A stretch of 64,000 bases of DNA. It comes from Candidatus Sungiibacteriota bacterium (GTDB lineage: Bacteria > Patescibacteriota > Minisyncoccia > Sungbacterales > JACQCQ01). The stretch spans positions 65,991 to 129,990 of the forward strand of contig JACQCQ010000009.1 of the NCBI GenBank assembly GCA_016201505.1. The letters run 5' to 3'. The notes beneath the pieces are model-generated. The model did no database searches, had not been told where the DNA came from, and saw only the letters and a list, made by a program, of their open reading frames with translations. This document shows positions 1-64,000 of the stretch, in pieces (the stretch's first letter is position 1; each line of letters starts with the position of its first letter). The translations under genes and the position numbers were made by a program.

Positions 1-279
1 TTCCATAAGTGCGCTCCTTTCTGAACCCCGGATATTACTTCTGCTTCTTCTTGCCGGAGCCGGCGCCGATCGCCATCTGGCGATTCTCCCCAGCTCGCCG
101 CACTCGGTTCGCGAGGTAGCGCTGCTTCCGAGCCCGCTCGATGGCGAGCCGGGCATTCTCGGCATTTTTCTGTGATCTCTTCAAATGCTGTAGTATGGCA
201 AGTAATAAATAAGTGCCTTACCTAAGCCAATAAATGAGCATTTTAGCTTAATCCTGATTTAGCCTTATAAGACTAACCC

Positions 280-307
280 AAATCGCCCCGCTCCTGCGGG
301 GCGATTT
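280..307. terminator. GC-rich perfect hairpin downstream of the hppA 3' end (possible bidirectional terminator)
   Basis: aaatcgccccgc/tcct/gcggggcgattt is a 12-bp perfect stem. There is no strong T-run on either side. Confidence 0.4.
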
Positions 308-330
308 GCAATCCTGTTCTGGTTTTAGGT

Positions 331-2328
331 TTATAAAACGCGAACGAGCAGCAAAGCGACGATATTTACTATTTTTATCATCGGGTTAATCGCGGGGCCG
401 GCGGTATCTTTGTAGGGATCGCCCACGGTGTCGCCGGTAACCGCCGCCTGATGGGCCGGAGATTTTTTGCCGCCGTAATTGCCTTCTTCAATATATTTTT
501 TGGCGTTGTCCCAGGCGGCTCCGCCGGCGGTCATGGAAAGCGCCACAAAGAGTCCTGTCAACAGCGTCCCCACTAATATTCCGCCAATAATCTCGGCGGC
601 GTGCCCTCTAAAAATGAGAAGCGCCAACACCGGCACCACCACCGGAATTAACGCCGGAATAATCATCTCGCGAATGGCGGATTTGGTTACAATATCAACC
701 GCGCGCGCATAATTCGGTTTGGCAGTGCCCTCTAAAATACCTTTAATTTCACGGAATTGAGCCCGTACTTCTTCAACAACTTGGCCTGCGGCTTTGCCCA
801 CGGCGCGCATGGCGATTGAAGCAAAAAGATAGGGCATCATGCCGCCAACAAAAAGACCCGCTAATATGTAAGGATTCGAAAGATCAAAGGTGACAAGTTT
901 TCCCGCGATTTTTAGTTCCTCGGTATATGAAGCAAATAAAACCAGCGCCGCCAGTCCGGCCGAAGCGATGGCGTAGCCCTTGGTAATGGCCTTTGTGGTA
1001 TTTCCCACGGCGTCTAACGGATCAGTTACGGCGCGGACTTCTTCAGAGAGTCCCGCCATCTCGGCGATGCCGCCGGCGTTATCGGTGATCGGCCCGAATG
1101 AATCAATGGCGACAATAATTCCGGCGAGCGAAAGCATAGAAACCGCTGCGGTTGCGATTCCGTAAAGGCCAAAAAGCCAGTAAGCCGAGATCATGCCGGC
1201 TGAAATGGCGAGCGCCGGAATCGCGGTCGCCTCCATCGACATGGCCAGGCCCATGATCATGTTTGTCGCATGTCCCGTGGTTGAGGCGCGCGCGATATTT
1301 CTCACCGGCCGGAATTTTTTTGAAGTATAGTATTCGGTTGCGAGCATCATGACGGTGGTAACCAAAAATCCAATGATGCCGGACCAGAAGACATGCATAC
1401 TATCCGGTCCTTGGAAGAATTTGGTCGTCAACGGATAAAGAAAAATGGCAGAAATTATGGCTGAAGCTATGAGTCCTTTATATAAACCGCCCATGATCGA
1501 GCCGCCATCGCGGACGCGAACAAAGAAGTTTCCAATGATTGAGCCGACGATCGCGAGAGACCCAATCATCAGGGGAAACAAAACCATTTTTTCATTGCCG
1601 GGGAAGATGAGCGAGCCGAGTAACATAGCGGCGATAGTTGTTACGGCATAGGTTTCAAATAAATCGGCCGCCATGCCCGCCACGTCGCCCACATTGTCGC
1701 CGACGTTATCCGCAATCACCGCCGGATTTCTGGGGTCGTCTTCCGGAATGCCGGATTCGATTTTTCCGACAAGATCCGCGCCGACGTCAGCGCCTTTCGT
1801 AAATATCCCGCCGCCAAGCCGCGCAAAAATAGAAATTAAGGAGCCGCCAAATCCCAGTCCGATAAGTGCCGTTAGATCACTCGTAAAAAAATAAAAAATG
1901 GAGACGGCAAGTAGGGCGAGCCCCACCACCAAAAATCCCGTGACTGATCCGCCCCGATAGGCGACGCTGAAGGCTTTGGAAAGGCCGGACTTTGCGGCCT
2001 CGGCGGTGCGCGAGTTCGTATCGACCGCCGTCATCATGCCCGAATATCCGGCCAGTGCGGAGGCCACCGCGCCGATTAAAAATCCGATGGCCGTGGTTTT
2101 CCCCAGTAAAAACCAAATAATGACGGCAATCAAAACGGCGACCCAGGCGACCGTGGTATTCTGCCTTCGTAAATAGGCACGCGATCCCTCCTTAATCGCA
2201 TTTGAAATTTCAATCATCTTCGCCTCGCCTTTGGAATACTTTGAGAGCGAGTACATGGTGTAGAGCGCAAATGCCACCGAAATGAGGGCCGCGACAATCG
2301 GCGTAAAAATGGAGATTGATGAAATCAT
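331..2328 (-). CDS. hppA: Membrane-bound H+-translocating pyrophosphatase (V-PPase)
   Basis: 665 aa with many TMs. Motifs [26 protein letters not shown] and [14 protein letters not shown] are diagnostic of the family. Confidence 0.95.
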
Positions 2329-2384
2329 GTTGGTTAGGGATTAGGAAATAGGAAATGGGTAATAGGGAATGGGTAATAGAACGG

Positions 2385-3797
2385 TTACTCGGTTTTTGCT
2401 TTTTTGGCTCGTGGTTTTCTCGGCTTTTTCTTGACTGCCGGTTCATCAGGTTTAGTTTCTGTTCCATTTGACTCCTGCTTCATAATTCCCAGTTCTTTCG
2501 TTTCGTCTGGCTCCATCGAATTTACCACCGCTGAGTCTACTGTCCCGCTAACAACTGGCTCATCTTTATTGCCTATTGCCTTTTCCCCATTCCCCGTGTC
2601 CGGTTTATCAGACCTGACGTCGATTTTCCAGCCGGTGAGTTTGGCGGCGAGGCGCACATTCTGTCCGCCCTTGCCGATGGCGAGCGAGAGCTGATCATCG
2701 GGCACGATGGCTCGGGCTTCGCGGGTTTCCACCTGAGTTTGCACCTCGATTACTTTCGCCGGCGAGAGCGCGTGCGAAATAAAGGCCGCGGGATCCTCCG
2801 CCCATTCGATGATGTCAATTTTTTCTCCGTTTAATTCGTGAATCACAGTTGAAACGCGCACGCCTTTTTGGCCGACCATGGAACCGACCGGATCAATACC
2901 GTCCTGGTTTGAGGAGACGGCAACTTTTGACCGTGACCCAGCTTCGCGCGCGATCATTTTAATTTCAACACTGCCCGAAGCAATTTCGGGCACTTCAATT
3001 TCAAATAGTTTTTTAACCAGTCTCGGGTGAGACCGTGAGACGATAATGCCCGGCCCTTTGGGGTTTTTCTCAACCGAGATGATTAAGACCTTAATCCGCT
3101 CGCCTAAGTGATAGCGATCGATCATAACCTGCTCTTCGGCGGGGAGGAGGGCGGTGGTGCGCCCGATGTCAATAAAAATATTTCGTCCCTCGATGCGCTG
3201 AACGAGGCCGGAAATCAATTCGCCCGCATGATCTTTGTATTCGTTATACACTGCTTCACGTTCGGCCTCGCGGATTCTTTGGATGATGACTTGTTTGGCG
3301 GTTTGCGCCGCAATGCGGCCGAAATCTTCTTTGAACTCAAGCGGGAACTCGATTTCATCGCCCGGGGCGGCGTCTTTTTTAAACTCTTTGGCCTCATCGG
3401 CCATTAAATGCTTCTCCGGATTATAGCGGACTTTTCGCTCCGCGCCCGGAATCTCGGCGTCATCGTCATCGTGCAGTATGCGGCGTTCGCCTCGCCCGGC
3501 ATCGCCTAGGGCTCGTCCAGCCTCCGTCATGCGGTCGGCTCGTTCTTTCTCTTCGGCCTCGATTTCGGCATCGGATTTCAGCATCGACTGATCAACCACG
3601 ATTTTGATCTGGCGCATTATAACGTCGCCGGTCGTCGCGTTAAATGCGGCGCGAATAATCTGGCCCTTCTTGCCGTAGTCTTTTTTGTAGGCCGCGGCCA
3701 GAGCCATTTCAATGGTCTCGATAACCTTCGCCTCGGGTATGCCTTTTTCTTCGGCAATCTGCTGGATGGCTGAAGAAAATTGTTTTAGGTCGATCAT
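2385..3797 (-). CDS. nusA: Transcription termination/antitermination factor NusA with Lys-rich C-terminal tail
   Basis: S1 and KH domains (VIIQRIREAEREAVYNEYKDHAGELISGLV; GPGIIVSRSHPRLV). The ATG at 3797 gives a canonical N-terminus MIDLKQFSSAI. The ORF-track start at 3872 is a TTG extension. Confidence 0.9.
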   Translation of the reverse strand: MIDLKQFSSAIQQIAEEKGIPEAKVIETIEMALAAAYKKDYGKKGQIIRAAFNATTGDVIMRQIKIVVDQSMLKSDAEIEAEEKERADRMTEAGRALGDAGRGERRILHDDDDAEIPGAERKVRYNPEKHLMADEAKEFKKDAAPGDEIEFPLEFKEDFGRIAAQTAKQVIIQRIREAEREAVYNEYKDHAGELISGLVQRIEGRNIFIDIGRTTALLPAEEQVMIDRYHLGERIKVLIISVEKNPKGPGIIVSRSHPRLVKKLFEIEVPEIASGSVEIKMIAREAGSRSKVAVSSNQDGIDPVGSMVGQKGVRVSTVIHELNGEKIDIIEWAEDPAAFISHALSPAKVIEVQTQVETREARAIVPDDQLSLAIGKGGQNVRLAAKLTGWKIDVRSDKPDTGNGEKAIGNKDEPVVSGTVDSAVVNSMEPDETKELGIMKQESNGTETKPDEPAVKKKPRKPRAKKAKTE

Positions 3798-3882
3798 GCC
3801 GGTGTTGTCTAAATTATAGAGTGAGCGTGTCGAGCGAATAGAATTTAGCTGCAACACTGAGCACCCGCCCAAATTTTTTGAA

Positions 3883-4176
3883 TTAGCGATCTTTTAATGA
3901 ATTTTGTAGGACCTTTTGTAAATAATTTCTTCCCCACCCGCTTTTAAAAAACTTTTCACGATGCATGGCGCCCTTTCGATTCCGGTGTAACTCACAATAA
4001 ATCAATTCAAGAGGCCGTCTGTTCTTTGTTGCGGGAACATGGCCTTTTTGATGTTCGATTACTCGAGCTTTCAGATCATGCGCGTACCCAACATACAGAT
4101 TTAGATCCTTTTTGCTTCGCAGAACGTAAACGCCATGCATACTTTCAAAAAATTTGGGCGGGTTTAGGTTTGGCAA
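3883..4176 (-). CDS. GIY-YIG nuclease-domain small protein (UPF0213-like)
   Basis: GVYVLRS...LYVGYAHDLKARVIEHQKG. The likely start is the Met at 4140. It is a paralogue of 18303-18560 and 54363-54602. Confidence 0.8.
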   Translation of the reverse strand: MPNLNPPKFFESMHGVYVLRSKKDLNLYVGYAHDLKARVIEHQKGHVPATKNRRPLELIYCELHRNRKGAMHREKFFKSGWGRNYLQKVLQNSLKDR

Positions 4177-4623
4177 CTACACTTTGTTCGTCTTTCGACT
4201 CCAAACTGTAGGCCAAGCCCTTAATGAGGAAAGACCCCATCCCTGGGGTCCTCTCTGTTTGCCATTTGGCATTGCACCTTTCACTATAGCACCCCGTGCC
4301 CCGCTGTCAACTGCGACTCACGTCGAGTCCGGTTAATATAGAGCTAAACCCATTTCTATTCTCCCCAATGAAACACATCTCTAATTCCTGCCTGCGCTCC
4401 GTCGGCCATAGCCTTTGGCGACGTGCGACCGGCCGGCAGGCGCGCGAATAGTAGAGTATAGACATCTTTGGGGTACTTTTGGAATATCTGCGCAGGAATT
4501 TTGAGCTATTTGAGAAAGCGTTAGGGGCGGCAGATTATTTGCCTTATCTCATCCCCAATGCGTTGAGCTTTCCTATGATAGAATGAATAGTAATCGCGAA
4601 TATACGAATTTACACAAAATATA

Positions 4624-4655
4624 CCAATATACGAATATGCGAATTCGTATATTGG
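4624..4655. promoter_or_regulatory. 32-bp palindrome 10 bp upstream of the pilB start; candidate operator
   Basis: ccaatatacgaat-atgcga-attcgtatattgg has perfect 13-bp arms. Related ATACGAAT motifs lie just upstream. Confidence 0.35.
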
Positions 4656-4665
4656 TGATTGCTCC

Positions 4666-6420
4666 ATGCCTTTAATCCACGACAATCAATTAAAAGCTCT
4701 TCTAAAGGACACAAATGTGGTCTCCGCCGAGCTTTTGACTGCCGCCGAAAAGGAATCAAAGTCGAAAGGTACGCGCCTCCGCGATGTGCTGCTGCATAAC
4801 AGCATGATTAAGGAGGAGGAACTGCATCGGCTGGAGGCTTATATTTTGGGTATCCCTTATGTTGATCTCGAAAAAGAAACGATTGATCCGCAGGTTTTGA
4901 ATATCATCCCCGAGCCGATTGCCAAAAAGAACAACATCGTCGCCTATAAAAAAGCCGGGAAGGATCTGGAGGTCGCCATGCTCGATCCGGAGGATATTCA
5001 GACGATCGAGTTCATTAAAAAGAAAGCCGGGCTGCGGATTTTGCCGCGACTTACGAACGCCGTTTCTATTAAGAATGTGCTTCTGCAGTATCAAAAATCG
5101 CTGGCAGCGGAATTTTCCGAGCTGATTTCAAAAGATACGGCGGAAGCCTTGACGGTCGCGGGAGAGACGGGGAAACCGATTGATGATAAGGATTTGCAGA
5201 AAATGGCCGAAGATCTGCCGATTATTCGGATTGTCGACTCTATTATTCGGCATGCGATTTTAAGCCAAGCCTCGGATATTCACATTGAGCCGGCGGAAAA
5301 AGAAGTTATTGTGCGCTATCGGATTGACGGTATTTTGCATGACGAGATGAAATTGCCGAGAGAAACCGCAGCCGGGGTGGCGGCACGCATTAAAGTTATG
5401 GCGAACTTAAAATTAGATGAGCATCGGCTGCCACAGGACGGACGATTTAAAATCGAAACGTCTGAATATAAGTTTTCATTCCGCGTCTCGGTTCTGCCGG
5501 TTTTTGATGGTGAGAAAATTGTGGTGCGTCTATTGCCAGAAGGCGCGCATAGCCTTTCACTTGAGCAGCTCGGATTTTTTGGCGTGGGGCTGGAACGCAT
5601 CCATAAGGCGATTGTAAAACCCACCGGCATTATCTTGGCAACTGGTCCCACGGGCTCCGGCAAAACAACGACGCTCTACACTATTTTGGATATCTTAAAT
5701 CAGCCGGGCGTTAATATTTCAACCATTGAAGATCCGGTGGAGTACCGCATGCCAAGAGTCAATCAAACGCAGGTGCGCCCCGATATCGGCCTCACCTTTG
5801 CCACAGGACTCCGCTCACTGTTGCGCCAAGATCCGAATATCATTATGGTCGGCGAGATTCGCGACAACGAGACGGCAAATCTTGCGATTAACGCGGCTCT
5901 CACCGGACACCTAGTGCTTTCAACACTCCACACCAATTCCGCCGCCGGCTCGCTGCCGCGGCTGCTTGATATGAAAATTGAGCCGTTTTTAATTGCTTCC
6001 ACCGTAAACGCCATTATTGCCCAACGGCTTGTCAGAACACTGACTGAAGAAAAAGAAATGCGGGTTTTAACCTCGGCCGAAATAAACGCGCTTTCGAAGC
6101 AGGTCGATCTTGAGAAAATTCTCGACAAGCTGAAAGAAGAGAAAATTATCGATAAAAAAACGAATCTCGACTCGCAGAAGTGGGGATTTCCTAAGCCTTC
6201 GGAAAAATCGAAAGACGGCTACAAGGGGCGCATTGGTATTCATGAGGTTTTGGACATGAGTCTTGCGATTAAAGATCTTATTCTAAAAAATTCAACCTCT
6301 GATCAAATCGAAGAAGAGGCCCGAAAAGAAGGCATGCTGACCATGCTCGAAGACGGATTTATTAAAGCCGCGCAGGGAATTACGAGTGTTGAGGAAGTAT
6401 TGAGAGTTACGAGTGAATGA
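4666..6420 (+). CDS. pilB: Type IV pilus assembly ATPase PilB (GspE family)
   Basis: 584 aa. N-terminal GspII_E domain, Walker A ILATGPTGSGKTTTLY, and Asp/His boxes. Confidence 0.95.
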   Translation: MPLIHDNQLKALLKDTNVVSAELLTAAEKESKSKGTRLRDVLLHNSMIKEEELHRLEAYILGIPYVDLEKETIDPQVLNIIPEPIAKKNNIVAYKKAGKDLEVAMLDPEDIQTIEFIKKKAGLRILPRLTNAVSIKNVLLQYQKSLAAEFSELISKDTAEALTVAGETGKPIDDKDLQKMAEDLPIIRIVDSIIRHAILSQASDIHIEPAEKEVIVRYRIDGILHDEMKLPRETAAGVAARIKVMANLKLDEHRLPQDGRFKIETSEYKFSFRVSVLPVFDGEKIVVRLLPEGAHSLSLEQLGFFGVGLERIHKAIVKPTGIILATGPTGSGKTTTLYTILDILNQPGVNISTIEDPVEYRMPRVNQTQVRPDIGLTFATGLRSLLRQDPNIIMVGEIRDNETANLAINAALTGHLVLSTLHTNSAAGSLPRLLDMKIEPFLIASTVNAIIAQRLVRTLTEEKEMRVLTSAEINALSKQVDLEKILDKLKEEKIIDKKTNLDSQKWGFPKPSEKSKDGYKGRIGIHEVLDMSLAIKDLILKNSTSDQIEEEARKEGMLTMLEDGFIKAAQGITSVEEVLRVTSE

Positions 6421-6501
6421 AAAATATAATTTCTAATGTCTAAATAACCTAATAAAAATAAAGTTTAGAAATTAGAAATTTAGGTTTAGAAATTTATTAT
6501 C

Positions 6502-7713
6502 ATGTTGTACCATTTCACCGCCATCGATCGCGCGGGAGCGACCATTAAGGGGGAGCGCGAGACTGAAGACGAAAAAACCTTAGCCAAAGTTCTGCGCCAG
6601 GAAGGGCTGCTACTCACTGCGGCCAAAACAGGCCGCAGATCGTTTTCCCCTTTTGCGATTTTTACGATGTCGTTTGGCGGGATATCGCTCGTCGACAAAA
6701 TGATTTTTGCTCGAAATGTAGCGGTTATGGTTGGTGCCGGACTTTCCATGACCCGAGCCTTGGAAGCCCTGGCAGAGCAGACGAAAAAGCAAAAGTTAAA
6801 AAGCATCATTCAGGACGTGCATGAAAGCATTACGAAAGGCATTAACTTTTCGCAAGCCTTGGGACCACATCAGAAAGTTTTTGGTGATTTCTTCATTCAT
6901 ATGATTGAAGCCGGCGAAGTTTCGGGAAAATTCGAAGGCTCGTTAAAGTTGCTCGCGAGACAAATGAAACGTGACCATGATCTGCGCTCCAAAGTAAAAA
7001 GCGCCATGATGTATCCGGCTATTGTCGCCTCGGTCCTCGTCTTAATCGGGATTATGATGCTGATCTTCGTGGTACCAACGCTGACCCAGACATTTAAAGA
7101 CCTGAAAGTGACGCTCCCGCCGACGACCCAATTTATTCTTTGGCTTTCGTCATTTATGCAGCAGTATGCCTTGCTGACGGGCGCTGGTTTTATCGTTTTC
7201 GCCTTTCTTTTTTATCGGGCGGTCAAGTCCCGAGCCGGCAGTTGGGTTTTTGACAGAATAATTCTCCACGTCCCCGTGATTGGGCCCTTAGTTCAAAAAA
7301 TGAACATCACACGAATGGCGAGAACGCTCGCCTCGCTTTCCTCGGCTGGTCTTTCGATCACGAAATCACTTGATATTACGGAGCGCGTTCTCGGCAATTC
7401 ACAATTCAAGGCCTCCATGCGCCAAGCCACGATCGAAATCGAAAAAGGTAAGCCCCTTGCGGTTGTCTTTAAGGAGTATCCGAAACTCTATCCGCCGATC
7501 GTGGTTGAAATGGTCGCGGTCGGCGAGGAAACCGGGACGTTGGCGCGTATGCTTGTCCGCGTTGCCCTATTCTATGAAGAAGAAGTCAACACGACCACCA
7601 AAAATCTTTCTTCCATCGTCGAGCCAGTGATGATGGTCATCATCGGCGTCATCGTCGGATTCTTTGCGATCTCCATGATCCAGCCGCTCTATTCATCGCT
7701 GTCCCAAGTTTAA
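6502..7713 (+). CDS. pilC: Type IV pilus inner-membrane platform protein PilC (GspF family)
   Basis: 403 aa with two T2SF domains and 3 TM segments. Confidence 0.9.
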   Translation: MLYHFTAIDRAGATIKGERETEDEKTLAKVLRQEGLLLTAAKTGRRSFSPFAIFTMSFGGISLVDKMIFARNVAVMVGAGLSMTRALEALAEQTKKQKLKSIIQDVHESITKGINFSQALGPHQKVFGDFFIHMIEAGEVSGKFEGSLKLLARQMKRDHDLRSKVKSAMMYPAIVASVLVLIGIMMLIFVVPTLTQTFKDLKVTLPPTTQFILWLSSFMQQYALLTGAGFIVFAFLFYRAVKSRAGSWVFDRIILHVPVIGPLVQKMNITRMARTLASLSSAGLSITKSLDITERVLGNSQFKASMRQATIEIEKGKPLAVVFKEYPKLYPPIVVEMVAVGEETGTLARMLVRVALFYEEEVNTTTKNLSSIVEPVMMVIIGVIVGFFAISMIQPLYSSLSQV

Positions 7714-7714
7714 T

Positions 7715-8830
7715 ATGCTAAATCCACTGCGCCTCGTTCATCCACTGGCTAAACGATTTCTCGACGTGCCGGTCGTCGGTCTTGATATTTCTGATCGATC
7801 GGTCAAGTTCATAAAATTCTCGGGACGCGGACGGCACCTTCGAGTAGAACAGCTGGGTATTGAATTTCTGCCGGAGGAGGTGGTGCAAAACGGAGAAATA
7901 AAAAACCCGGAAGAATTGGTGAAGGGCATCGAGGCACTCGGTATTAAGAGTTCCGGAGTTCTCCGCGAGCGGTTTGTGGTTGCGGCTCTGCCGGAGGAGA
8001 AAAGTTTTTTGCGTATCATTCAGGTGCCGTTTGTAAAATTAGAACAGATTGATTCAACCGTCCGCTGGGAGTTAGAGGGCAATATTCCCTTGCCGCCGGA
8101 AGAAGTTTATTTTGATTACGAAGTCATCCGGGGCGAAAAAGTTTCAGGCACGCATTTTGACGTTTTGATTATTGCCTTCCCTCGCGCCATTGTTGATGCC
8201 TATGTTTCGGTCATTAAGGCCGCCGGGTTAATTCCTTTAGCGTTTGAACTTGAATCCCAGTCGATCGCCCGTGCTTTAATCAATCGGCTCGATCCAGAAC
8301 AACCGAAGGTTTTTGTTGATTTCGGCGCTTCGCGGACGAGCCTCGTCTTAATCGGCAGCGGCTCGATTGCGCTGACCTCGACCATCGCGGTCTCGGGCGT
8401 TAAGCTGACCGAAGCTATAGCGAAAGCTCTGGGTGTATCGGTCCAAAAAGCTGATGAAATAAAACGAACCGTCGGACTCCGTGAAGATTTGTATGAAGGC
8501 AAGGTTTATGAGGCACTAAAACCGATGGTTGATATACTGGCTGAAGAAATTGGGAAAAATATTGAATTTTACCGTGATCATTTCGTTGAGCATCATCACG
8601 GGCAAACAGCCAGCTCGGATGTTGAGTCAGTCGTATTCACGGGGGGGGACTCGAGCCTCACGAATCTCGATGCCTATCTCGCACGAGCGCTCAAAAAACC
8701 AGTTTTGATTGCCGATTCATTCACGGCCTTAAAAGGCCTGTTAGGCGACTATCTTCCGCCGATTTCACGAAAAGATGCGCTTAAATTTACGACGGCCATT
8801 GGACTCGCACTGCGCGAGACCGATGTCTGA
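7715..8830 (+). CDS. pilM: Type IV pilus assembly protein PilM (actin-like ATPase fold)
   Basis: VVGLDISDRSVKFIKF start, FtsA/PilM architecture, and a 1-nt gap after pilC. Confidence 0.85.
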   Translation: MLNPLRLVHPLAKRFLDVPVVGLDISDRSVKFIKFSGRGRHLRVEQLGIEFLPEEVVQNGEIKNPEELVKGIEALGIKSSGVLRERFVVAALPEEKSFLRIIQVPFVKLEQIDSTVRWELEGNIPLPPEEVYFDYEVIRGEKVSGTHFDVLIIAFPRAIVDAYVSVIKAAGLIPLAFELESQSIARALINRLDPEQPKVFVDFGASRTSLVLIGSGSIALTSTIAVSGVKLTEAIAKALGVSVQKADEIKRTVGLREDLYEGKVYEALKPMVDILAEEIGKNIEFYRDHFVEHHHGQTASSDVESVVFTGGDSSLTNLDAYLARALKKPVLIADSFTALKGLLGDYLPPISRKDALKFTTAIGLALRETDV

Positions 8831-8934
8831 ATCCCGTTAGAGAATTCATAAGAGGCTCTAAGCAAAAATGAGTTACCTAATACATGGCGATATCAGAATT
8901 TATATGAGGTCAATAGTTAATTTTCTAACGGGAT
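8831..8934. repeat. MITE-like element with ATCCCGTTAGAGAATT / AATTTTCTAACGGGAT terminal inverted repeats, inserted exactly between the pilM stop and pilN start
   Basis: 16-bp TIRs with 1 mismatch. The pilN ATG lies inside the right TIR (ctaacgggATGaaa). Same family as 34644-34746, 52434-52538 and the tRNA-Ser flanks. Confidence 0.6.
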
Positions 8935-9475
8935 GAAAACCTTTCTGCCAAATTTGCTCCCGCCGTCCGTCAAAGATGAAACTCGATTCGTCATTGTTCG
9001 CCATTTGGCAGTCCGGCTTTCGATTGTCGCCGCCTGCGGCATCATCATGTATTCGGTTTTTTTGATACCCTCCTTTTTTCTGCTCAAATTCCAGTTGGAT
9101 GAGATCCAGCGTCAAGTCGCGCTCGTCGACGCCGACCCCAAAATGAACGAAGTCTCAGCCATTAATGGGGGACTCGTATCCGCCAATGCCAGCGTTTCGG
9201 CCCTGAAGAGAGCGCTGGCCACCAGCACTTCGGTCTATACCGCCATGGGAGCGGTCGCTTCGCAGGCAACCCCAGGTATTCATGTGCAGTTTATTTCCTA
9301 TGACCGGCCGACGAGAACCATGTCGCTTGCCGCAAACGCGGCCGTCCGCCAGGACTTGCTCGCTTTTCAGTCTCGTCTCGCGGCCCTCCCCGTTGTTTTG
9401 AAAATTGATTCGCCGATTACGAACTTAGTGAAAGAGAGTAACGTCGATTTTCAGCTAAAAATTAGTTTCAAATAG
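8933..9475 (+). CDS. pilN: PilN-like bitopic pilus assembly protein
   Basis: Short cytoplasmic N-terminus, one TM, periplasmic coiled-coil. Position after pilM. Confidence 0.6.
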   Translation: MKTFLPNLLPPSVKDETRFVIVRHLAVRLSIVAACGIIMYSVFLIPSFFLLKFQLDEIQRQVALVDADPKMNEVSAINGGLVSANASVSALKRALATSTSVYTAMGAVASQATPGIHVQFISYDRPTRTMSLAANAAVRQDLLAFQSRLAALPVVLKIDSPITNLVKESNVDFQLKISFK

Positions 9476-9476
9476 C

Positions 9477-10043
9477 ATGCGCGGTTTAAAAGGCGCCATT
9501 ATTCAAATCATCTTGCTCATCGGAGGACTCGCCCTCTTTTGGTTTTTTGCGCCGTTTCAGATTATGAAAAACATTCACGGCTACGCCGCTGGCATTACTG
9601 CAGGACGGACTCATTTGGCTGTCGCCGGAGAAACGAGGCGCGATGCGTATATGAATAAGCAAAAATTAGACGCGCGATCAGATGATGTCAGCCGTGTTTC
9701 GGGAACCTTCTTCAGCCCGGCCTCGCCGCTTGATTTTATTGAGACATTAGAAAAGCTTGGGACTGCCACGCGGGCTAAGGTGACGATTGATCCGGTACAA
9801 GTTATTGCGCGTCCGCTTCCCGATATCCGCGTGACCATCCTTGGTGATATTCGCCAGGCTCTTGATTTTTTGCGTCTTGTTGAAAATGCTTCGAAGTTGA
9901 TGGAAATCGAGTCGCTGAACCTAAACACCTCCTCGGGTCCTTTGCTTGATTCCGGCTCCGGTGTGCTGGGCGCAAAAATTCCCGCTCGCACGAATCAAGC
10001 CGTAAACTTGATCGTCGTCGTTCGCGCCATAACAAAAAATTAA
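9477..10043 (+). CDS. pilO: PilO-like pilus assembly protein
   Basis: N-terminal TM plus a periplasmic domain. Synteny pilM-N-O. Confidence 0.55.
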   Translation: MRGLKGAIIQIILLIGGLALFWFFAPFQIMKNIHGYAAGITAGRTHLAVAGETRRDAYMNKQKLDARSDDVSRVSGTFFSPASPLDFIETLEKLGTATRAKVTIDPVQVIARPLPDIRVTILGDIRQALDFLRLVENASKLMEIESLNLNTSSGPLLDSGSGVLGAKIPARTNQAVNLIVVVRAITKN

Positions 10044-10044
10044 C

Positions 10045-10332
10045 ATGAAGTTCTTGCCCCATTTTTCTAAGAAAAAGTTTTCCCCGCCGCTGATTGATGT
10101 CGTGAGTTGCATACTGGTTTTGTTTCTCGCTCTCCTGATTTTCGGTTTGGGCTATGCCGCCAAACTTTATTTTTATGATTCGCGCACGGCTGCCGATATC
10201 ACCGAAACGGCCTATGCGCCCAAGATGCTCCAAGAAGCCGATCTAGATTCAGTAATTAAAGTACTTGATGCGCGCGCCGATGAGTTTGACGCCGGCATCA
10301 TAAATCCGGTTCTCGTCAACGTCTTCCGTTGA
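10045..10332 (+). CDS. Small membrane-anchored protein (PilP-like position)
   Basis: 95 aa with one TM, translationally coupled to pilO. Confidence 0.4.
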   Translation: MKFLPHFSKKKFSPPLIDVVSCILVLFLALLIFGLGYAAKLYFYDSRTAADITETAYAPKMLQEADLDSVIKVLDARADEFDAGIINPVLVNVFR

Positions 10333-10387
10333 TTTTTCCGAGAAAATCAGTAGAATTTGGATGATTGATTGGCTGATTATATTGATC

Positions 10388-10459
10388 CCCCTCGTAGTTC
10401 AATGGACAGAACGGGAGACTTCTAAGCTCTTGACCGAGGTTCGATTCCTCGCGAGGGGA
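10388..10459 (+). tRNA. tRNA-Arg (anticodon TCT)
   Basis: Acceptor CCCCTCG/CGAGGGG. D arm GTTC-AATGGACA-GAAC. Anticodon loop CTTCTAA. T arm CGAGG-TTCGATT-CCTCG. Discriminator A. There is one A31:G39 mismatch in the anticodon stem and a 4-nt variable loop. Confidence 0.6.
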
Positions 10460-10718
10460 CACTTTAGAAAAAGGCAAGCCAGAGGAAGCCGCCTCTCCGC
10501 CAACTGGTGGATCGGCGGCCAATTCGTATTGAATTTTGGGGGCAAAAACGAGTTGGCGGTTTCATTTGGGGGACGGAAAAATTTTTAATCATTTGAATTT
10601 TTGAAAAGAAGCTCATAAAGTTTCTTTTTTGTTTTTAGTATGGTATTGATTTTTGTAGCCGTCTTTGCTAGTTTATTTGTGGAACCCTAACAACCAAACA
10701 CAGAAAGGAGAGCTTTTT

Positions 10719-11354
10719 ATGACACAAGAAGCATTGACGACAGAGCTGCTTTCCATGCGAAAGCGAGCGGAACGAACGGCGCAGGGCATCGACCAGATCT
10801 CCCACAACCTTTCTGCCGAGCGGCAATCGCTCCGGCAGGTGGTCAAGGAGTACGGCACGAAGCGAGTCGAACTTCTGAAGCAGACGCTTCAAGCGCGCGG
10901 GATGACCTGGTGCACCTACTGCTCCAAAGCAGTTCCCGTGAACGAAGTCGAACTTCTGCTCGTCGAAGGAGTGGAGGAACGCTCTGGCGGCTACGAGAAC
11001 TCCTGCTGGGGCTGTGAACAGTTCTCTAAGTTGCACCGAGCGTGCCCTTATTGCCGCGAGCGAGCACAGGATCGACATGGGACCCAAGGCCGCTACGACA
11101 GCTTCAACAAGCTTCAGGCGTGCTTCTATGCTTTCCATGTGGAGAAGCGTGAGGACGGCCACTACGCTCGCAAGTTCGGCAACTGGGTCAAGCTCGACGA
11201 CGAGAACTGCAACCTCAATGAGCCGTCGAGTCAGCTGATCGAGAAACTTGCGGAAGAATGGAATCTTCCGCCACGAATCGAAGTCGAGTCGAAGTGGCCG
11301 AGTTCGGAAGAGAAACTCATCGTTCACGAGCGGGCACTGGCCGAAGCGAGTTGA
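10719..11354 (+). CDS. Hypothetical Cys-rich protein (CxxC pairs) in a GC-rich segment directly 3' of tRNA-Arg
   Basis: aaaggagag RBS 8 nt upstream of the ATG. Codon composition is visibly more GC-rich than flanking DNA. A terminator follows. Confidence 0.6.
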   Translation: MTQEALTTELLSMRKRAERTAQGIDQISHNLSAERQSLRQVVKEYGTKRVELLKQTLQARGMTWCTYCSKAVPVNEVELLLVEGVEERSGGYENSCWGCEQFSKLHRACPYCRERAQDRHGTQGRYDSFNKLQACFYAFHVEKREDGHYARKFGNWVKLDDENCNLNEPSSQLIEKLAEEWNLPPRIEVESKWPSSEEKLIVHERALAEAS

Positions 11355-11372
11355 CCATGTGTCCGCAATCGA

Positions 11373-11414
11373 GAGGGTGTCCTGCCAAATGCCGGGCACC
11401 CTCATTTCTTTTTT
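11373..11414 (+). terminator. Rho-independent terminator after the GC-rich gene
   Basis: gagggtg...caccctc stem followed by atttcttttttg. Confidence 0.6.
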
Positions 11415-11696
11415 GATTTTTAATCGAATTAAATTCATAATTAAATTGCCGCCAAAGAAAAACTTGAAATTGTCATCGGTGCGGCTCACTTCGACTTCGC
11501 TCAGTACGAGCCGCCGCCTTTCCGTCCGCCAGCTGGCGGATTCGCGGGGGGATTTCCTCGCCCCGCCGTGGCGGGGCGAAAACGGTTCGCACTATTTCAA
11601 GAATACTGGACTGTATCAACACCCAATGGAGTGAGGGGGGGCGGTGCTCTGGCGAAGCTGCTACGAATAAGAGGCTCTTTTTGGCATAATAGAAAT

Positions 11697-13511
11697 GTGC
11701 CCTTTCGATTTTGTTTAAAAAATGGAGCGAGAGTTTCTGGCTTTAGTCTGATAGAAGTCGTCGTTGGCGTGGGTGTATTTTTAATTATCAGTGTCGGTGT
11801 CTACTCGGTCTATAAGGGAATTTTAAACGCGAATCGCCTGACGCGCGCACGTATCGAGGCGATTTCTCTCGCCAATGAAGAAATTGAACTGGCGCGAAAT
11901 TTGCCCTACGCCGAAGTGGGCACCATCGGCGGCATTCCCTCGGGTGTCATTTCGCAGTCCCAATCGACAACGCGCGACGGCATACCCTTTACCATCACCA
12001 CAACCATTCGCAGCATCGATGATCCGTTTGACGGAACCATCGGCGGAAATCCAAACGACACTGCGCCTGCTGACTACAAGTTAGTTGAGATTGCGATCGC
12101 GTGCACTGCGTGCAGTTCTTCATTCCAGCCGGTAATATTCACTACAACAGTTGCGCCCAAAAATTTGGAAGGGGCATCCACGAATGGCGCCTTATTCATT
12201 CGCGCCTTTGATGCGGCAGGCCTCGCGATTCCCGAGGCCAATGTCCATATTCAAAATAATCTCATAACTCCGAATATTTCGATTGACGATACGACCAACA
12301 ATCAAGGGCTTCTGCAGTTAATTGACGTGCCGCCCTCAATCAATGGCTATCAAATTACCGTTACAAAAAGCGGCTATTCAACCGATAAGACCTACCCGCC
12401 GGGCGGGAACGGGACGACCACTGCGGTCCTGCCGCATGCGACCGTTGCCCAGCAGACTGTGACGCAAACCAGCTTTGCCGTTGACCGTGTTGGTTCGCTC
12501 GATGCAGCGACAGTCAATAATGTTTGCAACGGCATTGCAGATATCAGTTATGTGGTCAGCGGCTCAAAATTAGTTGGCACCAATCCCAACGTTTTAAAAT
12601 ATCGGACGGCGCTGGCGACTGATTCAAACGGCAATCAGCATGTCGCAAACTTAGAGTGGGATTCATATAACGCCGCGATCGCCGCGTCGGGCTATACGCT
12701 GGCCGGCTCAATTCCGATTTTGCCTCTCAATCTGTCGCCGAATACGAATCAGAGCTTAACGTTCGTGTTGGCGGCCAAGCCAGCCGAGAGTATTCTCGTC
12801 ACGGTACGCGATGCGGCCACACTGCTCCCCCTAACCGGTGCCGAAGTCAATCTTTCCGGCGGAAGCTACAACCAGACACAAACCACCGGCCAGGGTTTTT
12901 TTAATCAGACTGATTGGTCGGGCGGGCCAGGCCAGACTCTATTTGCCGATCCCAGCGCCTACTTTTTTGATGATGGCAACATAGACGCTAATTCTCCAGC
13001 CGGGGATGTAATCTTAAAACAGGTGTTTGGCCAATATGTTGCTTCCGGTTATCTTGAGTCTTCGACCATTGATTTCGGGACCAGTATTAATTACGGGACG
13101 ATCGCCTGGGCGCCCGCATCCGAACCCCCCCAAACCGGACCGAGCAGCGTCCGATTTCAAATCGCGACTTCAAACGATGCGGCCACGACGACCTGGAATT
13201 TTCTCGGCCCGGACGGTACCGCCGGAACCTACTACGTCGCTTCGGGGACGAATATTAACGCCATTCATAATTTGAATCGGTATTTGAGATATCGCATGTA
13301 TTTGCAAACTGCCAACGCGAGCTACACGCCTGATGTGGCGGACGTAAGCATTACCTTCAACACCGGCTGCATACCCCCCGGTCAGGTGTTTTTTTCCGGT
13401 ATGAATTCGGGCAGCTATACGCTGCAAGTTTCAAAATCCGGCTACAGCACGTCAACAACGCCCGTTAGCATTTCCGGAAACGCGACGCAGATAATCGATT
13501 TAGGCCCATAG
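11697..13511 (+). CDS. Large type IV pilin-like protein (prepilin N-terminus plus an approximately 570-aa Thr/Ser/Asn-rich domain)
   Basis: Class III signal ...ARVSG/FSLIEVVVGVGVFLI. No in-frame ATG precedes it. The best in-frame start is GTG 11697, giving leader MPFRFCLKNGARVSG. Confidence 0.7.
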   Translation: MPFRFCLKNGARVSGFSLIEVVVGVGVFLIISVGVYSVYKGILNANRLTRARIEAISLANEEIELARNLPYAEVGTIGGIPSGVISQSQSTTRDGIPFTITTTIRSIDDPFDGTIGGNPNDTAPADYKLVEIAIACTACSSSFQPVIFTTTVAPKNLEGASTNGALFIRAFDAAGLAIPEANVHIQNNLITPNISIDDTTNNQGLLQLIDVPPSINGYQITVTKSGYSTDKTYPPGGNGTTTAVLPHATVAQQTVTQTSFAVDRVGSLDAATVNNVCNGIADISYVVSGSKLVGTNPNVLKYRTALATDSNGNQHVANLEWDSYNAAIAASGYTLAGSIPILPLNLSPNTNQSLTFVLAAKPAESILVTVRDAATLLPLTGAEVNLSGGSYNQTQTTGQGFFNQTDWSGGPGQTLFADPSAYFFDDGNIDANSPAGDVILKQVFGQYVASGYLESSTIDFGTSINYGTIAWAPASEPPQTGPSSVRFQIATSNDAATTTWNFLGPDGTAGTYYVASGTNINAIHNLNRYLRYRMYLQTANASYTPDVADVSITFNTGCIPPGQVFFSGMNSGSYTLQVSKSGYSTSTTPVSISGNATQIIDLGP

Positions 13512-13512
13512 C

Positions 13513-14139
13513 ATGAGAGCGTCTGCGAAAAAAACTGATGCAGCACTGCGCGGCGGGTATACGCTGGTTGAGTTTCTCGTTGCCATTGGGCTTTTGGTGC
13601 TCATCGGCATGATTGTCTATCAGTTTACCTACAGTGTCATCACCTACAGCCGAATCTTAACTTCCCAGTTAATCGCCCAGAATGAAGTGCGCAAGACGGT
13701 AGACGTGATGGTTGAAGAATTGCGCACCATGGCGACATCCGATTCGGGCGCCTACCCCATTGAGGCGGCGGCGACCAGTTCGCTTACCTTTTACTCCAGC
13801 ATTGATAATACTCCGTCAAAAGAGCGTGTCCGGTATTTCTTGCAAGGCTCGACCTTGGAAAAAGGCGTGATCCAGGCGACCGGAACTCCGCCGACGTACC
13901 CGGCGGCCAGTGAAGTCGTAACGCCGCTCGTCAATTTGATTGTGAACGGCACGACTTCGATTTTTTCATACTACGATGGGAGTTATGGCGGGACCTCCTC
14001 GCCGCTTACACTGCCTGTCATCATCTCGAGTGTCCGTTATATCAAGCTTTCTGTTATTGTGGATGATAACAATCGCTCGCCAAATCCCATTATGGTGACC
14101 TCATCCGTGACCCTGCGTAATCTAAAGGATAATTTTTAA
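13513..14139 (+). CDS. Type IV pilin / pseudopilin
   Basis: MRASAKKTDAALRGG/YTLVEFLVAIGLLVL prepilin motif with Glu5. Starts 2 nt after the previous stop. Confidence 0.75.
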   Translation: MRASAKKTDAALRGGYTLVEFLVAIGLLVLIGMIVYQFTYSVITYSRILTSQLIAQNEVRKTVDVMVEELRTMATSDSGAYPIEAAATSSLTFYSSIDNTPSKERVRYFLQGSTLEKGVIQATGTPPTYPAASEVVTPLVNLIVNGTTSIFSYYDGSYGGTSSPLTLPVIISSVRYIKLSVIVDDNNRSPNPIMVTSSVTLRNLKDNF

Positions 14140-14141
14140 CT

Positions 14142-15572
14142 ATGAAACGGCGATTGATTGACACGAGTAAACCTGCCAGCATGACGGTGACTGTGATTGT
14201 CTACGGCGCGGTTGCGATTTACATTATGGTCGGGCTGGTTAATTGGCTGCTGACCAACTCGCGGCTAAGTAAAGAACGCGTACATAAAGAAGAAGCCTTT
14301 GACGTGGCTGATGCCGGAGTCGAATATTACCGCTGGCATTTGGCGCACGCGGCCAATGATTACCAAGACGGAACCGGCCATGCTGGTCCGTACTACCACG
14401 ACTACAAAGATAAAGATGGAAATATTCTCGGCCAGTTTCGTTTAGATATCACCGCGCCCCCACTTGGCTCGACGCTGGTGACTATCAATTCAACGGGAAC
14501 GACGACCGCCAATCCAAACGTCAAGCGCGTCATCCAGGCTAAATATGCCATTCCGTCGCTTGCCAAGTATGCCGTGGTGGCCAATGACAACATGCGCTTT
14601 GGTGCCGGCACCGAAACCTTCGGACCGATTCAATCCAATCTCGGCATTCGTTTTGACGGCTTGGCGCATAATCTCATATCCAGCGCGCTTTCAACCTATA
14701 CCGATCCGGATAATGGTTTGAATGAATGGGCGGTTTACACGCAAGTTGCCCCGGCCGATCCCCGTCCTCCCACGGCTCTTCCCAGTCGTCCGGATGTATT
14801 CGTTGCCGGCCGGCAGCTTTCCGTGCCGGCGGTCGATTTTCCCGGCCTGACCGCCGATCTATCCGCATTAAAAACGCTTGGCCAGTCGGCCGACGGCCGG
14901 TATTTTGGACCTTCCGGCGGGCTCGGGTATCTCATGGTGCTAAAGACCAATGATACTTTCGATCTCTACAAAGTTACTTCGTTGCAAAATGCTCCCGGTG
15001 GATGCACCAATCAACTCAATCAATCGGGTTGGGGCACCTGGAGCGTCAAAAACAAAACGCTGCTGAATAATTACGCTTTTCCGGCAAACGGCGTGGTATT
15101 CCTGGAAGATCATGTCTGGATCGAGGGCCAAATTCAGACGGCCCGCCTTACGATCGCCTCCGGTAAGTTCCCCGAACAGCAGTCCACCAATACGAGCATT
15201 ACGGTAAATAACAACTTGCTCTATACGACCTATAATGGGCAAGATGTTCTGGGACTCATCGCGCAAAATAATTTTAATGTTGGTTTATTCAGTGCTTCCA
15301 CGCTTGAAATTGACGCTGCTTTGATTGCCAAAAATGGCCGAGCCGGGAGGTATTACTACGATGCTTCATGCGCTCCGAACTCGATTAAGACAAAGTTGAC
15401 GCTCGTCGGCATCATCGGAACGGCGCTGCGCTATGGGTTCGCCTACACCGATGGCACGGGATATACCACCAGGATCATTAATTATGATGCGAATCTGCTC
15501 TACGGCCCCCCGCCTTCATTTCCCTTGTCGGGGAATCAGTATCAGATTGTTTCCTGGCAGGAGGTAAAGTAG
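14142..15572 (+). CDS. Pilus-associated membrane-anchored protein (PilX/minor-pilin-like position)
   Basis: 476 aa with an N-terminal TM (TVTVIVYGAVAIYIMVGLV) but no canonical G-F-T-L-I-E motif. Coupled to the pilin gene. Confidence 0.55.
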   Translation: MKRRLIDTSKPASMTVTVIVYGAVAIYIMVGLVNWLLTNSRLSKERVHKEEAFDVADAGVEYYRWHLAHAANDYQDGTGHAGPYYHDYKDKDGNILGQFRLDITAPPLGSTLVTINSTGTTTANPNVKRVIQAKYAIPSLAKYAVVANDNMRFGAGTETFGPIQSNLGIRFDGLAHNLISSALSTYTDPDNGLNEWAVYTQVAPADPRPPTALPSRPDVFVAGRQLSVPAVDFPGLTADLSALKTLGQSADGRYFGPSGGLGYLMVLKTNDTFDLYKVTSLQNAPGGCTNQLNQSGWGTWSVKNKTLLNNYAFPANGVVFLEDHVWIEGQIQTARLTIASGKFPEQQSTNTSITVNNNLLYTTYNGQDVLGLIAQNNFNVGLFSASTLEIDAALIAKNGRAGRYYYDASCAPNSIKTKLTLVGIIGTALRYGFAYTDGTGYTTRIINYDANLLYGPPPSFPLSGNQYQIVSWQEVK

Positions 15573-15766
15573 GCAATAGCGAATAGTAAATGGCGAATAT
15601 CACGGAAAATTCTAAATTCGAATATCGAAATCCTCAACAAATCCAAAATTCTAATGCTGTATATTCAAAACACGAAACAATTTTCGTATCGTTTGTGATT
15701 TTGAGCTTGGGGCATTGTAGTTTGTTTAGAATTTAGTGCTTAGAGATTCGGATTTGAGCTGACTGT

Positions 15767-16093
15767 ATGAACTTCTATCAGAAGGTCTACCAGGTTGTGA
15801 AAAAAATCCCAAGCGGCAAAGTTGCTACCTACGGCCAAATTGGCTCGATTATTTCTTCGCCACGGTCGGCACAGATTGTCGGATTCGCTCTGCGTGCTTT
15901 GCCGGAGAATTCGGGTGTCCCTTGGCAGCGCGTCATTAACTCTGAAGGCAGGATTTCAATTCAGAATTTGCGCCACAGGCAATCCGAGCAGGCGGACTTA
16001 TTGAAAAAAGAAGGTGTCGAGGTTGAATTTCGCGACAACGCTTACTGCGTTGATCTTGCAAAATATCTACATAGATTTAAAAGATTCGGGTAA
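15767..16093 (+). CDS. Alkyltransferase-like protein (ATL; catalytically inactive MGMT/Ogt DNA-binding domain)
   Basis: The MGMT C-terminal domain has PWQRVIN where active MGMT has PCHRV, so Trp replaces the Cys, as in YbaZ/Atl1. Confidence 0.8.
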   Translation: MNFYQKVYQVVKKIPSGKVATYGQIGSIISSPRSAQIVGFALRALPENSGVPWQRVINSEGRISIQNLRHRQSEQADLLKKEGVEVEFRDNAYCVDLAKYLHRFKRFG

Positions 16094-16138
16094 ATTGAAG
16101 TAGTGACCGCTAAGGGGACGGGATAAGAAAAGAGAGCA

Positions 16139-16192
16139 AAACCCATTTACTATTACTTTACACGATCGTGTAAAGTAATAGTAAATGGGTTT
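16139..16192. promoter_or_regulatory. 54-bp perfect palindrome centred on CGATCG, overlapping the start codon of the PaaX-like gene
   Basis: aaacccatttactattactttacacgat|cgtgtaaagtaatagtaaatgggttt has 27-bp arms with no mismatch. Confidence 0.55.
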
Positions 16193-16748
16193 GCGGGCGA
16201 AAAGGGGAGAAATTGTGCGAGGAGTACTGGCGGTACTTGCCGTATCTGCGGTGGTTCTTGCGGCTGCGACGTTTCCCGGTGCAGCGATTGCCCTGCGGCC
16301 CTTTTTTAAACGAAAATCTAATAAGATGAAACAGCGATCAGTCGAAGCCGCAGTGAAGCGCTTGAAAGAAAGGCGGCTGGTTGAAATTGTAATGAAAAAT
16401 GGAACGGAAACGCTCTCGATTACCGAACGGGGGAGAGGCTATTTAAAGCGTCTGGACTTTGATTTGCGTCGACTTCCTGTTCCAAAACATTGGGATGGAC
16501 ACTGGACTGTGATATTGTTTGATATTCCCGAAACTGAGCGCAAAGGACGTGATGCCTTGCGAATAAAATTAAAACAGCTGGGGTGCTTTAAATTCCATAA
16601 AAGCGTATTTGTGCATCCCGCTGATTGTGAAGATGAGATAGATTTTGTTACTGAAATTTTTGGTATACGACGCTATGTCACGGTATTTCGCACGAAGCAA
16701 TTAGGTCACCAAGAATATAGGGCAGTACGGTACTTCGAACTTTCTTGA
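16185..16748 (+). CDS. PaaX-family-like regulator (winged helix plus Cas2-like/PaaX C-terminal domain) with a hydrophobic N-terminus
   Basis: WDGHWTVILFDIPETERKGRDALRIKLKQLGCFKFHKSVFVHP matches the PaaX W-G-W-Y-PE...SVW pattern. Upstream is the wHTH-like stretch VKRLKERRLVEIVMKNG. Confidence 0.55.
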   Translation: MGLRAKRGEIVRGVLAVLAVSAVVLAAATFPGAAIALRPFFKRKSNKMKQRSVEAAVKRLKERRLVEIVMKNGTETLSITERGRGYLKRLDFDLRRLPVPKHWDGHWTVILFDIPETERKGRDALRIKLKQLGCFKFHKSVFVHPADCEDEIDFVTEIFGIRRYVTVFRTKQLGHQEYRAVRYFELS

Positions 16749-16845
16749 TCCATTGATTTATTCACTCACTCGCGACCGGTCACCGTTGCCCAGCGGTCAT
16801 TAATAGCTATGCAAGTCATTCATAGCTATGTAATATAAAGCGCAT

Positions 16846-16883
16846 CCGCTATTACTTTACACGATCGTGTAAAGTAATAGCGG
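16846..16883. promoter_or_regulatory. 38-bp perfect palindrome, second copy of the core ctattactttacacgatcgtgtaaagtaatag
   Basis: 19-bp arms. It shares a 32-bp identical core with 16139-16192 and lies 98 bp after the PaaX-like stop. Confidence 0.55.
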
Positions 16884-16940
16884 GACGTTTGTAGTTTTCC
16901 ATACGTTATTCTCTTTTTAAATACGGCCGCAATTAAAATC

Positions 16941-16966
16941 AAAACCCGCCTTTAGAGGCGGGTTTT
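16941..16966 (-). terminator. Terminator hairpin overlapping the hisS stop codon
   Basis: aaaacccgcc-ttta-gaggcgggtttt. On the minus strand it is followed by A/T-rich sequence. Confidence 0.6.
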
Positions 16967-18292
16967 GATGTAAGCAGCTAAATCTTTTTCCTCTACCGAC
17001 TCTTGTTTCCCGCTTCGCAGATCTTTTATTTCAATCTTGCCGCTGGCGCGCTCCTTTTCGCCGTACAGCAGAATGAAAGGAATTTCTTTTTTTACCGCGT
17101 AGGCCAGTTGATTTTGAAATGCGCGGTCGTCTCCCAGATAAAGAGCCGTGTTAATGCCGTATGCGCGGGTGGCGCTGGCGAATCTGGCGTAATCGCTAGC
17201 AAATTCGTCGGCTAAATTAAAAATTAAAACTTGTACGAGCGTTTTTCGCTTTTGGATCGTGCCGATGGTTTCGAGTGCCGCGTACAGGCGATCAATGCCA
17301 AGCGAGGCGCCCACGGCCGGAGTCGAATCTTTGGAGAACCGGTTGGTGAGCCCGTCATAGCGCCCTCCAGCAAATATGGTCCCGATATTCGGCAAGTCGG
17401 TAAGCAGAATCTCAAATACCGTGCCGGTGTAGTAGCCAAGCCCCCGCACCAGTGAAGCGTCATAAATTAAATATTTTTGCGGGACCCCAAAAGCTTCGAC
17501 TTTTTGGCGGAGCTCGCGGATGCTGGTTGAATCAAGTAAATTCTCGCCGGAAATCTTCCAAAGGTACTCTTTCAATTTTTCGTCTTCAAGCCCAGAAGCT
17601 CCCGCGACTTCATCCGCCCACTCATCGGGCAGGATCTTATCTTTTTTATCAACCGCGATTAGCGTCGCCATTGTGCGATCTTCGGGAACTCCGACCTCGT
17701 CTAAAAGCTTCAGCGCTTCTTCTTTGTTGTTTAGCCGGATCATAAACTCATCGATGCCGAGTGCTTTCATCGTCTCATACATGACCTGAATAATTTCAGC
17801 GTCCGCGTCCGGTGATTTTACTCCCAGAATATCAATGTCCGCCTGGATAAATTCGCGGTAGCGTCCGGCTTGAGACCGCTCCCCCCTCCAGACTTTGGCG
17901 ATTTGATAACGCTTAAAGGGTTTGGCAATATCCGGATTTTTTGCGAGCACGCGGGCGAGCGGCACGGTTAAATCAAATCGAAGCGACTTGTCCTGAGCTT
18001 TGTCGAAGGAGGTATCAGATGAATCAGCCTCATCCCGCGAACCTTTGACGTTAAAAATTATTTTAGCTGACTCTGACTCGCCTCCGGTCAAGACTTCTGT
18101 CCGCTCGATGGCCGAAGTCTGCATGGGGTCATAGCCAAAGCGTTCATAAACGCCTTTTACAATCTCGATCATGGCTTCTTTGGCGATGGCATCTTCCGGC
18201 AGGGCGTCGCGAAAGCCGCCCGGCAATTCGGGATCGATCATTTTTTTATTTTGCGGTTTTTTCGTTTCGTCCATGACAACATTCACCCCCAC
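16952..18292 (-). CDS. hisS: Histidyl-tRNA synthetase
   Basis: Class II motifs: KRYQIAKVWRGERSQAGRYREFIQADIDILG (motif 2) and GGRYDGL (motif 3). C-terminal anticodon-binding domain. Confidence 0.95.
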   Translation of the reverse strand: MGVNVVMDETKKPQNKKMIDPELPGGFRDALPEDAIAKEAMIEIVKGVYERFGYDPMQTSAIERTEVLTGGESESAKIIFNVKGSRDEADSSDTSFDKAQDKSLRFDLTVPLARVLAKNPDIAKPFKRYQIAKVWRGERSQAGRYREFIQADIDILGVKSPDADAEIIQVMYETMKALGIDEFMIRLNNKEEALKLLDEVGVPEDRTMATLIAVDKKDKILPDEWADEVAGASGLEDEKLKEYLWKISGENLLDSTSIRELRQKVEAFGVPQKYLIYDASLVRGLGYYTGTVFEILLTDLPNIGTIFAGGRYDGLTNRFSKDSTPAVGASLGIDRLYAALETIGTIQKRKTLVQVLIFNLADEFASDYARFASATRAYGINTALYLGDDRAFQNQLAYAVKKEIPFILLYGEKERASGKIEIKDLRSGKQESVEEKDLAAYIKTRL

Positions 18293-18302
18293 GCCAAAAG
18301 GC

Positions 18303-18560
18303 TTAAAGGGAGATAGATTCTTTTATCCTTTTTTGGAGTTGTTGTAAAGCACGGGCTCTAAGCTTTAGGTTTTTCTCTCTTTGTCTTGCCTCAGACTCGC
18401 TTCGATACGCTTCGTAATAGACTGGTCTAAGAGGGCGACGAAATTTTGTTGAAGCTATTAATCCTGAATTGTGCTCACGTAATCTCCGTCTCAAGTCATT
18501 CGTAGAACCAGTATACAGCTTTAGGTCTTTTAGACTTTTCAAAATGTACACGAAGAACAT
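18303..18560 (-). CDS. GIY-YIG nuclease-domain small protein
   Basis: MFFVYILKSLKDLKLYTGSTNDLRRRLREHNSG. The ORF track extends it to 18620. Confidence 0.8.
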   Translation of the reverse strand: MFFVYILKSLKDLKLYTGSTNDLRRRLREHNSGLIASTKFRRPLRPVYYEAYRSESEARQREKNLKLRARALQQLQKRIKESISL

Positions 18561-18641
18561 GTGGACATATTTTATCATAACTAAGCCTTTTGGTGTGGGG
18601 GTAAAACTTGATATTTTCAACTAAACTGTCTTAATAAGGAC

Positions 18642-18890
18642 ATGGAAACGCCTATTGGAAAGGTCGTGCACTATTTCGGCAAGGTGGGGGCGGCAGTCGT
18701 CAAACTGACACAGCCCCTGGCAGTCGGCGATAAGATCAAAATCAAAGACGGGGAAAACTCCTGGGAGCAGGAGGTCGCCTCGATGCAGGTTGATCGGGTT
18801 GCTGTTTCATCTGCCAAGGCCGGAGACGAGGTTGCGATCAAGCTGGATAGCAAGGCGCGCGAGGGCGCGTTGCTTATCGTAGAAAAGTAG
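18642..18890 (+). CDS. Small beta-barrel protein resembling translation-factor domain 2
   Basis: 82 aa. VGDKIKIKDGENSWEQEV...GDEVAIKLD pattern. Assignment by eye only. Confidence 0.4.
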   Translation: METPIGKVVHYFGKVGAAVVKLTQPLAVGDKIKIKDGENSWEQEVASMQVDRVAVSSAKAGDEVAIKLDSKAREGALLIVEK

Positions 18891-18952
18891 TTTCCGTGAG
18901 AAGAATAGTAGATTCTCCTCATCAATCTTTAGTTGTGCGGAAAAATTAATAT

Positions 18953-19024
18953 GGCGGCCTTGGTGTAGTGGTAACACAGCAGCTTGTGGAGCTGTTTTCA
19001 CGGGTTCGATCCCCGTAGGCCGCC
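18953..19024 (+). tRNA. tRNA-His (GTG) with encoded G-1
   Basis: Extra 5' G pairing with discriminator C. Anticodon loop TTGTGGA. 4-nt variable loop. T arm ACGGG-TTCGATC-CCCGT. Confidence 0.8.
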
Positions 19025-19068
19025 CCGCAACCTGGGAAATTATGGTTGCTCGCGATTTTTAAAACCGC

Positions 19069-19710
19069 ATGGATGAATTAATCAAGGCGCTCGAGGCAAA
19101 AGGTGTTTTGGCATCGGCAGCGCTCTGCCGGGCATTTGCCAAAGTCGATCGGGCGCATTTTGTACCGCCCAGTGTCTTCCCGCTGGCCTATCACGACACG
19201 GCTCTGCCGATTGGCTGGGGCCAGACAATTTCTCAACCCTACACGGTGGCATTTATGCTCGAGCTTTTAGCCCCCCAAGCGGGCGACCATATCCTGGACG
19301 TCGGTTCGGGATCTGGCTGGCAGACGGCAATGCTCGCGGAGATGGTAGGGAGACGCGGAAAAGTCTATGCGATTGAATTGGTCAGAAACCTTTTTGAATT
19401 TGGCAAGAAAAATATAGAGCAGTACCCGCAGCTGTTTCAACGAGTTCGGTTCTACTGCCAGAACGCCGAGACGGGACTCCCACAGGTGGCGGAAGCGATT
19501 GCCGGATTTGACGCGATCATCGCTGCCGCTCGAGTAGCCGAAGTTCCCCAAGCCTGGAGAGCGCAGTTAAAAATTGGCGGAAGATTGGTCTATCCCAAGG
19601 CCAACGCAATCTACCGGGAAATCAAACGAGAACAGGGGTGGGAGGTGACGAAATATCCCGGCTTTGTATTTGTGCCTTTTAAGAGTTCCGCCAAAGCTCA
19701 CACTACTTAA
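19069..19710 (+). CDS. pcm: Protein-L-isoaspartate O-methyltransferase
   Basis: GQTISQPYTVAFMLELL...DVGSGSGWQTAMLAEMVGRRGKVYAIE are canonical PCMT motifs. Confidence 0.9.
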   Translation: MDELIKALEAKGVLASAALCRAFAKVDRAHFVPPSVFPLAYHDTALPIGWGQTISQPYTVAFMLELLAPQAGDHILDVGSGSGWQTAMLAEMVGRRGKVYAIELVRNLFEFGKKNIEQYPQLFQRVRFYCQNAETGLPQVAEAIAGFDAIIAAARVAEVPQAWRAQLKIGGRLVYPKANAIYREIKREQGWEVTKYPGFVFVPFKSSAKAHTT

Positions 19711-19735
19711 ACCAGATTCGAAAAGTTTACCACAA
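19698..19735. repeat. Direct repeat (copy 1) spanning the pcm stop codon; copy 2 at 23632-23672
   Basis: ttaaaccagattcgaaaagtttaccacaa is identical over 29 bp, with weaker similarity 8 bp further upstream. Confidence 0.6.
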
Positions 19736-19883
19736 GTAACTTGAACGAAGGCGGCTTGCCTTGAATTTATTGAAGAGTTTTCTTCCTTCTCCGTCGGCTG
19801 ACGGATTCGGACGGACAAGCAATGACCGCTAGTTGTTGGCATAAACGATAGTGAGTAGCGGAGTAGGGTAAGTTTTTGATAAA

Positions 19884-20066
19884 ATGGTTTTTATGGCTGA
19901 AGAAGTAGAGAAAAATAGTAAAAAGTATTACAAGTGCGAGGAGTGCGGTTTAATTTACTCGGATAAGGGAATAGCAGAAAAGTGCCAAGCGTGGTGCTTG
20001 GAACATAAAAGTTGCAATCTTGAGATTATCGAATACGCCGTAAAGGACTTGCCAGAAAATGATTAA
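19884..20066 (+). CDS. Small zinc-ribbon protein
   Basis: 60 aa with CEECG...CQAWC. Confidence 0.35.
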   Translation: MVFMAEEVEKNSKKYYKCEECGLIYSDKGIAEKCQAWCLEHKSCNLEIIEYAVKDLPEND

Positions 20067-20163
20067 ACATGCCCGCCCGCAGCTTCTGGTCTTAAATCTG
20101 GAATATAAATATACCCAGGTTGCTTCCCAATAATGGTTCTGACGTCATCTACGATGCCGCTCC

Positions 20164-20199
20164 AAAAGTAATAACCCTTCGCGAAGGGTTATTACTTTT
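20164..20199. terminator. 36-bp perfect palindrome; likely bidirectional terminator
   Basis: aaaagtaataacccttcg|cgaagggttattactttt, T-rich on both sides. Confidence 0.5.
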
Positions 20200-20227
20200 T
20201 ATGTTTAAATAATTTCTTTGGGCAAGT

Positions 20228-20325
20228 GCGATTTATCCCCACACCAGAAAGCCCTGTCCGTAAAGACGTGGACGAAGGGTTAAAAAACGCGAAGTAGAAG
20301 CCAAGAAAGCCGCGGGTGTAGGGGG
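20228..20325. repeat. Approximately 95-bp repeat, second copy at 34232-34330
   Basis: cacaccagaaagccctgtccgtaaagacgtggacgaagggttaaaaaacgcgaagtagaagccaagaaagcc is roughly 80 percent identical to the copy beside hicB. Confidence 0.5.
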
Positions 20326-20338
20326 GTTTACTTTTTGT

Positions 20339-20824
20339 CTAGTGATGCGTCATTGAATCACTGCTGGTGCCGGTCATGTTTGGGCTGTGCATCATACTGT
20401 CGTTATGCATGGTTGAATTTGATTTTGCCGTCCAATCGCGTAGATACTCTGCATTGATCATCGGGCTATCTCCCGAGACGCCGCCTGAAACGCCAACATA
20501 ATCGCCAACCGCGATTCCTGACAAACCATTTGAAGGGACAATCGTCGTATTGGCGGCCATAGTCACTGTCCAAATGCCGCCCCATGATGCGACAGAAATT
20601 GAGCTCGTCGCGACTGATGTCACTACTCCTCGCAGAAGTCCGTGGCCGCTATTCGAGACAGTGAGAACCATGGGTCTTGGCGGGTGCATCATCATCACCG
20701 AGCTCGGCATCATGCTGCCGTGCAGCGAGTCGTCCATCATCTTATTGTCAGCCAGAGCAACGCCGATGAGAGCAAAGAGTGATGCTGTCGTTATTAGACC
20801 GGCTATCGTGATGTTATTTTTCAT
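20339..20824 (-). CDS. Secreted Met/His-rich protein (possible Cu(I)-binding)
   Basis: Signal peptide, then MMDDSLHGSMMPSSVMMMHPP. C-terminus MHNDSMMHSPNM...SMTHH. MxxM/MxH motifs as in CopA/PcoC/CusF. Confidence 0.55.
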   Translation of the reverse strand: MKNNITIAGLITTASLFALIGVALADNKMMDDSLHGSMMPSSVMMMHPPRPMVLTVSNSGHGLLRGVVTSVATSSISVASWGGIWTVTMAANTTIVPSNGLSGIAVGDYVGVSGGVSGDSPMINAEYLRDWTAKSNSTMHNDSMMHSPNMTGTSSDSMTHH

Positions 20825-20934
20825 AGCAAAAATTTTTATTAATTAATAATGTACATAATGCCTTAGACGATTTTCACTATACCAAGACCCAATCTTATGT
20901 AAAGCTGACTTGACATATAATCTGTGGATAGCCA

Positions 20935-22086
20935 TTACCCAAAAGTCAATGTATATGCCTGTAATCCGGGGCTGTTTACCATAATCTCTAAGGTATGTTG
21001 GCCATAATCCGAGCCGGAAATGAGTTTATATAATCGGTTGGCTTGTATTACGACAGTCCCGTCGGGCGAAACATCAGAACCTCTATCTCGGCTGACGACT
21101 TCGCCGTCTTCCATAACCGTAATCTTCACCGGCTCGCTTGCACTCGCGACGAAATAGACATTTTTTGCGCTGTATCGGAAAACCATCTTTGCGTTTGATG
21201 ATTGACTCTTGGCATATTGATCCTTGAAATCCCAACTGCCATCAAGGTACAGCATGTTTGGCTGAATGGGAGACGGCAGCAAAAGCTGTTGAACGCCAGT
21301 TACGCCTTGCGCTCCATTACCAAGGTACTCGTTTCTTGCAGATCCAAAATAAGTCTCGGGACTTTGAACTTTGGCGGAATCAAGTTGGATTACATCCGCC
21401 GGGTTCGTTATATCGTTTGAGACATTGTCTTCGGTGCCCAGTACCTGCTCGCGTTCTTTCAGCGCCGCCTGAATAGCGCGCTCCGTTTCGTCATAGCCGC
21501 CTTCACCGATGTGGTCATGGACGATATAACCGTCGATGTCGATCAGGTACTCATGTGGCCAGTACTGATTTTCATATGTCTGCCAGGTGGCGTAGTTGTT
21601 GTCTTGGACAACCGGGTAGGTAATGCCGAGATCTCGGGTGCCTTTTACGACGTTGTCGTAGACTTTTTCAAAATCGAATTCTGGAGTATGTACGCCAACA
21701 ATAACCAGACCCCGATCTTTGTATTTTGCGTACCAAGCATTGAGATATGGAGTGGTGCGCTGACAGTTAATACAGCTGTATGTCCAGAAATCAAGCAGTA
21801 TCACCTTTTTGCCGATAAAATCTTTGAGTCTAAATGGGCCGCCGTTGATGAACCCGCCGCCTGGCGTTATCTCGCGAGCCGGCCCGTATTTTTTTGCTTT
21901 TTCTGCCCTGCGCAGGGACGCATCAGCTACGGCGGATGCTGATCCCGGGAGATTGCTGGCGAGAATTTCTCCCCGCGTGTTGCTCGCGGGCTTTATCTTG
22001 CCTGTTTCGAAATACCAGATAGTCCCGATGATCAGAACAAGTGCAATACCGAGCACGACATTTTTGGTTAGCATAGGTGTGTTCAC
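20935..22086 (-). CDS. Membrane-anchored thioredoxin-like thiol:disulfide oxidoreductase (TlpA/ResA family) with a C-terminal extension
   Basis: N-terminal TM. GKKVILLDFWTYSCINCQRTTPYLNAWY gives a CxxC thioredoxin fold. An extra 180-aa beta-rich domain follows. Confidence 0.85.
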   Translation of the reverse strand: MNTPMLTKNVVLGIALVLIIGTIWYFETGKIKPASNTRGEILASNLPGSASAVADASLRRAEKAKKYGPAREITPGGGFINGGPFRLKDFIGKKVILLDFWTYSCINCQRTTPYLNAWYAKYKDRGLVIVGVHTPEFDFEKVYDNVVKGTRDLGITYPVVQDNNYATWQTYENQYWPHEYLIDIDGYIVHDHIGEGGYDETERAIQAALKEREQVLGTEDNVSNDITNPADVIQLDSAKVQSPETYFGSARNEYLGNGAQGVTGVQQLLLPSPIQPNMLYLDGSWDFKDQYAKSQSSNAKMVFRYSAKNVYFVASASEPVKITVMEDGEVVSRDRGSDVSPDGTVVIQANRLYKLISGSDYGQHTLEIMVNSPGLQAYTLTFG

Positions 22087-22850
22087 TTCTTTTGAATGCC
22101 TGTCTCTGCCAAGTACGACAAAAAGCCGGGTATGATGGGGAGCACGCAGGGAGAGAGAAATGATGCGAGTCCGGCGAAAAGCGCTATAGCAAAATTCGTA
22201 GCGGAAAGCGAGGTGATGCCGCTTCCGGCGCTTGTGCCCGCATGGATTGATAGCAAGACGTTCGTCAATGCTTGGAAGTTTGCAATTTTACTTAATTCAC
22301 CGACAAATATGAGTATTCCGATAATAACCAGCAATAGACCGAAAATATATTCCACGTAGCGGAGCCAAGGCCCCGCTTTATTAATGAATTCTTGTGCCTG
22401 GTTTGTGAATAGACCGACAACGAGGAACGGGATGCCGACCCCAAGTGTATAGGCAAATAGCAGTAGAAAAGCACTTCCCGCATTAGCCGCCGCCAGTACC
22501 AATATGGCGCCTAGAGCCGCCGAGACGCAGGGGGTCCAGCCAACTGCAAACGCCGCGCCGAAAACAAACGAGGTCAGATATTTTGATCCAAACTCACCTC
22601 GAATGGCTATTTTGTGGTCGCGCTTCAGAAATTCTGGAGTAAAAAGTCCGAGTACAAAAAGGCCAAAGAGGATGATGATAATCCCGCCGATTCTCCCGAG
22701 CCAGGCTTGCACCGCATATGAGGAGTGGGCGAGAACGGTCTGCAAAAGCACTCCCACCAGAGAAAAGACGATTGAGAAACCAAGAACAAAAAATAGGCTA
22801 CTTAAAAATACACTCCAATCTCGGGACTGGTGCGGGCGGGTTACATCCAT
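22083..22850 (-). CDS. ccdA: CcdA/DsbD-family thiol-disulfide transporter with apparently permuted TM order
   Basis: Six TMs. GWTPC is in TM3 and FLSPCVLPIIPGFLSYL is in the last TM. Canonical CcdA has the SPC helix first. Overlaps the tlpA-like gene by 4 nt. Confidence 0.8.
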   Translation of the reverse strand: MDVTRPHQSRDWSVFLSSLFFVLGFSIVFSLVGVLLQTVLAHSSYAVQAWLGRIGGIIIILFGLFVLGLFTPEFLKRDHKIAIRGEFGSKYLTSFVFGAAFAVGWTPCVSAALGAILVLAAANAGSAFLLLFAYTLGVGIPFLVVGLFTNQAQEFINKAGPWLRYVEYIFGLLLVIIGILIFVGELSKIANFQALTNVLLSIHAGTSAGSGITSLSATNFAIALFAGLASFLSPCVLPIIPGFLSYLAETGIQKK

Positions 22851-22915
22851 GCATTAATAGTAGCCCCCATTTCGTAAACGTCAAGTTAGCTTTACATTTA
22901 TTTTTGTTGAAAAAC

Positions 22916-23281
22916 TTACCAATTGCGGTCGCTGTAGAATCGAGTACCTATTTTAGCCAGAACCATGGTGACGAGAACCACAACCAGCCAGATATCAAGC
23001 ACATCTTGATAACTCTGGTAGATGATAGCGATGATGAGTAACGCGGCACCTGCGAGAAACGCCGCCCGCCCGGCAAACATGCGGTGTAGACTGTCTCTTT
23101 CATCTCGTGACTGCTCACGCAGCATGAACGTTGCAAACAAGCCGAAGGTGACCACCATCCCAGCCAGTAATGCCATGTGCGCCATGTTCGGCATCCAAAA
23201 ATGATAGGGATTCGCGATCAATATCAATACCGTAATAAGAACTCCCGCTACGGTTGCTTGTTTAAGATCGTTTTTTGTCAT
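22916..23281 (-). CDS. Small 3-TM membrane protein co-transcribed with the XRE regulator
   Basis: Likely start MTKNDLKQ. Overlaps the XRE gene by 20 nt. Confidence 0.5.
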   Translation of the reverse strand: MTKNDLKQATVAGVLITVLILIANPYHFWMPNMAHMALLAGMVVTFGLFATFMLREQSRDERDSLHRMFAGRAAFLAGAALLIIAIIYQSYQDVLDIWLVVVLVTMVLAKIGTRFYSDRNW

Positions 23282-23483
23282 ATGCAATTTTGAAAATCTT
23301 CTCCACGGAAGTCTTGAAAAATTGTGCAATCTTTATGGCCAGAAGAACTGACGGGGTGTAGTTGCCCCCCTCTATGGCGATTACGGTTTGCCGACTTACT
23401 CCGACCGCACGGGCTAACTCTTCTTGGGTGATGCCCTTCTGTAGCCGCAGATTCTGCACCTCATTGGCAATATGCTGGCTCAT
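23262..23483 (-). CDS. XRE-family helix-turn-helix regulator
   Basis: QNLRLQKGITQEELARAVGVSRQTVIAIEGG. Confidence 0.8.
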   Translation of the reverse strand: MSQHIANEVQNLRLQKGITQEELARAVGVSRQTVIAIEGGNYTPSVLLAIKIAQFFKTSVEKIFKIAYDKKRS

Positions 23484-23631
23484 GAATTGGTATCTAGAGT
23501 ATATAATACCTAGTCTCCAAAATGTCAAAGATACTTTACAAGATAATTTTTATTTATCAGCGAATTATTGCCTGAACGAATACTGTATCCATCGGTAGAG
23601 ACGATTCTTTTTTGAACCTATTGGAATCCCA

Positions 23632-23672
23632 ACCAAACTACTTTAAACCAGATTCGAAAAGTTTACCACAAA
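23632..23672. repeat. Direct repeat copy 2 (candidate attR-like island boundary)
   Basis: Matches 19698-19735. Confidence 0.6.
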
Positions 23673-23739
23673 TAGCAGTCTCTAACCGACGGCCCACACA
23701 TTTGACACAAGTTAATCTTAAGATAAACTTAATCTGTCT

Positions 23740-23991
23740 ATGGCAACGATCATTGGATTGAAACAGCTTCGGGAGAATGTGGAGAAATACGTCTTGGAGG
23801 TACATAAGGGAAAATCGTTTACGGTGGTTAAAAAATCAAAGCCTGTGTTTCGCATTGTGCCTCCCGATGAAGATAACGAGATGTGGGAAACGGTCGTGGA
23901 CTTTACTGAATTTAACAAAAAGGGGGTTCCGGCACGAGAACTTTTAAGGCGGCTTCGCTCGTTAAATGCCAAATCTCGAAAGACTGCTTAG
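23740..23991 (+). CDS. Phd/YefM-family antitoxin
   Basis: MATIIGLKQLRENVEKYVLEVHKGKSFTVVKKSKPVFRIVP. Confidence 0.75.
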   Translation: MATIIGLKQLRENVEKYVLEVHKGKSFTVVKKSKPVFRIVPPDEDNEMWETVVDFTEFNKKGVPARELLRRLRSLNAKSRKTA

Positions 23992-24205
23992 AAGGTTTTC
24001 TCCCAAAGAAAGAAAAGAGCTCGAGCCGGTGGTAGAGAGAATTGTTAAGCGCGATCTGGCTGGTCTTGATTGTAAAAAGTTAAAAGGATTGATAAATCTT
24101 TTTCGGGTGAGAAGGCGTAAGATCCGCATCATTTTTGAGATATCCGGTAAAGAAGCGCTCATTTTGAGCATTGAGCGAAGACGTGCAGCTACATACAAGT
24201 TCTAA
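23966..24205 (+). CDS. RelE/ParE-family toxin
   Basis: LKGLINLFRVRRRKIRIIFEISGKEALILSIERRRAATYKF. Overlaps the antitoxin. Confidence 0.75.
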   Translation: MPNLERLLRRFSPKERKELEPVVERIVKRDLAGLDCKKLKGLINLFRVRRRKIRIIFEISGKEALILSIERRRAATYKF

Positions 24206-24282
24206 TCCTTTGACTTCGGGTGAGCGCGCACGGCGGGCCGGCCGATACACTGAAAACCAAGAGTAGATTAAACAATAAAAAC

Positions 24283-24900
24283 ATGAGTTTCGATATAGTA
24301 GCGAGCAAAGACACACAAGAGAACTTAGTCACAACGCTCAAAGGGCGAAATGTCGAGGTCATACTTGCAGAAAACGGCGCCGCGGCGTTAGACAAAATCA
24401 AGTCGCTGATTCCCCAAGGAGCCTCGGTGATGAACGGTTCTTCCGTTACGCTGGAAACGATCGGCTTTGTCGATTACCTAAAATCCGGCGCACACGGCTG
24501 GAATAATCTGCATGCGGCCATTCTCGCCGAAAAAGATCCGGCGAAACAATCGGCTTTGCGCAAACAGGCGGTGCTTTCGGATTATTATCTCGGCAGTGTG
24601 CACGCGATCGCCGAAACCGGCGAGATGATTATTGGATCGAATTCGGGAAGCCAATTGCCGCACGTTGTGTTTACTTCACCGAATATTATTTTTGTCGCCG
24701 GTGCGCAGAAGATCGTCCCTACATTTGACACAGCCATGCAGCGGCTGAAGGAGTATGTTATCCCGCTGGAAGATCGGCATATGCAGGAGAAATATGGTGT
24801 GGGGACGTACCCCTCAAAGATCGTCATCTTTAATCGCGAGAATCCGATGATGGGGCGCACAGTGTGGCTGATGCTTGTCAACGAAAAACTCGGGTTTTAG
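24283..24900 (+). CDS. LUD-domain protein (LutC/YkgG-like)
   Basis: VILAENGAA...IAETGEMIIGSNSG...PHVVFTSPNIIFVAGAQKIVPTFD. The ORF track starts at 24220; Met 24283 is the likely start. Confidence 0.7.
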   Translation: MSFDIVASKDTQENLVTTLKGRNVEVILAENGAAALDKIKSLIPQGASVMNGSSVTLETIGFVDYLKSGAHGWNNLHAAILAEKDPAKQSALRKQAVLSDYYLGSVHAIAETGEMIIGSNSGSQLPHVVFTSPNIIFVAGAQKIVPTFDTAMQRLKEYVIPLEDRHMQEKYGVGTYPSKIVIFNRENPMMGRTVWLMLVNEKLGF

Positions 24901-25051
24901 GCTGGAAAGGCTTCTTTTAGGTACACGCCTCAAGATAGTGCGCGGTCTTATACCGAAAGCTGTGAGGCGCGGAGAATAATAGGAACACAAAAAGAATCAG
25001 CCGGAGCATAATACAAAAGAGCGATATAAATGTTTTTCATAATTTAATCAT

Positions 25052-25423
25052 ATGGATACTACGCAAAAAATTAATTGGATTCTGCGGCTTGGTGTTGCCG
25101 GTGAATTCCTCGGCCATGGCTTACTGGCCATTAACGGAAAAAAGGATTGGATCGGCTGGATTTCGTCGCTCGCCCACGTCTCTCCGGAAAACGCCGCCAC
25201 GCTTCTCCTCCTCATCGGCGTTTCTGATGTGATTGTGGCTGGGATTATTTTAGTGCGCCCGGTGCGTCCGGTCCTGCTTTGGGCGGCGTTTTGGGGCTTC
25301 TGGACGGCTTTGGTGCGTCCGATTGTCGGTGTCGGCTGGCTTGATTTCATCGAGCGCTTTACCAATTTTGCCGCTCCCTTGGCGCTTTTCTACGTCACTA
25401 AATTGCCGGGATATAGAAGATAA
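25052..25423 (+). CDS. Hypothetical 4-TM membrane protein (DoxX-like)
   Basis: Hydrophobic helices. Terminator at 25456. Confidence 0.55.
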   Translation: MDTTQKINWILRLGVAGEFLGHGLLAINGKKDWIGWISSLAHVSPENAATLLLLIGVSDVIVAGIILVRPVRPVLLWAAFWGFWTALVRPIVGVGWLDFIERFTNFAAPLALFYVTKLPGYRR

Positions 25424-25455
25424 ATTTTAAGTTAAGAGTTAGGCTAAAACATTTT

Positions 25456-25484
25456 GCCGCAATGATTTTGATTGCGGCTTTTTG
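25456..25484 (+). terminator. Rho-independent terminator
   Basis: gccgcaat-gattttg-attgcggc followed by tttttg. Confidence 0.7.
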
Positions 25485-25518
25485 ATGCATCATGGTGATT
25501 TCCGCTAGGAGGCGCACT

Positions 25519-25550
25519 CATATCTCTAATTCGTGCGAATTAGAGATATG
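25519..25550. terminator. 32-bp perfect palindrome (bidirectional terminator candidate) between convergent genes
   Basis: catatctctaattcg-tg-cgaattagagatatg. Confidence 0.5.
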
Positions 25551-25566
25551 AAAAATGCCCAGCACC

Positions 25567-25911
25567 TTACGGTGGCATGGGCTTGGTTTTAGGAACAAAG
25601 AAATGGAAACAAAGGCCAAGGCCAGACCAGTGCCAGCTGTCTTCCCACGCGATGAGGGTGAAGGCCGGCGGCATTTTGGCCTCGATTAAGCGGCAGATGA
25701 TGGCATCGGCCCTGATCCAGCAGCCTTCGAATTTTTTCAGCTGGTTAAAGGCTCTTTGGATTTCATCGGGTTGGCTCGTCGGCCCCAAAACGCACACCCA
25801 CGCGACATCATCCAATGCTGGCTTCTCTTTCAATAGGAGGTAGTCCTCATTTTCCATGGCATCCTCCTGGTAGCTATAACTTCGGCAACATTCGTTAGTT
25901 TCAGAATCCAA
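25567..25911 (-). CDS. Hypothetical protein
   Basis: 114-aa ORF with no recognisable motifs. Confidence 0.4.
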   Translation of the reverse strand: MDSETNECCRSYSYQEDAMENEDYLLLKEKPALDDVAWVCVLGPTSQPDEIQRAFNQLKKFEGCWIRADAIICRLIEAKMPPAFTLIAWEDSWHWSGLGLCFHFFVPKTKPMPP

Positions 25912-25959
25912 ATAGCTTCCTGCCGGGGACTAAACCTGGCTATACTAAAGATAGATTCT

Positions 25960-26397
25960 ATGAATGAGTTGCCGCATAAAAAAACCTGGCACCGCACGCA
26001 CCGTGAATCGCTGACCCTGGCCCAGCGCATTTCAGACGGACTGGCGAACGGCATGGGTTCCTGGACGTTCATTATTGTCCAGACTATCATTGTGATCTGC
26101 TGGATGATTTTAAATCTGGTCGCTTATATGCAGCATTGGGATCCCTATCCGTTTATACTGCTCAATCTTTTATTTTCAACCCAGGCGGCCTATGCCGCGC
26201 CGATAATTATGATGTCGCAAAACCGGCAAAACGACCGCGATCGCCATCAGGCCGAAGCCGATTATGAGACGAATACAAAAGCCAAGCTTGAAATCGAAGA
26301 TTTACAGAAAAACTTGGCGCGCATCGAGCAAGTAAAACTCGACAGGATCATTGCTCTCTTAGAAAAAGACGAGAGAAATGAAGCTCCACGGGCGTAA
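25960..26397 (+). CDS. DUF1003-family membrane protein
   Basis: PYPFILLNLLFSTQAAYAAPIIMMSQNRQNDRDR...DYETNTKAKLEIE. Terminator hairpin ccacgggc-gtaa-gcccgtgg overlaps the stop. Confidence 0.8.
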   Translation: MNELPHKKTWHRTHRESLTLAQRISDGLANGMGSWTFIIVQTIIVICWMILNLVAYMQHWDPYPFILLNLLFSTQAAYAAPIIMMSQNRQNDRDRHQAEADYETNTKAKLEIEDLQKNLARIEQVKLDRIIALLEKDERNEAPRA

Positions 26398-26554
26398 GCC
26401 CGTGGCATCTCGTATTTCGCCGCAGGCGGACTCATGCGAGATCTGCGGAATCCGCCAAAGCATCGGCTCTCAACTCACCATTAGGCTTTCAGTTACTCTT
26501 TTCGCATTCATTCACCGGCTTACGCAGGTGGTCTTTTGCGACGGCGGATAAGGT

Positions 26555-27388
26555 CTAATTCTTTTCATTACTGGACTCGCTGATGACGGGCCGGAGAATG
26601 CCGTATTGATCGATGGTGTAGCGGATGCTAAAGGGGTCGGGCGGGATAAATCGAATAATCTGTTTTTTGACGAGATCATCAAGCGAAACGGGAAATGAGC
26701 CCGTTTTTTGTTTGTATTGGGCCACGGCTTTATCGAGAATATCGAGAATCTGGAAGTGCTCGATATAGAGTTTCGCACGTTCGCGCAAAACTTCGTCATT
26801 CGAGGTCTCATAAATCGAGGTCCAAATTTGCTCGGTTTGGACCCGGATGTTCTTGGCGGCACCATAATTGGCGGCAATCGTTTTTACGGCTTCGGGCGCA
26901 CCAGGAACGCGCGAGGCAATGTCAAAGTACCGTGCGGCATCGGCGCGCTTGCCCAGGGTGTGATAATCCAGCGCGACATAATAGGGAATCCTCCAATCAG
27001 CGGGAGAGTTTAAGACACCGCGCTTTCCAATTTCAATTGCGATATTTGTTTTGGCCGGGTCAATGGCTGGGATGATAATGGCAGCAAAAGCGTAGGGATA
27101 GGAAAACTTTGGGTCAAGCTCGTTGATGGTATTGATGTTTGAAACAAAGATTTTTTCGTAATGCTTCCAGCGGATATCGGAGAATTCCTGGATGGTGTTG
27201 AGCCACAACAGATTGGCCGCCGCGTTATGCAGACCCAAATCGATGGCTCGTACGGTCCTTGGCGGTGGAACCAGAAAGGGCAAAGGGTCGGTTTTGCCGC
27301 GTAGGCGGTCCCATTGGTACTGGCTGGTGATGATTAAAGCCCAGAGGGCGAGCGGGATAAAAATTTTAATGGGGAGCGCAAAAGACAT
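26555..27388 (-). CDS. Hypothetical membrane-anchored protein downstream of the ABC-2 transporter
   Basis: N-terminal TM. Shares an operon position with the ABC genes. Confidence 0.55.
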   Translation of the reverse strand: MSFALPIKIFIPLALWALIITSQYQWDRLRGKTDPLPFLVPPPRTVRAIDLGLHNAAANLLWLNTIQEFSDIRWKHYEKIFVSNINTINELDPKFSYPYAFAAIIIPAIDPAKTNIAIEIGKRGVLNSPADWRIPYYVALDYHTLGKRADAARYFDIASRVPGAPEAVKTIAANYGAAKNIRVQTEQIWTSIYETSNDEVLRERAKLYIEHFQILDILDKAVAQYKQKTGSFPVSLDDLVKKQIIRFIPPDPFSIRYTIDQYGILRPVISESSNEKN

Positions 27389-27396
27389 AAGGTCGT

Positions 27397-28158
27397 CTAT
27401 AACTCTCGTTCCTTAAAAATGGCAGTCGCAGCCAGCAGCAGCAGGATAATGTAGACGATGGCGTAGGCAAGTGAGAGAAACAGTTCTGGCCATGGAATGC
27501 GGATGCCGTAAATGACCGAATTGCGGATATTAAATTTTTCCAGATTGGGGAATAGGTAGTAGATAACCAGAACGATTTTTTGGACGATGACGGGTTTTGT
27601 TTTGACAGCACTCGTAAGCAGCGAAAGCGAATGGCCGATATAGAGAACCAGGATGGCATATAATGTGGAGGCAAGCGGCGCGGCAATCGTCGAGAAAAAA
27701 ATCGTGAGCGCGACAAAAAGACCCATCTCGGCGATTTGCAGGGCTATGGCTTCAAGCACTACGGCGTCTACACCGCCGCCTTTTGCGGCCACAACCGCCA
27801 GGTAAACGACCGCCATAAGAATGGTTGTAAGCGTAACACTTGAAACCAATCCCAAAAACTTTCCCCAGATGACATCCCGATGCCGCACCGGTTTTGAGAG
27901 AATAAAATAAAGCGTCCGCTTCTCGAATTCTTTATACATCAGCGAAGCGCCCAAAAAAATGGTTACCACCATGCCAAAGAAATATATGCCGGCCAGACCC
28001 AGATTGCGGATGACGGCGAGGTCCTCACCAAGCGAAATTGAACCCAGAAATACGGTAAACATTAAAAATACGACCGCAAAGGCCATGATGCCGTAGAGAA
28101 TCCGGTCGCGGATGGTTTCTTTTAGCGTGTTTTGGGCGATGACGAGAATATTTTTCAT
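27397..28158 (-). CDS. ABC-2 family transporter permease
   Basis: 6 TMs. Overlaps the ATPase gene by 4 nt. Confidence 0.8.
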   Translation of the reverse strand: MKNILVIAQNTLKETIRDRILYGIMAFAVVFLMFTVFLGSISLGEDLAVIRNLGLAGIYFFGMVVTIFLGASLMYKEFEKRTLYFILSKPVRHRDVIWGKFLGLVSSVTLTTILMAVVYLAVVAAKGGGVDAVVLEAIALQIAEMGLFVALTIFFSTIAAPLASTLYAILVLYIGHSLSLLTSAVKTKPVIVQKIVLVIYYLFPNLEKFNIRNSVIYGIRIPWPELFLSLAYAIVYIILLLLAATAIFKEREL

Positions 28159-28874
28159 GCTTTGGCAGGGCTGGCCGCTTTTACCGTTTCCACAAATCGT
28201 TCTTCCAGTGATTTTCCCTTGGTGAAGTGTCCGATTGGCCCCGAGTAGAGCAGGCGGCCTTGGTGGATGATGCCAATTTCATCGCACAGCTCCTCGGTGT
28301 CGAAAAGAATGTGCGAATTGAAGAAAATAGTTTTGCCGCGGGATTTTAGTGTTTTGATAATTTCTTTTAGCTCGCGCCGGCCGATCGGATCGAGCCCGTC
28401 GAGCGGCTCATCTAAAAAGATATAATCCGGATCATGAATGACGGCTTGGGCAAATCCCAGCCGCTGGCGCATGCCTTTGGAGTAAGTTCGAATGAGGCGG
28501 TTGGCGGCGTTTAAAATCCCGACCTCTGCCAGCGTTTTCGTATAGACAGCATCCGGTTTTCTATCTATTTCTGGGAATAAACTGTCGCAGAATTTTAAAA
28601 ATTCAAGACCGGTCAGGTATTCATAAAAATAGGGCGCTTCGGGCATAAACCCGATCATGGCGCGCATGGCCGGGTCTTGGGGAGTCCTGCCCTCGAGCCG
28701 GATGGTGCCCGCATCAGGACGCGAAAGGCCGACAATCATTTTGATGGTAGTCGTTTTTCCCGCCCCATTCGGGCCTAGAAAGCCAAAAACTGTTCCTTTT
28801 TTGATGGCGAGCGAGAGATCATCCACGACGTTTCGCCCCTCATAGGCTTTTTCTACTCGAGAGATTTCAAGCAT
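28155..28874 (-). CDS. ABC transporter ATP-binding protein
   Basis: Walker A GPNGAGKTTTIKM, signature YSKGMRQRLGFAQA, Walker B IFLDEP. Confidence 0.9.
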   Translation of the reverse strand: MLEISRVEKAYEGRNVVDDLSLAIKKGTVFGFLGPNGAGKTTTIKMIVGLSRPDAGTIRLEGRTPQDPAMRAMIGFMPEAPYFYEYLTGLEFLKFCDSLFPEIDRKPDAVYTKTLAEVGILNAANRLIRTYSKGMRQRLGFAQAVIHDPDYIFLDEPLDGLDPIGRRELKEIIKTLKSRGKTIFFNSHILFDTEELCDEIGIIHQGRLLYSGPIGHFTKGKSLEERFVETVKAASPAKA

Positions 28875-28953
28875 AGAATAAATAAAATTATAACCGCATC
28901 AAGCCCATTGGGCAAGAAAAAGCGTCCCGCAGAATACGGCGGGACGCTTTTGT

Positions 28954-29193
28954 CTACTCGGGCAAAGGTCCCGGCCCGCCGGGATTTGCACAATCTCCTG
29001 ATGGCGGAAAGAGAAAATCGCCAATAGCCAGATGGGCGGGAAGCGCGTTTTTGTTTACGGTAATGACGACAAATGGATTCGTTCCCGAACCAGTTACATG
29101 ACAAAGAGTAACCTTATCTGCGCCATCTGCCATGGCCGCTGAGGCGGCCAGCACTCCAATCAGGACGGAAACTGATGTGATAATTTTTTTCAT
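28954..29193 (-). CDS. Small secreted protein
   Basis: MKKIITSVSVLIGVLAASAAMA signal peptide, two Cys. Confidence 0.45.
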   Translation of the reverse strand: MKKIITSVSVLIGVLAASAAMADGADKVTLCHVTGSGTNPFVVITVNKNALPAHLAIGDFLFPPSGDCANPGGPGPLPE

Positions 29194-29288
29194 GGGTAAG
29201 ACGTTAAGATATTCTCCGACCTTTCTCATCCTCCATTGTAGTATTTTTTTGGACTGACTCCAGGCTAGGAAAGGGATAGAATGGAATT

Positions 29289-29795
29289 ATGGCGCAGCGC
29301 ACCAAACAGCAGAGCGAAATCTATCTGCGCAACTTTATTTTCGGCGTTGAAGACAGTCTCGTCTCAACCGTGGGGTTGCTCGCCGGGGTGGCGGAGGCGG
29401 GCAGTTCGCGCGGCGTGATTTTAGTTACGGGTATGGTCTATATAGTCGTCGAGGCCTTTTCGATGGCGGTCGGCAGTTTTTTATCCGAGCATTCGATCGA
29501 GGAGTATGAAGGCGATGCAAAATCGGTTTCGCGTTCGATTATCGGGGCTTCTACTATGTTTCTCTCTTTTGTCATCGCCGGGCTTATTCCGCTGTTTCCC
29601 TATCTCGTGCTTTCACTACAGACTGGATTTTTCCTTTCCATCATCGTCTCGCTTCTGGCGCTGCTTTTGCTCGGCATCCTGAATGCTCAATTTTCAAACA
29701 AATCCTGGATCTATAAATCAATTGAAATGGTCGTCATTGGCGGCGCGGCGATTGCGATTGGCCTAGTTGCGGGTAAACTTTTCCGTATTGCTTAA
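29289..29795 (+). CDS. VIT1/CCC1-family Fe/Mn transporter
   Basis: FIFGVEDSLVSTVGLLAGVAEAG and C-terminal TM bundle. Confidence 0.85.
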   Translation: MAQRTKQQSEIYLRNFIFGVEDSLVSTVGLLAGVAEAGSSRGVILVTGMVYIVVEAFSMAVGSFLSEHSIEEYEGDAKSVSRSIIGASTMFLSFVIAGLIPLFPYLVLSLQTGFFLSIIVSLLALLLLGILNAQFSNKSWIYKSIEMVVIGGAAIAIGLVAGKLFRIA

Positions 29796-29804
29796 ACAAC
29801 GGGT

Positions 29805-30002
29805 ATGGGGAAAATTTTGATCACCTTAATGCTCGCGGTCATCCTGGTTGCGGTCGTCGTCAATTTTGAGTATATTCATCCAAACGCGCTCGGCGATTTA
29901 AGAAATCAAGTTACCCAGTGCCATCTGCAGCAGTGTTTTTTGTTGGGCGGAATTATTTTCTTCCTGGTCTTTATTATTTTGTTTTCGATTATTTTCGATT
30001 AG
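29805..30002 (+). CDS. Small 2-TM membrane protein
   Basis: 65 aa, hydrophobic. Confidence 0.35.
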   Translation: MGKILITLMLAVILVAVVVNFEYIHPNALGDLRNQVTQCHLQQCFLLGGIIFFLVFIILFSIIFD

Positions 30003-30006
30003 TAGT

Positions 30007-30125
30007 CGCGAATATACCTGCCCGCCATCAGCCTGTCGTACGGAGTAGACAATCATTCGAGAGTATAGAGTGCTTCACGAAAAAGATTGCACCTCGCGGC
30101 ACAGGCATCTGGCAGGCGGGCGAAT
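30007..30125. repeat. 119-bp inverted repeat, left copy (partner 31076-31194)
   Basis: Reverse complement matches the partner with 4 mismatches in 119. Confidence 0.85.
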
Positions 30126-30186
30126 GGTCGCAAAATATACGAATACGTGAAGTCATCCGAGGGAAGAGTTTTTTTATGTGAGCCGA

Positions 30187-31050
30187 TTATGGGCTGACTT
30201 CCTGGAATCCCGGAACTTTTAAGACGGTGATAAGGCTCACATTACTTGTTAAGCCATTGTAGGCCGCGGTAATATTTGCCGCTCCCACACTTGATGAAAC
30301 TGCGGTAACCAACCCTTTGCCGGCGCCATTATTTACCGTCGCTGCGGCGGTATTGTCAGAAGACCAATTGGCCGAAGCCGTTACATCCGAAGGCCCCGCG
30401 CCCCCCGGTCCATCGGGGTCATAGGTGGCGGTAAGCTGTACCGTCTGGGTGGGGTTTAAGGATTTACTAATTGGCGAAATAGTCAGCGTTGCCGTGTTGA
30501 TGACGACCGTATCGCCCGTGGTGCCTCCCGGGCCGGTACAAGAGAGCGTGTAGGATTGTGAAGCAGTTATATTGCCGGTCGACTGGCCGGGATTGGATGT
30601 GCCGGTCCAGCCGCCGGGAGAGACGGTGCAACTTGTTGCGTGAGCCGAAGTCCAGGAGAGCGTGGCCGCAGTATTATAGGTGATCACAATCGGCCCATCC
30701 GCGCCGTTCGCCTTAATGTCGGGTGTTGGCAAGGTACAATCCGGTGTGGTTATCGTCTGCGTATCGTCAATCGTATGGCCGCTGCCGGTGATATAGACCC
30801 AGATGCCGTAGTTGGTAAGCGAAAGGGGTACCGCTCCCGGCCCCCAGTCGACCGAGGTGGCTGAACAGGGTATGCCAGACCCGCAGGCGGGAGTAAAGAT
30901 GGCAGCCCCAGTCGCGTCAGTCCAGCGGGAGGGGGAGTATTGGCTGATGGCCGCGGCACTCGAATGTCCGTTTGAAAAAAATAAAACACCGCCCGCAGCT
31001 ATCAGGCCGAAGGCGAGTATCGAGATTGCGGCGACTTTAGTGCGCGACAT
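30187..31050 (-). CDS. Secreted surface protein with a C-terminal bacterial Ig-like (Big_2-like) domain
   Basis: Signal/TM MSRTKVAAISILAFGLIAAGGVLFF. Thr/Ser/Gly-rich. The ORF-track N-terminal extension to 31113 is translation of the inverted repeat. Confidence 0.7.
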   Translation of the reverse strand: MSRTKVAAISILAFGLIAAGGVLFFSNGHSSAAAISQYSPSRWTDATGAAIFTPACGSGIPCSATSVDWGPGAVPLSLTNYGIWVYITGSGHTIDDTQTITTPDCTLPTPDIKANGADGPIVITYNTAATLSWTSAHATSCTVSPGGWTGTSNPGQSTGNITASQSYTLSCTGPGGTTGDTVVINTATLTISPISKSLNPTQTVQLTATYDPDGPGGAGPSDVTASANWSSDNTAAATVNNGAGKGLVTAVSSSVGAANITAAYNGLTSNVSLITVLKVPGFQEVSP

Positions 31051-31075
31051 ATCTTCTTCGTCTATTTGGGGAGGA

Positions 31076-31194
31076 TTTGCCCGCCCGCCAGATGCCCGTG
31101 CCGCGAGGTGCAATCTTTTTCGTGAAGCACTCTATACTCTCGAATGATTGTCTACTGCGTACGACAGGCTGATGGCGGGCAGGTATATTCGCGA
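31076..31194. repeat. 119-bp inverted repeat, right copy
   Basis: See 30007-30125. Confidence 0.85.
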
Positions 31195-31198
31195 TTAC

Positions 31199-31958
31199 TT
31201 ACTCAACGGGCGGCACTTCGTGGAAATTATTTACCGGCTGGTTTACCTGAACATGCGCCGAGCCCGAGCCGTTGTTTCCGGTTACGGTGCAGTCTTGGGA
31301 AACTGTCGGGGCCAACGTCACCTGACCGTTTATAGATCCGTTGCCGAGGTCTCCCGTACAGCTGTAGATTCCCTGGCCGCATGCGGGGCATGAAAGGACC
31401 GTTGTCTGGCCTCTTGTAATGGTTGGGGGGGTAAACGAGACCGGGGCATTCCCGGGCGGCGTGCCTGGCGGTGGTGTCCCGGGCGGCGGCGGGGGGGGCG
31501 TCCCCGCGCTGCAATCCGGTGTGGTTATCGTCTGCGTATCGTCAATCGTATGGCCGCTGCCGGTGATATAGACCCAGATGCCGTAGTTGGTAAGCGAAAG
31601 GGGTACCGCTCCCGGCCCCCAGTCGACCGAGGTGGCTGAACAGGGTATGCCAGCTGTAGGAGTCACACGTGGCAGCTGACGTATCAGTCCAGTTGATGGT
31701 GATGATGGGTTGGCCATTTGAGCATGAAGTGGTGAGGGCGGAAGACCCGCAGGCGGGAGTAAAGATGGCAGCCCCAGTCGCGTCAGTCCAGCGGGAGGGG
31801 GATTTAAGGGCGCTTGCAGTTGAATGGTTGGAAAACGCCAAAACTCCGCCAGCGACAGAAAAGGCGGCAGCTATGATGAGCAGTGAAATTAATCGAGAGC
31901 GCGGCATTGATTCCATTATACCCGGTAATGAAACTTCGACAATAAAAAATGCCCACAT
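31199..31958 (-). pseudogene. Tandem paralogue of 30187-31050, mosaic and frameshifted
   Basis: Two blocks of roughly 150 and 60 bp are identical to the downstream gene (…IPCSATSVDWGPGAVPLSLTNYGIWVYITGSGHTIDDTQTITTPDC…). A 91-bp insertion breaks the frame and is unique to this copy. N- and C-termini are unique (PPPPPPGTPPPGTPPG). Confidence 0.55.
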
Positions 31959-32107
31959 GGCAGAGATTTATCCCTATCCACCTTTTTTGTTCTGTATTGA
32001 ATTGCATAGGAGGCAATGCGCGGTGCAGCAGTCGAAGTTCTACTAACCGGGTTATAGGCCGCTTATCTCTAATTTACTTTTCTTTTATCCACACAAGATT
32101 ATTCATC

Positions 32108-32147
32108 CCGCACCAAAAAGTTCCCGTGCGGGAACTTTTTGGTGCGG
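32108..32147. terminator. 40-bp palindrome / bidirectional terminator
   Basis: ccgcaccaaaaagttcccg-tg-cgggaactttttggtgcgg. Confidence 0.6.
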
Positions 32148-32348
32148 CTATTTCATCGCAAGCAGATCTCGTAAATCTTTTACGTCACTCTCCAAGCGCT
32201 CAATGCGGCGTTTATGGTCAGCCAGGATTAGTTTCTCAATGCGATCAAACCGTTTATGAACATCTTCAAATTGCCGATCAATATCATTAAAACCACGCTG
32301 GACCATGCTCGCGAGCCCTTCTATCGTCACTTTCTTTTTGGTAGCCAT
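32148..32348 (-). CDS. Small coiled-coil protein (homologue of 60259-60531)
   Basis: MATKKKVTIEGLASMVQRGFNDIDR...RLESDVKDLRDLL compared with MAKKKRTKPMSLENVARMTQAGFLGVGRRIDT...LERDVEDLKSRL. Confidence 0.45.
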   Translation of the reverse strand: MATKKKVTIEGLASMVQRGFNDIDRQFEDVHKRFDRIEKLILADHKRRIERLESDVKDLRDLLAMK

Positions 32349-32394
32349 GTTTAGTATGTTAAAGGTATCAAGTCTAACGAATCTGTCAAAATTC

Positions 32395-33177
32395 TCACCT
32401 GAATGCTTCACTCCTCCGCAAATTTTCTTTGATAGCCGCTTTAAATTGATCGAGCCCCTGGGCCGCATCATCTTTTTGATTCCCCGGGTAGGCTTTATAC
32501 CAATCTTGGAGCGAAAGGTGATGGGCTAAATTCAGTGCTGATTCAAATGAATTTTGGGCGTCTTTTTCGCCTAAGTTTAACTCTGCCACCCCGAGCGCGT
32601 TCCAAAGCCAGGGATTGGTATCGGCGTTTGGAATCTTTCGCATCGCGAGCCGTATGGTTTCTTTGGCTTCTTTAAACTTCCCGTCTTTGGAATAGACCCA
32701 GGCCAAATCATTGTATCCCGCCCATTCAGACGGTGCCCACTCAGTAAATCTTCTAAAATTGTCTTCAGCTTTCACTAAGTCGCCCTGTGTCCCGTAAATT
32801 AATCCCCGCACGTAGAGTGTGCGTAAATTTCCGGGATTGGCTCCGAGCTCTTTCGCAGTTTCACTAATCGCCTGATCGAATTTTCCCTCAATAAAATAAA
32901 TCCGCGCCAATTGATAGTGCCCCCAAAAAATACGGGGATCAATTGTCACTGCTTTCCGGTAGGCTTTCTCGGCAATGTCTAAGTTGTATGCACCGCCGTT
33001 GAAATAATACGCCCCAATGCCCGAGGCCAACTTCGCGTCCGTTTGGTCGAGTGTAACGGCAACCTCTCCCCAGCGATGTCCCCACAGAACCCGCGCCAGA
33101 GCCGTAGCTTGCCAATATAAAATCAGCGCACTAAAAAATAAAAAAGCAATGATGTATTGCCCTGTGTTTCTATACAT
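32395..33177 (-). CDS. Membrane-anchored TPR-repeat protein
   Basis: N-terminal TM then TPR motifs (AEKAYRKAVTIDPRIFWGHYQLARIYFIEGKFDQA...). Confidence 0.8.
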   Translation of the reverse strand: MYRNTGQYIIAFLFFSALILYWQATALARVLWGHRWGEVAVTLDQTDAKLASGIGAYYFNGGAYNLDIAEKAYRKAVTIDPRIFWGHYQLARIYFIEGKFDQAISETAKELGANPGNLRTLYVRGLIYGTQGDLVKAEDNFRRFTEWAPSEWAGYNDLAWVYSKDGKFKEAKETIRLAMRKIPNADTNPWLWNALGVAELNLGEKDAQNSFESALNLAHHLSLQDWYKAYPGNQKDDAAQGLDQFKAAIKENLRRSEAFR

Positions 33178-33213
33178 AAGTATCTTTGCGTTGAAGAACA
33201 CAGTAATAGGGGA

Positions 33214-33555
33214 TTACAGTCTGTCTCTCAACATCATAGGAAAACAGTAGCGCTGAATAATCAGCGAACAGTAGCAAAAATTAAGACCCCCATAACATTT
33301 CGGACACTCCCAATGTTCGGCGTACGCATAGGGTTTCGGGTCCTTTTTCAGAACATCAACAACCATATCGCCTATGTGACATTTTACAACACCGGTTCGA
33401 TGGGCAATGTCCAGTTCCTTCTTTCGGAAAAGCGGAATTTTGCCGAAATAGTGGCCCCCTCGATATCTGCCGCCCTTATACTGTGTGAGCCAGATATCCC
33501 TCGTACATATTGAGCATTTCTTTATAGATCGTTTCTTGATTTCTTTATATGCCAT
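33214..33555 (-). CDS. Hypothetical Cys-rich protein (zinc-ribbon-like)
   Basis: CSICTRD...CPKCYGG. Its fragment is duplicated at 34838-35035. Confidence 0.45.
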   Translation of the reverse strand: MAYKEIKKRSIKKCSICTRDIWLTQYKGGRYRGGHYFGKIPLFRKKELDIAHRTGVVKCHIGDMVVDVLKKDPKPYAYAEHWECPKCYGGLNFCYCSLIIQRYCFPMMLRDRL

Positions 33556-33634
33556 AAATTAAGATAACGCGTTGCAATTTCGACTAGAGCGTGCCACTTT
33601 AATCTGGGTGCTTCCAAAACGAAGAATGTTAAAT

Positions 33635-33862
33635 TCACAAATAATTCGAAAACTGTTCGGGAGTAAACTCTATTTCGCGTAAAATCTGACGCAATAATCC
33701 GCGGCCTATGTCCTCGCCTCCGTGTTTCGGCACAAGCGTCGTTCTCCCGTCCGGATGCTGAAAGAAAATGTGTGAACCGCTCTGACGCACTTTCGTAAAG
33801 CCGATGGAATATAAAACGCGCATGAGATCGCGCGCCTTCAGCATCCGCACCTTTTTGCTCAT
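33635..33862 (-). CDS. hicA: HicA mRNA-interferase toxin
   Basis: LMRVLYSIGFTKVRQSGSHIFFQHPDGRTTLVPKHGGEDIGRGLLRQIL. Confidence 0.85.
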   Translation of the reverse strand: MSKKVRMLKARDLMRVLYSIGFTKVRQSGSHIFFQHPDGRTTLVPKHGGEDIGRGLLRQILREIEFTPEQFSNYL

Positions 33863-33869
33863 GATCTAT

Positions 33870-34124
33870 CTATATGGTAACCACCTCCATTCCCACGAAC
33901 GCCGGTTCATACGCGAACCATTTAATTCTCTTCCGGTACAACGGATTTATTCTTGTGACCTCGAGTGAGAGACGAATCGCGTCGCGGACTCGTTCTCGGA
34001 GCTCATTCATTGTTTTTGCCTGGGTTGAACATCCCGGCAATGCAGGAACCGACGCAACAAAATAGCCGTCTTCGTCGTGCTCGACTACAACTTTAAATTG
34101 ATTTTGCGAGAATCTCTTATTCAT
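33870..34124 (-). CDS. hicB: HicB antitoxin
   Basis: VVVEHDEDGYFVASVPALPGCSTQAKTMNELRERVRDAI. Confidence 0.85.
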   Translation of the reverse strand: MNKRFSQNQFKVVVEHDEDGYFVASVPALPGCSTQAKTMNELRERVRDAIRLSLEVTRINPLYRKRIKWFAYEPAFVGMEVVTI

Positions 34125-34231
34125 AAAACCCGAAGATAGATATTATACAATCTACCGTATTAATGGTCAGAAATCAATCATCCGGCATCATCCAATATCA
34201 ATACTCTAATCTTTCTATAAAGTCTTTTACC

Positions 34232-34330
34232 CCTCACGCCAGAAAGCTCCGTTTGTAAAGACGGAGACGAATAGCTAAAAAACGCGAAGTAGAGGCCAGA
34301 AAGCCATGAGTGTACACCCGTAGTGTGGGA
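34232..34330. repeat. Second copy of the approximately 95-bp repeat
   Basis: See 20228-20325. Confidence 0.5.
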
Positions 34331-34357
34331 GTTTACGAGAATTTGCGCCCCAGCATT

Positions 34358-34645
34358 TCAACCCAAATAAATCCGTGCCAGCTGATAATGCCCCCACAAA
34401 ATCTTCGGATCAATCGCCACCGCTTTTTTGTAGCCTTTTTCTGCGAGATTTAAATCATACGCCCCGCCGTTGAAGTAATAGCCGCCAATTTGAGAGGCAA
34501 GTTTAGCGTCTTTTCTATCAAGCATTATGGCAATTTGTCCCCACCGATGATGCTCCCAGGCTATTTCAGCGAGTGTAGTGCCTACAGAATACAAAATCAA
34601 CGCACAAAAAAACAAAACAGCAACAATAGCGTGCCAAGATTTCAT
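34358..34645 (-). pseudogene. Truncated paralogue (N-terminal 95 aa) of the TPR gene 32395-33177
   Basis: MKSWHAIVAVLFFCALILYSVGTTLAEIAWEHHRWGQIAIMLDRKDAKLASQIGGYYFNGGAYDLNLAEKGYKKAV aligns residue by residue. Confidence 0.5.
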
Positions 34646-34746
34646 CCCGTTAGAGAATTAACGAGTAACTTTATGGCAAGTTTAATGTCTCTATGTGTCG
34701 TGAGCCTCATTTTGAAATACAGCCCCGATTAATTCTCTAACGGGAT
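34644..34746. repeat. MITE-like element with ATCCCGTTAGAGAATTA TIRs (perfect 17-bp)
   Basis: atcccgttagagaatta ... taattctctaacgggat. The start codon of the truncated TPR paralogue lies in the TIR. Confidence 0.6.
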
Positions 34747-34837
34747 TCATCCATTCACGATCGCGTCTGCCTGCTCGCCTCGCTGGAGCTTTGGCGAAGC
34801 GGGCTGGCAGAGCTTCTAATTGGTATTCATAAAAAAA

Positions 34838-35035
34838 TTAAGATCCCCAATAACAAACGGGGTATTCCCAATACTCGACGTACGCATAGGGTTTCGGATC
34901 CTTTTCCAGAACGTCAATAATCATAGTGTCTAGGCGGCGTTTGATCGCGCCGGCACGATGGACAATGTCCAATTCCTTCTTTCGGAAAAGCGGAATCTTG
35001 CCGAAATAGTGACCCCACGGTATCTGCCATCGCAA
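34838..35035 (-). pseudogene. Fragment paralogous to 33214-33555
   Basis: HYFGKIPLFRKKELDIVHRAGAIKRRLDTMIIDVLEKDPKPYAY compared with the full copy. Confidence 0.4.
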
Positions 35036-35134
35036 TACTTACTGTATGAGCTGGATATCCCCCGTGCATATTGAGCATTTCTTAACAGATCGCTTCTTGA
35101 TTTCTCTTCTCACCATAAAGAAGATGATACTGAC

Positions 35135-35395
35135 TCAAGAATACAAGTTACTATGCTTATCGATAATGGTAAACTCAACAGTAGTCTCATCGAGAGTTTT
35201 ATAGAAAGCACGGAAATCGCCAGTGACATTGATACTGCGGAAATCCCGCCACTCACCATGGAGAGCATGATTGTTGAGTGTCGGGTTAAAGGGATCAGCC
35301 ATAAATAGCCGAAGCCTTTTCTTGAATTTGTTTCTTACCGATACCGGAAGTTTTTGATAGTTTTTATCAAAATTCTTATGAAAGAGAACTTTCAT
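35135..35395 (-). CDS. RelE/YafQ-type toxin
   Basis: FDKNYQKLPVSVRNKFKKRLRLFMADPFNP...GDFRAFYK. Confidence 0.8.
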   Translation of the reverse strand: MKVLFHKNFDKNYQKLPVSVRNKFKKRLRLFMADPFNPTLNNHALHGEWRDFRSINVTGDFRAFYKTLDETTVEFTIIDKHSNLYS

Positions 35396-35667
35396 AGTCG
35401 ATCAAGGTACTGAAGTGCTTCTTTATGGGTGAACGGCCCACGAGCATTCTTCCTGCCCCTGATGTCTTTTATAATTTGCATAAGCAGTTTCTGGGTGCGT
35501 CTGTTCGGTACCGGAGGCGCTGAAAAAATAACCCGCTTTTCCCGTATGAATTCCTTAAGATAGGCGTTAATAATGGTTCCCAACGGAAGTCCAAGCTCCC
35601 GTGCCGCCAGCTGCGCTTCTTCCTTAAGCTTTTTGTCGGTTTTTATATTCAGCAGTATTTTTTCCAT
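35392..35667 (-). CDS. RelB/DinJ-type antitoxin
   Basis: LLNIKTDKKLKEEAQLAARELGLPLGTIINAYLKEFI. Overlaps the toxin by 4 nt. Confidence 0.8.
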   Translation of the reverse strand: MEKILLNIKTDKKLKEEAQLAARELGLPLGTIINAYLKEFIREKRVIFSAPPVPNRRTQKLLMQIIKDIRGRKNARGPFTHKEALQYLDRL

Positions 35668-35816
35668 ATATCCATAATATATACTTTGGTTGTATTTCCC
35701 GTCAATGGTATAGACTGAACCAAATTCAAATTCACGCGGCTTCGGCGAGTGTCGTGCGTAGAGAATACGAAACTGATGCGCCGAAAAATAAAATCACAGT
35801 AAGTAACTGCCAGATC

Positions 35817-36104
35817 TTAGGCATAGGTGTCCTCTCTCCTGAGTCCGCAGTAGTGGAAACTCACTCCACGGTCTTTAATATCATAGCGAAAACGAAGACG
35901 TCCCAAAGACAGCCTCCACCGTCCTTCGCCCTGGGGGATATCGATAAGTTTTTTGATCGCGTAATGATGTGTTTGGTTATACGGATCAGTCTCAAGGATG
36001 CCGATTGCACGAACGTAGATGCCTTTTACCTCCGGGTTACGCTTTATAAGCGCACGAAGCAGGCGCTCAAAATGAGGGGTAGCGGAAACTAAAAAAGACG
36101 GCAT
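35817..36104 (-). CDS. RelE/ParE-family toxin
   Basis: RWRLSLGRLRFRYDIKDRGVSFHYCGLRR. Confidence 0.8.
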   Translation of the reverse strand: MPSFLVSATPHFERLLRALIKRNPEVKGIYVRAIGILETDPYNQTHHYAIKKLIDIPQGEGRWRLSLGRLRFRYDIKDRGVSFHYCGLRREDTYA

Positions 36105-36110
36105 GGGTCC

Positions 36111-36392
36111 TTACCGTTTGATCTTTCTTTCTAGAGAAGGAGAAAGCTCTGCCAAAATTGCCCGAGCCGGACGAGCTTTGCCCGCCAGATATTCTTTTCG
36201 GCTCACTTCAATGTGAGCTTTCACTTTGGGATCTCGTAGCTCGAGATAATCCTCAAACTCGTCAATATCCATAACACCGGCAACAGGGATACCATCCTTT
36301 TCTAAAATTATATATTCCTTGTTTAGATGTACCCGCTTGATAATAGCTCCAAGATTAATCCGGGCTTTTGTAAGTGGGAGACGCTGCACCAT
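36111..36392 (-). CDS. Phd/YefM-family antitoxin
   Basis: LPLTKARINLGAIIKRVHLNKEYIILEKDGIPVAGVMDIDEFEDYLEL. Confidence 0.8.
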   Translation of the reverse strand: MVQRLPLTKARINLGAIIKRVHLNKEYIILEKDGIPVAGVMDIDEFEDYLELRDPKVKAHIEVSRKEYLAGKARPARAILAELSPSLERKIKR

Positions 36393-36564
36393 ACCAATTG
36401 ATTAAGATTGATTAATGCTAGCAATTATACATTATCGACTGGACGAGATTCAAATTCCTGCGGCTTCAGTGAGTGTGGTACTTTGCCAATACAAAAAGTA
36501 GCCGACTATAACCAAGAATAGGATGAGATATGAGATTATTCTTTTCTGCACAGGCAAGTTTCTC

Positions 36565-37293
36565 CTAGTGCCCAATTGCTAGTGTATAAATTAGTGATTC
36601 GTTAACCCCATCAATATTAAGAAGCCTTTCTAGGCTCTCATCTCTTGTGCCCACTAAGGCACAACACTTTAACCCAAGTACATTCGTGGTCAAATATACG
36701 TTTTGACCAATGTGTCCGCTCTCAATAAATATATAGCGATAACCCCTTTCCCCATATTTATTTTGTGTTCTCCAGAAAACCGCGCTCATTAACAAGACCA
36801 CACTGGCATTTTTTACCCACGGATATGTGAAATACGAGTCAATTTCAGCATCAGTAAATTCTCGTTGTTCTAGTATGTCGAGTTGGTGTGTTTTTACATT
36901 ATAGTGATATAGACCAGCGATAATATCTTTACTCGGGCGAAAGATCAGAGGATATATCTCAATAGGGAATCTTCCACCTGCAGATGGTTGTGCCCGAAGT
37001 GGTTGGTTGTCCCTAATGCCATTTTCTCCACAGGAATGCTTAAGTAATACTGAAAGCTCATGAAGCATAATTGGCTCTCGATTAAAATCACGGCGTGATC
37101 TTCTTTGTTTTATCAGATCGAAAAAGTCTGCCCTAAGAGAAATGTTTGCAAGGTCGATTTTAGGTAAGCGGGGGTATGATTTATAGTATATTGTTTTCCA
37201 TTCATCGGGCCATTCTTCAAAAGGAATTGGTGGGTGGCCTTTGGCATGATCTTTTGATGATGAATGGAAGAGGCGAGAAAAATCCGAATTCAT
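36565..37293 (-). CDS. SagB/ThcOx-type dehydrogenase (nitroreductase superfamily)
   Basis: PSAGGRFPIEIYPLIF...GLYHYNVKTHQLD...ESGHIGQNVYL is characteristic of SagB-type FMN dehydrogenases. Confidence 0.7.
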   Translation of the reverse strand: MNSDFSRLFHSSSKDHAKGHPPIPFEEWPDEWKTIYYKSYPRLPKIDLANISLRADFFDLIKQRRSRRDFNREPIMLHELSVLLKHSCGENGIRDNQPLRAQPSAGGRFPIEIYPLIFRPSKDIIAGLYHYNVKTHQLDILEQREFTDAEIDSYFTYPWVKNASVVLLMSAVFWRTQNKYGERGYRYIFIESGHIGQNVYLTTNVLGLKCCALVGTRDESLERLLNIDGVNESLIYTLAIGH

Positions 37294-37467
37294 ATCAACA
37301 CATTATATCTCAACGCATATTGGTTCCAAAACATTAGAGCTTGCTGTCCCCCTCTCAAGCACTTGACAAATTCATTTGCAGGATGTATATAAATAATACA
37401 GGAACTTAATAGGTTATTTGGTCCTTATACCAAGTCGCTCTAATCCTCGAGACTGGAGAACAGAGCA

Positions 37468-37740
37468 ATGATAAAGATACTGTTCTTGGTGCTCTCAATC
37501 TCGGCAGTGGTAGGAGGCGAAGTCTTCGGTCAGGAGACAGGACGTGTTGCTAGCCCGATCGTCGCCACAAGGTCAGATCTTGCGACAGAAAGGGCTATCA
37601 GTGAGGGTCTCAATGCAATCTGCCACGATCGGGGCAGAGGATTTCATTGGGATGGAGAAAAGTGCAACCCTATCAGCGAGGATGCGAGAAAGATCATGAG
37701 AGGGGATATCGAACACCTCAACCAGCCGCCGCTCTTCTAG
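37468..37740 (+). CDS. Small secreted protein (GC-richer segment)
   Basis: Signal peptide MIKILFLVLSISAVVGG, two Cys. Confidence 0.45.
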   Translation: MIKILFLVLSISAVVGGEVFGQETGRVASPIVATRSDLATERAISEGLNAICHDRGRGFHWDGEKCNPISEDARKIMRGDIEHLNQPPLF

Positions 37741-37775
37741 AATGTGACGTGGACCCCGGAAGGAGTAGAGTTCCT

Positions 37776-38393
37776 ATGAGACAAACTCTGTCGCCGGCGA
37801 TTTTCTTAGCCGCCGCCGTACTTCTGACGTCGGCTCCTACGGCCGTTGCGCAATCAGAGGCGCCCCCACCCAATGTGAAAGTTGTCCCATCTCCCAGTCC
37901 AAATCCGGGGAGTTGGTGGCTTCTGGAAACCCCAAGTGGGAGCCTCAAGATCGAGCTTTTGTCGGTTGACGCGAGTAAGTTCGTAGCACGAGTAGGAGAA
38001 CGGCAGGTTCCCTATACTAGGGAATGGAACATGCTGGTGGGCGTCGGAAGAACTGGCGCACCAGTGGACTACAATCCTCACTTGCGTTCGCTTTCCTTTC
38101 CTCTGTGGGAGGGAAAGCGCTGGGGCGGAGTCGTCTGGTGGACAGCTGGACCCGAAAGCGGTTCGTTCTCTGTCAACGCGCAGGCGAAGAAGTGGGAGCG
38201 GATTGGGGTCTTGGCAGGGACGTTCGAAGCGCTGCGTGTCGAGACCACTACTTCAGGGGCACAGCTCAATTTCTGGCTGAAATGCTGGTACGTGCCTGAA
38301 GTTCAGCGCTTCATCAAGTGCGATTCCAACAACGCCAGGTTGCAGTTCGAGCTCTCGCAATACGGCCTTGTTGGTTCAACCGCAAGTCAGTAA
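37776..38393 (+). CDS. Secreted hypothetical protein (GC-richer segment)
   Basis: MRQTLSPAIFLAAAVLLTSAPTAVAQS signal peptide. The ORF track starts earlier, at 37647. Confidence 0.5.
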   Translation: MRQTLSPAIFLAAAVLLTSAPTAVAQSEAPPPNVKVVPSPSPNPGSWWLLETPSGSLKIELLSVDASKFVARVGERQVPYTREWNMLVGVGRTGAPVDYNPHLRSLSFPLWEGKRWGGVVWWTAGPESGSFSVNAQAKKWERIGVLAGTFEALRVETTTSGAQLNFWLKCWYVPEVQRFIKCDSNNARLQFELSQYGLVGSTASQ

Positions 38394-38458
38394 GTCAGGG
38401 AACCATTGATGTAAAGACCAACGGTCCGAGGCATAACCTTGGACTGTTTTATTTGATC

Positions 38459-39463
38459 CTAACTAAAGACAGTGTACATTTTTAATATGCCCGCACCTAC
38501 TCTCATTAAGAGAGAGTCGGGAACGAGATGGAGCGTATTCTCTACGTCATTTTTGGTTGATCGCGTTGGCTTAGCGACGAAATCGTGAATTCCGTTTGAA
38601 CAAAGTTTGAATGCCACGAGACAGCCGCCATGTATCCTGGTCGTTTTGTAGTAATAATCGGAGGGATTTAATATCTCGGCGAGTTTCGGGTCATACAGTA
38701 ACGCGCCCAAGCTGTAAAAAATTAATCCATCCCTATACCTTTCAATTAGCTGCATTCCGTGCGGCTGATGTCCGACGACAATATTCGCTCCATAATCAAT
38801 TGCTAGTCGGTAATACATTTTTTGATGTTCGTCAGGGAAGAAAGAAAATCCCGCATAAACGTTTCCGACTGTGTGCAGCGCGACAATGACAATGTCAGAC
38901 GATACTCTCGCTCGTTTTATCGCACCGGAGAGGTGCTCCTTTGTTAACGACGCTACGCCGCTTTTTCCTTGTGCTGGATGCATATTCTCGTCCAGCAGGT
39001 CGGTCTGTGCTAAAAAAGACACCCGAAGATTTTGAAGGTTAACTACCTTCGGCATGAAAGCCTCATAGTTATCTTCTCCTATTCAGATGAAGTCAATTTT
39101 TTCGGTTTTTAACAAATTAAGGCATTCCTCGAGTGCAGTTCTGCCATAGTCAAAACTATGGTTATTCGCAAAAGATAAAATATAACGGCGATCCCCCCTG
39201 AACAAACTAAAAATCGCTGGGTCAGATCGAAAAAGAAACTCCTGGTTCCCGTTTCTTCTTGGCTGGCCGCCACGGGAAATGACGCCCTCGTAATTAAGAA
39301 ATATTACGTCACTTTTTTCTATGGTGTCTCGAAACTTTCCCCATATAGAATTGTGATCAATCTTGGACACCCCCCTACTAGTTTCCGTATTAAAAATCAA
39401 ATCACCGCCGACTAGAACGGTTCCTTGATATTGACATGCCGTATGTTGAAATATCTGCATCAT
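38459..39463 (-). pseudogene. CapA/PGA_cap-family metallophosphatase homologue interrupted by one in-frame TGA
   Basis: LVGGDLIF...SFANNHSFDYG...KIDFI-TGA-IGEDNYEAFMPKV...VIVALHTVGNVY...IVVGHQPHGMQ. The two ORFs 39083-39463 and 38459-39055 are in the same frame. The stop is at 39083-39085. Confidence 0.6.
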
Positions 39464-39465
39464 TG

Positions 39466-39885
39466 TTATATGGGACGTGGCCGATACCTAGTAAGGTATA
39501 GAACATCAGTTATTTTCCACGCGCCATCTTTACCACGATGGTAATGAACCCGATACATATTGCTTGCCCTCGTATCATTCTGCTGTATTATCTCGAAGAT
39601 TCCTTGCACCGTAGCTTCATCCTCGCTCGCCCGTATTACCGCATTATCCATTTTTGCCGTCTTTAAATTTGAAAGGGTGTTGCTTAAAATTACACTATAC
39701 TCTTCGGTGCCAACCCTTTTATTAACAGTGAGAGAATCTACGAACGCGCCTTCTTCGAAACTCGCTATTATATGTCCAATATCTCTCCGGTTGTAGGCTT
39801 CCAAAAAGTCGGTCATCAGATTCGCGATTTCTTTCTCCCGAAGTGTCGCAGGCTTTTTGTAAAATCTAATAAGTTTTTCTAACAT
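39466..39885 (-). CDS. NTF2/SnoaL-like fold protein
   Basis: 139 aa. EAYNRRDIGHIIASFEEGAFVD pattern, with a conserved His/Asp-rich C-terminal half. Confidence 0.5.
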   Translation of the reverse strand: MLEKLIRFYKKPATLREKEIANLMTDFLEAYNRRDIGHIIASFEEGAFVDSLTVNKRVGTEEYSVILSNTLSNLKTAKMDNAVIRASEDEATVQGIFEIIQQNDTRASNMYRVHYHRGKDGAWKITDVLYLTRYRPRPI

Positions 39886-39974
39886 TTGGGTAATCTTTCA
39901 ACAAAAACCTCGCCAGCTTGATGCGCGGCGTAAGCATAATTTACATTAAAGAATGAAGTCTCTTTAACTCTCCT

Positions 39975-41099
39975 CTATTTATATTTCACTAGCTCGCTAG
40001 TAACTAGCTCCTTTTCCAAATAAAGGCTAACCCAGCTATCGCCTGTTTTAGCCGCATTCTCGAGAGCTGCTTGAGCCTTTTTCTTCTCGCCGGTCTCAAA
40101 ATAAGCAAGGGCTAAAACTCTCCAAGGGGACGCGAAGGCTTTAAGCATCGTCGGATCGCGAGGCCATCCCTCTGCTGGTTCATTAAGATCGTGATCTATT
40201 GGTATCACGTTGTTTTCAAGTTGGCTGATAGCTTCTTTATATTGTTTTAATGCTGTCAGATACATACTAGCCGACGTATTTGCTAGAATCCGTGCGGCAG
40301 GGTGCAGCTTCTGAAAACCCAGACTATTTATTACATCCATCCATTTCTTGAGCAATCTTTGTGTTATATCAGGATTAATCTTAGCTCCTCTAATATTGAT
40401 GGTATCGTTTTCTGATGACAGTGCCTCGTTCCACTTTGCAAGAGTATTTTTTATGTCAGTATCGTCCATGATACTAAGCCGTGCCGGGTATGGTTTCGAG
40501 TGATCTGGTCCCACGATCAGAGATCTTATTTGCGCTGAAGGGGTTACTACGAGACCCATAACCGGATGTGGGAAAAACCGGCCTGACGGTATGAGGTAGT
40601 TACTACCCAGACTTGTTTGATGGACAATAATTTGCTTTTGACTTTCCAGAGATCCAACGATAACTCCATAATATCCACCACCTGGTCTCAGGGACGGGCT
40701 ACCATTCATAATAGAGACAATAATTGGCGTACTCGAAGATTGATTCAAGAAATTGCGAAGACCCCTTTGATTCTGTAGTGTAACAATTTTAGCTTCATAT
40801 CCCTGACTTTCAAAGAATCTTTTGAAATCGGTGAATGTAAAATTTCCCCTAGTCGTTTCAGCGGGCAAGGTTCTTTTGAGATCTAAAAATGATAGCCTTT
40901 TATCGCCCCAATATCGGAGTATCATCGCCGCCGTCGACTCAACATCATACGCTAGCGGCGTTCCGGAGAAAGTGCCGAAATAAGGAACACCGAGAATAAT
41001 ATTATCAATGGCGCGGGTGGATAATGAATAATAGAAAACACCTAAAACTACCAGCCCAATCAGTAGAGCAATTGAGGTGAGTTTCGTCCTGCGCGTCAT
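39975..41099 (-). CDS. Membrane-anchored peptidase-C39-like (apparently inactive) plus TPR-like domain protein
   Basis: N-terminal TM. C39-like core (…AAMILRYWG…PIIVSIMNG…GGYYGVIVG) lacks the catalytic Cys/His. C-terminal helical repeats. Confidence 0.55.
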   Translation of the reverse strand: MTRRTKLTSIALLIGLVVLGVFYYSLSTRAIDNIILGVPYFGTFSGTPLAYDVESTAAMILRYWGDKRLSFLDLKRTLPAETTRGNFTFTDFKRFFESQGYEAKIVTLQNQRGLRNFLNQSSSTPIIVSIMNGSPSLRPGGGYYGVIVGSLESQKQIIVHQTSLGSNYLIPSGRFFPHPVMGLVVTPSAQIRSLIVGPDHSKPYPARLSIMDDTDIKNTLAKWNEALSSENDTINIRGAKINPDITQRLLKKWMDVINSLGFQKLHPAARILANTSASMYLTALKQYKEAISQLENNVIPIDHDLNEPAEGWPRDPTMLKAFASPWRVLALAYFETGEKKKAQAALENAAKTGDSWVSLYLEKELVTSELVKYK

Positions 41100-41120
41100 A
41101 GAAGTTTATACTTAAGTATT

Positions 41121-41375
41121 TTAGAAAACGGTACAGCAATCGTTACCACAGCCAGAGCCAGTAGAACCCTCAGAGCCAGTAGAACCCTCAGAGCCAGTAG
41201 AGCCGCCGGGGTCAACATAAACATCCGCCGAAGCATGATTGGTTAAGGAGTTACCGAGAGCAAGTTCTTCACCACCTTGTTTTTTGCCGCTAAAAATATT
41301 TTGACCAACAGAAATCAAAGCTAGGGCAATTGCGAACAAAACCAGCTTTGAAATGTTTCTGAGAAAGTGGGACAT
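41121..41375 (-). CDS. Small protein with signal/TM segment, (GSTGSE)n tandem repeat and C-terminal Cys-rich tail; candidate RiPP precursor
   Basis: MSHFLRNISKLVLFAIALALISVG...GSTGSEGSTGSEGSTGSGCGNDCCTVF-stop. Directly downstream of the YcaO gene on the same strand. Confidence 0.55.
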   Translation of the reverse strand: MSHFLRNISKLVLFAIALALISVGQNIFSGKKQGGEELALGNSLTNHASADVYVDPGGSTGSEGSTGSEGSTGSGCGNDCCTVF

Positions 41376-41447
41376 CTTTGTCCATAGTATAGCAAAAATA
41401 ATTTCTGACAATCAAGCTATATTCACAATCAGTTTTGGTTACTGTTA

Positions 41448-43016
41448 CTATGGAAAAGGGTGCGGAAAAGTGTTGAATTTTCTCTTAATCTGATAGCCCA
41501 GTTTTGGCAGGACTGTTCTAAGTCTCGAGGCTCCCAAGGGTGCAAAAGTTTCGTTAAGGTATAATGGGACTAATTCAGGCACCACAACCTGAGTTACATT
41601 ATAACCCAATTCATGGTTTAAGAAATAATCGCGAACCTCAAATCCGTAAACTTCGTAGCCTATTCCCAACGACTCGACCCTTTTGACCAAGAAGTTTAAT
41701 TCATCACGAGTTGTCGCAAAGCTTCTTGGAAAATCAAAGCGGACTTTTTGAATATCCTGGGCATGTCCTTCAAGGAAAAAAGCAATGTGTTCGCGCATCT
41801 TTGGGTTAGCCCAAAGATGCAAACGTTCTTCTTGACCTAATGAAGGGTCACCAAACGGCCTATAATTATCAGCTAACTCATATACGGGATGACTGTCTTT
41901 CTTAGATCGGAGACTATAATAAACTCCCCAAGCTTCTTCATATGCCTTTGTCGCCGCGATTTCTGGATTTGCGTGACAGCCACCCCCCATTGATAAGTAG
42001 GGCCCCACCCAGGATTCATCTAGAATGATCGCAACAAAACTGGGCGGGCCTATGTCGAGTGTTGTGTTTAATATGTGACACTTGAATCTGCATCTTTGCA
42101 CTTGGAGTATTGAACTCCTCAAATCTTTGTTGAGAGACGAAATATCAATTTGTGGCGGAGAGATTCTATTAAGCCAGAAAATGAGAAAGGCATCTCTTTC
42201 AATAAGTTCATATAAACCCGCCAGCATTGCCCCCTCTCGATTAAACATCCCCCCGCTACCATTTGTATTTGGCTCTCTAAGAAATACTTCTGGTATGTCC
42301 CCGCTGATGTAGTTCCAAAAGATTAGCTGTGCGGGCAGCATGGTTTTTTGTCCTGTAGACACTCGAACACCTTGAACCCAGTGAAGTCTATGCTCTGGGG
42401 TCCAAGCAAAACGATTTGATTGATTTTGCTGTTCCTCCGAGAAACTCACCAACTTCTTAGGATCTAAAGCCCGGGCTCTTCTGTTCAAATCTACATAAGA
42501 ATTCGTCACAAAATTTTTTCTACTGTACTTAGTCAAATAATATCGCTCCAAAAATTCCCCGATACTTTTACTAACCATACTAATTAAGTCTTGACCGGAG
42601 CTATGTCCGAATGTACGAACAATTTTTCTCCCATCAGTATTATATGTATCATCAATGGATGGAGTTATATCAATCCGACTGAATGCTGGAGAGTCGTTAA
42701 AACGGCGGTGGTCTATGAATACGTCTTTGACAAGTCCACGCTCCTTTAATTTTCTAATAATTTTTATAAACGGACGTAGGGATTCCTCATATTTATTGAG
42801 GATTGCATAGGAAGTCCTTTCAGAAATTTTATCAAGGTCTTTATACAACCTTGATAATATCCTCTTCTCGAAAGAATTGCTCTCCAGATCGTAGAAACTT
42901 GCTGTCAAAGAATTCTGTCCCGGCCCCCCTGCATCGAAATATTCGGACATTAATACAAGCCCATCATAATCAAGCGGCTGGTAGAGACTGAAGTCTTGTT
43001 CTTTTGGTGTGCTCAC
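41448..43016 (-). CDS. YcaO-domain protein (ATP-dependent cyclodehydratase/amide-activating family)
   Basis: TNGSGGMFNREGAMLAGLYELIERDAFLIFWLNRISPPQID is the signature YcaO ATP-binding region. 522 aa with an approximately 170-aa N-terminal extension. Confidence 0.85.
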   Translation of the reverse strand: MSTPKEQDFSLYQPLDYDGLVLMSEYFDAGGPGQNSLTASFYDLESNSFEKRILSRLYKDLDKISERTSYAILNKYEESLRPFIKIIRKLKERGLVKDVFIDHRRFNDSPAFSRIDITPSIDDTYNTDGRKIVRTFGHSSGQDLISMVSKSIGEFLERYYLTKYSRKNFVTNSYVDLNRRARALDPKKLVSFSEEQQNQSNRFAWTPEHRLHWVQGVRVSTGQKTMLPAQLIFWNYISGDIPEVFLREPNTNGSGGMFNREGAMLAGLYELIERDAFLIFWLNRISPPQIDISSLNKDLRSSILQVQRCRFKCHILNTTLDIGPPSFVAIILDESWVGPYLSMGGGCHANPEIAATKAYEEAWGVYYSLRSKKDSHPVYELADNYRPFGDPSLGQEERLHLWANPKMREHIAFFLEGHAQDIQKVRFDFPRSFATTRDELNFLVKRVESLGIGYEVYGFEVRDYFLNHELGYNVTQVVVPELVPLYLNETFAPLGASRLRTVLPKLGYQIKRKFNTFPHPFP

Positions 43017-43067
43017 AAGAATATCTAAAATAGTATCGCTATTACCTTACTCTAGATATACGAAGAG

Positions 43068-43121
43068 GGGCAAATTTTGTTTAGGGGACAGATTTCGCAC
43101 TTGGGAGAGCGGGCGAGGCAG
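43068..43121. repeat. Decayed copy of the nth 3' terminus (remnant C1)
   Basis: The reverse complement reads CLARSPKCEICPLNKICP. It is homologous to nth codons at 46824-46887. Confidence 0.8.
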
Positions 43122-43187
43122 ATAGCTCAAGACTGGCGAGAGTCCCAGTGGCTTGAATGTATACTAATAATATTCTAATCTGGTGTC

Positions 43188-43427
43188 ATGACGCAAAAAG
43201 TATTGAAAGTTGGCTCTTCGGCGGCGGTGACGATTCCCAAAAAGTCTTTAAAAGAACTGGGGCTTAAAATCGGCGATGAGGTTCAGGTGGATGTGGATCA
43301 GCGGAGGAAGTTGGTTTCAATTACTCCTGCCCAAAATCTCTCCAAGGAAGACTCTAAAATTGCAAAATTGACACTTGCATTCATCGAGAGATACCGAAAA
43401 GACTTAGAATCGCTCGCCGATAAATAA
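43188..43427 (+). CDS. AbrB/SpoVT-fold antitoxin partnered with Doc
   Basis: MTQKVLKVGSSAAVTIPKKSLKELGLKIGDEV. Confidence 0.7.
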   Translation: MTQKVLKVGSSAAVTIPKKSLKELGLKIGDEVQVDVDQRRKLVSITPAQNLSKEDSKIAKLTLAFIERYRKDLESLADK

Positions 43428-43817
43428 GTGAAGTATTTACGATACTCACAGATTTTTCTGATTCATTCAATGATGATTGATGAAACAGGTGGCAGTCACG
43501 GCGTGAGAGATTCTCATGCAATTTTAAGTTTGGAACATTCTCCGAGGCAAAAAGTATTTGGGAAAACACTCTATCCTTCAGTGTACCAAAAGGCCGCGGT
43601 GTATGCGCGAGCTATCATTATGGAGCATCCATTTATTGACGGAAATAAGCGGACCGGCATTTCAGCAGCCAGTATTTTTTTGGAGAATAATGGTTACCAA
43701 CTCATTGCCAAAGAGGGCGAACTTGAGTCGTTTGCATTGCGAATTGTGGATCAAAAATATGGAATAGCAGAAATTGCCGGCTGGTTTCGCAAGAACTCAA
43801 GGAGAAATAAAAAATAA
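43428..43817 (+). CDS. doc: Doc (death-on-curing) Fic-family toxin
   Basis: Fic motif HPFIDGNKRTGISAASIFL. Confidence 0.85.
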   Translation: MKYLRYSQIFLIHSMMIDETGGSHGVRDSHAILSLEHSPRQKVFGKTLYPSVYQKAAVYARAIIMEHPFIDGNKRTGISAASIFLENNGYQLIAKEGELESFALRIVDQKYGIAEIAGWFRKNSRRNKK

Positions 43818-43838
43818 ATTTTATCCCAGGCGAGTAGT

Positions 43839-43870
43839 TTATTCTCATATTCTTGAGAATATGAGAATAA
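43839..43870. repeat. AT-rich perfect palindrome P (variant) at a cassette boundary
   Basis: ttattctcatattct-tg-agaatatgagaataa. Related to 45304-45339 and 45969-45998. Confidence 0.6.
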
Positions 43871-43911
43871 CGCTATGCTTGGTAAGCTTTTAGAACTAGA
43901 TTCTCGAAGAG

Positions 43912-43965
43912 GGGCAAGTTTTGTTTAGGGGACAGATTTCGCACCTGGGAGAGCGGGTGGTGCGG
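43912..43965. repeat. Decayed copy of the nth 3' terminus (remnant C2)
   Basis: gggcaagttttgtttaggggacagatttcgcacctgggagagcggg. Confidence 0.8.
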
Positions 43966-44041
43966 CTGAACATGTTGGCGCAATAAAGGGCGAGAGTCCC
44001 AGCGGCTTGAATGTATACTAATAATATACTAATCTTTACAC

Positions 44042-44149
44042 ATGACGCAAAAAGTATTGAAAGTCGGCTCTTCGGCGGCCGTTACGATTTCCAAAAAATC
44101 TTTGAAAGAGCTCGGTCTTAAAATCGGCGCAATATTAACATATGATTGA
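44042..44149 (+). pseudogene. Truncated copy (35 codons) of the Doc-partner antitoxin gene
   Basis: First 31 codons are identical to 44667-44897, then it diverges to a stop. Confidence 0.5.
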
Positions 44150-44160
44150 CTCATATTATT

Positions 44161-44385
44161 ATGAAAAGCATCATACAATTTCATATTCATAGGGGTGAAA
44201 CCCACTATATTGCGGAGGGAGTTGATTTACCGGTCGTAACTCAAGGGAAAACCCTAGATGAGCTCGCCGCGAATCTCAAAGAGGCGGTTGCCTTGCAACT
44301 CGAAGGAGAGAACCCGGCTGATTTTGGTCTGACGTCGAGTCCTTCTGTTTTGGCAAATTTCGAACTTTCCGAGATTCGTGCCTAA
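44161..44385 (+). CDS. hicB: HicB antitoxin
   Basis: YIAEGVDLPVVTQGKTLDELAANLKEAVALQLEG. Confidence 0.8.
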   Translation: MKSIIQFHIHRGETHYIAEGVDLPVVTQGKTLDELAANLKEAVALQLEGENPADFGLTSSPSVLANFELSEIRA

Positions 44386-44623
44386 ATTGAGAATTCTTTC
44401 AGGGCACGATGTTGTTGCGATCTTAGAAGGCCTCGGTTTTTCTGTGGTTGCCCAAAAAGGCAGTCATGTAAAATTGCGCAGAACTGTTGAGGGTGGAACA
44501 AAGCAGAGCCTCACAATCCCGCTACATGCCGAGATGGATAAATGGACGCTCAAAGCGATTTACACGCAAGCTTCTCGGTATATTCCCGAAACTGAATTGC
44601 GAGAGCACTTCTATACCAAGTAG
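44378..44623 (+). CDS. hicA: HicA toxin
   Basis: ILEGLGFSVVAQKGSHVKLRRTVEGGTKQSLTIPLHAEM. Confidence 0.85.
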   Translation: MPKLRILSGHDVVAILEGLGFSVVAQKGSHVKLRRTVEGGTKQSLTIPLHAEMDKWTLKAIYTQASRYIPETELREHFYTK

Positions 44624-44666
44624 GTGCGTAGGAGTTTAGATTATATTAATTTCATCTGTACACGTT

Positions 44667-44897
44667 ATGACACAAAAAGTATTGAAAGTCGGCTCTTCGG
44701 CGGCCGTTACGATTTCCAAAAAATCTTTGAAAGAGCTCGGTCTTAAAATCGGGGATGAGGTGCGAGTGAACATTAATCACAAAGAAAAGCTTGTGATTAT
44801 TGAGCCGGCGCATCAAGTGAAAAAGGAATTGCTTGATTGGACGGAGCAGTTTATTAAAACCTACCGGCCGGCCTTGCTCGCGCTCGCGAAAAAATGA
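44667..44897 (+). CDS. AbrB/SpoVT-fold antitoxin (second copy)
   Basis: Paralogue of 43188-43427. Confidence 0.7.
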   Translation: MTQKVLKVGSSAAVTISKKSLKELGLKIGDEVRVNINHKEKLVIIEPAHQVKKELLDWTEQFIKTYRPALLALAKK

Positions 44898-45286
44898 CCC
44901 GATATCTGGATCCCGAGGAGATGCTCGTGATTCACGCGAAGATTATAGACGAAACGGGTGGACTCCACGGCGTACGAGATATGAACCTATTCGCCTCGAT
45001 TGCCGGGCGGCCGAAAATGCAGTTTGGCGGGAAAGAATTATATCCCTCGGTATTTGAAAAAGCAGCGGCATATTTTGAGTCTACTGCCTTTCATCATGTC
45101 TTTGTGGATGGAAACAAACGAACGGCAATCGCCATAGCTGCTCGTTTTCTTTTTCTCAATGGATACGACCTAACAACCTCAAATAAAGTTCTGGAGAGGT
45201 TTGTGCTTGGTACAGTCACGAAGAAATCTAATTTAAAAATCATCGCATTGTGGTTTCAAAAACATTCAAAGAAAATCAGAAAGTAG
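44894..45286 (+). CDS. doc: Doc toxin (second copy)
   Basis: HHVFVDGNKRTAIAIAARFL. Confidence 0.85.
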   Translation: MTRYLDPEEMLVIHAKIIDETGGLHGVRDMNLFASIAGRPKMQFGGKELYPSVFEKAAAYFESTAFHHVFVDGNKRTAIAIAARFLFLNGYDLTTSNKVLERFVLGTVTKKSNLKIIALWFQKHSKKIRK

Positions 45287-45303
45287 TTTTATGAGGCCGG
45301 ACG

Positions 45304-45339
45304 GTTTATTCTCAAGTTCTTAAGAACTTGAGAATAAAC
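45304..45339. repeat. 36-bp perfect palindrome P
   Basis: gtttattctcaagttctt|aagaacttgagaataaac. Confidence 0.6.
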
Positions 45340-45361
45340 ATTCTTCTAGACATGGGATGAA

Positions 45362-45427
45362 GGGCAAATTTTGTTTAGCGGGCAGATGAGGCATTGGGGG
45401 GAGCGGGCGCGGCAGACGGCGCGGCCC
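45362..45427. repeat. Decayed copy of the nth 3' terminus (remnant C3)
   Basis: gggcaaattttgtttagcgggcagat...gggggagcgggcgcggcagacggcgcggccc. Confidence 0.8.
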
Positions 45428-45697
45428 GTCGCTACATTTGACGATACACGGAGTGGTCTCCCACTGAATGGAACCATGCAGTATTTTTCTTGATAAATTC
45501 AAAAATGATTCGATGGCGTGTATCGATAGAGAACGCCTAGAAATCTTTAAGACGTCCGTGCAATTTATGAGTGCCCGGTCTGGGGTCAAATTGGTTTTTG
45601 CGGAATATACACTCTTTTTCTTCTGCTACTTTTTTAACGGACAGCGCGAGGGTTTTATATTCTCGCCTGAATTTCGAGGAATAGAAGATTCGCATTA

Positions 45698-45910
45698 GCG
45701 CAGGTCTCTCAACGAACGAAGTAACTTACCCTTGCCCCGTTTTAGCTCATCCCGGCTTTCTCCAAGCCCTTCGGCCAACTTTCCTTCAAGCCAAAGACGA
45801 ACGAGCGTTCAGAAGAATTCGCTTTTTGTCGAGAATTGGTTTTGCTTTAATTGTTTCTCAACCTCAGCCGCCATTTCGCGGGGTAGTGAGATATTAATGA
45901 CGCTCCGCAT
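45698..45910 (-). pseudogene. Ribbon-helix-helix (CopG/ParD-like) antitoxin homologue with an in-frame TGA at codon 34
   Basis: MRSVINISLPREMAAEVEKQLKQNQFSTKSEFF-TGA-TLVRLWLEGKLAEGLGESRDELKRGKGKLL. The stop is at 45809-45811. Confidence 0.5.
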
Positions 45911-45968
45911 AAGATGTGTAATACTTTATTTTACAAGACTATCTTCTTTGATTTCTCCATCAATAACT

Positions 45969-45998
45969 TATTCTCAAGTTCTTAAGAACTTGAGAATA
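45969..45998. repeat. 30-bp perfect palindrome P
   Basis: tattctcaagttctt|aagaacttgagaata. Confidence 0.6.
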
Positions 45999-46023
45999 GG
46001 CTCTTTGGCTGAACCCTACGAGA

Positions 46024-46087
46024 TGGGCAGATTTTGTTTAAGGGGCATATCACGCACTTGGGGGAGCGGGCCTGGCAGACGGCGCGG
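46024..46087. repeat. Decayed copy of the nth 3' terminus (remnant C4, closest to the live gene end)
   Basis: The reverse complement reads AVCQARSPKCVICPLNKICPS followed by a divergent tail. Confidence 0.85.
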
Positions 46088-46101
46088 CGTGACCGACTCA
46101 T

Positions 46102-46428
46102 TTATTTTTTCAGGCGAGCGGCCAGGGCGAAGCTGTACAAATAATTGTCAAGACCTTGAAGGTCGCTGCCATATGCGCTACCTCCCGAAAAAGCATCGGC
46201 TAAAGTTTCACGCAAGCGCGAAAGTTCTTTGAGCTTAGATACCGAGCGCCATCGTCTGTCACTGCGCGTCAAATCAATAAGCGCAAGCGCCCGCTCGAAA
46301 GCTTTTTCATAATCGCCCAGATTTCGCGCGCTTCTCATGCGCGACAATTCGCTCCCGATATTCCCCAGTTGATCCGCAAATGAGAGGCCCTCCCATCGCT
46401 CCTTCTCAATCGAATGATGAACGTTCAT
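46102..46428 (-). CDS. Hypothetical protein, downstream member of an overlapping gene pair
   Basis: 108 aa. 4-nt overlap with the upstream gene. No confident family. Confidence 0.45.
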   Translation of the reverse strand: MNVHHSIEKERWEGLSFADQLGNIGSELSRMRSARNLGDYEKAFERALALIDLTRSDRRWRSVSKLKELSRLRETLADAFSGGSAYGSDLQGLDNYLYSFALAARLKK

Positions 46429-46772
46429 GATGTCGTGCGCTCGGCGATAATTGACTTTATTAATTCACGGATTGATTCATCTTCTATCCCGCGGGATTTA
46501 TTTCCTTGCGACGGCCGGATATTAATCATCGAGTCGAATTCAATCCACTCGGCCGGAGACCGCTCGAGATAAAGATTAATTCCCCATATTTGTTCTTGTT
46601 TTGAGCCGTCATGCAGCAAGACCGCCTCTTCGTCTGCGTGGAGCTCTCCCCCAACTGCCAGGATGCGGCGTTCGACATCCACCGCGGCCTTCACTAAGTT
46701 GCCAAACTGCTGATCGGCGATGGCTTTCAATTCTGCCTTTTTGATTTTGTCCCTCACGACCACAATTTCCAT
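46425..46772 (-). CDS. Hypothetical protein, upstream member of the overlapping pair (TA-like organisation)
   Basis: 115 aa. The bicistronic overlap resembles an MNT/HEPN-type or other TA pair, but no motif is confirmed. Confidence 0.45.
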   Translation of the reverse strand: MEIVVVRDKIKKAELKAIADQQFGNLVKAAVDVERRILAVGGELHADEEAVLLHDGSKQEQIWGINLYLERSPAEWIEFDSMINIRPSQGNKSRGIEDESIRELIKSIIAERTTS

Positions 46773-46807
46773 ATCGACAGTGTATCACAGCGGCACTTGC
46801 GAAGATT

Positions 46808-47497
46808 TTATGTCTTTGCCGACGGACAGATTTTGTTTAAGGGACATATCACGCACTTGGGGGAGCGGGCCTGGCAGACGGCGCGGCCGTGATCGATGAA
46901 AAGCGTGTTGACTTTGGGCCACATTTCTTTTTTGTCTTTATAAATCTCCATTAAATCTTTTTCGATTTTATTGGGGTCGTCATGTTTGGTGAGTCCCAAG
47001 CGCTGGGAGACGCGGCGGACGTGGGTATCAACGGCTATGCCGCCAATAAGCTCATGAACATTCCAAAGCACGATGCTCGCCGTTTTTCGGCCAACACCGC
47101 GGAGCGTGATTAAGTCCTCAATTGTTTTGGGAATTTTCCCGCCAAAGTTTTTTTCGATAAGTTTTGCCGTCGCGATAATAGCCTTCGCCTTTGTTTGGTA
47201 TAACCCAATGCGTGAAATTTCTTTGCTAAATATTTTTGGATTAGCATTGGCAAAGTCTTTCGGTGTTTTGTATTTTTTGAATAGTTCAGCCGTGACAATA
47301 TTTACCATCTTATCAGTCGCTTGAGCCGATAAAATAACCGCCGCCAGCATCTGCATCGGCGTTTTGTAAAGAAGCGCGGTCTTTGATTCGGGGTTTAATT
47401 TGTCGAGACCGGCTAAAATCTTGGCCGCCCGCTTTTTCTTTTCGGCCGGAGATTCCTTTTTAATCCAATTTTTCCTATACTCGTTGTATTGTCCCAT
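46808..47497 (-). CDS. nth: Endonuclease III
   Basis: HhH-GPD (LRGVGRKTASIVL) and C-terminal 4Fe-4S loop CQARSPKCVICPLNKICP. The ORF track extends it to 47509. Confidence 0.9.
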   Translation of the reverse strand: MGQYNEYRKNWIKKESPAEKKKRAAKILAGLDKLNPESKTALLYKTPMQMLAAVILSAQATDKMVNIVTAELFKKYKTPKDFANANPKIFSKEISRIGLYQTKAKAIIATAKLIEKNFGGKIPKTIEDLITLRGVGRKTASIVLWNVHELIGGIAVDTHVRRVSQRLGLTKHDDPNKIEKDLMEIYKDKKEMWPKVNTLFIDHGRAVCQARSPKCVICPLNKICPSAKT

Positions 47498-47696
47498 GTT
47501 GGTTGCCACTAAAATTTACTCCATCAATGAAATCGTGCCTGTCTCTGGCAACTACATCTGCGTCCCTTGTGGCTATGTGCAGTATTTTGAAGCGGGGGAC
47601 AAGTTCATTGAGTGCCTTGCCTGTCTCGCGGGGACTCTCTATGGCCCGGCCGGGTTTCAGAGTCCGGCAGATGAGTTTTGGCAGTTTGTCGGCTAG
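47496..47696 (+). CDS. Small zinc-ribbon protein
   Basis: YICVPCGYVQYFEAGDKFIECLAC. Start inferred at the second Met. Confidence 0.35.
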   Translation: MLVATKIYSINEIVPVSGNYICVPCGYVQYFEAGDKFIECLACLAGTLYGPAGFQSPADEFWQFVG

Positions 47697-48806
47697 CTAT
47701 TTTCGTTCCGCCAGAACCGCTGAAGTCTCAAATTCAGGGTCACTTCCGCGCAGGACTTTAAATGTCAGTCTGTCGCCGATCTCGGATGTTTCGAGCACTT
47801 CTTCTAAAATATTTTTTTCGTCCAAGGGTTTTCCGTTCACTGACAAAATGATGTCTTTTTCGCGGATACCCGCCTCGGCCGCCGGACTGCCCTTAACGAC
47901 GCCTGCATGCTCCGGCGCGTGTTCACCGCGGATTAAAATCCCGTATGCGGTGGAGAGATGCAGTTTTTCTTTTAGAAAATCATTGATGGGAACGTAGCGA
48001 ATGCCAAGAAATGGCTTTTTTAATTTGCCGAATTTCATGACGGATGCTAAATCCTTCTTGGCGCGGTTAATGGGGATGGCAAATCCAATGTTTTGCGCAC
48101 CCTGCGCGATGGCCGAGTTAATAGCAATGACTTCTCCGGCGAGATTGACCAAAGGCCCGCCGGAGTTTCCCGGATTAATCGCGGCATCGGTTTGAATCAG
48201 TCCCCGCAAGTGCTCGGCGTGATGCTCATCATCCGACATGGCGGTAATAAAGCGCGAAAGGCCCGAAACGATGCCGGCCGAAACCGTGTTTTGAAATTCA
48301 CCGAGCGCGTTTCCGAGCGCCACCACGCTTTGGCCGAGTTTTATATCGTCTGAATTTCCAAGCTCCACGCTCGGCACGTTATTCGCCTCAATTTTTAAAA
48401 TCGCCACATCATTTAAGGGATCGCGGGCTAGGACTTTTGCGGTGTAGGTGTCATTGGCGGCGGTTAGGACGGTGTATTCGGCATCGGCATCAATGACGAC
48501 ATGCTTGTTCGTCAGGATATAGCCTTCGCGAGAGACCAAAAACCCGGAGCCAAAACCGACGCGGACTTTGCCGTCATCAGTTTTCGGCATATGCCGGATG
48601 ATCTCGCTTCTGGTTGTCGCGGCATGTTCGTCTTTTGCCTCACGCTCGATCTCCTGCCACATGCTTTCTGGGATAGAGTGGAGCAAGGCCTCGCTGTCTT
48701 TTCCGATCACAATGGAGACGACCGCCGGCAACGCTTTCTTGATAGCCTCAATAATTGATTCTTCGTGAGTCATGGAGTCAGTATATAGCGACTGGCGGTT
48801 AGCCAC
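47697..48806 (-). CDS. htrA: HtrA/DegP-family serine protease with PDZ domain
   Basis: Catalytic-triad context HVV, D, GNSGGPLVN. C-terminal PDZ. Confidence 0.9.
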   Translation of the reverse strand: MANRQSLYTDSMTHEESIIEAIKKALPAVVSIVIGKDSEALLHSIPESMWQEIEREAKDEHAATTRSEIIRHMPKTDDGKVRVGFGSGFLVSREGYILTNKHVVIDADAEYTVLTAANDTYTAKVLARDPLNDVAILKIEANNVPSVELGNSDDIKLGQSVVALGNALGEFQNTVSAGIVSGLSRFITAMSDDEHHAEHLRGLIQTDAAINPGNSGGPLVNLAGEVIAINSAIAQGAQNIGFAIPINRAKKDLASVMKFGKLKKPFLGIRYVPINDFLKEKLHLSTAYGILIRGEHAPEHAGVVKGSPAAEAGIREKDIILSVNGKPLDEKNILEEVLETSEIGDRLTFKVLRGSDPEFETSAVLAERK

Positions 48807-48871
48807 TAGCCACTAGAAATGGCATCAATAAGTCGCTATAGTGCGTAATGATCTGATAGAAAAAAAGTCTA

Positions 48872-48943
48872 GCCCTCGTAGTTCAACGGATAGAACAGCA
48901 CAGTCCTAACGTGCTAATAGAGGTTCAATTCCTCTCGAGGGCG
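48872..48943 (+). tRNA. tRNA-Arg (CCT)
   Basis: Acceptor GCCCTCG/CGAGGGC. Anticodon loop GTCCTAA. T arm AGAGG-TTCAATT-CCTCT. Discriminator G. It has an A31:C39 mismatch, like the other tRNA-Arg. Confidence 0.6.
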
Positions 48944-48986
48944 CCAGGCGCCCTTTCACAATCAAATACCGAAAAGGAGAAAAACG

Positions 48987-49535
48987 GTGGAGAAGACGTA
49001 TCACCTGACGCGTCTGGCCGGCTGTTCGTGGACAGCTGAAACCCCGGACAGGCTGTTGGCTGATCTGGAAAAGTTATTGAAGGATCATCTGCCGTTCCGC
49101 CATTACGGAGTGATGCACGAAAACGGCCAGGGCACATTCCAACTCGTGGCCCAACGAGTAATGGATGAGTTCCGCATGACCCGCGAATTCCCGGTCATCA
49201 TTCTCGGATTTCGCGACGATCTCGCGGGGCCGGGAAAATTTATCGCAGAGCGTTTTTTCGGCGGCCCGGACAGCTGGTATGAAACGAGACCCCTGCCTTT
49301 CGCCAACTTTAAAAGCCACGAGTTGTTGCTGCGTCACATCCGTCAGCAGTTTTCAGCTCATCTCTCCTGCCGTCAAGCGGCGCGATGGGGCAGTGAGGCG
49401 CGATCAAAGCTCGGCGCGGAGTATATCGCCTTCCGACTGCATCTCCTCGGGCGTGAAGGAACGCCCTTTCCGATTGGCCTCATCACCTTGGTCGAGGCCA
49501 AAGAGGAACGTGAAGCGCCGGCTCACATGACATGA
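48987..49535 (+). CDS. Hypothetical protein in a GC-rich segment directly 3' of tRNA-Arg
   Basis: 182 aa. Composition differs from its neighbours. No recognised family. Confidence 0.55.
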   Translation: MEKTYHLTRLAGCSWTAETPDRLLADLEKLLKDHLPFRHYGVMHENGQGTFQLVAQRVMDEFRMTREFPVIILGFRDDLAGPGKFIAERFFGGPDSWYETRPLPFANFKSHELLLRHIRQQFSAHLSCRQAARWGSEARSKLGAEYIAFRLHLLGREGTPFPIGLITLVEAKEEREAPAHMT

Positions 49536-49640
49536 GCCGGCGCGTTTTCATCCACCGTCACAGCAGACCTCGAGCATCAGCCCGAGGCTTGGTGCAAACC
49601 ATAGACAGATGTACCCTCGACAGGGTTGAAGTCTAGATGC

Positions 49641-49740
49641 TGTGGCGGATTCCGCTGATCTCGCAAGAGTTTCCGCCTTCGGCGGAAACTGCGAGATACC
49701 ACGGCCGCGTCAGACGCGGCCGTGGAGCTTCATTTGACTT
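49641..49740 (+). ncRNA. Conserved two-hairpin RNA motif (copy A) in the 5' leader of the abrB-like/efflux operon
   Basis: TGGCGGATTCCGC, then hairpin ATCTCGCAAGAGTT..UUCG..TGCGAGAT, then hairpin CACGGCCGCG-TCAGA-CGCGGCCGTG, then AGCTTCA. Confidence 0.45.
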
Positions 49741-49796
49741 ATTTTTTCCGCCGCGTACACTAAAATCATACTTTTCATACTTTTTTAAGAAGCCTT

Positions 49797-50045
49797 ATGA
49801 AACCCAAACCCTTCGGTCAGCATACATTGTACGGCTCAACCACGGTCGGCGCTCGGGGCCAAGTCGTCATTCCGATTAAGGCGCGGCGCGATCTTAAATT
49901 AAAAGCCGGCGAAGAGATGCTCGTCGCTGGCGCGCATGGGCGCTTCTTAATGATCATGAAGATCTCGGAGATGAAGGGCATTATGGAGGAGCTTGCCGAA
50001 CGCATCTCGGAATTTAAAAAACTCGCCTCGACTGCAAAAAAATAA
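49797..50045 (+). CDS. AbrB/MazE (SpoVT-AbrB) family small DNA-binding protein
   Basis: GQVVIPIKARRDLKLKAGEEMLV swapped-hairpin motif. Confidence 0.65.
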   Translation: MKPKPFGQHTLYGSTTVGARGQVVIPIKARRDLKLKAGEEMLVAGAHGRFLMIMKISEMKGIMEELAERISEFKKLASTAKK

Positions 50046-50048
50046 CCT

Positions 50049-51575
50049 ATGGTTTTGAAATTGAGTCTTAAAACGTGGCTTTGGATTTTGGGCGCTGCCG
50101 TCATTCTCGGCGGTGGATATTTCGTGTTCCATAAATCCGCGCCGAAGACCGAACTGGTAAAAGCCAAAATGCGCGACGTGGTGGATGTGGTTACCGTAAC
50201 AGGATCCATCGAGCCGGCAACCAGCATCAATTTAGAATTTCTTTCAAGCGGCAAGGTGGTCTATCGGCCGGTGTGGGTAGGGTCTCAAGTTTCCGCCAGC
50301 CAGGTTCTGATGAGCCTGGATGGGCGCGACATCAATTTGCAAATTCAAAAAGCCGAAGCGGTGCAGGAAGGCAATCAAGCGAAACTCGATCAATTAAAAG
50401 CCGGAGCGACATCGGGGACTGTTGCCCAGCTGGAGAATGCACTGGCCGCAAGTTACGAGGAGGCGTTGGTTGCGCTGGATACGGCGCTCACCAAAGCCGA
50501 CAAGGCATTCACCATACTGCGCAGCGACGTGTATACGCAAACCAACACGGTGCGTACGGATTTTCAACTGCAGTTGGATTCAAGCGTGGCCAAAGCCCAA
50601 AACGATAAAAATGCCGCTGATGCGGCGGAGGCAGACGTGCGGTCTATGCGTGACGTGGCAGCGGTTAGCATTGCGGGGCCAAATCCATCCGGGAATTTGA
50701 ATGTCGATCTCTTCTTTCAAAAGGCGCCGGCGGAATTAAATGCGGTGAGCCAGTCGCTCGTCAGTTCGGTCGCATTGTTACGAGCCGTTATCTCGCCGAC
50801 CGTGAGCCAGTCAACCGTTAGCGGATATTTAACCGATATCGCCGGTGTTCAAAGCGAACTGAATACGGCCATGACCTCGCTCACGGATGCGGTTGCCGCC
50901 ATCCAGTCAGCCAAAGACGCGTTGCGGGTAAAAATTGAGCCGCCGCGCGCGGTAGATCTCGCAGTTTTGGAAGCTAACGTCAATTCTGCCACGGCCGATG
51001 TGGCTATCCTCAAGGAACAAAAAAGTGATTTAAGTTTGGTCGCTCCGGTTGGGGGAACGGTCACCGCGCTTAATTATGAAATCGGCGAAATTGCGCGTCC
51101 CAGCATAACGGCGGTCTCATTAATTTCGCGAGGTGGATTTGAAGTCGAGGCCAATGTCCCAGAAGTTGATATTGCCAAAGTCGCGCTTGCTGATCGCGTC
51201 AAAATTACGTTCGATTCATTGCCCGGGGAGACGTTCGATGGAAAAGTCACGCACATCGATCCAGCCGAAACCGTGGTCTCGGGGGTAACCAACTACAAGA
51301 TTAAAGTCGCGCTTGAAATAAAAGACAACCGCATTAAAAGCGGCGGGACGGCAAATCTCGCCATCGAGACCTTGCGAAAACCGCATGTCTTGACACTGCC
51401 GCAGTTTGGCATTATCGAGCGTGATGACGGCACGTTCGTCCATAAAATAGTCAACGGCAAAGAAGAGGAGGTCAAAATTACGACCGGCATTCGCAGTTCG
51501 GACGGGTATGTTGAAATTCTTTCGGGATTGCAAGAAGGCGAAGCGGTCGTGAATGTCGGAGTGAAAACGCATTAG
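50049..51575 (+). CDS. Periplasmic adaptor (HlyD/membrane-fusion) protein of an ABC efflux system
   Basis: N-terminal TM, long coiled-coil, beta-barrel C-terminus. Precedes MacB-like ABC genes. Confidence 0.8.
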   Translation: MVLKLSLKTWLWILGAAVILGGGYFVFHKSAPKTELVKAKMRDVVDVVTVTGSIEPATSINLEFLSSGKVVYRPVWVGSQVSASQVLMSLDGRDINLQIQKAEAVQEGNQAKLDQLKAGATSGTVAQLENALAASYEEALVALDTALTKADKAFTILRSDVYTQTNTVRTDFQLQLDSSVAKAQNDKNAADAAEADVRSMRDVAAVSIAGPNPSGNLNVDLFFQKAPAELNAVSQSLVSSVALLRAVISPTVSQSTVSGYLTDIAGVQSELNTAMTSLTDAVAAIQSAKDALRVKIEPPRAVDLAVLEANVNSATADVAILKEQKSDLSLVAPVGGTVTALNYEIGEIARPSITAVSLISRGGFEVEANVPEVDIAKVALADRVKITFDSLPGETFDGKVTHIDPAETVVSGVTNYKIKVALEIKDNRIKSGGTANLAIETLRKPHVLTLPQFGIIERDDGTFVHKIVNGKEEEVKITTGIRSSDGYVEILSGLQEGEAVVNVGVKTH

Positions 51576-51579
51576 CGTT

Positions 51580-51700
51580 AATTTCTAGATCCTAATTTCT
51601 AAATCCGAAACAAATGCCAACGCACAAAATCCCAAATTTAGAACTTTTGAATTTAGAATTTGTTTAGAGTTTAGGATTTCGTGCTTAGGATTTTGAACCT
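51580..51700. repeat. Approximately 115-bp AT-rich intergenic repeat (copy 1; copy 2 at 59318-59430)
   Basis: tcctaatttctaaatccgaaacaaat ... ttttgaatttgtttagagtttaggatttcgtgcttag is shared almost verbatim. Confidence 0.6.
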
Positions 51701-52417
51701 GTGATTTCCGTAAAAAATCTGGCAAAAGAATATCTCGTCGATGAAACAGCGACCAAAGCGCTTCGCGGTATCTCATTTGATATCGATGAAGGCGAGTTTG
51801 TGGCCGTCATGGGGCCATCAGGTTCGGGGAAATCGACTCTACTCCATATTTTGAGTTTTTTGGATCGTCCCACGGTAGGTTCGTATACATTCTTGGGAAA
51901 AAGTATTCAGGATTTAAGCGATCAAGAATTGGCCCACATTCGAAATCAAGAAATGGGATTTATCTTTCAGGCTTTTAACTTGCTTTCGCGCTCGTCCGTC
52001 TATCAAAATGTCGAAATTCCCTTGCTCTATTCAGATCTGCCGGTACGAGAGCGGAGACCACGCATTTTGAGCGCTGTGGCGTCAGTCGGACTTTCCGAAA
52101 AGTTAGGGACTGAAGCCGGCAGACTTTCAGGCGGTCAAAAACAGCGGGTGGCCATTGCCCGGGCGCTGGTTAATGAACCGGCCATCGTGTTCGCCGATGA
52201 GCCGACGGGTAATCTCGATTCAGAATCGGGCGGCGAGGTCATGGAAATTTTTGAAAAGCTGCATAATCAAGGCCGCACGATTGTGCTGGTTACGCATGAG
52301 ACCTACACCTCCGAATTTGCGCGTCGACTCATTCGATTAAAAGACGGCTTGATTGAAGTTGACGAGCCGATTGTGAAGCGGCATCGGCACCTTAACGGCG
52401 AAAAACTATTTAAATAA
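51701..52417 (+). CDS. ABC transporter ATP-binding protein (MacB/LolD-like)
   Basis: GPSGSGKSTLLHIL, LSGGQKQRVAIARAL, IVFADEPTGNLD. Confidence 0.9.
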   Translation: MISVKNLAKEYLVDETATKALRGISFDIDEGEFVAVMGPSGSGKSTLLHILSFLDRPTVGSYTFLGKSIQDLSDQELAHIRNQEMGFIFQAFNLLSRSSVYQNVEIPLLYSDLPVRERRPRILSAVASVGLSEKLGTEAGRLSGGQKQRVAIARALVNEPAIVFADEPTGNLDSESGGEVMEIFEKLHNQGRTIVLVTHETYTSEFARRLIRLKDGLIEVDEPIVKRHRHLNGEKLFK

Positions 52418-52433
52418 ACTTCTGAAAAAATAC

Positions 52434-52538
52434 ATCCCGTTAGAAGCCGCGATCGCGAAAGACGGAATACATATGAAAATTATAATTAAAATGATTTTAC
52501 AGCAAACGCGTTTGATCGCGATCTGCTTCTAACGGGAT
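52434..52538. repeat. MITE-like element with ATCCCGTTAGAAGC / GCTTCTAACGGGAT TIRs between the ABC ATPase and permease genes
   Basis: Perfect 14-bp TIRs. The permease ATG lies in the right TIR (ctaacgggATGaaa). Confidence 0.6.
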
Positions 52539-53784
52539 GAAATTTCAAGATGTGGCCAAAACTTCAGTCGAAGCCTTAAAACGAAATAAAACCCGCTCGA
52601 TATTGACGATGCTCGGCATTATCATCGGCATTGCCTCGGTTATTCTTTTAATGTCGCTCGGCCAATCGGCGCAGAATTTAATTTTAAACCAAGTCCAAGG
52701 GACCGGCTCAAATTTAATTTTCGTCATACCCGGGGGGACCGACAAAGGCTCGCGCTTTTCTTCTCCGGCATCTGTTCAGGGAATTGTCATCAAGACATTG
52801 ATCCAAGATGATTTAGATGCGTTAAAACGCGAGCCGACCATTGCCAAGGCCTCGGCCGAAGTAAGGGGTCAGGCCAAAATCGTCTACCAAAATAATGACT
52901 CAACGGTAACGTTCGATGGGACGAACGCCGATTTTTTCAGCATCCGTAATTTTACGATTGCGCGCGGCGCGGCATTCACCGATTCTGATCTCAACTCGTT
53001 CAATCGCGTCGCGGTTCTCGGGTCTGAAATTTCAAAAACTTTATTCGGCGAGCTCGATCCGATCGGCAAAACAATTCGACTGAAAGACGTTTCGTTTCGC
53101 GTGGTCGGCGTCTTAGACGCCAAGGGCTTAGGCCCGTTCGGCATCGATCAGGACAATTTAGTCTTGGTTCCGATCACGGTTGCGCAAAGACAGATGCTCG
53201 GGATTAATTATTTTAATGTGATTACGGTCGAGGCCTCGGACGCCTACACCATTGATTTTACCAAAGCGCGGATTATTTCCGTTTTGCGCCAGGATCATCG
53301 GATTACCGATCCCCACAAAGATGACTTTACCATCCGTACCCAGGAAGATGCGCTCGCACTCCTTGGCAACATTACTTCGATTATGAAATTATTTTTGATT
53401 TCAATCGCCTGCATTTCTTTAATTGTCGGCGGCATCGGCATTATGAACATCATGCTGGTCTCCGTCGTTGAGCGAACGCGCGAAATCGGCCTGCGGAAAG
53501 CCGTTGGGGCTACAAATAATGACATCCTGCAGCAATTTTTATTTGAAGCCGTCATGCTGACGTTTGCCGGCGGCGTTATCGGCATTGTCATCGGTTCGGG
53601 ACTTTCGGTGCTGGCGTATGTTGTGTTATCGAAACTCGTCTCGACCGGCTGGACGCTTTCACTCCCCATTTCCGCCGTCATTCTTGCGGCGGGCGTTTCT
53701 TCTCTGATCGGACTTGTCTTCGGCATTTATCCGGCGCGAAAAGCGGCCATCGCCAACCCCATTGATTCGCTGCGGTATGAGTAG
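52537..53784 (+). CDS. ABC transporter permease (MacB/FtsX-like)
   Basis: N-terminal TM, large periplasmic domain, C-terminal 3 TMs with FtsX motifs. Confidence 0.9.
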   Translation: MKFQDVAKTSVEALKRNKTRSILTMLGIIIGIASVILLMSLGQSAQNLILNQVQGTGSNLIFVIPGGTDKGSRFSSPASVQGIVIKTLIQDDLDALKREPTIAKASAEVRGQAKIVYQNNDSTVTFDGTNADFFSIRNFTIARGAAFTDSDLNSFNRVAVLGSEISKTLFGELDPIGKTIRLKDVSFRVVGVLDAKGLGPFGIDQDNLVLVPITVAQRQMLGINYFNVITVEASDAYTIDFTKARIISVLRQDHRITDPHKDDFTIRTQEDALALLGNITSIMKLFLISIACISLIVGGIGIMNIMLVSVVERTREIGLRKAVGATNNDILQQFLFEAVMLTFAGGVIGIVIGSGLSVLAYVVLSKLVSTGWTLSLPISAVILAAGVSSLIGLVFGIYPARKAAIANPIDSLRYE

Positions 53785-54076
53785 CGGGCATTCGGCTTTT
53801 ATTTTTTGCAAACGGCGATTTTCCCACCGAGAAAATCACTTTCCCAATCTCCTCGCTCGTCCTGCCACGGCTTAGGACACCATGGTCGCTCGTCGATTGA
53901 GGATTTCAAAAAATAATAGTCTCATTTTTGTCTTTCTGAATGCAGGCCGTTGGCCTTTTTTAAATAAAGAACCCAGCCCTGTTCACTATGATCTTCCTCC
54001 TGCGTTGAAAACGCGTCTTTTTGCTGGTATTCTGTTAAGACGTTAAACGCGCAAAAATTTCAAGTCGAGTATTTCG

Positions 54077-54147
54077 GGGCCTATGGTATAGCGGCAACAC
54101 AACTCCATGGCATGGAGTAGTCCCGGGTCCGATTCCCGGTAGGTCCA
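54077..54147 (+). tRNA. tRNA-Ala (GGC)
   Basis: G3:U70 wobble in the acceptor. Anticodon stem ACTCC/GGAGT with loop ATGGCAT. T arm CCGGG...CCCGG. Discriminator A. D-arm pairing is imperfect, so it needs tRNAscan confirmation. Confidence 0.55.
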
Positions 54148-54354
54148 CTGCTTCGCCTTCGGGCTACGCAGTGCAAGCACTGTTAGCACAAGAAAGGCCT
54201 ATCAAAAGAGATGAGATCAAAATCAAGAAGCAGTGTCCTGCGTAGCTCGGAGAGCGAAGCAGGGCAAGCACTGTTAGCACAAGAAAGGCCTATCAAAAGA
54301 GATGAGATCAAAATCAAGAAGCAGTGTCCTGCGTAGCTCGGAGAGCGAAGCGGG
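54148..54354. repeat. 2 x 91-bp tandem direct repeat, each unit closed by an inverted-repeat arm, immediately 3' of tRNA-Ala
   Basis: The units 54173-54263 and 54264-54354 differ at 1 position. Arm ctgcttcgccttcgggctacgcag (54148-54171) is the complement of ctgcgtagctcggagagcgaagc at each unit end. Confidence 0.8.
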
Positions 54355-54362
54355 GCAACGAT

Positions 54363-54602
54363 ATGTATTTCACCTATATTCTTCGGAGTGATAAAGATGG
54401 AAGCTGTTATACTGGCATAACGGATAATTTGAAACGGCGTATAGCTGAGCACAATTCGGGCAATGTAACTTATACATCAAGTAAGAGCCCTTTTAGGCTT
54501 GTATGGTTTTGCGGATTCCCGACTAAGAAAAAAGCTTTAGAGTTTGAGCTATATCTGAAGTCGCATTCTGGGATTGCGTTTAGGAATAAGAGGTTGATTT
54601 AG
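54363..54602 (+). CDS. GIY-YIG nuclease-domain small protein
   Basis: MYFTYILRSDKDGSCYTGITDNLKRRIAEHNSG. Confidence 0.8.
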   Translation: MYFTYILRSDKDGSCYTGITDNLKRRIAEHNSGNVTYTSSKSPFRLVWFCGFPTKKKALEFELYLKSHSGIAFRNKRLI

Positions 54603-54778
54603 ATTGTAAAAAGTTTGATTCTCATCGGGATATAAAAAGAACTCCCTCGAACCTCCACCGGTGAAGATGGAGATCCGAGAGGTAACGCATGTTGCCTAAC
54701 GTCCAGATAAGGTCCACCAAATGAAAAAAGTTAACCGTGAGACAAAAAATTGAGGGCTCTTTTGCAAAAGAGCCCCGG

Positions 54779-55039
54779 TTAGGAGGAGGACGGTACTGCT
54801 CCCGGTCCTTTGAAGATGGCAATGGTTGAGCCGTCTGGCTCAATCCGGATATATCCGGCGGCCGCCATTTCATGGAGCACCTGACGGAAGGGCCGATCCG
54901 CAGAAAAAAAGAGATCGAGTCCGAGCCCACGCATTCTCGTCAAGGTATCGGCCAGAAGCTCGTTCGGACTCCGCTTCCGATCATCAGCCGCCACGACATC
55001 GAGCATGATGGAAACAACTCGATCCTCGGTTGTTATCAT
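54779..55039 (-). CDS. Hypothetical protein (GC-richer)
   Basis: 86 aa from the Met at 55039. No family recognised. Confidence 0.35.
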   Translation of the reverse strand: MITTEDRVVSIMLDVVAADDRKRSPNELLADTLTRMRGLGLDLFFSADRPFRQVLHEMAAAGYIRIEPDGSTIAIFKGPGAVPSSS

Positions 55040-55184
55040 GGCAACACCTCCTGTAACTCCAGTATAGTCGCATCGGCCCGATAAGTTTTCCACCCACCCT
55101 TTCTCGCGCGAAACCTTTGACGAATGGGCACAGTTATAGTAGACAAAGGGAGTCAGCCAATCCTTTAAATGGAACATTTCGCAC

Positions 55185-55808
55185 ATGTCTTTGGATCAAA
55201 ATGACTCTCAGCTTGGTTTCTACGACGAAGGACAAGATGGACTAAAAGACGAGGTTCTGCTCCACGCTTCCGCGGACGACCCTCGTCTTTTTGAGGTTAT
55301 CGTCCGCCGCTATCAGGAGCCGTTTTTACGAGCCGCGACCCGCATTGTGCGCCGGCGTGAAGATGCCGAAGACATCGTCCAGGAAGCCTTTTTAAAAATT
55401 TATAGAAATGCGGGAAAATTCGTAAAACAGGAAAATATCGAATTTAAAAGTTGGGCCTACAAGGTTGTGTTAAATACCGCCTTCACGCATTATCAACGGC
55501 TAAAAAAACGCGGGATTTCCGAAGAGTCAGACGAAGCACTGCTCACGGTTGGAAAAGATGAGCACATAGAGGACGCGCTTCATACCAAGATGTTGCTCGA
55601 GCGCGTTATGGCTGATCTCCCCGAAGATCTGGCCCACGTTTTGCGCCAACACTACATAGCCGATAAAGCCTATGAGACCATTGCGGGCGAAGAAAGAACG
55701 ACGATCGCCTCAATTAAAATGAGGCTCTATCGAGCGCGCAAGGCCTTTAAGAAACTTTCAGACGATAAGCCGAGTTCCATAGAAAAGAAGCCTAATCACA
55801 CTTATTGA
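55185..55808 (+). CDS. ECF-type RNA polymerase sigma factor
   Basis: Region 2 EDAEDIVQEAFLKIYRN and region 4 TIASIKMRLYRARKAFKK. Confidence 0.85.
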   Translation: MSLDQNDSQLGFYDEGQDGLKDEVLLHASADDPRLFEVIVRRYQEPFLRAATRIVRRREDAEDIVQEAFLKIYRNAGKFVKQENIEFKSWAYKVVLNTAFTHYQRLKKRGISEESDEALLTVGKDEHIEDALHTKMLLERVMADLPEDLAHVLRQHYIADKAYETIAGEERTTIASIKMRLYRARKAFKKLSDDKPSSIEKKPNHTY

Positions 55809-55809
55809 T

Positions 55810-56166
55810 ATGCAAATTAGCGTGCCACATGACCATTTAACCAAGCGGATCATGCGCCGGGTCTTTGCCACCTGGTTTATTCGGCGGATACTGCCGCCGC
55901 TCGTTTTAGAGTTTGGCGCCCTGGGGCTCGTGCTTGCCGGAATTCATGAATATATTTCCATTCGGTTTGTGATGCGGAACGCCGTTCACGCCATTCACGG
56001 CGTTCCGTCTCTAATTATGTTCTCCGAGAGCGCCCTGGCACACACGGCTTTTGTGCCGCGCCTGCTGATGGCGGCGTCAATTATGCTCGCCATACTTCTT
56101 ATTCGGGATCTGCGGCGCATTGTGTCGCGGCCCATGGCACGAGCTCGCGGCTTTGTATCGGTCTAA
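55810..56166 (+). CDS. Membrane protein, candidate anti-sigma factor
   Basis: Starts 2 nt after the sigma gene. Has 2-3 TMs. Confidence 0.45.
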   Translation: MQISVPHDHLTKRIMRRVFATWFIRRILPPLVLEFGALGLVLAGIHEYISIRFVMRNAVHAIHGVPSLIMFSESALAHTAFVPRLLMAASIMLAILLIRDLRRIVSRPMARARGFVSV

Positions 56167-56199
56167 TTTTTTTCAAAAGAAAAGTTCGACGACGAAAAA

Positions 56200-56228
56200 C
56201 GCCACTCAGCCTGAGTGGCGTTTTTTTC
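56200..56228 (+). terminator. Rho-independent terminator
   Basis: cgccactcag-cc-tgagtggcg followed by ttttttt. Confidence 0.8.
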
Positions 56229-56317
56229 TTCCGCCGCCGCCAGAGATTAAGTTTATAGGAATAAGTCATACCAGAAAGAGAATAACCGGGATGGGGTAGA
56301 AATTCGATGTGTGTGCT

Positions 56318-56405
56318 TTGGCGGATTCCGCAGTATCTTGCAAGAGTTCACCTTCGGTGAAATGCAAGATATTCACGGCCTCTGGCCATGAAGCTCCAAT
56401 TTCTG
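56318..56405 (+). ncRNA. Conserved two-hairpin RNA motif (copy B) in the 5' leader of the PPC/DUF296 gene
   Basis: TGGCGGATTCCGC, then ATCTTGCAAGAGTT-cacc-UUCG-ggtg-TGCAAGAT, then CACGGCC-TCTG-GCCATGA, then AGCTCCA. Base pairs are compensatory relative to copy A. Confidence 0.45.
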
Positions 56406-56425
56406 CTACGATAGTTACGATTTTT

Positions 56426-56854
56426 ATGAAGGTCATTCACGAAAGTGAAAATTCATACATTCTTGCCTGGTTTCGCGGCGAGGAGGTAATTTCGTCGCTC
56501 TCTGAATTTTTAGAGAGAGAAAATATCCGGGCCTCGCATTTTAGCGGGCTCGGCGCGGCCGAATCGCTTGAAATCGCATTTTACAATCTGGATGCCAAAG
56601 AATATGAGAAAAAATCGGCCAATTATGACGTTGAGATTCTCTCGCTGGTTGGAAACAGTGCCATGATGGACGGGCGCCCCATCGTGCATATGCACGGCGT
56701 ATTCGCCAAACGCGATTTTTCCGCCTTCGGCGGCCATGTATTTTCCATTCATGTCTCGGGGGCGTGTGAACTGCATGTAACGCGCATGTCCGGCATCATG
56801 AAGCGCGAGTACGATGAGGCCTCGGGGCTCAATCTCCTCTGTGAACTCGACTGA
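56426..56854 (+). CDS. PPC/DUF296-domain protein
   Basis: MKVIHESENSYILAWFRGEEVISSLSEFLERENIRASHFSGLGA...DGRPIVHMHGVF. Confidence 0.7.
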   Translation: MKVIHESENSYILAWFRGEEVISSLSEFLERENIRASHFSGLGAAESLEIAFYNLDAKEYEKKSANYDVEILSLVGNSAMMDGRPIVHMHGVFAKRDFSAFGGHVFSIHVSGACELHVTRMSGIMKREYDEASGLNLLCELD

Positions 56855-56968
56855 AAGCTTAGAGCGAACTCAACTAAACTATTTATTGAATTGAGCCTCA
56901 TTTCCTGCTAGATTGGCTTGGTATTTAGCCTTAGGGAAGCGTGGCAGAGTAATTGAATGGGGCGGCTC

Positions 56969-57081
56969 GTCCCGTTAGAAATGGCGGGGTGCCAGAGTGG
57001 GTGAATGGGGCGGTCCCGAAAACCGTTAAGGGAGAAATCCCTTCGTGAGTTCGAATCTCACCCCCGCCGTTTCTAACGGGA
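56969..57081. repeat. 19-bp inverted repeat flanking tRNA-Ser (extends the acceptor stem by 12 bp); same TIR family as the MITE-like elements
   Basis: cccgttagaaatggcgggg ... ccccgccgtttctaacggg with 1 mismatch. Upstream, at 56942-56975, is a degenerate copy of the tRNA 5' half. Confidence 0.6.
56983..57069 (+). tRNA. tRNA-Ser (CGA), class II with long variable arm
   Basis: Acceptor GGCGGGG/CCCCGCC. Anticodon arm GCGGT-CCCGAAA-ACCGT. Variable hairpin AGGGA-GAAA-TCCCT. T arm GTGAG-TTCGAAT-CTCAC. Discriminator G. Position 33 is C. Confidence 0.75.
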
Positions 57082-57224
57082 TCGAGAAAACCGTTATACC
57101 GGCAACGGTATCGGAAGCCTGCCCGCCTAAGTTTTGCTCAGCAAAGTTTTGGCAGGTTCGGATCCACCCGCTTCCGTCGCATAAAGCTGGGCGCGAAGCC
57201 GCGTTCGACGTGCAAACAAAACAC

Positions 57225-57689
57225 ATGAGTCCGACGATTCCGCAAATTGAAATAGCATTAGGCACGCTGATTCTTTTTTTTCTTGCCTTTGGTTATTTTC
57301 TCTACGACACGCGGAAGAAATTAGTACGGTTGTTTCTCAATAAAGTTCCCGAGTCGCATGAAGAGTTTCTTTCGCAAATCGTCCGCCATGTTGAGCGTCA
57401 TGAAAACAATTTCAATACCCTCATCCCCAAAATTGAAGCGCTGGAGAGTCTCGCCAATCGGAGTTTCCAAAAAATCGGCTTTATACGGTTTAATCCCTTT
57501 GCCGATACCGGCGGGGATCAGAGCTTTTCCCTGGCCATCCTCGATCAGGAAAATAACGGCATCATTATTTCATCGCTCTATGGTCGGGAGGGAACGCGAG
57601 TCTATGCCAAAGCCGTGGACCACGGAGTTCCCAAACAGCCGATCAGCGGGGAAGAAGAGGAGGTGCTCGCCCGCGCCATGTCGAAATGA
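57225..57689 (+). CDS. DUF4446-family protein (membrane-anchored)
   Basis: FIRFNPFADTGGDQSFSLAILDQENNGIIISSLYGREGTRVYAKAV. The ORF-track N-terminus overlaps the tRNA and is ignored. Confidence 0.65.
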   Translation: MSPTIPQIEIALGTLILFFLAFGYFLYDTRKKLVRLFLNKVPESHEEFLSQIVRHVERHENNFNTLIPKIEALESLANRSFQKIGFIRFNPFADTGGDQSFSLAILDQENNGIIISSLYGREGTRVYAKAVDHGVPKQPISGEEEEVLARAMSK

Positions 57690-57771
57690 TTGATTTCTCA
57701 TTAATCTCATTGACCTACATGGCGGGATTTATTTAGAAATTAGAAATTCGGAATTAGAAATTAAAAACTGT

Positions 57772-59316
57772 ATGGCCAAAACTGAAATCAAAAATCAAAA
57801 AACTGATGTTGGGGTTGCCAGACCCCCGGTCATCGTCGTGATGGGCCATGTTGATCATGGAAAAACGTCGCTGCTTGATTACATCCGTAAATCTCGGGTT
57901 GCTGAAAAAGAAACGGGCGGCATTACCCAGCACATCGGCGCCTATACGATTGGAAATGTCGCCGCCCCTTCTTCGCCAAAGGCTATGGAAGGGCAAAGAA
58001 AAATGACATTCATCGACACGCCGGGCCATGAGGCCTTTACCGCGATGCGCTCGCGCGGCGCGAGGGTGGCAGATATTGGAGTGCTCGTCGTTGCCGCCGA
58101 CGAAGGCGTGAAGCCGCAAACAAAAGAAGCCATTTCGATTTTAAAAGCGGCTGCTATTCCCTTTGTCGTCGCGCTCAACAAAATTGACCGGCCGGGGAAA
58201 GATGTCGAGAAAGTAAAACAGGAGTTGTCGGTGAATGAAGTGCAAGTTGAATCCTGGGGAGGAAAGATTCCCTCGGTTGAGGTCTCGGCCAAAACCGGCG
58301 AGGGCATTGATACTTTACTTGAGACAATTTTGCTGCTCGCTGAACTCGAAGAGCTTTCGTCGAACCCAAAAACAAACGCAAAAGGTGTGGTGATTGAGTC
58401 GCATCGTGATCCGCGGCGTGGTGGAACGGCCACGCTCCTCGTCCGTGAGGGGTCGCTTCGTCGCGGAGACTTTATCGTGATTGACGCGGCGGTGAGCTCG
58501 GTAAAAATTTTCGAGGATTTCCAGGGGAATGCTATTAGAGAGGCCGGTCCTTCGGATCCGGTGCGGATCGCTGGCCTTTCGGAGGTGCCGAATGTGGGGA
58601 GTGACGCCGAAGCATTCGCCTCAAAATCCGCAGCCGATCAGTTTGCCGCGAGCAAAGCTAGAGCCCACCCCCAAAAAGCTGAAGAAGTTGTTGGGGGGAA
58701 ATCCTATATTAATGTCATTTTGAAAACCGATGTTTCTGGTTCAAAGGAAGCCATTGAAGGAGTGTTGCAAACCATGCAGCTCCCCGATGTTGGGATACGC
58801 CTCATTCGATCCGAGGTCGGCGACGTCAATGATTCCGATGCGCAGCTCGCTCTCTCTTCAACCAACGTTGTCATCATTGGATTTAAGGTAAAGATGCCGG
58901 CACATCTCTTTGAGCAGTTAAAAAATTCAGACGCGCAAATTATTCAGGGAGAAATTATTTATGAAATCTTCGATAAGTTAAAAGAGGCCATTAAGCATTT
59001 AATTCCGGCTGAAATTCGCGAGGTGATTGCGGGGAAATTGAAGGTGCTCAAGTTTTTTAAGACTGATAAGTCAAGGCAGGTGATTGGCGGAAGAGTGGTT
59101 GAAGGAAAACTAAATCCGGGACTTGCCTTTCGTGTCCTGCGAAAAAATACCGTCCTGGGTCAGGGAAAAATTATTGGCTTGCAGAATCGAAAAGAGGCCA
59201 TATCCGAGGTGGCCGAAGGCAATGAATGTGGACTCTTGGCTGAAGCAGACATGCTGATTCAGGAAAATGATGTGCTTGAGGCGTATCGAGAGGAGAGGAT
59301 TGAGCGGTCGTTTTAA
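57772..59316 (+). CDS. infB: Translation initiation factor IF-2 (short form)
   Basis: GHVDHGKTSLLD, DTPGHEAF, NKID G-domain motifs plus the IF-2 beta-barrels. Confidence 0.95.
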   Translation: MAKTEIKNQKTDVGVARPPVIVVMGHVDHGKTSLLDYIRKSRVAEKETGGITQHIGAYTIGNVAAPSSPKAMEGQRKMTFIDTPGHEAFTAMRSRGARVADIGVLVVAADEGVKPQTKEAISILKAAAIPFVVALNKIDRPGKDVEKVKQELSVNEVQVESWGGKIPSVEVSAKTGEGIDTLLETILLLAELEELSSNPKTNAKGVVIESHRDPRRGGTATLLVREGSLRRGDFIVIDAAVSSVKIFEDFQGNAIREAGPSDPVRIAGLSEVPNVGSDAEAFASKSAADQFAASKARAHPQKAEEVVGGKSYINVILKTDVSGSKEAIEGVLQTMQLPDVGIRLIRSEVGDVNDSDAQLALSSTNVVIIGFKVKMPAHLFEQLKNSDAQIIQGEIIYEIFDKLKEAIKHLIPAEIREVIAGKLKVLKFFKTDKSRQVIGGRVVEGKLNPGLAFRVLRKNTVLGQGKIIGLQNRKEAISEVAEGNECGLLAEADMLIQENDVLEAYREERIERSF

Positions 59317-59317
59317 A

Positions 59318-59430
59318 ATCCTAAATCCTAATTTCTAAATCCGAAACAAATCTCAATTCCCAAATCCAAAATCTGAAACATTAGAGTTTTGAATTTGTTT
59401 AGAGTTTAGGATTTCGTGCTTAGAGTTTAA
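59318..59430. repeat. Approximately 115-bp AT-rich intergenic repeat (copy 2), ending at the rbfA start
   Basis: See 51580-51700. Confidence 0.6.
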
Positions 59431-59432
59431 CT

Positions 59433-59777
59433 ATGAGACGCATCGAACAGGTAAATGATCTGATTCGCGCGGAACTCGGGCCGATTATGGATCGCGAGAT
59501 GGAGTTTCCGGTTGATTCGCTTGTCACTATCACGCGCGTTGTCACCTCGGCTGATTTGCACTACGCGGATATTTTTCTTTCCGTAATGCCGGTTGCAAGT
59601 GAAGGCGATGTGCTCGCGGTGCTCGAAAAAGAAGTTGGCAAGCTGCAGCATCTTTTAAATAAGAAACTGCGCATGCGGCCCGTGCCGCGAATTAAATTTA
59701 TGATTGACGTCGAGCAAAAGCGAGCCGATCGGATTGAGAAGCTTCTCTCGAAAGAGAATTTGAAAGAAAGAGGATAA
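59433..59777 (+). CDS. rbfA: Ribosome-binding factor A
   Basis: MRRIEQVNDLIRAELGPIM...VTITRVVTSADLHYADIF. Confidence 0.85.
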   Translation: MRRIEQVNDLIRAELGPIMDREMEFPVDSLVTITRVVTSADLHYADIFLSVMPVASEGDVLAVLEKEVGKLQHLLNKKLRMRPVPRIKFMIDVEQKRADRIEKLLSKENLKERG

Positions 59778-59818
59778 TAATGCACAATACTTCGCAGTAT
59801 AATTCCGCATAAAAGTCT

Positions 59819-59889
59819 GGCTGGGTGGCGGAGTGGTTACGCAAGGGTCTGCAAAACCCTGTACACGGGTTCAATTCCCGTCCCAGCCT
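59819..59889 (+). tRNA. tRNA-Cys (GCA)
   Basis: Acceptor GGCTGGG/CCCAGCC. Anticodon arm AGGGT-CTGCAAA-ACCCT. T arm ACGGG-TTCAATT-CCCGT. Discriminator U. Confidence 0.8.
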
Positions 59890-59965
59890 CAATCGGATTT
59901 TTGTGAAGGATTGCGATTTGTCTCCAAACTTTCTACACTTTGTTCGAAAGCCTGGACAAATTGGG

Positions 59966-60006
59966 AACAAAACCTTTTACACGGGTTCGACTCCCGTCCT
60001 AGCACT
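59966..60006 (+). other. Degenerate duplicate of the tRNA-Cys 3' half (pseudo-tRNA fragment / att-like remnant)
   Basis: aaaaccttttacacgggttcgactcccgtcctagca compared with tRNA-Cys aaaaccctgtacacgggttcaattcccgtcccagcc. Confidence 0.55.
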
Positions 60007-60008
60007 CC

Positions 60009-60095
60009 GGGAGAGTGGCGGAATTGGTATACGCGGTTGACTTAAAATCAACTGTCCATTTGGACTTGAGGGTTCGAGTCCCTCCTCTCCCACCA
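60009..60095 (+). tRNA. tRNA-Leu (TAA), class II, CCA encoded
   Basis: Acceptor GGGAGAG/CTCTCCC. Anticodon arm GTTGA-CTTAAAA-TCAAC. Variable hairpin GTCCA-TTT-GGAC. T arm GAGGG-TTCGAGT-CCCTC. Ends A-CCA. Confidence 0.85.
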
Positions 60096-60120
60096 TAGGA
60101 GAAACAAAATTATTTTCAGT

Positions 60121-60154
60121 GGCGTTTTCTTTGGCTTCCGCCAAAGAAAACGCC
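60121..60154. terminator. 34-bp perfect hairpin after the tRNA cluster
   Basis: ggcgttttctttggc-ttcc-gccaaagaaaacgcc. Confidence 0.5.
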
Positions 60155-60258
60155 TTGTGCTAGGCACGGAAACTAGCCCGCACTAATTCAGGTATCCTGC
60201 ACCGCAAGTTATATTATATTGACATTGACTTGGCGCACACTAGAGTAGACCTACGACC

Positions 60259-60531
60259 ATGGCAAAGAAAAAGAGGACAAAACCGATGTCGCTGGAAAAT
60301 GTAGCTCGCATGACACAAGCAGGATTTTTGGGTGTGGGCCGACGCATCGATACGTTAGAAAAGAATACAGGTGAAGGTTTTAAAGGAATACTTGAGCTTC
60401 TTGACGCGATGAGGACGGACGTGAACTATATCAAGCACTCCATAAAGAATCTTCCGCTTTTAGAGCGTGACGTTGAGGATTTAAAATCTCGTCTTGTTTT
60501 GGTAGAGAAGCGCGTCGGATTGCGTCGCTAG
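60259..60531 (+). CDS. Small coiled-coil protein (homologue of 32148-32348)
   Basis: TTGACA...TAGAGT promoter-like boxes lie upstream. See 32148-32348. Confidence 0.45.
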   Translation: MAKKKRTKPMSLENVARMTQAGFLGVGRRIDTLEKNTGEGFKGILELLDAMRTDVNYIKHSIKNLPLLERDVEDLKSRLVLVEKRVGLRR

Positions 60532-60680
60532 ATTTTTAAGGTTATCTATTCTGTCGTCCACCAGAAAGGAATTCGCAAGTTTTGAAGGTTCGCCTCGCGG
60601 AGTTTGTCCCGCATTTTACAGGACTCGGCGGCCTATTGCTCGGCCATGCAAGGTACAGCTTAGAGAGCCGCACCGCTGTC

Positions 60681-61001
60681 ATGCACCAAGTTATGCAAAA
60701 ACAGCAACAGGAAATTGATTCTTGGTTTAAAGAAAAAGGCTGGTCATACTGGTCGCCGCTTTCTATTTTGGCGCGCTTAATGGAGGAGACCGGTGAATTT
60801 GCAAGACTGGTAAATCACTTATTTGGCGATAAGCCAAAGAGAAGTGAAGGGGCAGATCAGCGGTTAGAAGATGAATTGGGGGATATTCTTTATACGCTTG
60901 CCTGCTTTGGGAATTCGCACAATATCGATCTTGATGCAGCACTCCAGAAAAGTATTGATAAAGTAAACAATCGCGACAGCGAAAGAAAATTTAAAAATTA
61001 A
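60681..61001 (+). CDS. MazG-like nucleoside-triphosphate pyrophosphohydrolase domain protein
   Basis: EETGEFARLVNHLFG...EDELGDILYTLACFGNSHNIDLDAALQKSIDKVNNR is the EExxE/DxxD MazG signature. The ORF track starts at 60582. Confidence 0.7.
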   Translation: MHQVMQKQQQEIDSWFKEKGWSYWSPLSILARLMEETGEFARLVNHLFGDKPKRSEGADQRLEDELGDILYTLACFGNSHNIDLDAALQKSIDKVNNRDSERKFKN

Positions 61002-61020
61002 TCGCGCTTAGCGAAATGGG

Positions 61021-61043
61021 CAAAACGATTTATTATCGTTTTG
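61021..61043 (+). terminator. Terminator hairpin
   Basis: caaaacgat-ttatt-atcgttttg. Confidence 0.6.
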
Positions 61044-61074
61044 CGGGACTTTACATTTAAACCGAATCCGAGGC

Positions 61075-61149
61075 GGGCGTTTAGCTCAGTGGTAGAGCGT
61101 CTCGTTTACACCGAGAAGGTCCAAGGTTCAATCCCTTGAACGCCCACCA
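61075..61149 (+). tRNA. tRNA-Val (TAC), CCA encoded
   Basis: GGGCGTT acceptor. D arm GCTC-AGTGGTA-GAGC. Anticodon arm TCTCG-TTTACAC-CGAGA. T arm CAAGG-TTCAATC-CCTTG. Ends A-CCA. Confidence 0.85.
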
Positions 61150-62659
61150 TAAGGAGATTAAGAGGAATTTTATTTTCCAAACAATGGGCTTCCGCAATGG
61201 AAGCCCATTGTTTTTGTGGAACGCCACGCGCTTCGCGCGCGTGGAGTGTCAGGTTCAATCCGAAGATTTTTAGAGCCGTAACCTTTTTATGACTTAACAA
61301 GGGGGAAGAAACGATTTCGTCTATATTTTGCGCGTCTTTTATCCACTCCCGCAGAGGTTCTATCCAAACCGAGACCCCCTTTGCGACTTGGGCTATTTTC
61401 TCCTCCAACGACTTCTTGCGGGAGAGAAGGTTTGCCTTCTCGGAGCGGTAGATTTCCCGCTCAATATCTTGGTCAAGGTATGCGGTAAGAAGGCGTTGGA
61501 GTTTTTGAGAAATGGCCTGTATCTCGGTTCTCGTCTCTTGTATGGTGGCGGCCGTAGATTGGCTGGCCTCCTGTTCGTCCTTGTCGGCCATTTTAGATAG
61601 CTCTGCCGCCCATTCAGAAGGCAAGGCATAGTTTTTGATAAGCGCGGACAACTGCCGGTCAAGCTCCTCCTCGCGGATACAAGGTTCGGAGCATTTCATC
61701 GCTTTGGATTTCTTGGAACAGCGATAATAAGTGTAGTGATGAACATTGCCGTTCTGCTGATATTTCGTCTTCTGCTCGGCAGTTACCATCATCCCGCAAG
61801 TAGCGCACCGGAGCAGTCCGCAGAGGGCTTGAGGATTGTTAGCCTTTCTCTCCGGCTTGCCCCGTAACCGCAAGACTTCCTGAACGCGGTCAAAAAGTTG
61901 CTTCGTGATAACGGTTTCATGCTTGCCCTCATACATTTCTCCGCCGTAGCGAAAGAGGCCGCAATACAGAGGATTAGTTAAGATTCTCACAATGCGGGTG
62001 GAGTGGAGGCGGTTGCCTTCTTTAGACCTTACGCCGTGCTTTAGGAAAAGCTTGGATATATCCTCCAGCCGCGATTGTCCGTGCGAGTATAACTCAAAGG
62101 CCTCTTTCACAATTTTCGCCTTCTTGCGATCAACGACAATCTGTTTGATACGTACATCGTTTATATAGCCGATGGGCGCGATATTCGGATACTCGCCGCG
62201 CTTCACTTTCTCGTAGAGGCCGCGCTTGGTGTTCGTGCTTAAATCAAGAATATATTGATTGGCCATTCCGAACTCCACACTCATCATCAAAACATTGTCG
62301 TTGGGGCGATAGCTTCTGTCGTGTGTTTGGATGTGTTGAATTATGTCGCGCTGTAACATCCAGCTTATTTGTCCGCCGTCCACCGGATTGCGAGCAAGAC
62401 GATCTAATTTCCAACAAACAATGCCCTGCGCTTCGCCTTTCTCTACTCGTTCCATCATCTCGTTGAAGATCGGGCGGCCGGGCATTTTTGCCGACTGCTT
62501 TTCAATAAATTCTTCGGAGACGTTCAACTCTTCCGTTTTCGCTAACGCGCGCAAGACCGCAAGTTGGTCATCAATAGACCGGACTTGCTTGTCCTCAACA
62601 TCGGTAGATTTGCGGGCGTATAGAAAATATTTTGTCATTGTAGTATAGTACTTATACAT
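61106..62659 (-). CDS. Large serine recombinase (integrase)
   Basis: N-terminal resolvase domain (YARKSTDVEDKQVRSIDDQ), recombinase domain, zinc ribbon (CGLLRCATCG...YYRCSKK...C), coiled-coil. The ORF reads through the terminator hairpin and the tRNA-Val 3' end, so the true C-terminus is uncertain. Confidence 0.85.
   Translation of the reverse strand: MYKYYTTMTKYFLYARKSTDVEDKQVRSIDDQLAVLRALAKTEELNVSEEFIEKQSAKMPGRPIFNEMMERVEKGEAQGIVCWKLDRLARNPVDGGQISWMLQRDIIQHIQTHDRSYRPNDNVLMMSVEFGMANQYILDLSTNTKRGLYEKVKRGEYPNIAPIGYINDVRIKQIVVDRKKAKIVKEAFELYSHGQSRLEDISKLFLKHGVRSKEGNRLHSTRIVRILTNPLYCGLFRYGGEMYEGKHETVITKQLFDRVQEVLRLRGKPERKANNPQALCGLLRCATCGMMVTAEQKTKYQQNGNVHHYTYYRCSKKSKAMKCSEPCIREEELDRQLSALIKNYALPSEWAAELSKMADKDEQEASQSTAATIQETRTEIQAISQKLQRLLTAYLDQDIEREIYRSEKANLLSRKKSLEEKIAQVAKGVSVWIEPLREWIKDAQNIDEIVSSPLLSHKKVTALKIFGLNLTLHAREARGVPQKQWASIAEAHCLENKIPLNLLMVGVQGIEPWTFSV
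61177..61216 (+). terminator. Strong rho-independent terminator
   Basis: ccaaacaatgggcttcc-gcaa-tggaagcccattgttttt. Confidence 0.75.
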
Positions 62660-62697
62660 ATCAACTCATAAGTCATTATATATAGAGTTATATAGGT

Positions 62698-62907
62698 ATG
62701 TCAAAAGACCAATCAACAATAGGAAAGACAATTCGTAAATACAGGCAGGAAAAGGAAATGTCGCAAGAGGCGTTAGCGCGGGCGGCTAACCTATCTCTCC
62801 CTACTATCGTTAAGATTGAATCCGGTGAGACACCTAATCCTACTATTGATACAGTTAAAAAGATTGCTGATGCGCTTGGCGTTTCTCTTGATGATTTGAT
62901 AAAATAA
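62698..62907 (+). CDS. XRE-family HTH regulator
   Basis: EKEMSQEALARAANLSLPTIVKIESGETPNPTIDTVKKIADALG. Confidence 0.8.
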   Translation: MSKDQSTIGKTIRKYRQEKEMSQEALARAANLSLPTIVKIESGETPNPTIDTVKKIADALGVSLDDLIK

Positions 62908-62911
62908 AACC

Positions 62912-63325
62912 ATGCTTTGCTTACACAAAAAACTTTCTGAAAATCTAATACTTTTTACGCTTGCCTCGTTTATTTTCATGAGCATTTTAGGGATAGGCGT
63001 AGGTATGGAAATGAAAGGCGGGCAAATGTCTTCTTGTCCGTTTACGGCAGGACAGGAAGCGATGTGCCAAATGAACATAATGGAACACATTGCCCAATGG
63101 CAACAGGCATTTCTCGGCATACCAACAAAGGGTAATTTTCTCGCACTCGCCGTATTGTTATTCGCCGTAGCTTTCATTCCATTCGCAAAACAATTTTCCC
63201 AACTTGAAAAACTAACCGAGCTTGCCGCGCGACTGTTTGCCTATCATAAAGCCAATCTTGTAAAAGTTTTTGATCCACTCCTCGTTGCTTTTTCAGACGG
63301 TATTCTCAATCCTAAAATTTACTAA
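62912..63325 (+). CDS. Small membrane protein with Cys/Met-rich loop
   Basis: Two TMs, SSCPFTAGQEAMCQMNIMEH. Confidence 0.45.
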   Translation: MLCLHKKLSENLILFTLASFIFMSILGIGVGMEMKGGQMSSCPFTAGQEAMCQMNIMEHIAQWQQAFLGIPTKGNFLALAVLLFAVAFIPFAKQFSQLEKLTELAARLFAYHKANLVKVFDPLLVAFSDGILNPKIY

Positions 63326-63437
63326 GATAGCATTCTTTAATACTTGCGGACTTTGCCGACTTTAGTTTTTGGTTGCTTGGCAAATCGTAACCGCGAGTAT
63401 TTTGTTTTGCTGTGTCTTTTAGTTATCTCACAAACCT

Positions 63438-64000
63438 ATGAATAAAAAACTATCAATCACAATTCTTGCCTTCACAATTCTTGTTGGGGGATATTTCTAT
63501 CTTTCCCAAAAACAGGTGTTCGATTTTTCGGGCCAGTCTTCAGGAGAAAAAACATCGGGAGGTATCGTTAATGAAGCTTTGGCGGCGCGATTCGACTACT
63601 TGAGTAAAAATGGTAATTCGTCTTGCTCCGGCGGATTCAAAGATTCCATCACCAATATGCCGGATGATGCTCGCCTGCAAGGTTCTTGTTGCAGTCCCAT
63701 GAGCATGCATCGCTACAGCGAGCAGGTTGAGGGACTAAAGAAATTCAAATCCATTGCCAGCCAGAACATCGCGGAAATTCCTGACGATCCTTATAGTGTT
63801 GAGGCAAAACTCGCGAAGCAACTGATGTCATACTACGACATGGGGCTCACGCCAGAAGAACAAAAAGCGTATGACTACGCTATGCAAAATTCCAGTGAAA
63901 AAGGCCCTTGCTGTTGCAAATGTTGGCGATGGTATGTCTATGGTGGTCTCGGCAAATTACTAATCCAAAAATATCACTTCACCGGTGAACAAGTAACTGA
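63438..64000 (+). CDS. Membrane-anchored Cys-rich hypothetical protein (partial, runs off the window)
   Basis: ATG at 63438, MNKKLSITILAFTILVGGYFY, open frame to the window end. Not in the ORF track because no stop is seen. Confidence 0.4.
   Translation, partial: MNKKLSITILAFTILVGGYFYLSQKQVFDFSGQSSGEKTSGGIVNEALAARFDYLSKNGNSSCSGGFKDSITNMPDDARLQGSCCSPMSMHRYSEQVEGLKKFKSIASQNIAEIPDDPYSVEAKLAKQLMSYYDMGLTPEEQKAYDYAMQNSSEKGPCCCKCWRWYVYGGLGKLLIQKYHFTGEQVT

Follow-up and report, generated by a model that had tools for sequence, protein, structure and literature searches.

The window analysed here, a stretch of 64,000 nucleotides from a metagenome-assembled genome of Candidatus Sungbacteria (CPR/Patescibacteria), carries the same short inverted repeat at four places. 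These four instances, first listed in an initial annotation of the sequence, were confirmed by a search with ATCCCGTTAGA allowing at most one mismatch, which returned 8 arm matches in the window for 1.03 expected; none of 100 shuffles (0/100) reached 8. No further copies were found in the window, even with one mismatch allowed in the 9-mer. The copies are located as follows.

8828..8831, plus strand: left direct repeat TGAA of copy 1, containing the pilM stop codon TGA (right repeat at 8934-8937)
8832..8933, plus strand: copy 1, T-CCCGTTAGA (8833-8841) … TCTAACGGG (8924-8932)-A, between pilM and pilN
34645..34745, minus strand: copy 3, in the same orientation as its minus-strand gene; arms 34646-34654 and 34736-34744
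52435..52537, plus strand: copy 2, between an ABC ATPase (stop codon 52415-52417) and a MacB/FtsX permease (ATG at 52537)
56970..57081, plus strand: copy 4, cargo form, T-CCCGTTAGA (56971-56979), AAT, a tRNA-Ser, GTT, TCTAACGGG (57072-57080)-A

The stems of the four copies measure 16-21 bp, and the long hairpin that the initial annotation had proposed to look for is predicted for each of them, with z-scores of -4.2 to -9.0 relative to shuffles: -28.7 kcal/mol for copy 1 (z -4.2), -48.6 kcal/mol for copy 2 (z -9.0) and -37.4 kcal/mol for copy 3 (z -5.5). Copy 4 reaches -67.6 kcal/mol, its stem continuing the acceptor stem of the tRNA without a break; its left arm reads GTCCCG, with one mismatch, which corrects the earlier description. 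Copy 2 has a second inner stem (GATCGCGA / TCGCGATC), which recurs in copies of other candidate phyla, L025, L093, L102 and L047 having the same ends.

The contribution of the element to the downstream start codon, already suspected from the window, is visible at base level. The gene upstream of copy 1 is assigned to the PilM family, and A8933, the final base of this copy, is the A of the pilN ATG (ORF 8933..9475). The ATGs of pilN (8933) and of the permease (52537) consist of the final two bases of the right arm followed by G, so that A and T are element bases in copies 1 and 2. The same arrangement is found on the minus strand in copy 3, where the ATG (34645-34643) opens a 95-aa TPR-like N-terminal fragment. 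A TPR gene is also present further downstream of this fragment (32395-33201). Perfect TGAA repeats flank copy 1 and copy 3, the latter as TTCA (TGAA on the gene strand) at 34641-34644 and 34746-34749; copies 2 and 4 have no identical flanks, the 4-mers around copy 2 being TACA and TGAA. Without the element, the site of copy 1 reads GTC-TGAA-AACC, and pilN has no canonical in-frame start upstream. This site may formerly have been an ATGA stop/start overlap, later modified by a synonymous GTA to GTC change. The element is found on only 3 of the roughly 60 genes of the window.

A family of hairpins in several phyla

The refined anatomy of the element is Y-CCCGTTAGA…TCTAACGGG-R, with a stem of 14 bp. 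The invariant core of the arm comprises the 9 bp of CCCGTTAGA and one complementary Y/R pair, and the outer bases are flank or target sequence; the terminal inverted repeats have 10-bp invariant ends and mostly form a perfect 14-bp stem. The interior may be as short as 3 nt or reach about 120 nt, with no relation between copies. The four window copies follow this rule, and the common parent-derived interior of a MITE is not seen in them. Related interiors were observed only in a few pairs (L053, L092, L051), near-identical copies being present at different genes within one genome (L053, L092). Minimal copies of 27 nt and tandem copies also exist.

The scale of the family exceeds the single genome implied by the initial annotation. 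The same arms (11+11 pattern) were found in at least 119 species genomes, whereas, taking 596 Gb of sequence and 31 gap lengths into account, we estimate that about 1 would be expected by chance. The carriers are mainly Patescibacteria, together with some Omnitrophota, Planctomycetota and WOR-3. Arms are perfect (9+9) in about 70% of the non-ascertained secondary copies and decayed copies are few, which suggests either selection on each copy or a very fast turnover. No description of this family was found in the searchable literature, and it is apparently an undescribed small hairpin-shaped insertion element of many uncultured bacterial phyla.

Pairing in the stem extends beyond the invariant core. 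Positions 12-14 covary, with 92-94% Watson-Crick pairs and 3-4 pair types each, versus 42-47% after re-pairing of the arms, and arm variants with double compensation exist. G:U and A:C mismatches are about equally frequent (5 versus 6), so that no RNA-strand signature is apparent.

Start codons and flanking repeats

The position between stop and start codons, first noticed in the window, is borne out by the family as a whole. In 124 of 133 copies, the ATG at the right end opens the long ORF of a real gene, versus 30% of random ATGRA sites; site availability alone would give a proportion of about 29%. The downstream genes are diverse housekeeping genes belonging to 129 Pfam families. The element almost always has the same orientation with respect to the gene (61:3), and the frame opened by the upstream ATG is open more often than in controls (37, versus 10 shuffled and 19 antisense), two observations which hint at constraints acting on the transcript. 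In the host genomes, Shine-Dalgarno use is rare and a -10 box is frequent 6-7 nt before the ATG.

Of the 148 copies of a general scan, 104 lie between identical 4-mers, for 27 expected when the flanks are re-paired (maximum 41). These direct repeats are of the TNNA type, mostly TGAA or TGGA, and are also present at non-ATG sites as TTTA, TAAA, TCAA and TTGA. Minimal copies of 27-47 nt bear them too, and in tandem copies one junction is common to both. At a finer scale, 107 of 140 copies have the same 2 nt, mostly GA, to their left and right, with a target consensus AT-GR-A. The comparison of occupied and empty sites advised initially revealed both states among ClpP, SSB and T2SSF homologues, the element being present in some genomes and its site empty in others; this comparison is made between species, at 47-83% protein identity. 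In its behaviour the family is thus MITE-like, as first proposed: it has inverted termini, short direct repeats at its flanks, more than one copy per genome and homologous sites that are empty elsewhere.

tRNA genes as cargo and as hosts

Copy 4 was originally described as merely bracketing a tRNA-Ser gene. Its arms and the tRNA in fact sit within the remnant of a second tRNA-Ser gene, which gives the locus a nested structure.

56935..56969, plus strand: host tRNA-Ser, 5' part, with acceptor strand GGAAGCG, D arm and anticodon stem to about nt 35 (…GGCGG CTCG)
56983..57069, plus strand: enclosed tRNA-Ser(CGA) (ARAGORN 56982-57070; Rfam RF00005, 51.4 bits, 56983-57069)
57086..57176, plus strand: host tRNA-Ser, 3' part, with GAAAACCGTT, variable-arm hairpin, about 40 surplus nt, degenerate T arm and acceptor strand CGCTTCC

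The enclosed tRNA is intact, belongs to class II, has an unusual C33 and does not encode CCA. The 5' part of the host aligns over its whole length to the 5' half of the enclosed tRNA, and the intron mode of ARAGORN spans 56935-57176. This host is decayed, its two parts once joined giving no callable tRNA.

The same arrangement recurs elsewhere. The arms enclose a complete tRNA, placed exactly inside, in 49 of 50 metagenome loci, and in 37 of 40 unique cases the flanking sequences are fragments of a further tRNA, of that same isotype. The interruption usually lies near position 35 of the anticodon loop; insertions occur in the anticodon, D and T loops of tRNAs, and in mRNAs. One Thr(CGT) cassette is found in different host tRNAs (L129, L130, L138). 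Many interrupted hosts are truncated or decayed: half or more show truncation, partial loss of the anticodon stem or the loss of a whole half (L130, L133, L140 and the window). Some are fully intact, with compensatory differences between species (L127 versus L163), a situation which would also fit a removal of the insert from the RNA. Direct-repeat flanks are present in only 5 of 48 tRNA-type copies, to which foreign tails of 4-5 nt (TGAA) adjoin on one side, unmatched on the other, and no single cut-and-paste rule fits them. A tRNA-derived origin, one of the two possibilities raised at first, was not supported: ARAGORN detected no tRNA inside any of about 140 copies at 119 genome loci, and where a tRNA is present it is an intact cargo that scores as genuine.

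Nature of the element and alternative readings

The four repeats are probably copies of a non-autonomous, MITE-like mobile DNA element, of which the terminal hairpin stem is the only constant part and which replaces what its insertion disrupts. The content between the arms is free, and consists of 3 nt, of AT-rich sequence (about 60-100 nt) or of an entire tRNA gene. Transposition at the DNA level would be directed to short sites of the TNNA type, chiefly TGAA and TGGA (within A|TGAA and A|TGGA), and would leave the 4-mer on both sides; an equally valid reading of the junction is a GA or GG repeat of 2 bp next to arms of 11 bp. Insertions at start codons would keep the frame and persist because the target is the commonest gene start (ATG followed by a Lys, Asn, Glu or Asp codon) and because the right junction always rebuilds ...CGGG-ATG-. 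The right arm also holds stop codons in the two other frames (TAA, and the TGA of ATGA), so that translation begun at the duplicated upstream ATG would terminate beside the real one. The cargo form holds a complete tRNA and is lodged in a resident gene for a tRNA of that isotype, mostly past about nt 35 in the anticodon loop. The interrupted host often decays, and the enclosed tRNA would thus have taken over its job.

Established MITEs (Correia/NEMIS, ERIC, RPE and IS-derived MITEs) are similar in their size of about 100-120 bp, their perfect terminal inverted repeats, short target-site repeats and lack of a transposase, and in their many copies, co-transcription with neighbouring genes and patchy occupancy among relatives. 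In the present family, however, only ends of about 10-14 bp are conserved, across phyla, and the copies sit exactly on start codons, which they rebuild. The unrelated interiors even within one genome, down to 3 nt or holding a tRNA gene, are unlike those of ordinary MITE families and weigh against this preferred reading, and we know of no parent IS. No autonomous partner was found either in the approximately 1.5 Mb of sequence examined around the loci, where no transposase or recombinase lies beside any copy and no arm pairs are more than 170 nt apart. The scarcity of decayed arms, the hints of constraint on the transcript, the flanks of the tRNA-type copies and the fully intact hosts among the interrupted tRNAs likewise speak against it. 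The junction features resemble those of an IS30-type, a large-serine-recombinase-type or a 4-bp-duplicating DDE transposase system. IS1380/piggyBac-type elements also have ends beginning with CC(C) and a 4-bp TNNA target duplication (TTAA for piggyBac), but no such transposase was found here.

A variant of this preferred reading, differing only in the enzyme and in our opinion unlikely, makes the copies conservative site-specific recombination cassettes served in trans. Tn4451/Tn5397-type elements, Xer-dependent modules and Tn916-type coupling sequences are models for such an enzyme. Placed end to end, the termini TCTAACGGGAT-GA-ATCCCGTTAGA would make up a palindromic site, in which the crossover would measure 2 bp for a serine recombinase or 6 bp for a tyrosine recombinase. 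The shared central dinucleotide, the likeness of the target (AT-GA-A) to the joint of abutted ends and the single spacer of this type between tandem copies agree with this proposal. Moreover, the near-fixed orientation would follow from a non-palindromic crossover dinucleotide, and the one-sided TGAA tails of the tRNA-type copies look like carried-over coupling sequence. Tn4451 (TnpX), Tn5397 (TndX) and IS30-type elements similarly have a 2-bp (GA) repeat at both ends, a target resembling their joint, head-to-tail copies with the same spacer and an orientation set by the crossover dinucleotide; those elements are kilobases long with their own enzyme, whereas the copies described here have no enzyme linked to them and their two ends pair into one hairpin. 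The window does contain one large serine recombinase gene, but at a site unrelated to the copies; it looks like a part of a separate integrated element at a tRNA-Val, and a homologue exists in only 1 of about 170 loci. In addition, the targets show no arm-like sequence beyond 1-2 bases, and no solo joint was found in viral contigs.

The stem could alternatively belong to a conserved RNA-processing module, a reading also raised at the outset, to which we give little credence. As an RNase III/Mini-III-type recognition site, it would be cut just upstream of the ATG in polycistronic mRNAs, yielding short-leader or leaderless mRNAs, and would also free tRNAs; the copies would be retained as useful, mobility being secondary or absent. 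The long perfect stems that run on from the acceptor stem of the tRNA, the covarying positions, the fixed orientation and the Shine-Dalgarno-poor hosts with their -10 box are in its favor, as are perfect arms around wholly divergent interiors even before the same gene in related genomes (pheT, L052/L064; ClpP, L033/L116). The intervening sequences of 23S and 16S rRNA, sporadic hairpin insertions of about 100 nt in structural-RNA loops removed by RNase III without re-ligation, offer a precedent, and the long stem described here is predicted to be a plausible RNase III substrate as well. These sequences, however, are not known from tRNA loops or start codons, nor are they known to have a fixed stem sequence across phyla or a tRNA cargo, and RNase III is not known to require an 11-bp fixed sequence. 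RNase III-type processing of the transcribed hairpin is a plausible RNA-level consequence, but it does not by itself account for the flanking direct repeats, the patchy occupancy with empty homologous sites, the shared-junction tandems, the minimal copies of 27 nt or the decay of interrupted host tRNAs. The balance of G:U and A:C mismatches and the small share of window genes bearing the element also argue against it.

A protein-dependent intron-like element, excised from the RNA as a hairpin with re-joining of its flanks, is more doubtful still. Archaeal bulge-helix-bulge introns occur in tRNA loops, in rRNA and in one mRNA, and can move between tRNAs; we know of no such splicing enzyme in bacteria. 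Here too, the inserts lie in anticodon, D and T loops and in mRNAs, and the duplicated ATGR would make the removal scarless, the direct repeats leaving the excision point ambiguous and the product unique. In Pro hosts (L131, L136, L166, L171) and one Thr host (L141), a perfect 7-nt loop containing the right anticodon is recovered once N-arm…arm-N' and 4-5 further nt are taken out, and the intact hosts with compensatory interspecies changes (L127, L163) point in the same direction. The resemblance extends to archaeal introns transposing between tRNAs (Fujishima et al. 2010, as cited in PMC10714607). Nevertheless, the hosts are bacterial, and the junctions show on inspection a continuous stem instead of two 3-nt bulges and a 4-bp helix. 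The truncated or part-lost host tRNAs indicate that the insert is not rescued by splicing there, and an enclosed replacement tRNA of the same isotype would be superfluous in a spliced host.

A known structured RNA or ribozyme family was rejected, no Rfam 15 model (group I and II introns, hammerhead and twister included) being reached at the gathering threshold and only generic long-hairpin models, far below it, at E-values up to 10; the lack of a ribozyme match also speaks against the intron-like reading. Integron attC sites, which are likewise imperfect hairpins (57-141 nt) between genes, with conserved ends and structure, a variable centre and asymmetric unpaired bases near the stem, were also rejected: the core motif order is inverted in the four window copies (GTTAGA…TCTAAC, not RYYYAAC…GTTRRRY), and the neighbours are housekeeping genes instead of cassettes, with no integrase or array context.

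It is conceivable, and we advance it only tentatively, that these elements form a new class of bacterial mobile elements surviving in essential genes by bringing spare parts, either a portable start codon or a whole replacement tRNA. With the latter, the element would overwrite resident tRNA genes by its own copy and carry tRNA cassettes from one phylum of ultra-small bacteria to another. Instead of this, or besides it, the hairpin would be removed from transcripts by an undescribed sequence-specific RNA processing or splicing. If true, a compact selfish element would be living on the most sensitive sites of a streamlined genome, its start codons and anticodon loops, with survival of the host, and a route would exist for the replacement or exchange of tRNA genes among Patescibacteria, Omnitrophota and Planctomycetota. 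At such sites, wrong annotations are to be expected from gene callers and tRNA finders, in the form of spurious upstream ATGs, "tRNAs with introns" or split tRNA fragments. As a simple marker in genomes, the invariant 9-bp stem could help to trace the mobilising enzyme, and to probe how translation starts beside a very stable hairpin in largely Shine-Dalgarno-free organisms.

Four hairpin copies in the window

The element, probably a small insertion unit, is a hairpin in which fixed short arms (terminal inverted repeats) enclose a free interior. The four instances reported in the initial annotation are all present: between pilM and pilN (copy 1, 8832-8933), between an ABC ATPase and a permease (copy 2, 52435-52537), at a TPR fragment (copy 3, 34645-34745, minus strand) and around tRNA-Ser (copy 4, 56970-57081). 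With at most one mismatch allowed, the window contains 8 matches to the arm sequence ATCCCGTTAGA (1.03 expected), a count attained in 0 of 100 shuffles. A relaxed search of the whole window with a 9-mer and one mismatch gave nothing extra above chance, and the window total is therefore four copies. The stems measure 16-21 bp, and the expectation that each element would fold as a long hairpin was borne out, every copy being predicted to form a single one (z -4.2 to -9.0 versus shuffled controls). A consensus for ribosome binding or termination can be dismissed, since the 64 kb include only four sites, the arm lacks a Shine-Dalgarno motif and the matches lie far above chance.

The neighbouring genes encode PilM and PilN (copy 1), the ABC ATPase and a MacB/FtsX permease (copy 2) and, on the minus strand, a 95-aa TPR-like N-terminal fragment (copy 3). 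The tRNA-Ser(CGA) of copy 4, positioned between a PCC-domain gene and IF-2, is a genuine tRNA (51.4 bits with the Rfam tRNA model). Copies 1 and 3 are flanked by perfect TGAA repeats, copy 2 by TACA and TGAA, and copy 4 by CTCG and TCGA. The location between stop and start codons holds, as does the suggestion that the element supplies the start codon: copies 1 and 2 lack the left ATG, the element now contributes the first two start-codon bases (A and T), and pilN has no canonical start without it. The window comes from a MAG of Candidatus Sungbacteria (Patescibacteria/CPR), and the protein database provided no close relatives of this genome in which an empty pilM-pilN site could be sought. The TPR gene, previously described as a pseudogene, does seem to be split into several ORFs (32395-34645, minus strand).

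Features around copy 3
32395-33201, minus strand: TPR-repeat ORF of the broken TPR gene
34358-34645, minus strand: N-terminal 95-aa piece of the TPR gene
35135-35395, minus strand: YafQ/ParE-type toxin gene, just upstream of copy 3
35392-35667, minus strand: small ORF upstream of the toxin gene

The toxin gene and the small ORF are probably a toxin-antitoxin pair. Elsewhere on the minus strand, a PGA_cap capsule-synthesis gene (38459-39463) is split, one of its two adjoining ORFs matching the N-terminal half of the family and the other the C-terminal half, and a YcaO cyclodehydratase gene (41448-43016) lies amid small, unannotated ORFs in what is possibly a RiPP-type cluster. The window also contains other palindromes. 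Perfect zero-spacer palindromes sharing TATTACTTTACACGA/TCGTGTAAAGTAATA (16139-16192 and 16846-16883) flank a PaaX-like gene (16185-16748), and a related one, AAAAGTAATAACCCTTCG/CGAAGGGTTATTACTTTT, is located at 20164-20199; an operator or terminator role is conceivable for these. Palindromes of another family, TTATTCTCAAGTTCTT/AAGAACTTGAGAATAA, occur at 45304-45339 and 45962-46005, with a variant at 43839-43870.

Distribution and anatomy of the element

One genome per species (596 Gb) was searched for exact matches to ATCCCGTTAGA-N70-100-TCTAACGGGAT, which gave at least 119 loci (L001-L119), against about one by chance according to our own estimate. The family is thus not a genome-local one, the scale implied at first. 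Among the matches listed, the majority belong to Patescibacteria (Saccharibacteria, Paceibacteria, the Kaiser-, Nomura-, Levyi- and Campbellbacteria groups, and others), and Omnitrophota, Sedimentisphaerales/Planctomycetota and WOR-3 are also found. Lengths in these matches cluster at about 102-108 and 116-122 nt, and the interior sequence is wholly different from copy to copy. Near-identical copies inside one genome were observed at L053 and L092. Matches on viral contigs are sporadic, at or below the chance estimate except for one multi-copy contig; neither tRNA-type copies nor a solo joint turned up there, and a phage vector was consequently rejected. The IMG/VR contig 3300038429_000794 (L173, L179, L180), labelled viral, bears at least five copies, including minimal hairpins of 27-28 nt. 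At L172 (3734-3829), a mini-hairpin with variant arms, CCCTGTTAGAGG…CCTCTAACAGGG, is nested within a copy of the standard form that lies at a start codon.

The invariant portion of the element is limited to CCCGTTAGA / TCTAACGGG and one complementary Y/R pair, and the stem is exactly 14 bp long in half of the copies. Stem positions 12-14 admit 3-4 pair types each, and are nevertheless 92-94% Watson-Crick, versus 42-47% when the right arms are randomly re-paired. Doubly compensated arm variants (CACGTTAGA/TCTAACGTG, CCCGCTAGA/TCTAGCGGG, CCCGTTACA/TGTAACGGG and CCCTGTTAGA/TCTAACAGGG) indicate that pairing of the ends matters, beyond sequence alone. About half of the copies share an asymmetry inside the stem (…YC-T-RYY ahead of the right arm), and many possess a second stem, either a long-range CGCGRTC/GAYCGCG pairing, the type present in window copy 2, or a local hairpin. 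In some copies (L107:2054-2166, L002, L024, L044, L048 and L117), a degenerate second right arm (…CTAACGGGA…) lies a few bases past the left arm, which could then pair locally and free the distal arm with the ATG; an alternative fold of the element is thus possible.

In 104 of 148 copies, the left and right 4 nt outside Y…R are the same (27 expected and 41 at most when flanks are re-paired). These 4-mers are of the TNNA type, with TGAA (76) and TGGA (18) the most frequent and TTTA, TAAA, TCAA, TTGA, TGCA, TGTA and TACA at sites other than start codons. Once oriented, the majority of copies have the junctions ATG-R / AT-CCCG…CGGG-AT / G-R-A; an equally valid reading of the flanks is a 2-bp repeat (GA in most cases) adjoining 11-bp arms. 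Minimal copies of 27-47 nt, reduced to the arms and a tiny loop, also bear the flanking repeat, and tandem copies are separated by exactly one spacer, TCTAACGGG-ATGAAT-CCCGTTAGA.

Start codons and tRNA genes as probable insertion sites

Of 133 copies, 124 have a right-hand ATG that opens a long ORF, versus 30% of random ATGRA sites. The same loci contain 283 ATGRA gene starts and 693 intergenic ATGRA sites, numbers that predict a share of about 29%; sequence preference and purging from coding regions do not fully explain the position. The downstream genes are unrelated housekeeping genes of 129 Pfam families (pheT, clpP, ssb, frr, adk, gyrA and aminoacyl-tRNA synthetases, for example), a diversity that rules out a gene-specific riboswitch or leader. 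Occupied and empty homologous sites were found for ClpP (occupied L033, L116; empty L161, L001), SSB (L073, L111; L074) and T2SSF (L015, L017, L045; empty in the window, L041 and L132). Four genomes, two from Planctomycetota and two from CPR, carry the element at the start of pheT, and the interiors of these copies are unrelated.

In these host genomes, Shine-Dalgarno motifs are scarce (44 of 615 control gene starts in L001-L119, 7%) and TANNNT (-10-like) boxes peak 6-7 nt upstream of the ATG of the control starts, which implies widespread leaderless mRNAs. Genes with such a box are modestly enriched in elements (41% vs 27%). The right arm carries TAA in one frame and, via ATGA, TGA in another. 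The frame from the duplicated upstream ATG is open across the interior in 37 of 100 copies (10±3 in shuffled sequences, 19 antisense); it terminates at the right-arm TAA in 25 copies and at TGA in 10, and in-frame fusion to the gene is nearly absent (2/24). This pattern suggests that the upstream ATG may be translated, termination beside the real ATG being tolerated or favored. A conserved leader peptide was rejected, the peptides having in common just their arm-encoded portions, the MNPVR start and the end.

A metagenome search for arms around a T-loop motif yielded 50 loci, and in 49 of them the arms precisely enclose an entire tRNA (Thr-TGT/CGT, Pro-CGG/TGG, Val-CAC/TAC/GAC, Ala-CGC, Leu-CAG or Ser-CGA/GGA). 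The earlier idea of a tRNA-derived element fails here, the tRNA between the arms being a complete gene. Outside the arms, too, the sequence resembles a tRNA: once joined, the flanks are called as a tRNA in about half of the loci. In 37 of 40 unique cases, the closest resemblance of the flanks is to the isotype of the enclosed tRNA, in the same orientation. The usual interruption point of this resident host tRNA is in the anticodon loop, following about nucleotide 35; the D loop (L132, L133) and the T loop (L148) are affected more rarely. An identical 90-nt Thr(CGT) cassette resides in three different host tRNAs (L129, L130, L138), which identifies the cassette as the moving unit. Many hosts are truncated or miss part of the anticodon stem (L130, L133, L140 and others), and a few are intact (L127, L136, L141, L163, L166, L171). 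Copies of the tRNA type lack direct repeats in their flanks, which often carry a foreign tail (TGAA, TAAA or CAAG). Removal of the element plus tail restores a perfect loop in Pro hosts and one Thr host, other hosts being 2-4 nt off; no single insertion rule was found to fit all tRNA-type junctions.

In the window, the 5' half of the enclosed tRNA-Ser is matched by the 5' flank of copy 4 (56935-56969) over the whole flank. On the opposite side, the 3' flank starts with GAAAACCGTT and ends with CGCTTCC, the matching strand of the acceptor stem; it has some 40 extra bases, its T arm is degenerate, and the joined flanks no longer give a tRNA call. This alignment and decay mark tRNA-Ser(CGA) as a cassette within the remains of an older tRNA-Ser gene. 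The enclosed tRNA has C at position 33 (loop CCCGAAA, 57014-57020), where U is near-universal; a CC-NNN loop is also seen in several interrupted hosts (L136, L141, L166).

Probable mobile DNA, RNA-level alternatives and leads to a mobilizing enzyme

The MITE-like behavior first proposed is upheld by repeats in the flanks, by copies in minimal and tandem form and by homologous sites that are empty, and the element is rated as MITE-like with unusual targeting and cargo. Rfam families and ribozymes gave no match, and in the literature searched the arm sequences were found together only as unrelated primers; keyword searches there returned no account of a comparable element from CPR bacteria, or of tRNAs nested in bacterial tRNAs. 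The nearest concepts are MITEs, serine-recombinase or IS30-type transposition, rRNA intervening sequences and mobile archaeal tRNA introns (Fujishima et al. 2010, as cited in PMC10714607). The core order of integron attC sites is reversed in the element, and this candidate was rejected.

The best fit, and a reasonably probable one, is a DNA-level insertion element whose sole requirement would be its terminal hairpin and which would persist where it repairs its own damage. In its favor are the repeated flanks, the minimal and tandem forms, near-identical copies in one genome, homologous sites without the element, the occurrence in several phyla and the decay seen in interrupted tRNAs. An RNA-processing stem of the RNase III/IVS type that is useful to the host, also envisaged initially, is unlikely, and an intron-like RNA element is more doubtful still. 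Both are kept alive by interiors unrelated even within one genome, by perfect arms, which predominate even in non-ascertained secondary copies, by the near-fixed orientation relative to the gene (61:3), by the upstream frame open beyond expectation, and by tRNA-type flanks with foreign tails, no direct repeats and loop restoration in some hosts. An RNA-strand signature was sought in the stem mismatches and none was found (5 G:U vs 6 A:C). Inspection of the junctions showed no BHB intron motif, and a hammerhead or K-turn reading of AUGA-stem-GAA was discarded, the variable base being identical, not complementary, on both sides, and GG and GC variants occurring. RNA processing and intron-like behavior may be consequences of the same mobile DNA.

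No transposase or recombinase accompanies any of the copies in about 1.5 Mb of sequence. The window does encode a large serine recombinase; its homologue occurs in one other locus only, which leaves a link to the element unsupported.

Features around the serine recombinase
61106-62659, minus strand: large serine recombinase ORF, its 3' end overlapping tRNA-Val(TAC) (61075-61149)
near 61243-61260: tRNA-3'-like repeat GGAGTGTCAGGTTCAATC
about 62699-62905: small helix-turn-helix-like regulator ORF, next after the recombinase ORF

Together these features (61075-62905) resemble an integrated element at tRNA-Val, and the recombinase looks like part of this separate element. A role of the interior as a flank-matching guide, in the manner of a bridge RNA, was rejected (median z 0.2). 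IS30 and serine-recombinase transposons of the Tn4451/Tn5397 type resemble the hairpin element in its GA repeat, a target similar to the abutted ends and a near-fixed orientation, and IS1380/piggyBac in its CC… ends with a TNNA 4-mer. By analogy, these likenesses may serve as leads to the enzyme type.

Under the DNA-level reading, a copy inserted in a start codon between A and TGRA would rebuild the ATG and persist, and a copy inserted in a tRNA gene would persist when it brings a working tRNA.

Follow-up and report, generated by a model that had tools for sequence, protein, structure and literature searches.

Paired perfect palindromes around a small PaaX-like gene recur across a protein family of Patescibacteria

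A small PaaX-like gene of a Candidatus Sungbacteria genome lies between two long perfect palindromes that share a 32-bp core, and these twin palindromes are the signature of a whole protein family, not a local oddity. Palindromes with a common centre and locus-specific arms flank the genes of this family, and single copies of the same kind, called solos below, are found at other intergenic places. The gene-flanking layout, together with the scattered single copies, points to an undescribed protein-and-site system. In the explanation that we favour, and to which we assign a probability of roughly 45%, the palindromes would be cognate sites for the dimer that the gene encodes, with the flanking pair serving for feedback and insulation and the solos acting as dispersed sites. 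That the protein binds the palindromes at all we consider likelier than this explanation as a whole.

The window, that is the whole stretch of DNA analysed, is 64 kb long. The gene product, MBI3627599.1, comes from a Candidatus Sungbacteria metagenome-assembled genome (MAG), and the source organism is an ultra-small groundwater bacterium. The features of the locus are the following.

15767-16093: ATL-like gene, the upstream neighbour, recognised by Pfam DNA_binding_1 only.
16139..16192, no strand: P1, the upstream perfect palindrome, 54 bp, 27-nt arms, zero spacer.
16150..16181, no strand: core copy 1, 32 bp, CTATTACTTTACACGATCGTGTAAAGTAATAG, inside P1, with the family-type centre ACGATCGT.
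16185..16748, plus strand: PaaX-like gene, 187 aa, MBI3627599.1, HY220_02540, assigned by Pfam, NCBIfam, Foldseek and the family alignment.
16796..16833, no strand: tandem 19-bp repeat, GTCATTAATAGCTATGCAA / GTCATTCATAGCTATGTAA, between the stop codon of the gene and P2.
16846..16883, no strand: P2, the downstream perfect palindrome, 38 bp, 19-nt arms.
16849..16880, no strand: core copy 2, 32 bp, CTATTACTTTACACGATCGTGTAAAGTAATAG, inside P2.
16952-18292, minus strand: hisS, convergent to the PaaX-like gene.

A preliminary description of this DNA had reported the 54-bp palindrome over the start codon, the 38-bp palindrome with the same core after the stop codon, ATL upstream and convergent hisS downstream, and all of these were confirmed. 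P1 follows the stop codon of ATL at 45 nt. The first 8 nt of the PaaX-like gene, ATG included, fall in the right arm of P1, so that the ORF starts within the palindrome. The start was set at ATG 16185 and not at GTG 16215, because the N-terminal R/K-G-E motif conserved in the family alignment lies upstream of the GTG. P2 is placed 97 nt past the PaaX-like stop codon and 68 nt before the stop codon of hisS, which is on the opposite strand. Beyond the shared core, symmetry extends over 11 further base pairs in P1 (AAACCCATTTA / TAAATGGGTTT) and over 3 in P2 (CCG / CGG), and these outer symmetric bases differ between the two palindromes.

By chance, about 4e-12 palindromes of the P1 type and about 2e-7 perfect palindromes of the P2 type would be expected per window. 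The preliminary description had envisaged that the core might recur at many unrelated loci as a generic terminator; allowing up to 3 mismatches, it was found only twice in the 64 kb, and never in 100 shuffles. It was also absent from every homologous locus fetched and from viral contigs. A CRISPR-like reading was rejected, as there are two copies only, 699 bp apart, with the PaaX-like gene enclosed. The CGATCG context was examined as well: the window holds 28 such sites for 28 expected, and restriction-site avoidance was rejected on this ground. Both palindromes are predicted to fold into very stable hairpins (z-scores of -8 to -12.6), and P1, read on the minus strand, was flagged as a terminator; P2 was not flagged. 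Near P1, the plus strand showed no convincing promoter of the sigma-70 type. The TAAAGT in the right arm of P1 is a possible candidate -10 element, which would give a leaderless mRNA.

The encoded protein has a hydrophobic N-terminal helix, a winged helix at about residues 45-95 and a Cas2-like domain at residues 101-179. Residues 8-27 form a long uncharged helix, which could serve as a membrane anchor or else open the winged-helix domain as its first helix. Pfam PaaX_M (PF20803) matches residues 101-179 with 82.3 bits for a cut-off of 24, and no other Pfam domain passed its cut-off. The NCBIfam PaaX equivalog TIGR02277 scored 27.9 bits versus a cut-off of 264.55, the match covering residues 48-180 and, of the 279 profile positions, 32-161. 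The protein ends at residue 187 and lacks the ligand-binding half that PaaX has at its C-terminus. An AlphaFold model (31 homologues) reached a pLDDT above 90 in the Cas2-like domain and was weak, at about 45-65, over the N-terminal 100 residues. Searched against the PDB with Foldseek, this model retrieved E. coli PaaX first (8a39, E = 2e-4, 135 columns), then Rv0674, Cas2 proteins and VapD; the entry at rank 3, 3kfw, is a solved PaaX-type structure, and in these comparisons the N-terminal part of the query model is of low confidence. Sequence searches of the PDB with the window protein returned nothing significant.

Cas2 profiles gave weak matches over residues 107-147, below the curated cut-offs of Pfam (16.8 vs 23.8) and NCBIfam (20.7 vs 24.5). 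The Asp of the Cas2 beta1 motif, FDIPE, is invariant across the family. Neither Pfam nor NCBIfam detected an HUH/Y1 domain, and the locus contains no cas1 gene or CRISPR array. The protein is thus PaaX-like in its winged helix and its Cas2-like dimerisation domain, yet it is not a PaaX. UniProt already names it PaaX-like.

The family is large, with at least 770 clusters at 50% identity (E <=1e-30) and 3027 at E <=1e-10. All 80 loci taken from species-representative genomes belong to Patescibacteria MAGs, often with several paralogs per genome, and the MAG of the window itself encodes a second member, 57% identical. PF20803 was present in 93 of 93 homologues. A phage origin was rejected, since 2.9 million viral contigs yielded one weak relative of the protein and no match to the core. 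Around the window gene, the near neighbours are ATL, hisS, GIY-YIG and pilin-like genes. A link to pilin genes, suspected at first, was abandoned after the neighbour analysis, in which 75 upstream neighbours fell into 104 Pfam families and 66 downstream neighbours into 87, with no conserved partner gene among them. Family genes occupy many unrelated housekeeping contexts. Orthologues in related species retain the flanking genes and part of the arm sequence, which indicates vertical inheritance, and no near-identical units were found in different contexts.

Palindromes were scanned in 89 loci, 84 of them non-redundant, amounting to 512 kb. The first three homologous loci inspected had palindromes on both sides of the gene, with sequences related to those of the window but different. 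In the full set, 132 long palindromes were found: 30 end no more than 100 bp before the family start codon, 40 start no more than 100 bp beyond the stop codon, and a single one lies inside the gene. Strong flanking palindromes are present in 53 of the 84 non-redundant loci, and most of the remaining loci have weaker ones with the same centre. Relatives of the regulator therefore carry palindromes too, a point on which the preliminary description had left room for the opposite. Downstream copies are located 0-40 nt past the stop codon in most loci, and upstream copies occur also where the upstream neighbour is divergent.

What these palindromes have in common is their centre, CGATCG or GCTATAGC, the arms being locus-specific. 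A family-type centre was found in 80 of 100 flanking palindromes versus 5 of 58 elsewhere (Fisher p = 2e-19); GCTATAGC was the commonest, with 22 cases, then came ACGATCGT with 20, and after these GCGATAGC and GCGGTCGC. At each of 18 non-redundant loci the upstream copy matches the downstream copy, as in L021 with its identical 36-mers, and the matching sequence differs from locus to locus. Paralogs of one genome have different palindromes, as seen for the window and L001, and where two family genes share a contig (L105), each has its own palindrome pair. The pairing was also seen in an independent metagenome sample, in which all 16 site pairs spaced 608-687 bp, among the matches listed, bracket a family gene.

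Solo palindromes were searched in metagenome contigs for one centre class (pattern ATNNTACGCTATAGCGTANNAT, at least 120 stretches). A site was called solo when at least 900 bp were available on both sides and no family gene lay within 250 bp; the surrounding genes are our own simple ORF calls. Among the matches listed, 93 sites could be classified, of which 46 adjoin a family gene and 47 are solo. No family-gene remnant was detectable at 45 of these 47 solos, and the other two, L100 and its duplicate L173, represent one additional upstream copy, which lies some 450 bp away from a family gene. Again among the matches listed, the solo palindromes are long, most arms measuring 17-26 nt, and all of them are intergenic. 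After removal of redundancy, 44 listed solos remained: 19 lie between convergent genes, for 20% expected (p = 4e-4), 20 between co-directional genes and 5 between divergent genes. A given arm type is found at several distinct places (10, 7, 6, 6, 5 etc. among the matches listed), at flanking as well as solo positions, and on a 42-kb Sungbacteria contig a solo has arms identical to those of the palindrome upstream of the family gene elsewhere on this contig (L136 versus L145/L015). Element boundaries are sharp and full-length copies near-identical. The genes beside solos are unrelated housekeeping genes with no common function.

The position of many copies at gene ends could suggest that the palindromes are structural hairpins, acting at 5' and 3' ends as bidirectional terminators or mRNA stabilisers and spread by local duplication and gene conversion, around an insulated stand-alone unit whose protein does not recognise them. 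The short distance of downstream copies from the stop codon, the excess of solos between convergent genes, the stability of the predicted hairpins and the terminator score of P1 on the minus strand all fit such a role, as does L100, where two copies are followed by TGGTTTTTTGTTTT. However, T-tracts after the hairpins are barely above background, with 3.4 T per 10 nt versus 2.8, and six T or more follow only 3 of 37 downstream copies. Mismatches on the sense strand showed no significant bias for G-U over A-C (10:11 upstream and 17:9 downstream, p = 0.17), and most copies are loop-less. In 54 of 84 flanking palindromes, versus 14 of 54 others from the same DNA, the dyad extends across the exact centre and leaves no unpaired loop (p = 1e-5), as a two-fold symmetric complex on duplex DNA requires. 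From this symmetry and the lack of G-U bias, a symmetric dimer on duplex DNA fits better than an RNA hairpin, and neither a sense-strand RNA hairpin nor a canonical terminator is well supported. Structural hairpins would moreover leave unexplained the centre conserved family-wide, the upstream copies at genes with a divergent upstream neighbour, and the fact that about half of the sites of one centre class, among the matches listed, adjoin a single small gene family. We consider this explanation improbable.

Symmetry is also kept where copies differ. Differences between the two copies of a locus were compensated in 32 cases and uncompensated in 14, a ratio that is due in part to ascertainment. 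Recognition of the shared core does not explain the 11 extra pairs of P1. Long palindromes may stay perfect through template-switch correction, and the extra symmetry may stem either from selected base pairing or from such correction.

The preliminary description had proposed, besides operators, that the palindromes could be the ends of a tiny mobile unit carrying only the regulator gene, and had advised an empty-site comparison. The nearest hisS relatives are 63-66% identical, and two of them, L089 and L091, keep the order GIY-YIG, hisS, ATL, pilin-like and have no family gene between ATL and hisS. In L089, ATL and hisS overlap, with an ordinary hairpin at the hisS end only. In L091, the 73-bp spacer between ATL and hisS carries a solo family-type palindrome, CATTATCTTCTGCTATAGCAGAAGATAATG, which is identical to the palindrome downstream of another family member, L009, located in a different context. 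We infer that the unit was gained or lost at this position, and that the position attracts or retains palindromes.

One could think of a cassette, made of the gene and one palindrome, that moves by site-specific recombination at a lox- or dif-like core, solos being empty or vacated sites. The two gene-less junctions, the many unrelated housekeeping contexts of family genes and a site geometry that resembles the core sites of tyrosine recombinases are compatible with this idea. Several observations argue against it. The arms of the L091 solo differ from the sites of the window and match L009; no near-identical cassettes were met in different contexts, and orthologues share their flanks. Where the centres are asymmetric, the two copies of a locus have the same orientation in L024, L035, L060 and L071 and the opposite one in L019, L026 and L030, against directional recombination; the centres in the window are symmetric. 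P1 and P2 are each symmetric in the outer parts in which they differ, unlike hybrid att sites, among its immediate neighbours the unit has no recombinase linked to it, and viral contigs are almost free of the family. We saw no sign of recent mobility. The cassette is very unlikely in our view, and the mobile unit of the preliminary description retains only the weak backing of the two gene-less relatives and their one solo. Both this explanation and that of structural hairpins account for parts of the data only and leave over the family-specific association, the orientation data and the flank data.

In the explanation that we favour, a small dimeric protein of the PaaX type, with a winged helix and a Cas2-like domain, would recognise a long double-stranded dyad. 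Each paralog would have its own palindrome, the arms being specific to the paralog and the centre (ACGATCGT or GCTATAGC) family-wide. PaaX, the closest relative that has been characterised, offers a precedent, as it binds the 39-bp dyad TGATTC-N27-GAATCA and is a repressor at its own promoter (PMC9493321). With this in mind, the length of the palindromes, judged unusual for operators in the preliminary description, is less odd than it had seemed. Bound to the copy over the start codon, the protein would shut off its own gene, as PaaX does, and the copy after the stop codon may be a second operator or a roadblock. This downstream copy might isolate the unit of about 700 bp from its neighbours, here from convergent hisS transcription. 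Since solos are found at other intergenic places, mostly gene ends, the main job of the protein is probably at the dispersed sites, as a roadblock, an insulator or a 3'-end element, and the flanking pair would provide feedback.

Several points do not sit easily with cognate sites. P1 has no convincing sigma-70 promoter, and solos are enriched between convergent genes, where there is no promoter for a classical operator; the genes next to solos share no function. Each copy is symmetric where copies differ, which recognition by a single protein does not require. The N-terminal region of the model is of low confidence (pLDDT about 45-65). Finally, divergence of the winged helix, or of the Cas2-like domain, does not track that of the arms (rho ~0), a comparison that is uninformative as most arms are unrelated. 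Regarding the autoregulatory operators put forward in the preliminary description, the idea gains from the conserved, paralog-specific pairing of gene and palindrome and from the PaaX precedent, but a promoter-operator model leaves the solos between convergent genes unexplained.

The same data call to mind a REP-RAYT partnership with a different enzyme. The protein would copy or maintain the palindromes as single-stranded DNA hairpins, the Cas2-like domain acting as a nuclease and the winged helix providing the targeting, and the gene itself would stay in place as one copy, inherited vertically and set between two of its elements. RAYT genes are about 500 bp long, are flanked by their own repeats, each paralog being tied to a repeat type, and exist as several single-copy paralogs per genome (PMC3337134). 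Paralog-specific flanking palindromes are what we find here; further parallels are the solos at several places per arm type, all intergenic among the matches listed, biased to gene 3' ends and devoid of family-gene remnants, the sharp boundaries of near-identical full-length copies, vertical inheritance, and the fact that each copy keeps its own symmetry. The invariant Asp of the FDIPE motif and the weak Cas2 matches would agree with a nuclease. On the other side, the protein is without an HUH/Y1 domain, PaaX-like proteins are not known to act on DNA hairpins as Cas2-type nucleases, and a hairpin does not need symmetry through its centre. Copy number looks low, as the 64 kb of this genome contain no copies besides the flanking pair. 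REP repeats carry a GTAG or CGTC tag at one palindrome end (PMC3733652); such tags are absent at the ends of P1, P2 and the core (AAACCC..., CCGCTATTAC...). A REP-RAYT-like process is the main rival of cognate sites, with an architecture that agrees on each published hallmark (PMC3337134), but it is, on balance, unlikely; having no HUH/Y1 domain and no REP tags, it would be a partnership of a new kind. The broader proposition, that Patescibacteria carry undescribed dispersed perfect palindromes, each type propagated or maintained by a resident winged-helix/Cas2-like protein as a non-HUH analogue of REPIN-RAYT, is equally doubtful.

Literature searches on PaaX with Cas2, on PaaX in Patescibacteria and on palindromic repeats in Patescibacteria gave no description of this system; neither the paired palindromes, nor their family-wide conservation, nor the solos were described in the searchable literature. 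The genomes of Patescibacteria are tiny and encode few regulators, and how transcription is controlled or punctuated in these bacteria is hardly understood. The family offers ready-made pairs of a protein and a site, the palindromes being 30-50 bp long, which lend themselves to in vitro tests with no need for cultures. Were the sites to act as roadblocks or insulators, this would account for the separation of genes in compact genomes. If instead the palindromes are processed by the protein, a REP-RAYT-type partnership would have arisen a second time, independently, and such Cas2-like processing would be a new activity of the Cas2 fold, giving the PaaX/Cas2-like fold a DNA-processing role outside CRISPR. 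The odds are against anything so categorically new.

Among known systems, the Cas2/VapD ferredoxin-fold nucleases share with the window protein the fold and the beta1 motif with its conserved Asp (FDIPE). They differ in that the matches fall below every curated cut-off, the domain is fused here to a winged helix, and neither a cas1 gene nor a CRISPR array accompanies it.

The recombination sites lox, FRT and dif have inverted arms of about 13-16 bp around a centre of 6-8 bp, and the pdif modules of Acinetobacter plasmids are built on such sites. They recall our loci by the bracketing of one small gene between two sites and by the single presence/absence case with a solo. Unlike them, the present units have no linked recombinase, an inconsistent orientation of asymmetric centres and no sign of recent movement, and the gene between the sites is always a member of one family.

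With the REP/REPIN-RAYT systems, the likeness lies in a short gene between its own repeats, a repeat type proper to each paralog, vertical inheritance and extragenic solos often at 3' ends (PMC3337134). Here, however, the gene does not encode an HUH/Y1 transposase, the perfect repeats have neither a loop nor a GTAG or CGTC head, and copies are apparently few per genome instead of tens to hundreds.

PaaX itself differs from the window protein by its C-terminal phenylacetyl-CoA-binding domain, and no paa genes are nearby. The sites described here, in addition, keep full palindromic symmetry across their centre, are present both before and after the gene and occur solo at gene ends, and several paralogs coexist in a tiny genome. 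The two proteins have in common an N-terminal winged helix followed by a Cas2-like middle domain (Pfam PF20803; Foldseek 8a39), and the long 39-bp dyad of PaaX, with repression of its own promoter (PMC9493321), fits palindromes of 32-54 bp at a start codon.

The window holds further long perfect palindromes. Three of them form a second set, unrelated to the one flanking the PaaX-like gene, each followed at 40–60 nt by a conserved block of approximately 70 nt, which reads GGGCA..TTTTGTTTA...GGGAGCGGG..GGCAGACGGCGCGGC.

Perfect palindromes of the second set in the window.
43839-43870: perfect palindrome, conserved block at about 43915
45304-45339: perfect palindrome, conserved block at about 45363
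45969-45998: perfect palindrome, conserved block at about 46026

Two copies share TATTCTCAAGTTCTTAAGAACTTGAGAATA. The palindromes of this set are placed after Doc-like toxin ORFs belonging to AbrB/MazE-like and Doc gene pairs (43188-43817, 44667-45286). In the same region, a truncated duplicate of the start of an AbrB/MazE-like antitoxin gene, about 85 nt long (44042-44130, compare 44667-44760), is found in the spacer preceding an unrelated small gene pair. Separately, a loop-less perfect palindrome of 36 bp, AAAAGTAATAACCCTTCGCGAAGGGTTATTACTTTT, occupies positions 20164-20199; its ends carry A and T runs, and its centre is unlike the shared centre of the palindromes that typically flank relatives of the PaaX-like gene (hereafter, family-type palindromes and family genes).

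The end of hisS carries a hairpin with a 14-bp stem (16938-16969, ATCAAAACCCGCCT TTAG AGGCGGGTTTTGAT), which covers the final codons and the stop codon of the gene. It is kept at the matching place in L089, a relative lacking the family gene at this junction, where ATL and hisS overlap. This hairpin probably serves the convergent pair as its bidirectional terminator. Two small genes lie on the other side of hisS.

Neighbours of hisS in the window.
18303-18620, minus strand: gene for a small stand-alone GIY-YIG protein of 105 aa (63 bits in Pfam), adjoining hisS
18642-18890, plus strand: 82-aa ORF, next after the GIY-YIG gene

In L089 the synteny with hisS extends to both of them; in L091, another relative without the family gene at the junction, it extends to the 82-aa ORF. 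Immediately upstream of ATL, three large genes stand in a run (11568-15572), whose products start with type IV pilin-like N-terminal segments, such as GFSLIEVVV and GYTLVEFLVA. This cluster, too, is syntenic in L089 (N_methyl match).

Family-type palindromes were also seen at other loci. On the 1.8-kb contig L127, a pilin-like gene (532-1194) is situated between two copies of a 110-nt repeat (318-427 and 1278-1387, 94% identical) containing such a palindrome, with no family gene between the copies. The same contig bears a second type, a perfect 44-bp palindrome with a CGATCG centre (1527-1570). At locus L100, in the stretches 990-1260 and 2039-2235, TGGTTTTTTGTTTT comes after two of the three palindromes around the family gene. 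Repeated blocks on the minus strand, judged tRNA-gene-like by eye, also lie past those two palindromes, so that palindromes here would stand at the ends of putative tRNA genes as well. At locus L182 (227-928), the palindrome-bracketed family gene seems to be broken into two ORF fragments that overlap, and may be a frameshifted pseudogene or reflect an assembly error.

A palindrome was found within a coding sequence in L089, a different genome whose HisRS is 65% identical to that of the window. Its hisS (5001-6326) contains, at 6086-6117, a 30-bp palindrome identical to the one at 45304 and 45969 in the window. It is in frame and encodes ..DYSQVLKNLRIEKI.., the window HisRS having ..DYARFASATRAYGI.. 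at the corresponding place. In Rickettsia, palindromic elements are inserted into genes, and the in-frame palindrome of the L089 hisS is reminiscent of these.

Follow-up and report, generated by a model that had tools for sequence, protein, structure and literature searches.

A duplicated surface-protein gene between long inverted repeats

We observed that in the window (the whole 64-kb stretch of DNA analysed here, from a Candidatus Sungbacteria (CPR) genome) a pilus-linked surface-protein gene, gene A, is enclosed by long inverted repeats and lies in tandem with a paralogue, gene B, with which it shares blocks of identical sequence. The structure is real and recombination-prone, and we have no evidence here of a programmed DNA-inversion switch. 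The explanation to which we give about half of our confidence is that the locus is a lineage-specific scar of duplication, gene conversion and rearrangement at a synteny breakpoint, rather than a dedicated switch. It is composed as follows:

30001 to 30154, plus strand: left inverted-repeat arm, a putative leader copy pointing at the 3' end of gene A; Logan contig L001 ends inside it
30017 to 30120, plus strand: imperfect hairpin of about 104 nt in the left arm, with a twin at 31080-31183 on the minus strand; the pilB leader is without this hairpin
30126 to 30154, plus strand: diverged tail of the left arm, containing the motif AATATACGAAT
30187 to 31050, minus strand: gene A (287 aa, NCBI MBI3627621.1), encoding a signal/anchor segment, a truncated N-terminal domain, an Ig-like repeat, a Big_2 domain and the C-terminus PGFQEVSP
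31046 to 31199, minus strand: right inverted-repeat arm, a putative leader copy spanning the B-A intergenic space from the stop codon of B to the start codon of A
31199 to 31907, minus strand: gene B, orthologue of the conserved TPR-adjacent surface-protein gene, frameshifted at 31653/31654 in the MAG
32395 to 33201, minus strand: TPR gene, conserved upstream neighbour and synteny anchor

A repeat search of the window gave two arms of 154 nt (30001-30154 and 31046-31199), which are 90% complementary and spaced by 891 nt. Their core measures 120 nt (30006-30125 against 31075-31194) with 4 mismatches, at left-arm positions 30043, 30103, 30114 and 30122 (G/C, A/G, A/G and G/A between the arms), in agreement with the initial annotation, which had described inverted repeats of 119 bp with 4 mismatches around a secreted Big-like protein gene. 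In the window, a 53-nt stretch of the arm is found in two exact copies, which none of 100 shuffles reproduced. Gene A (30187-31050) is thus bracketed by the repeats, and no gene is attached to the left arm. Identity between the arms is 97% in the core versus 66% in the inner 29-nt tails (19/29 positions matching), which hints at ongoing homogenisation of the core or selection on it and is unexpected for a passive scar.

A co-oriented ORF ends with its stop codon 3-4 nt before the start of each arm. The predicted hairpin of the arm contains 38 base pairs, with a minimum free energy of -51.5 kcal/mol (z -3.5 versus shuffled controls), and a covariance model built on the arm, R1, is also matched by its reverse complement, so that the arm is quasi-palindromic. 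The position just after stop codons and the long hairpin fold could reflect a function.

Identical blocks shared by genes A and B

The initial annotation had proposed that the two paralogues share blocks of about 150 and 60 bp at 100% identity and that they recombine or undergo gene conversion. Both blocks were recovered, with lengths of 142 and 60 nt:

30737 to 30878, minus strand: 142-nt block in A, 100% identical to 31512-31653 in B; Logan contig L076 stops at its final base
30877 to 30936, minus strand: 60-nt block in A, 100% identical to 31743-31802 in B; Logan contig L077 stops after 30 nt of the B copy

A and B are 58% identical in their 5' coding parts and identical at 202 of 202 positions of the shared core, while their 3' parts are unrelated. 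The transitions are abrupt; such sharp-edged tracts, far above the divergence of their flanks, are the mark of ectopic gene conversion, and the second proposal is borne out as well. We searched the 64-kb window by tblastn and blastn and found no further copies of A or B. Tandem paralogues with homogenised blocks are also present in one related locus, L005, and would accordingly be recurrent in this family.

In light of its sequence, gene A is best described as a derived, chimeric extra paralogue. It appears to be assembled from a diverged signal-peptide region, the 202-nt core identical to B and an unrelated 3' half with the Ig-like repeat and Big_2 domain (Pfam E 1.4e-5). The protein has a hydrophobic N-terminal segment, and its N-terminal domain is devoid of 144 nt (48 codons, 48 aa). 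No N_methyl motif was found by Pfam in A or B, and neither protein is a pilin. Exact-protein look-ups for gene A (with two start codons), for P0001 and for guessed A/B contig-edge fragments returned no record.

Gene B is the syntenic orthologue and its frameshift is a deletion

To place the locus we compared it with seven related loci, each of which has a single TPR gene and, behind it, one surface-protein gene (as in L002-L007); in three of them, L003, L004 and L005, pilB and pilC come directly next. In the window, pilB (starting at 4666, plus strand) lies 26 kb apart from TPR-B-A, which are on the minus strand, and is inverted relative to them. The cluster of the relatives, made of TPR, one secreted FN3/Ig-like surface-protein gene, pilB and pilC, is broken here. 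The comparison also indicates that B, and not A, is the conserved original surface-protein gene. The initial annotation had this relationship the other way round when it took B for a mosaic paralogue of A: B is the syntenic orthologue, with a strong promoter of its own, and A the derived copy. No inverted repeat of at least 35 nt was found in the seven related loci; the absence of the repeats from related genomes had been named beforehand as a finding that would speak against inversion, and these relatives are distant (47-55% aa identity).

A 91-bp insertion had been reported to break the frame of the paralogue. We found the segment, and B is indeed split into two ORFs in the MAG (31542-31958 and 31199-31717). 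The segment is nonetheless no insertion: it aligns with six orthologues and has no counterpart in A, which indicates that it is conserved ancestral coding sequence and that the deletion belongs to A.

31652 to 31742, minus strand: 91-nt segment in B, missing from A, ancestral coding sequence (…SALTTSCSNGQPIITINWTDTSAATCDSYS); 144 nt long in contig L076
A-type junction lacking the segment: GCGGGT/CTGGCATACC

What breaks the frame of B is a 53-nt deletion. For a comparison independent of the MAG we used Logan contigs of the same population (runs SRR12113409 and SRR12113410), assembled at k=31, which break at repeats and cannot phase orientation. One of them, L076, has 53 extra nt (CGTTGAC…CCATCA) at 31653/31654, which bring the segment to 144 nt and leave the frame of B open; it is otherwise identical to the window (0 mismatches over 2788 nt). 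The suspicion that the segment might be polymorphic was hence well placed. Since these 53 nt, with B in frame, come from an independent assembly of the same population, the site is either polymorphic in the population or misassembled in the MAG, and the frameshift of B should be quoted with the caution that its status differs between two assemblies of one population.

The arms resemble the leader of pilB

The first 18-21 nt of the arm recur ahead of pilB:

4588 to 4605, plus strand: third copy of the 18-nt arm-start motif TAGTAATCGCGAATATAC, 4 nt after a -10-like TGATAGAAT and 60 nt before the ATG of pilB (4666)

The window has exactly three occurrences of this 18-nt motif, where 0.04 would be expected. 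The arm and the pilB leader align with a Smith-Waterman score of 32-34, compared with a mean of 17.2 (sd 2.3) and a maximum of 27 in shuffles, and contig L078 confirms the motif copy of the pilB leader at 100% identity. The motif lies at the expected start of the pilB transcript, 4-7 nt after the -10-like TGATAGAAT, which itself matches TGATAAAAT in L004 and L005. Four to five AATATACSAAT repeats are found downstream of it. On the basis of the start and the AATATACGAAT tail motif shared with the pilB leader, each arm probably duplicates an untranslated leader about 150 nt long. With the filters off, the R1 model retrieved from the whole window two arms only, and its match to a palindrome of the pilB leader was weak (16.7 bits).

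A search by tblastn for a remnant of a surface-protein pseudogene upstream of pilB was negative. A single inversion by crossover at the 18-nt motif was considered as a path back to the ancestral synteny; we disfavour it, as it would part pilB from its conserved -10. A small GC hairpin in the pilB leader of L005 looks similar to the base of the arm hairpin (z 5.1), a post hoc comparison that we kept out of the evidence.

Transcription signals and a possible history of the locus

A sigma-70-like promoter precedes gene B:

31915 to 31942, minus strand: TTGTCG-16 nt-TATAAT, 10/12 matches, 7 nt before the ATG at 31907

Given this spacing, the mRNA of B would be nearly leaderless. The promoter scan gave no sigma-70-like promoter facing A in the arm or in the enclosed segment, and so lends no backing to the statement of the initial annotation that the right repeat covers the promoter of A; no terminator was found between B and A. 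A terminator-like hairpin with a T-run is present within the left arm, on the strand of A.

For the order of events, the transcription pattern and any recombination in living cells, we infer the following scheme. Gene B is the original surface-protein gene, with its own strong and nearly leaderless promoter, to which A would have been added as a chimeric paralogue. The core of A may have been made identical to that of B by recent gene conversion or recombination. One leader copy occupies the gap between B and A, and the other would have been duplicated, inverted and placed behind A. Transcription of A would proceed by read-through from the promoter of B, or from an unrecognised promoter in the leader, and the hairpin and T-run of the left arm would end the transcript. 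With 120-nt inverted repeats and 60- and 142-nt direct repeats, the locus would be prone to RecA-dependent inversion, deletion and conversion. If A depends on the promoter of B, an inversion would not be neutral, which is a point against a passive scar.

Possible inversion between the arms

Phase or antigenic variation, the proposal of the initial annotation, would result if RecA or a site-specific recombinase acted between the 120-nt arms and flipped A, within the segment 30155-31045, relative to the promoter of B. The flip would switch A off and yield antisense RNA; once inverted, A would turn the 60- and 142-nt blocks into inverted repeats, and a crossover within them would give each gene the 3' half of the other, as in a shufflon of two cassettes. 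Long, 97% identical inverted repeats exactly enclose one surface-protein gene; the lack of a promoter facing A, the strong promoter of B and the missing B-A terminator mean that orientation could matter; and the identical blocks tell us that the paralogues do exchange sequence. Moreover, two assemblies of one population disagree at the locus, and the gene family has a link to type IV pili, a host-contact apparatus of CPR bacteria.

We nevertheless consider such a switch unlikely. Pfam scans were run on 49 of the window's ORFs, among them every ORF of 120 aa or more in the region from 20 to 43 kb, and detected no invertase or tyrosine recombinase within about 30 kb of the locus, and the sole recombinase among these ORFs is a large serine recombinase (61106-62659) beside a tRNA-Val, 30 kb away. 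The window holds two gene copies and no silent cassettes, the left arm has no gene attached, and the seven related loci are free of inverted repeats. The 53-nt difference is not a reversible switch, as it is a deletion that cannot be repaired from A. The alternative orientation was not seen either, though contigs built at k=31 cannot reveal one.

Other origins of the arms were considered. A MITE or foldback transposon seems less likely, as the arms are flanked by no target-site duplication and are present in two copies in 64 kb and in none of the public collections; neither core sites nor an integrase of the integron attC type were found. A diversity-generating retroelement is at odds with the scanned ORFs, none of which encodes an RT domain, with the 100% identity of the blocks and with the G/C, A/G, A/G and G/A mismatches of the arms. 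The idea that a third paralogue once lay behind the left arm was also discarded: the 15-codon ORF located there has no similarity to A or B.

A possible role of the arms in RNA

The leader before A could instead pair with its complement after A, forming in the read-through transcript a duplex of about 120 bp that encloses A. Such a duplex could act in translational control, in stabilisation or in processing by RNase III. Another possibility is an antisense RNA across A, driven by the left arm. Both arms are untranslated and directly flank the coding region of A, each folds better than its shuffled controls, and the arm-start motif coincides with the expected start of the pilB transcript. The alignment and the predicted fold cut both ways: one of the four differences between the arms, at 30103, preserves the pairing of the hairpin (G-U versus A-U), but that at 30114 disrupts one stem pair in the left copy. 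Two near-identical copies give no basis for covariation. The Rfam search of the window and locus gave tRNAs and chance matches only; in 29500-32500 no match reached the gathering score and those listed were at chance level (E above 3). Relatives of the element were sought elsewhere in the window and in genome, metagenome and viral contig collections, and none turned up; in each collection an exact 26-mer of the arm had 0 matches. Taken together, we hold a function at the RNA level to be quite improbable.

Assembly of the locus

The MAG might also have been mis-joined across the repeats, or the frameshift of B might be an assembly error. The same-population assembly without a mismatch over 2788 nt does contain 53 nt that restore the frame of B; these 53 nt adjoin the start of the 142-nt exact repeat, a place prone to assembly errors, and another gene of the window is interrupted by an in-frame TGA. 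However, apart from the 53-nt indel of L076, the Logan contigs are 100% identical to the window, and they confirm at that identity the outer left junction, the TPR-B side and the pilB leader. Their ends coincide to the base with three boundaries that the repeats predict: L001 reaches 30 nt (k-1) into the left arm and L077 30 nt into the 60-nt block, while L076 ends with the final base common to both copies of the 142-nt block. As these three boundaries recur as branch points of the graph in the contigs of two runs, the repeats are present in the reads. In addition, the ends of the 53-nt segment share no word able to create a spurious de Bruijn shortcut, and real reads most likely contain the deleted junction. 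An artefact thus has, in our estimation, a low probability.

L076 passes through the 60-nt block unbroken, unlike L077; this could be due to low coverage or to real heterogeneity.

Finally, a two-step variation system of a pilus-associated host-contact protein in a CPR episymbiont, in which RecA flips A and recombination between the blocks then trades the 3' domain sets of the two genes, the 53- and 144-nt deletions being the footprint of this turnover in one population, seems to us very unlikely.

Comparison with known systems

In the sap locus of Campylobacter fetus, RecA-dependent inversion takes place between the conserved 5' regions of surface-layer protein homologues; one promoter lies between oppositely oriented complete cassettes, and the homologues are many. 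As in sap, surface-protein paralogues are present here and inverted copies of a 5' region, of more than 100 nt, could mediate homologous inversion with no need for a dedicated invertase. Unlike in sap, the genes are in tandem, the left repeat is geneless, there are two copies only and inversion was not observed.

As in invertons (fimS/FimBE, Hin/hix, the Mpi-controlled promoters of Bacteroides), inverted repeats flank a segment at a gene for a surface structure. Invertons, however, have repeats of about 9-50 bp around a promoter and a recombinase nearby, whereas the present repeats of 120-154 nt enclose a complete coding sequence and no dedicated invertase is adjacent. A shufflon or other form of cassette inversion (R64 shufflon, Gin/Cin/Min, Mycoplasma vsa) is a poor match as well, with two paralogues only, in direct orientation, and no adjacent recombinase.

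With Neisseria pilE/pilS and Borrelia vlsE the locus has in common the exchange of segments between copies and a linkage, here genomic, to type IV pilus genes. It differs from them in that no array of promoterless silent cassettes exists (A and B are the only copies in the window, and B has its own promoter) and in that the proteins are not pilins. The closest likeness is to ordinary ectopic conversion of tandem surface-protein paralogues, with sharp 100% blocks (202 nt) amid sequence that is 58% identical or unrelated; the inverted leader copy is the sole extra feature here, and nothing essential differs.

Read conservatively, the locus documents how a surface-protein gene located beside the type IV pilus genes of an uncultivated CPR bacterium has been duplicated, has undergone gene conversion and has decayed. 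Our literature search found nothing on phase variation or inverted repeats in CPR. If the repeats truly drive inversion or exchange, this would be, as far as we could find, the first recombinational surface-variation system described in the Candidate Phyla Radiation, and it would bear on how these episymbionts handle the recognition of hosts or phages. Under the scar explanation, the pilus-linked protein family would evolve fast through domain shuffling and tandem duplication, L005 being a further case. The region surrounding the locus is plastic, with a segmental duplication and toxin-antitoxin modules.

Inverted repeats around gene A

The locus comprises the following features:
30001-30154 (+), left arm of the inverted repeat
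30187-31050 (-), gene A, a derived surface-protein paralogue
31046-31199 (-), right arm of the inverted repeat
31199-31907 (-), gene B, frameshifted in the MAG assembly
32395-33201 (-), TPR gene

Gene A encodes a protein with the exact sequence of NCBI MBI3627621.1, 'Ig-like domain-containing protein [Candidatus Sungbacteria bacterium]', which places the window in a CPR/Patescibacteria genome. The MAG contig with gene A measures 140,836 bp, and the Big-like domain proposed in the initial annotation is present as Big_2. We also recovered the inverted repeats that had been described around this gene, as 154 nt at 90% identity, with a core of 120 nt containing 4 mismatches (30043, 30103, 30114 and 30122) and inner tails that match at 19 of 29 positions. 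An exact 53-nt piece of the arm has two copies in the window and none in shuffled sequences. Logan contigs (k=31) from runs SRR12113409 and SRR12113410, which derive from the same population, are 100% identical to the window and end at three predicted repeat boundaries: L001 stops 30 nt (k-1) into the left arm, L077 stops 30 nt into a 60-nt block common to A and B, and L076 stops at the last shared base of a second such block of 142 nt. Since these independent contigs stop where predicted, the repeats are not an artefact of a single assembly.

Both arms start 3-4 nt past the stop codon of a co-oriented ORF, which is a 65-aa ORF (29805-30002) for the left arm and B for the right arm, and the right arm extends as far as the start codon of A. 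Folded by itself, each arm forms an imperfect hairpin about 104 nt long (30017-30120 and 31080-31183; -51.5 kcal/mol, z -3.5). When the left arm is read on the strand of A, a small hairpin is followed by TTTTT (30103-30079), and this could end the A transcript. The arms have no Rfam match, a covariance model found no further copies in the window, and an exact 26-mer of the arm gave zero matches in genome, metagenome and viral collections.

Shared blocks and the frameshift in gene B

The identical blocks reported between the two genes were confirmed, one of 142 nt (30737-30878 = 31512-31653) and one of 60 nt (30877-30936 = 31743-31802), which adjoin each other in A but lie 91 nt apart in B. Because this 202-nt core is identical while the 5' coding part shows 58% identity and the 3' half of A is unrelated, it is the signature either of a recent gene conversion event or of A having arisen by recombination. 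Gene B is preceded by a strong sigma-70-like promoter (TTGTCG-16-TATAAT, 10/12 matches) that ends 7 nt ahead of its ATG (31907). No promoter could be recognised for gene A, and promoter-like matches in the arms only point outward and are at chance level; if A depends on the promoter of B, inversion would silence it.

The 91-nt segment (31652-31742) codes for 'PAC-SS…TC-N..P..T..W'. It had been taken for an insertion in B; the segment is there, but since all orthologues aligned encode this stretch, it is ancestral and was lost from A. The break of the reading frame is also present, as two ORFs. L076 (SRR12113410) shows 0 mismatches to the window over 2.8 kb, the sole difference being 53 extra nt precisely at 31653/31654, where the 91-nt segment meets the 142-nt block. 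The segment thus measures 91 + 53 = 144 nt, or 48 codons, in L076, where B has an open frame (…CDSYSVDTRDITRGGPWISHSITGIPCSATSVDW…) and a full N-terminal domain as long as that of the orthologues; A lacks the entire 144 nt, in frame. As L076 carries 53 nt more, not found elsewhere in the window, and reads through in frame, the frameshift of B amounts to a loss of 53 nt compared with an independent assembly from this population. Either a loss-of-function variant is segregating or the MAG is in error here, and we lean toward a real variant because no shared word able to make a spurious graph shortcut was found at this segment. At the 60-nt block L076 continues unbroken and L077 breaks, which could reflect low coverage or real heterogeneity.

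The C-termini of A (30187-30213), B (31199-31231) and the orthologues in related loci L002-L005 all carry P-x-[FW]-x-E-[FIV], 0-4 residues from the end (PGFQEVSP, NFHEVPPVE, PEWKEIIPR and P[DEL]FEEF, each followed by the stop). This motif has no Pfam or NCBIfam match and may serve CPR surface proteins as an unrecognised signal for sorting or anchoring.

Related loci and the pilB leader

With the TPR gene just upstream of B as anchor, seven related loci were recovered, one from a JGI metagenome (L002) and six from GTDB MAGs (L003-L008), at 47-55% TPR identity. In L002-L007 one surface-protein gene comes immediately after the TPR gene; in L003, L004 and L005 pilB and then pilC stand next to that gene, and in L002 the pilus cluster begins one gene further on. 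Since B adjoins the TPR gene, like the single surface-protein gene of these relatives, B is the orthologue, the conserved pilus-linked gene, and A an extra copy. In the window the type IV pilus cluster (pilB 4666-6420, pilC, pilM) is separate: 26 kb divides pilB from TPR-B-A, which is on the other strand, and the surface-protein gene has lost its ancestral place next to pilB.

The A/B pattern recurs in another genome. Directly upstream of pilB, L005 carries a tandem pair of genes of the family (8806-12960 of JAUSGI010000004.1; 579 and 778 aa) whose last ~190 aa are nearly identical; 300 nt there are 94% identical, with perfect stretches of 37 nt, and the pair is the second example in the family of homogenised tandem paralogues. 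In L003, a 55-nt perfect direct repeat on either side of an N run (10920-11129) looks less like biology than like a scaffolding-gap artefact of that public MAG.

The sequence with which the arms begin (18-21 nt, TAGTARTCGCGAATATAC) has a third copy at 4588-4605 (3 occurrences in the window versus 0.04 expected), 4 nt past a -10-like TGATAGAAT that matches TGATAAAAT of the L004 and L005 pilB leaders, and 60 nt before the pilB start. The pilB leader also has four to five copies of AATATACGAAT, the motif of the left-arm tail. Because both motifs are shared with the pilB leader, each arm looks like a copied transcribed leader of the pilus-operon type with an inserted long hairpin, at a synteny breakpoint, which fits the ancestral adjacency. 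Rearrangement by a simple crossover within the 18-nt motif is disfavoured, since pilB would part from its conserved -10.

The pilB leader holds its four to five AATATACSAAT copies at 4599-4656, including a palindrome (CCAATATACGAAT…ATTCGTATATTGG) immediately ahead of the start codon that may act as an operator or form an RNA hairpin; the left-arm tail has one copy too (30134-30144). Upstream of the pilB promoter, a GC-rich hairpin (4387-4465, CCTGCC…GGCAGG) is followed by CGCGAATAGTAGAGTATAGAC. It has short motifs in common with the arm hairpin (GGCAGGCG-GCGAAT and GAGTATAGA), not colinear, and as a whole the two have 55 near-matching 14-mers versus 6.5 in shuffles.

Scar or switch

We favour, with roughly even confidence, a passive lineage-specific scar that is also a recombination substrate. 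The related loci contain no inverted repeat of at least 35 nt, no invertase lies near the locus, the window has only two gene copies, and the surroundings are plastic, with several toxin-antitoxin modules and a segmental duplication of 0.7 kb. The initial annotation had proposed phase or antigenic variation by inversion and/or gene conversion; the structure and the conversion signature stand, but a nearby invertase and repeats in relatives are missing. A functional reading is kept in play by the arm core (97% versus 66% in the tails), the arm hairpin, the exact placement of the arms between stop and start codons and the lack of a recognisable promoter for A. Programmed or useful inversion and exchange is nevertheless unlikely. 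An RNA-level role of the arms, to which their folding would be relevant, is more doubtful still. An assembly artefact is just as improbable for the A/B locus overall, given the Logan contigs, and more likely for the frameshift of B alone.

Ordinary ectopic gene conversion between tandem surface-protein paralogues is the closest working likeness, and the locus has the features that define it. It could in principle also behave like Campylobacter fetus sap, with its RecA-dependent inversion. The defining features of invertons, shufflons and silent-cassette systems are absent from the window, and readings as a DGR or an integron attC site fail likewise. A MITE is improbable, as the arms have no target-site duplication and only two copies in the 64 kb. 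Our literature search returned no paper describing phase variation by inverted repeats in CPR bacteria.

Neighbourhood of the locus

The 64-kb window also has housekeeping genes and several toxin-antitoxin pairs. A segmental duplication (32894-33558 versus 34365-35119, 71-83% identity) contains truncated second copies of the TPR gene (34358-34645) and of a 113-aa Cys-rich ORF (33214-33555, copy at 34838-35035). Interleaved with it are:
33635-34124, HicA/HicB toxin-antitoxin pair
35135-35667 and 35817-36392, two further small toxin-antitoxin pairs

A PGA_cap (capsule synthesis) gene (38459-39463, minus strand) is interrupted by one in-frame TGA (39083-39085), its halves sharing a frame; the gene may be a pseudogene, or the TGA a sequencing error or a recoded stop. 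At 61 kb (61075-62659), a large serine recombinase of 517 aa (Resolvase, Recombinase and Zn_ribbon_recom, with weak XisF/Ccr-like NCBIfam matches) abuts and overlaps tRNA-Val, which may mark the edge of an integrated element. Finally, a YcaO cyclodehydratase gene (41448-43016, minus strand) in this CPR genome may be part of a RiPP or thioamidation cluster.
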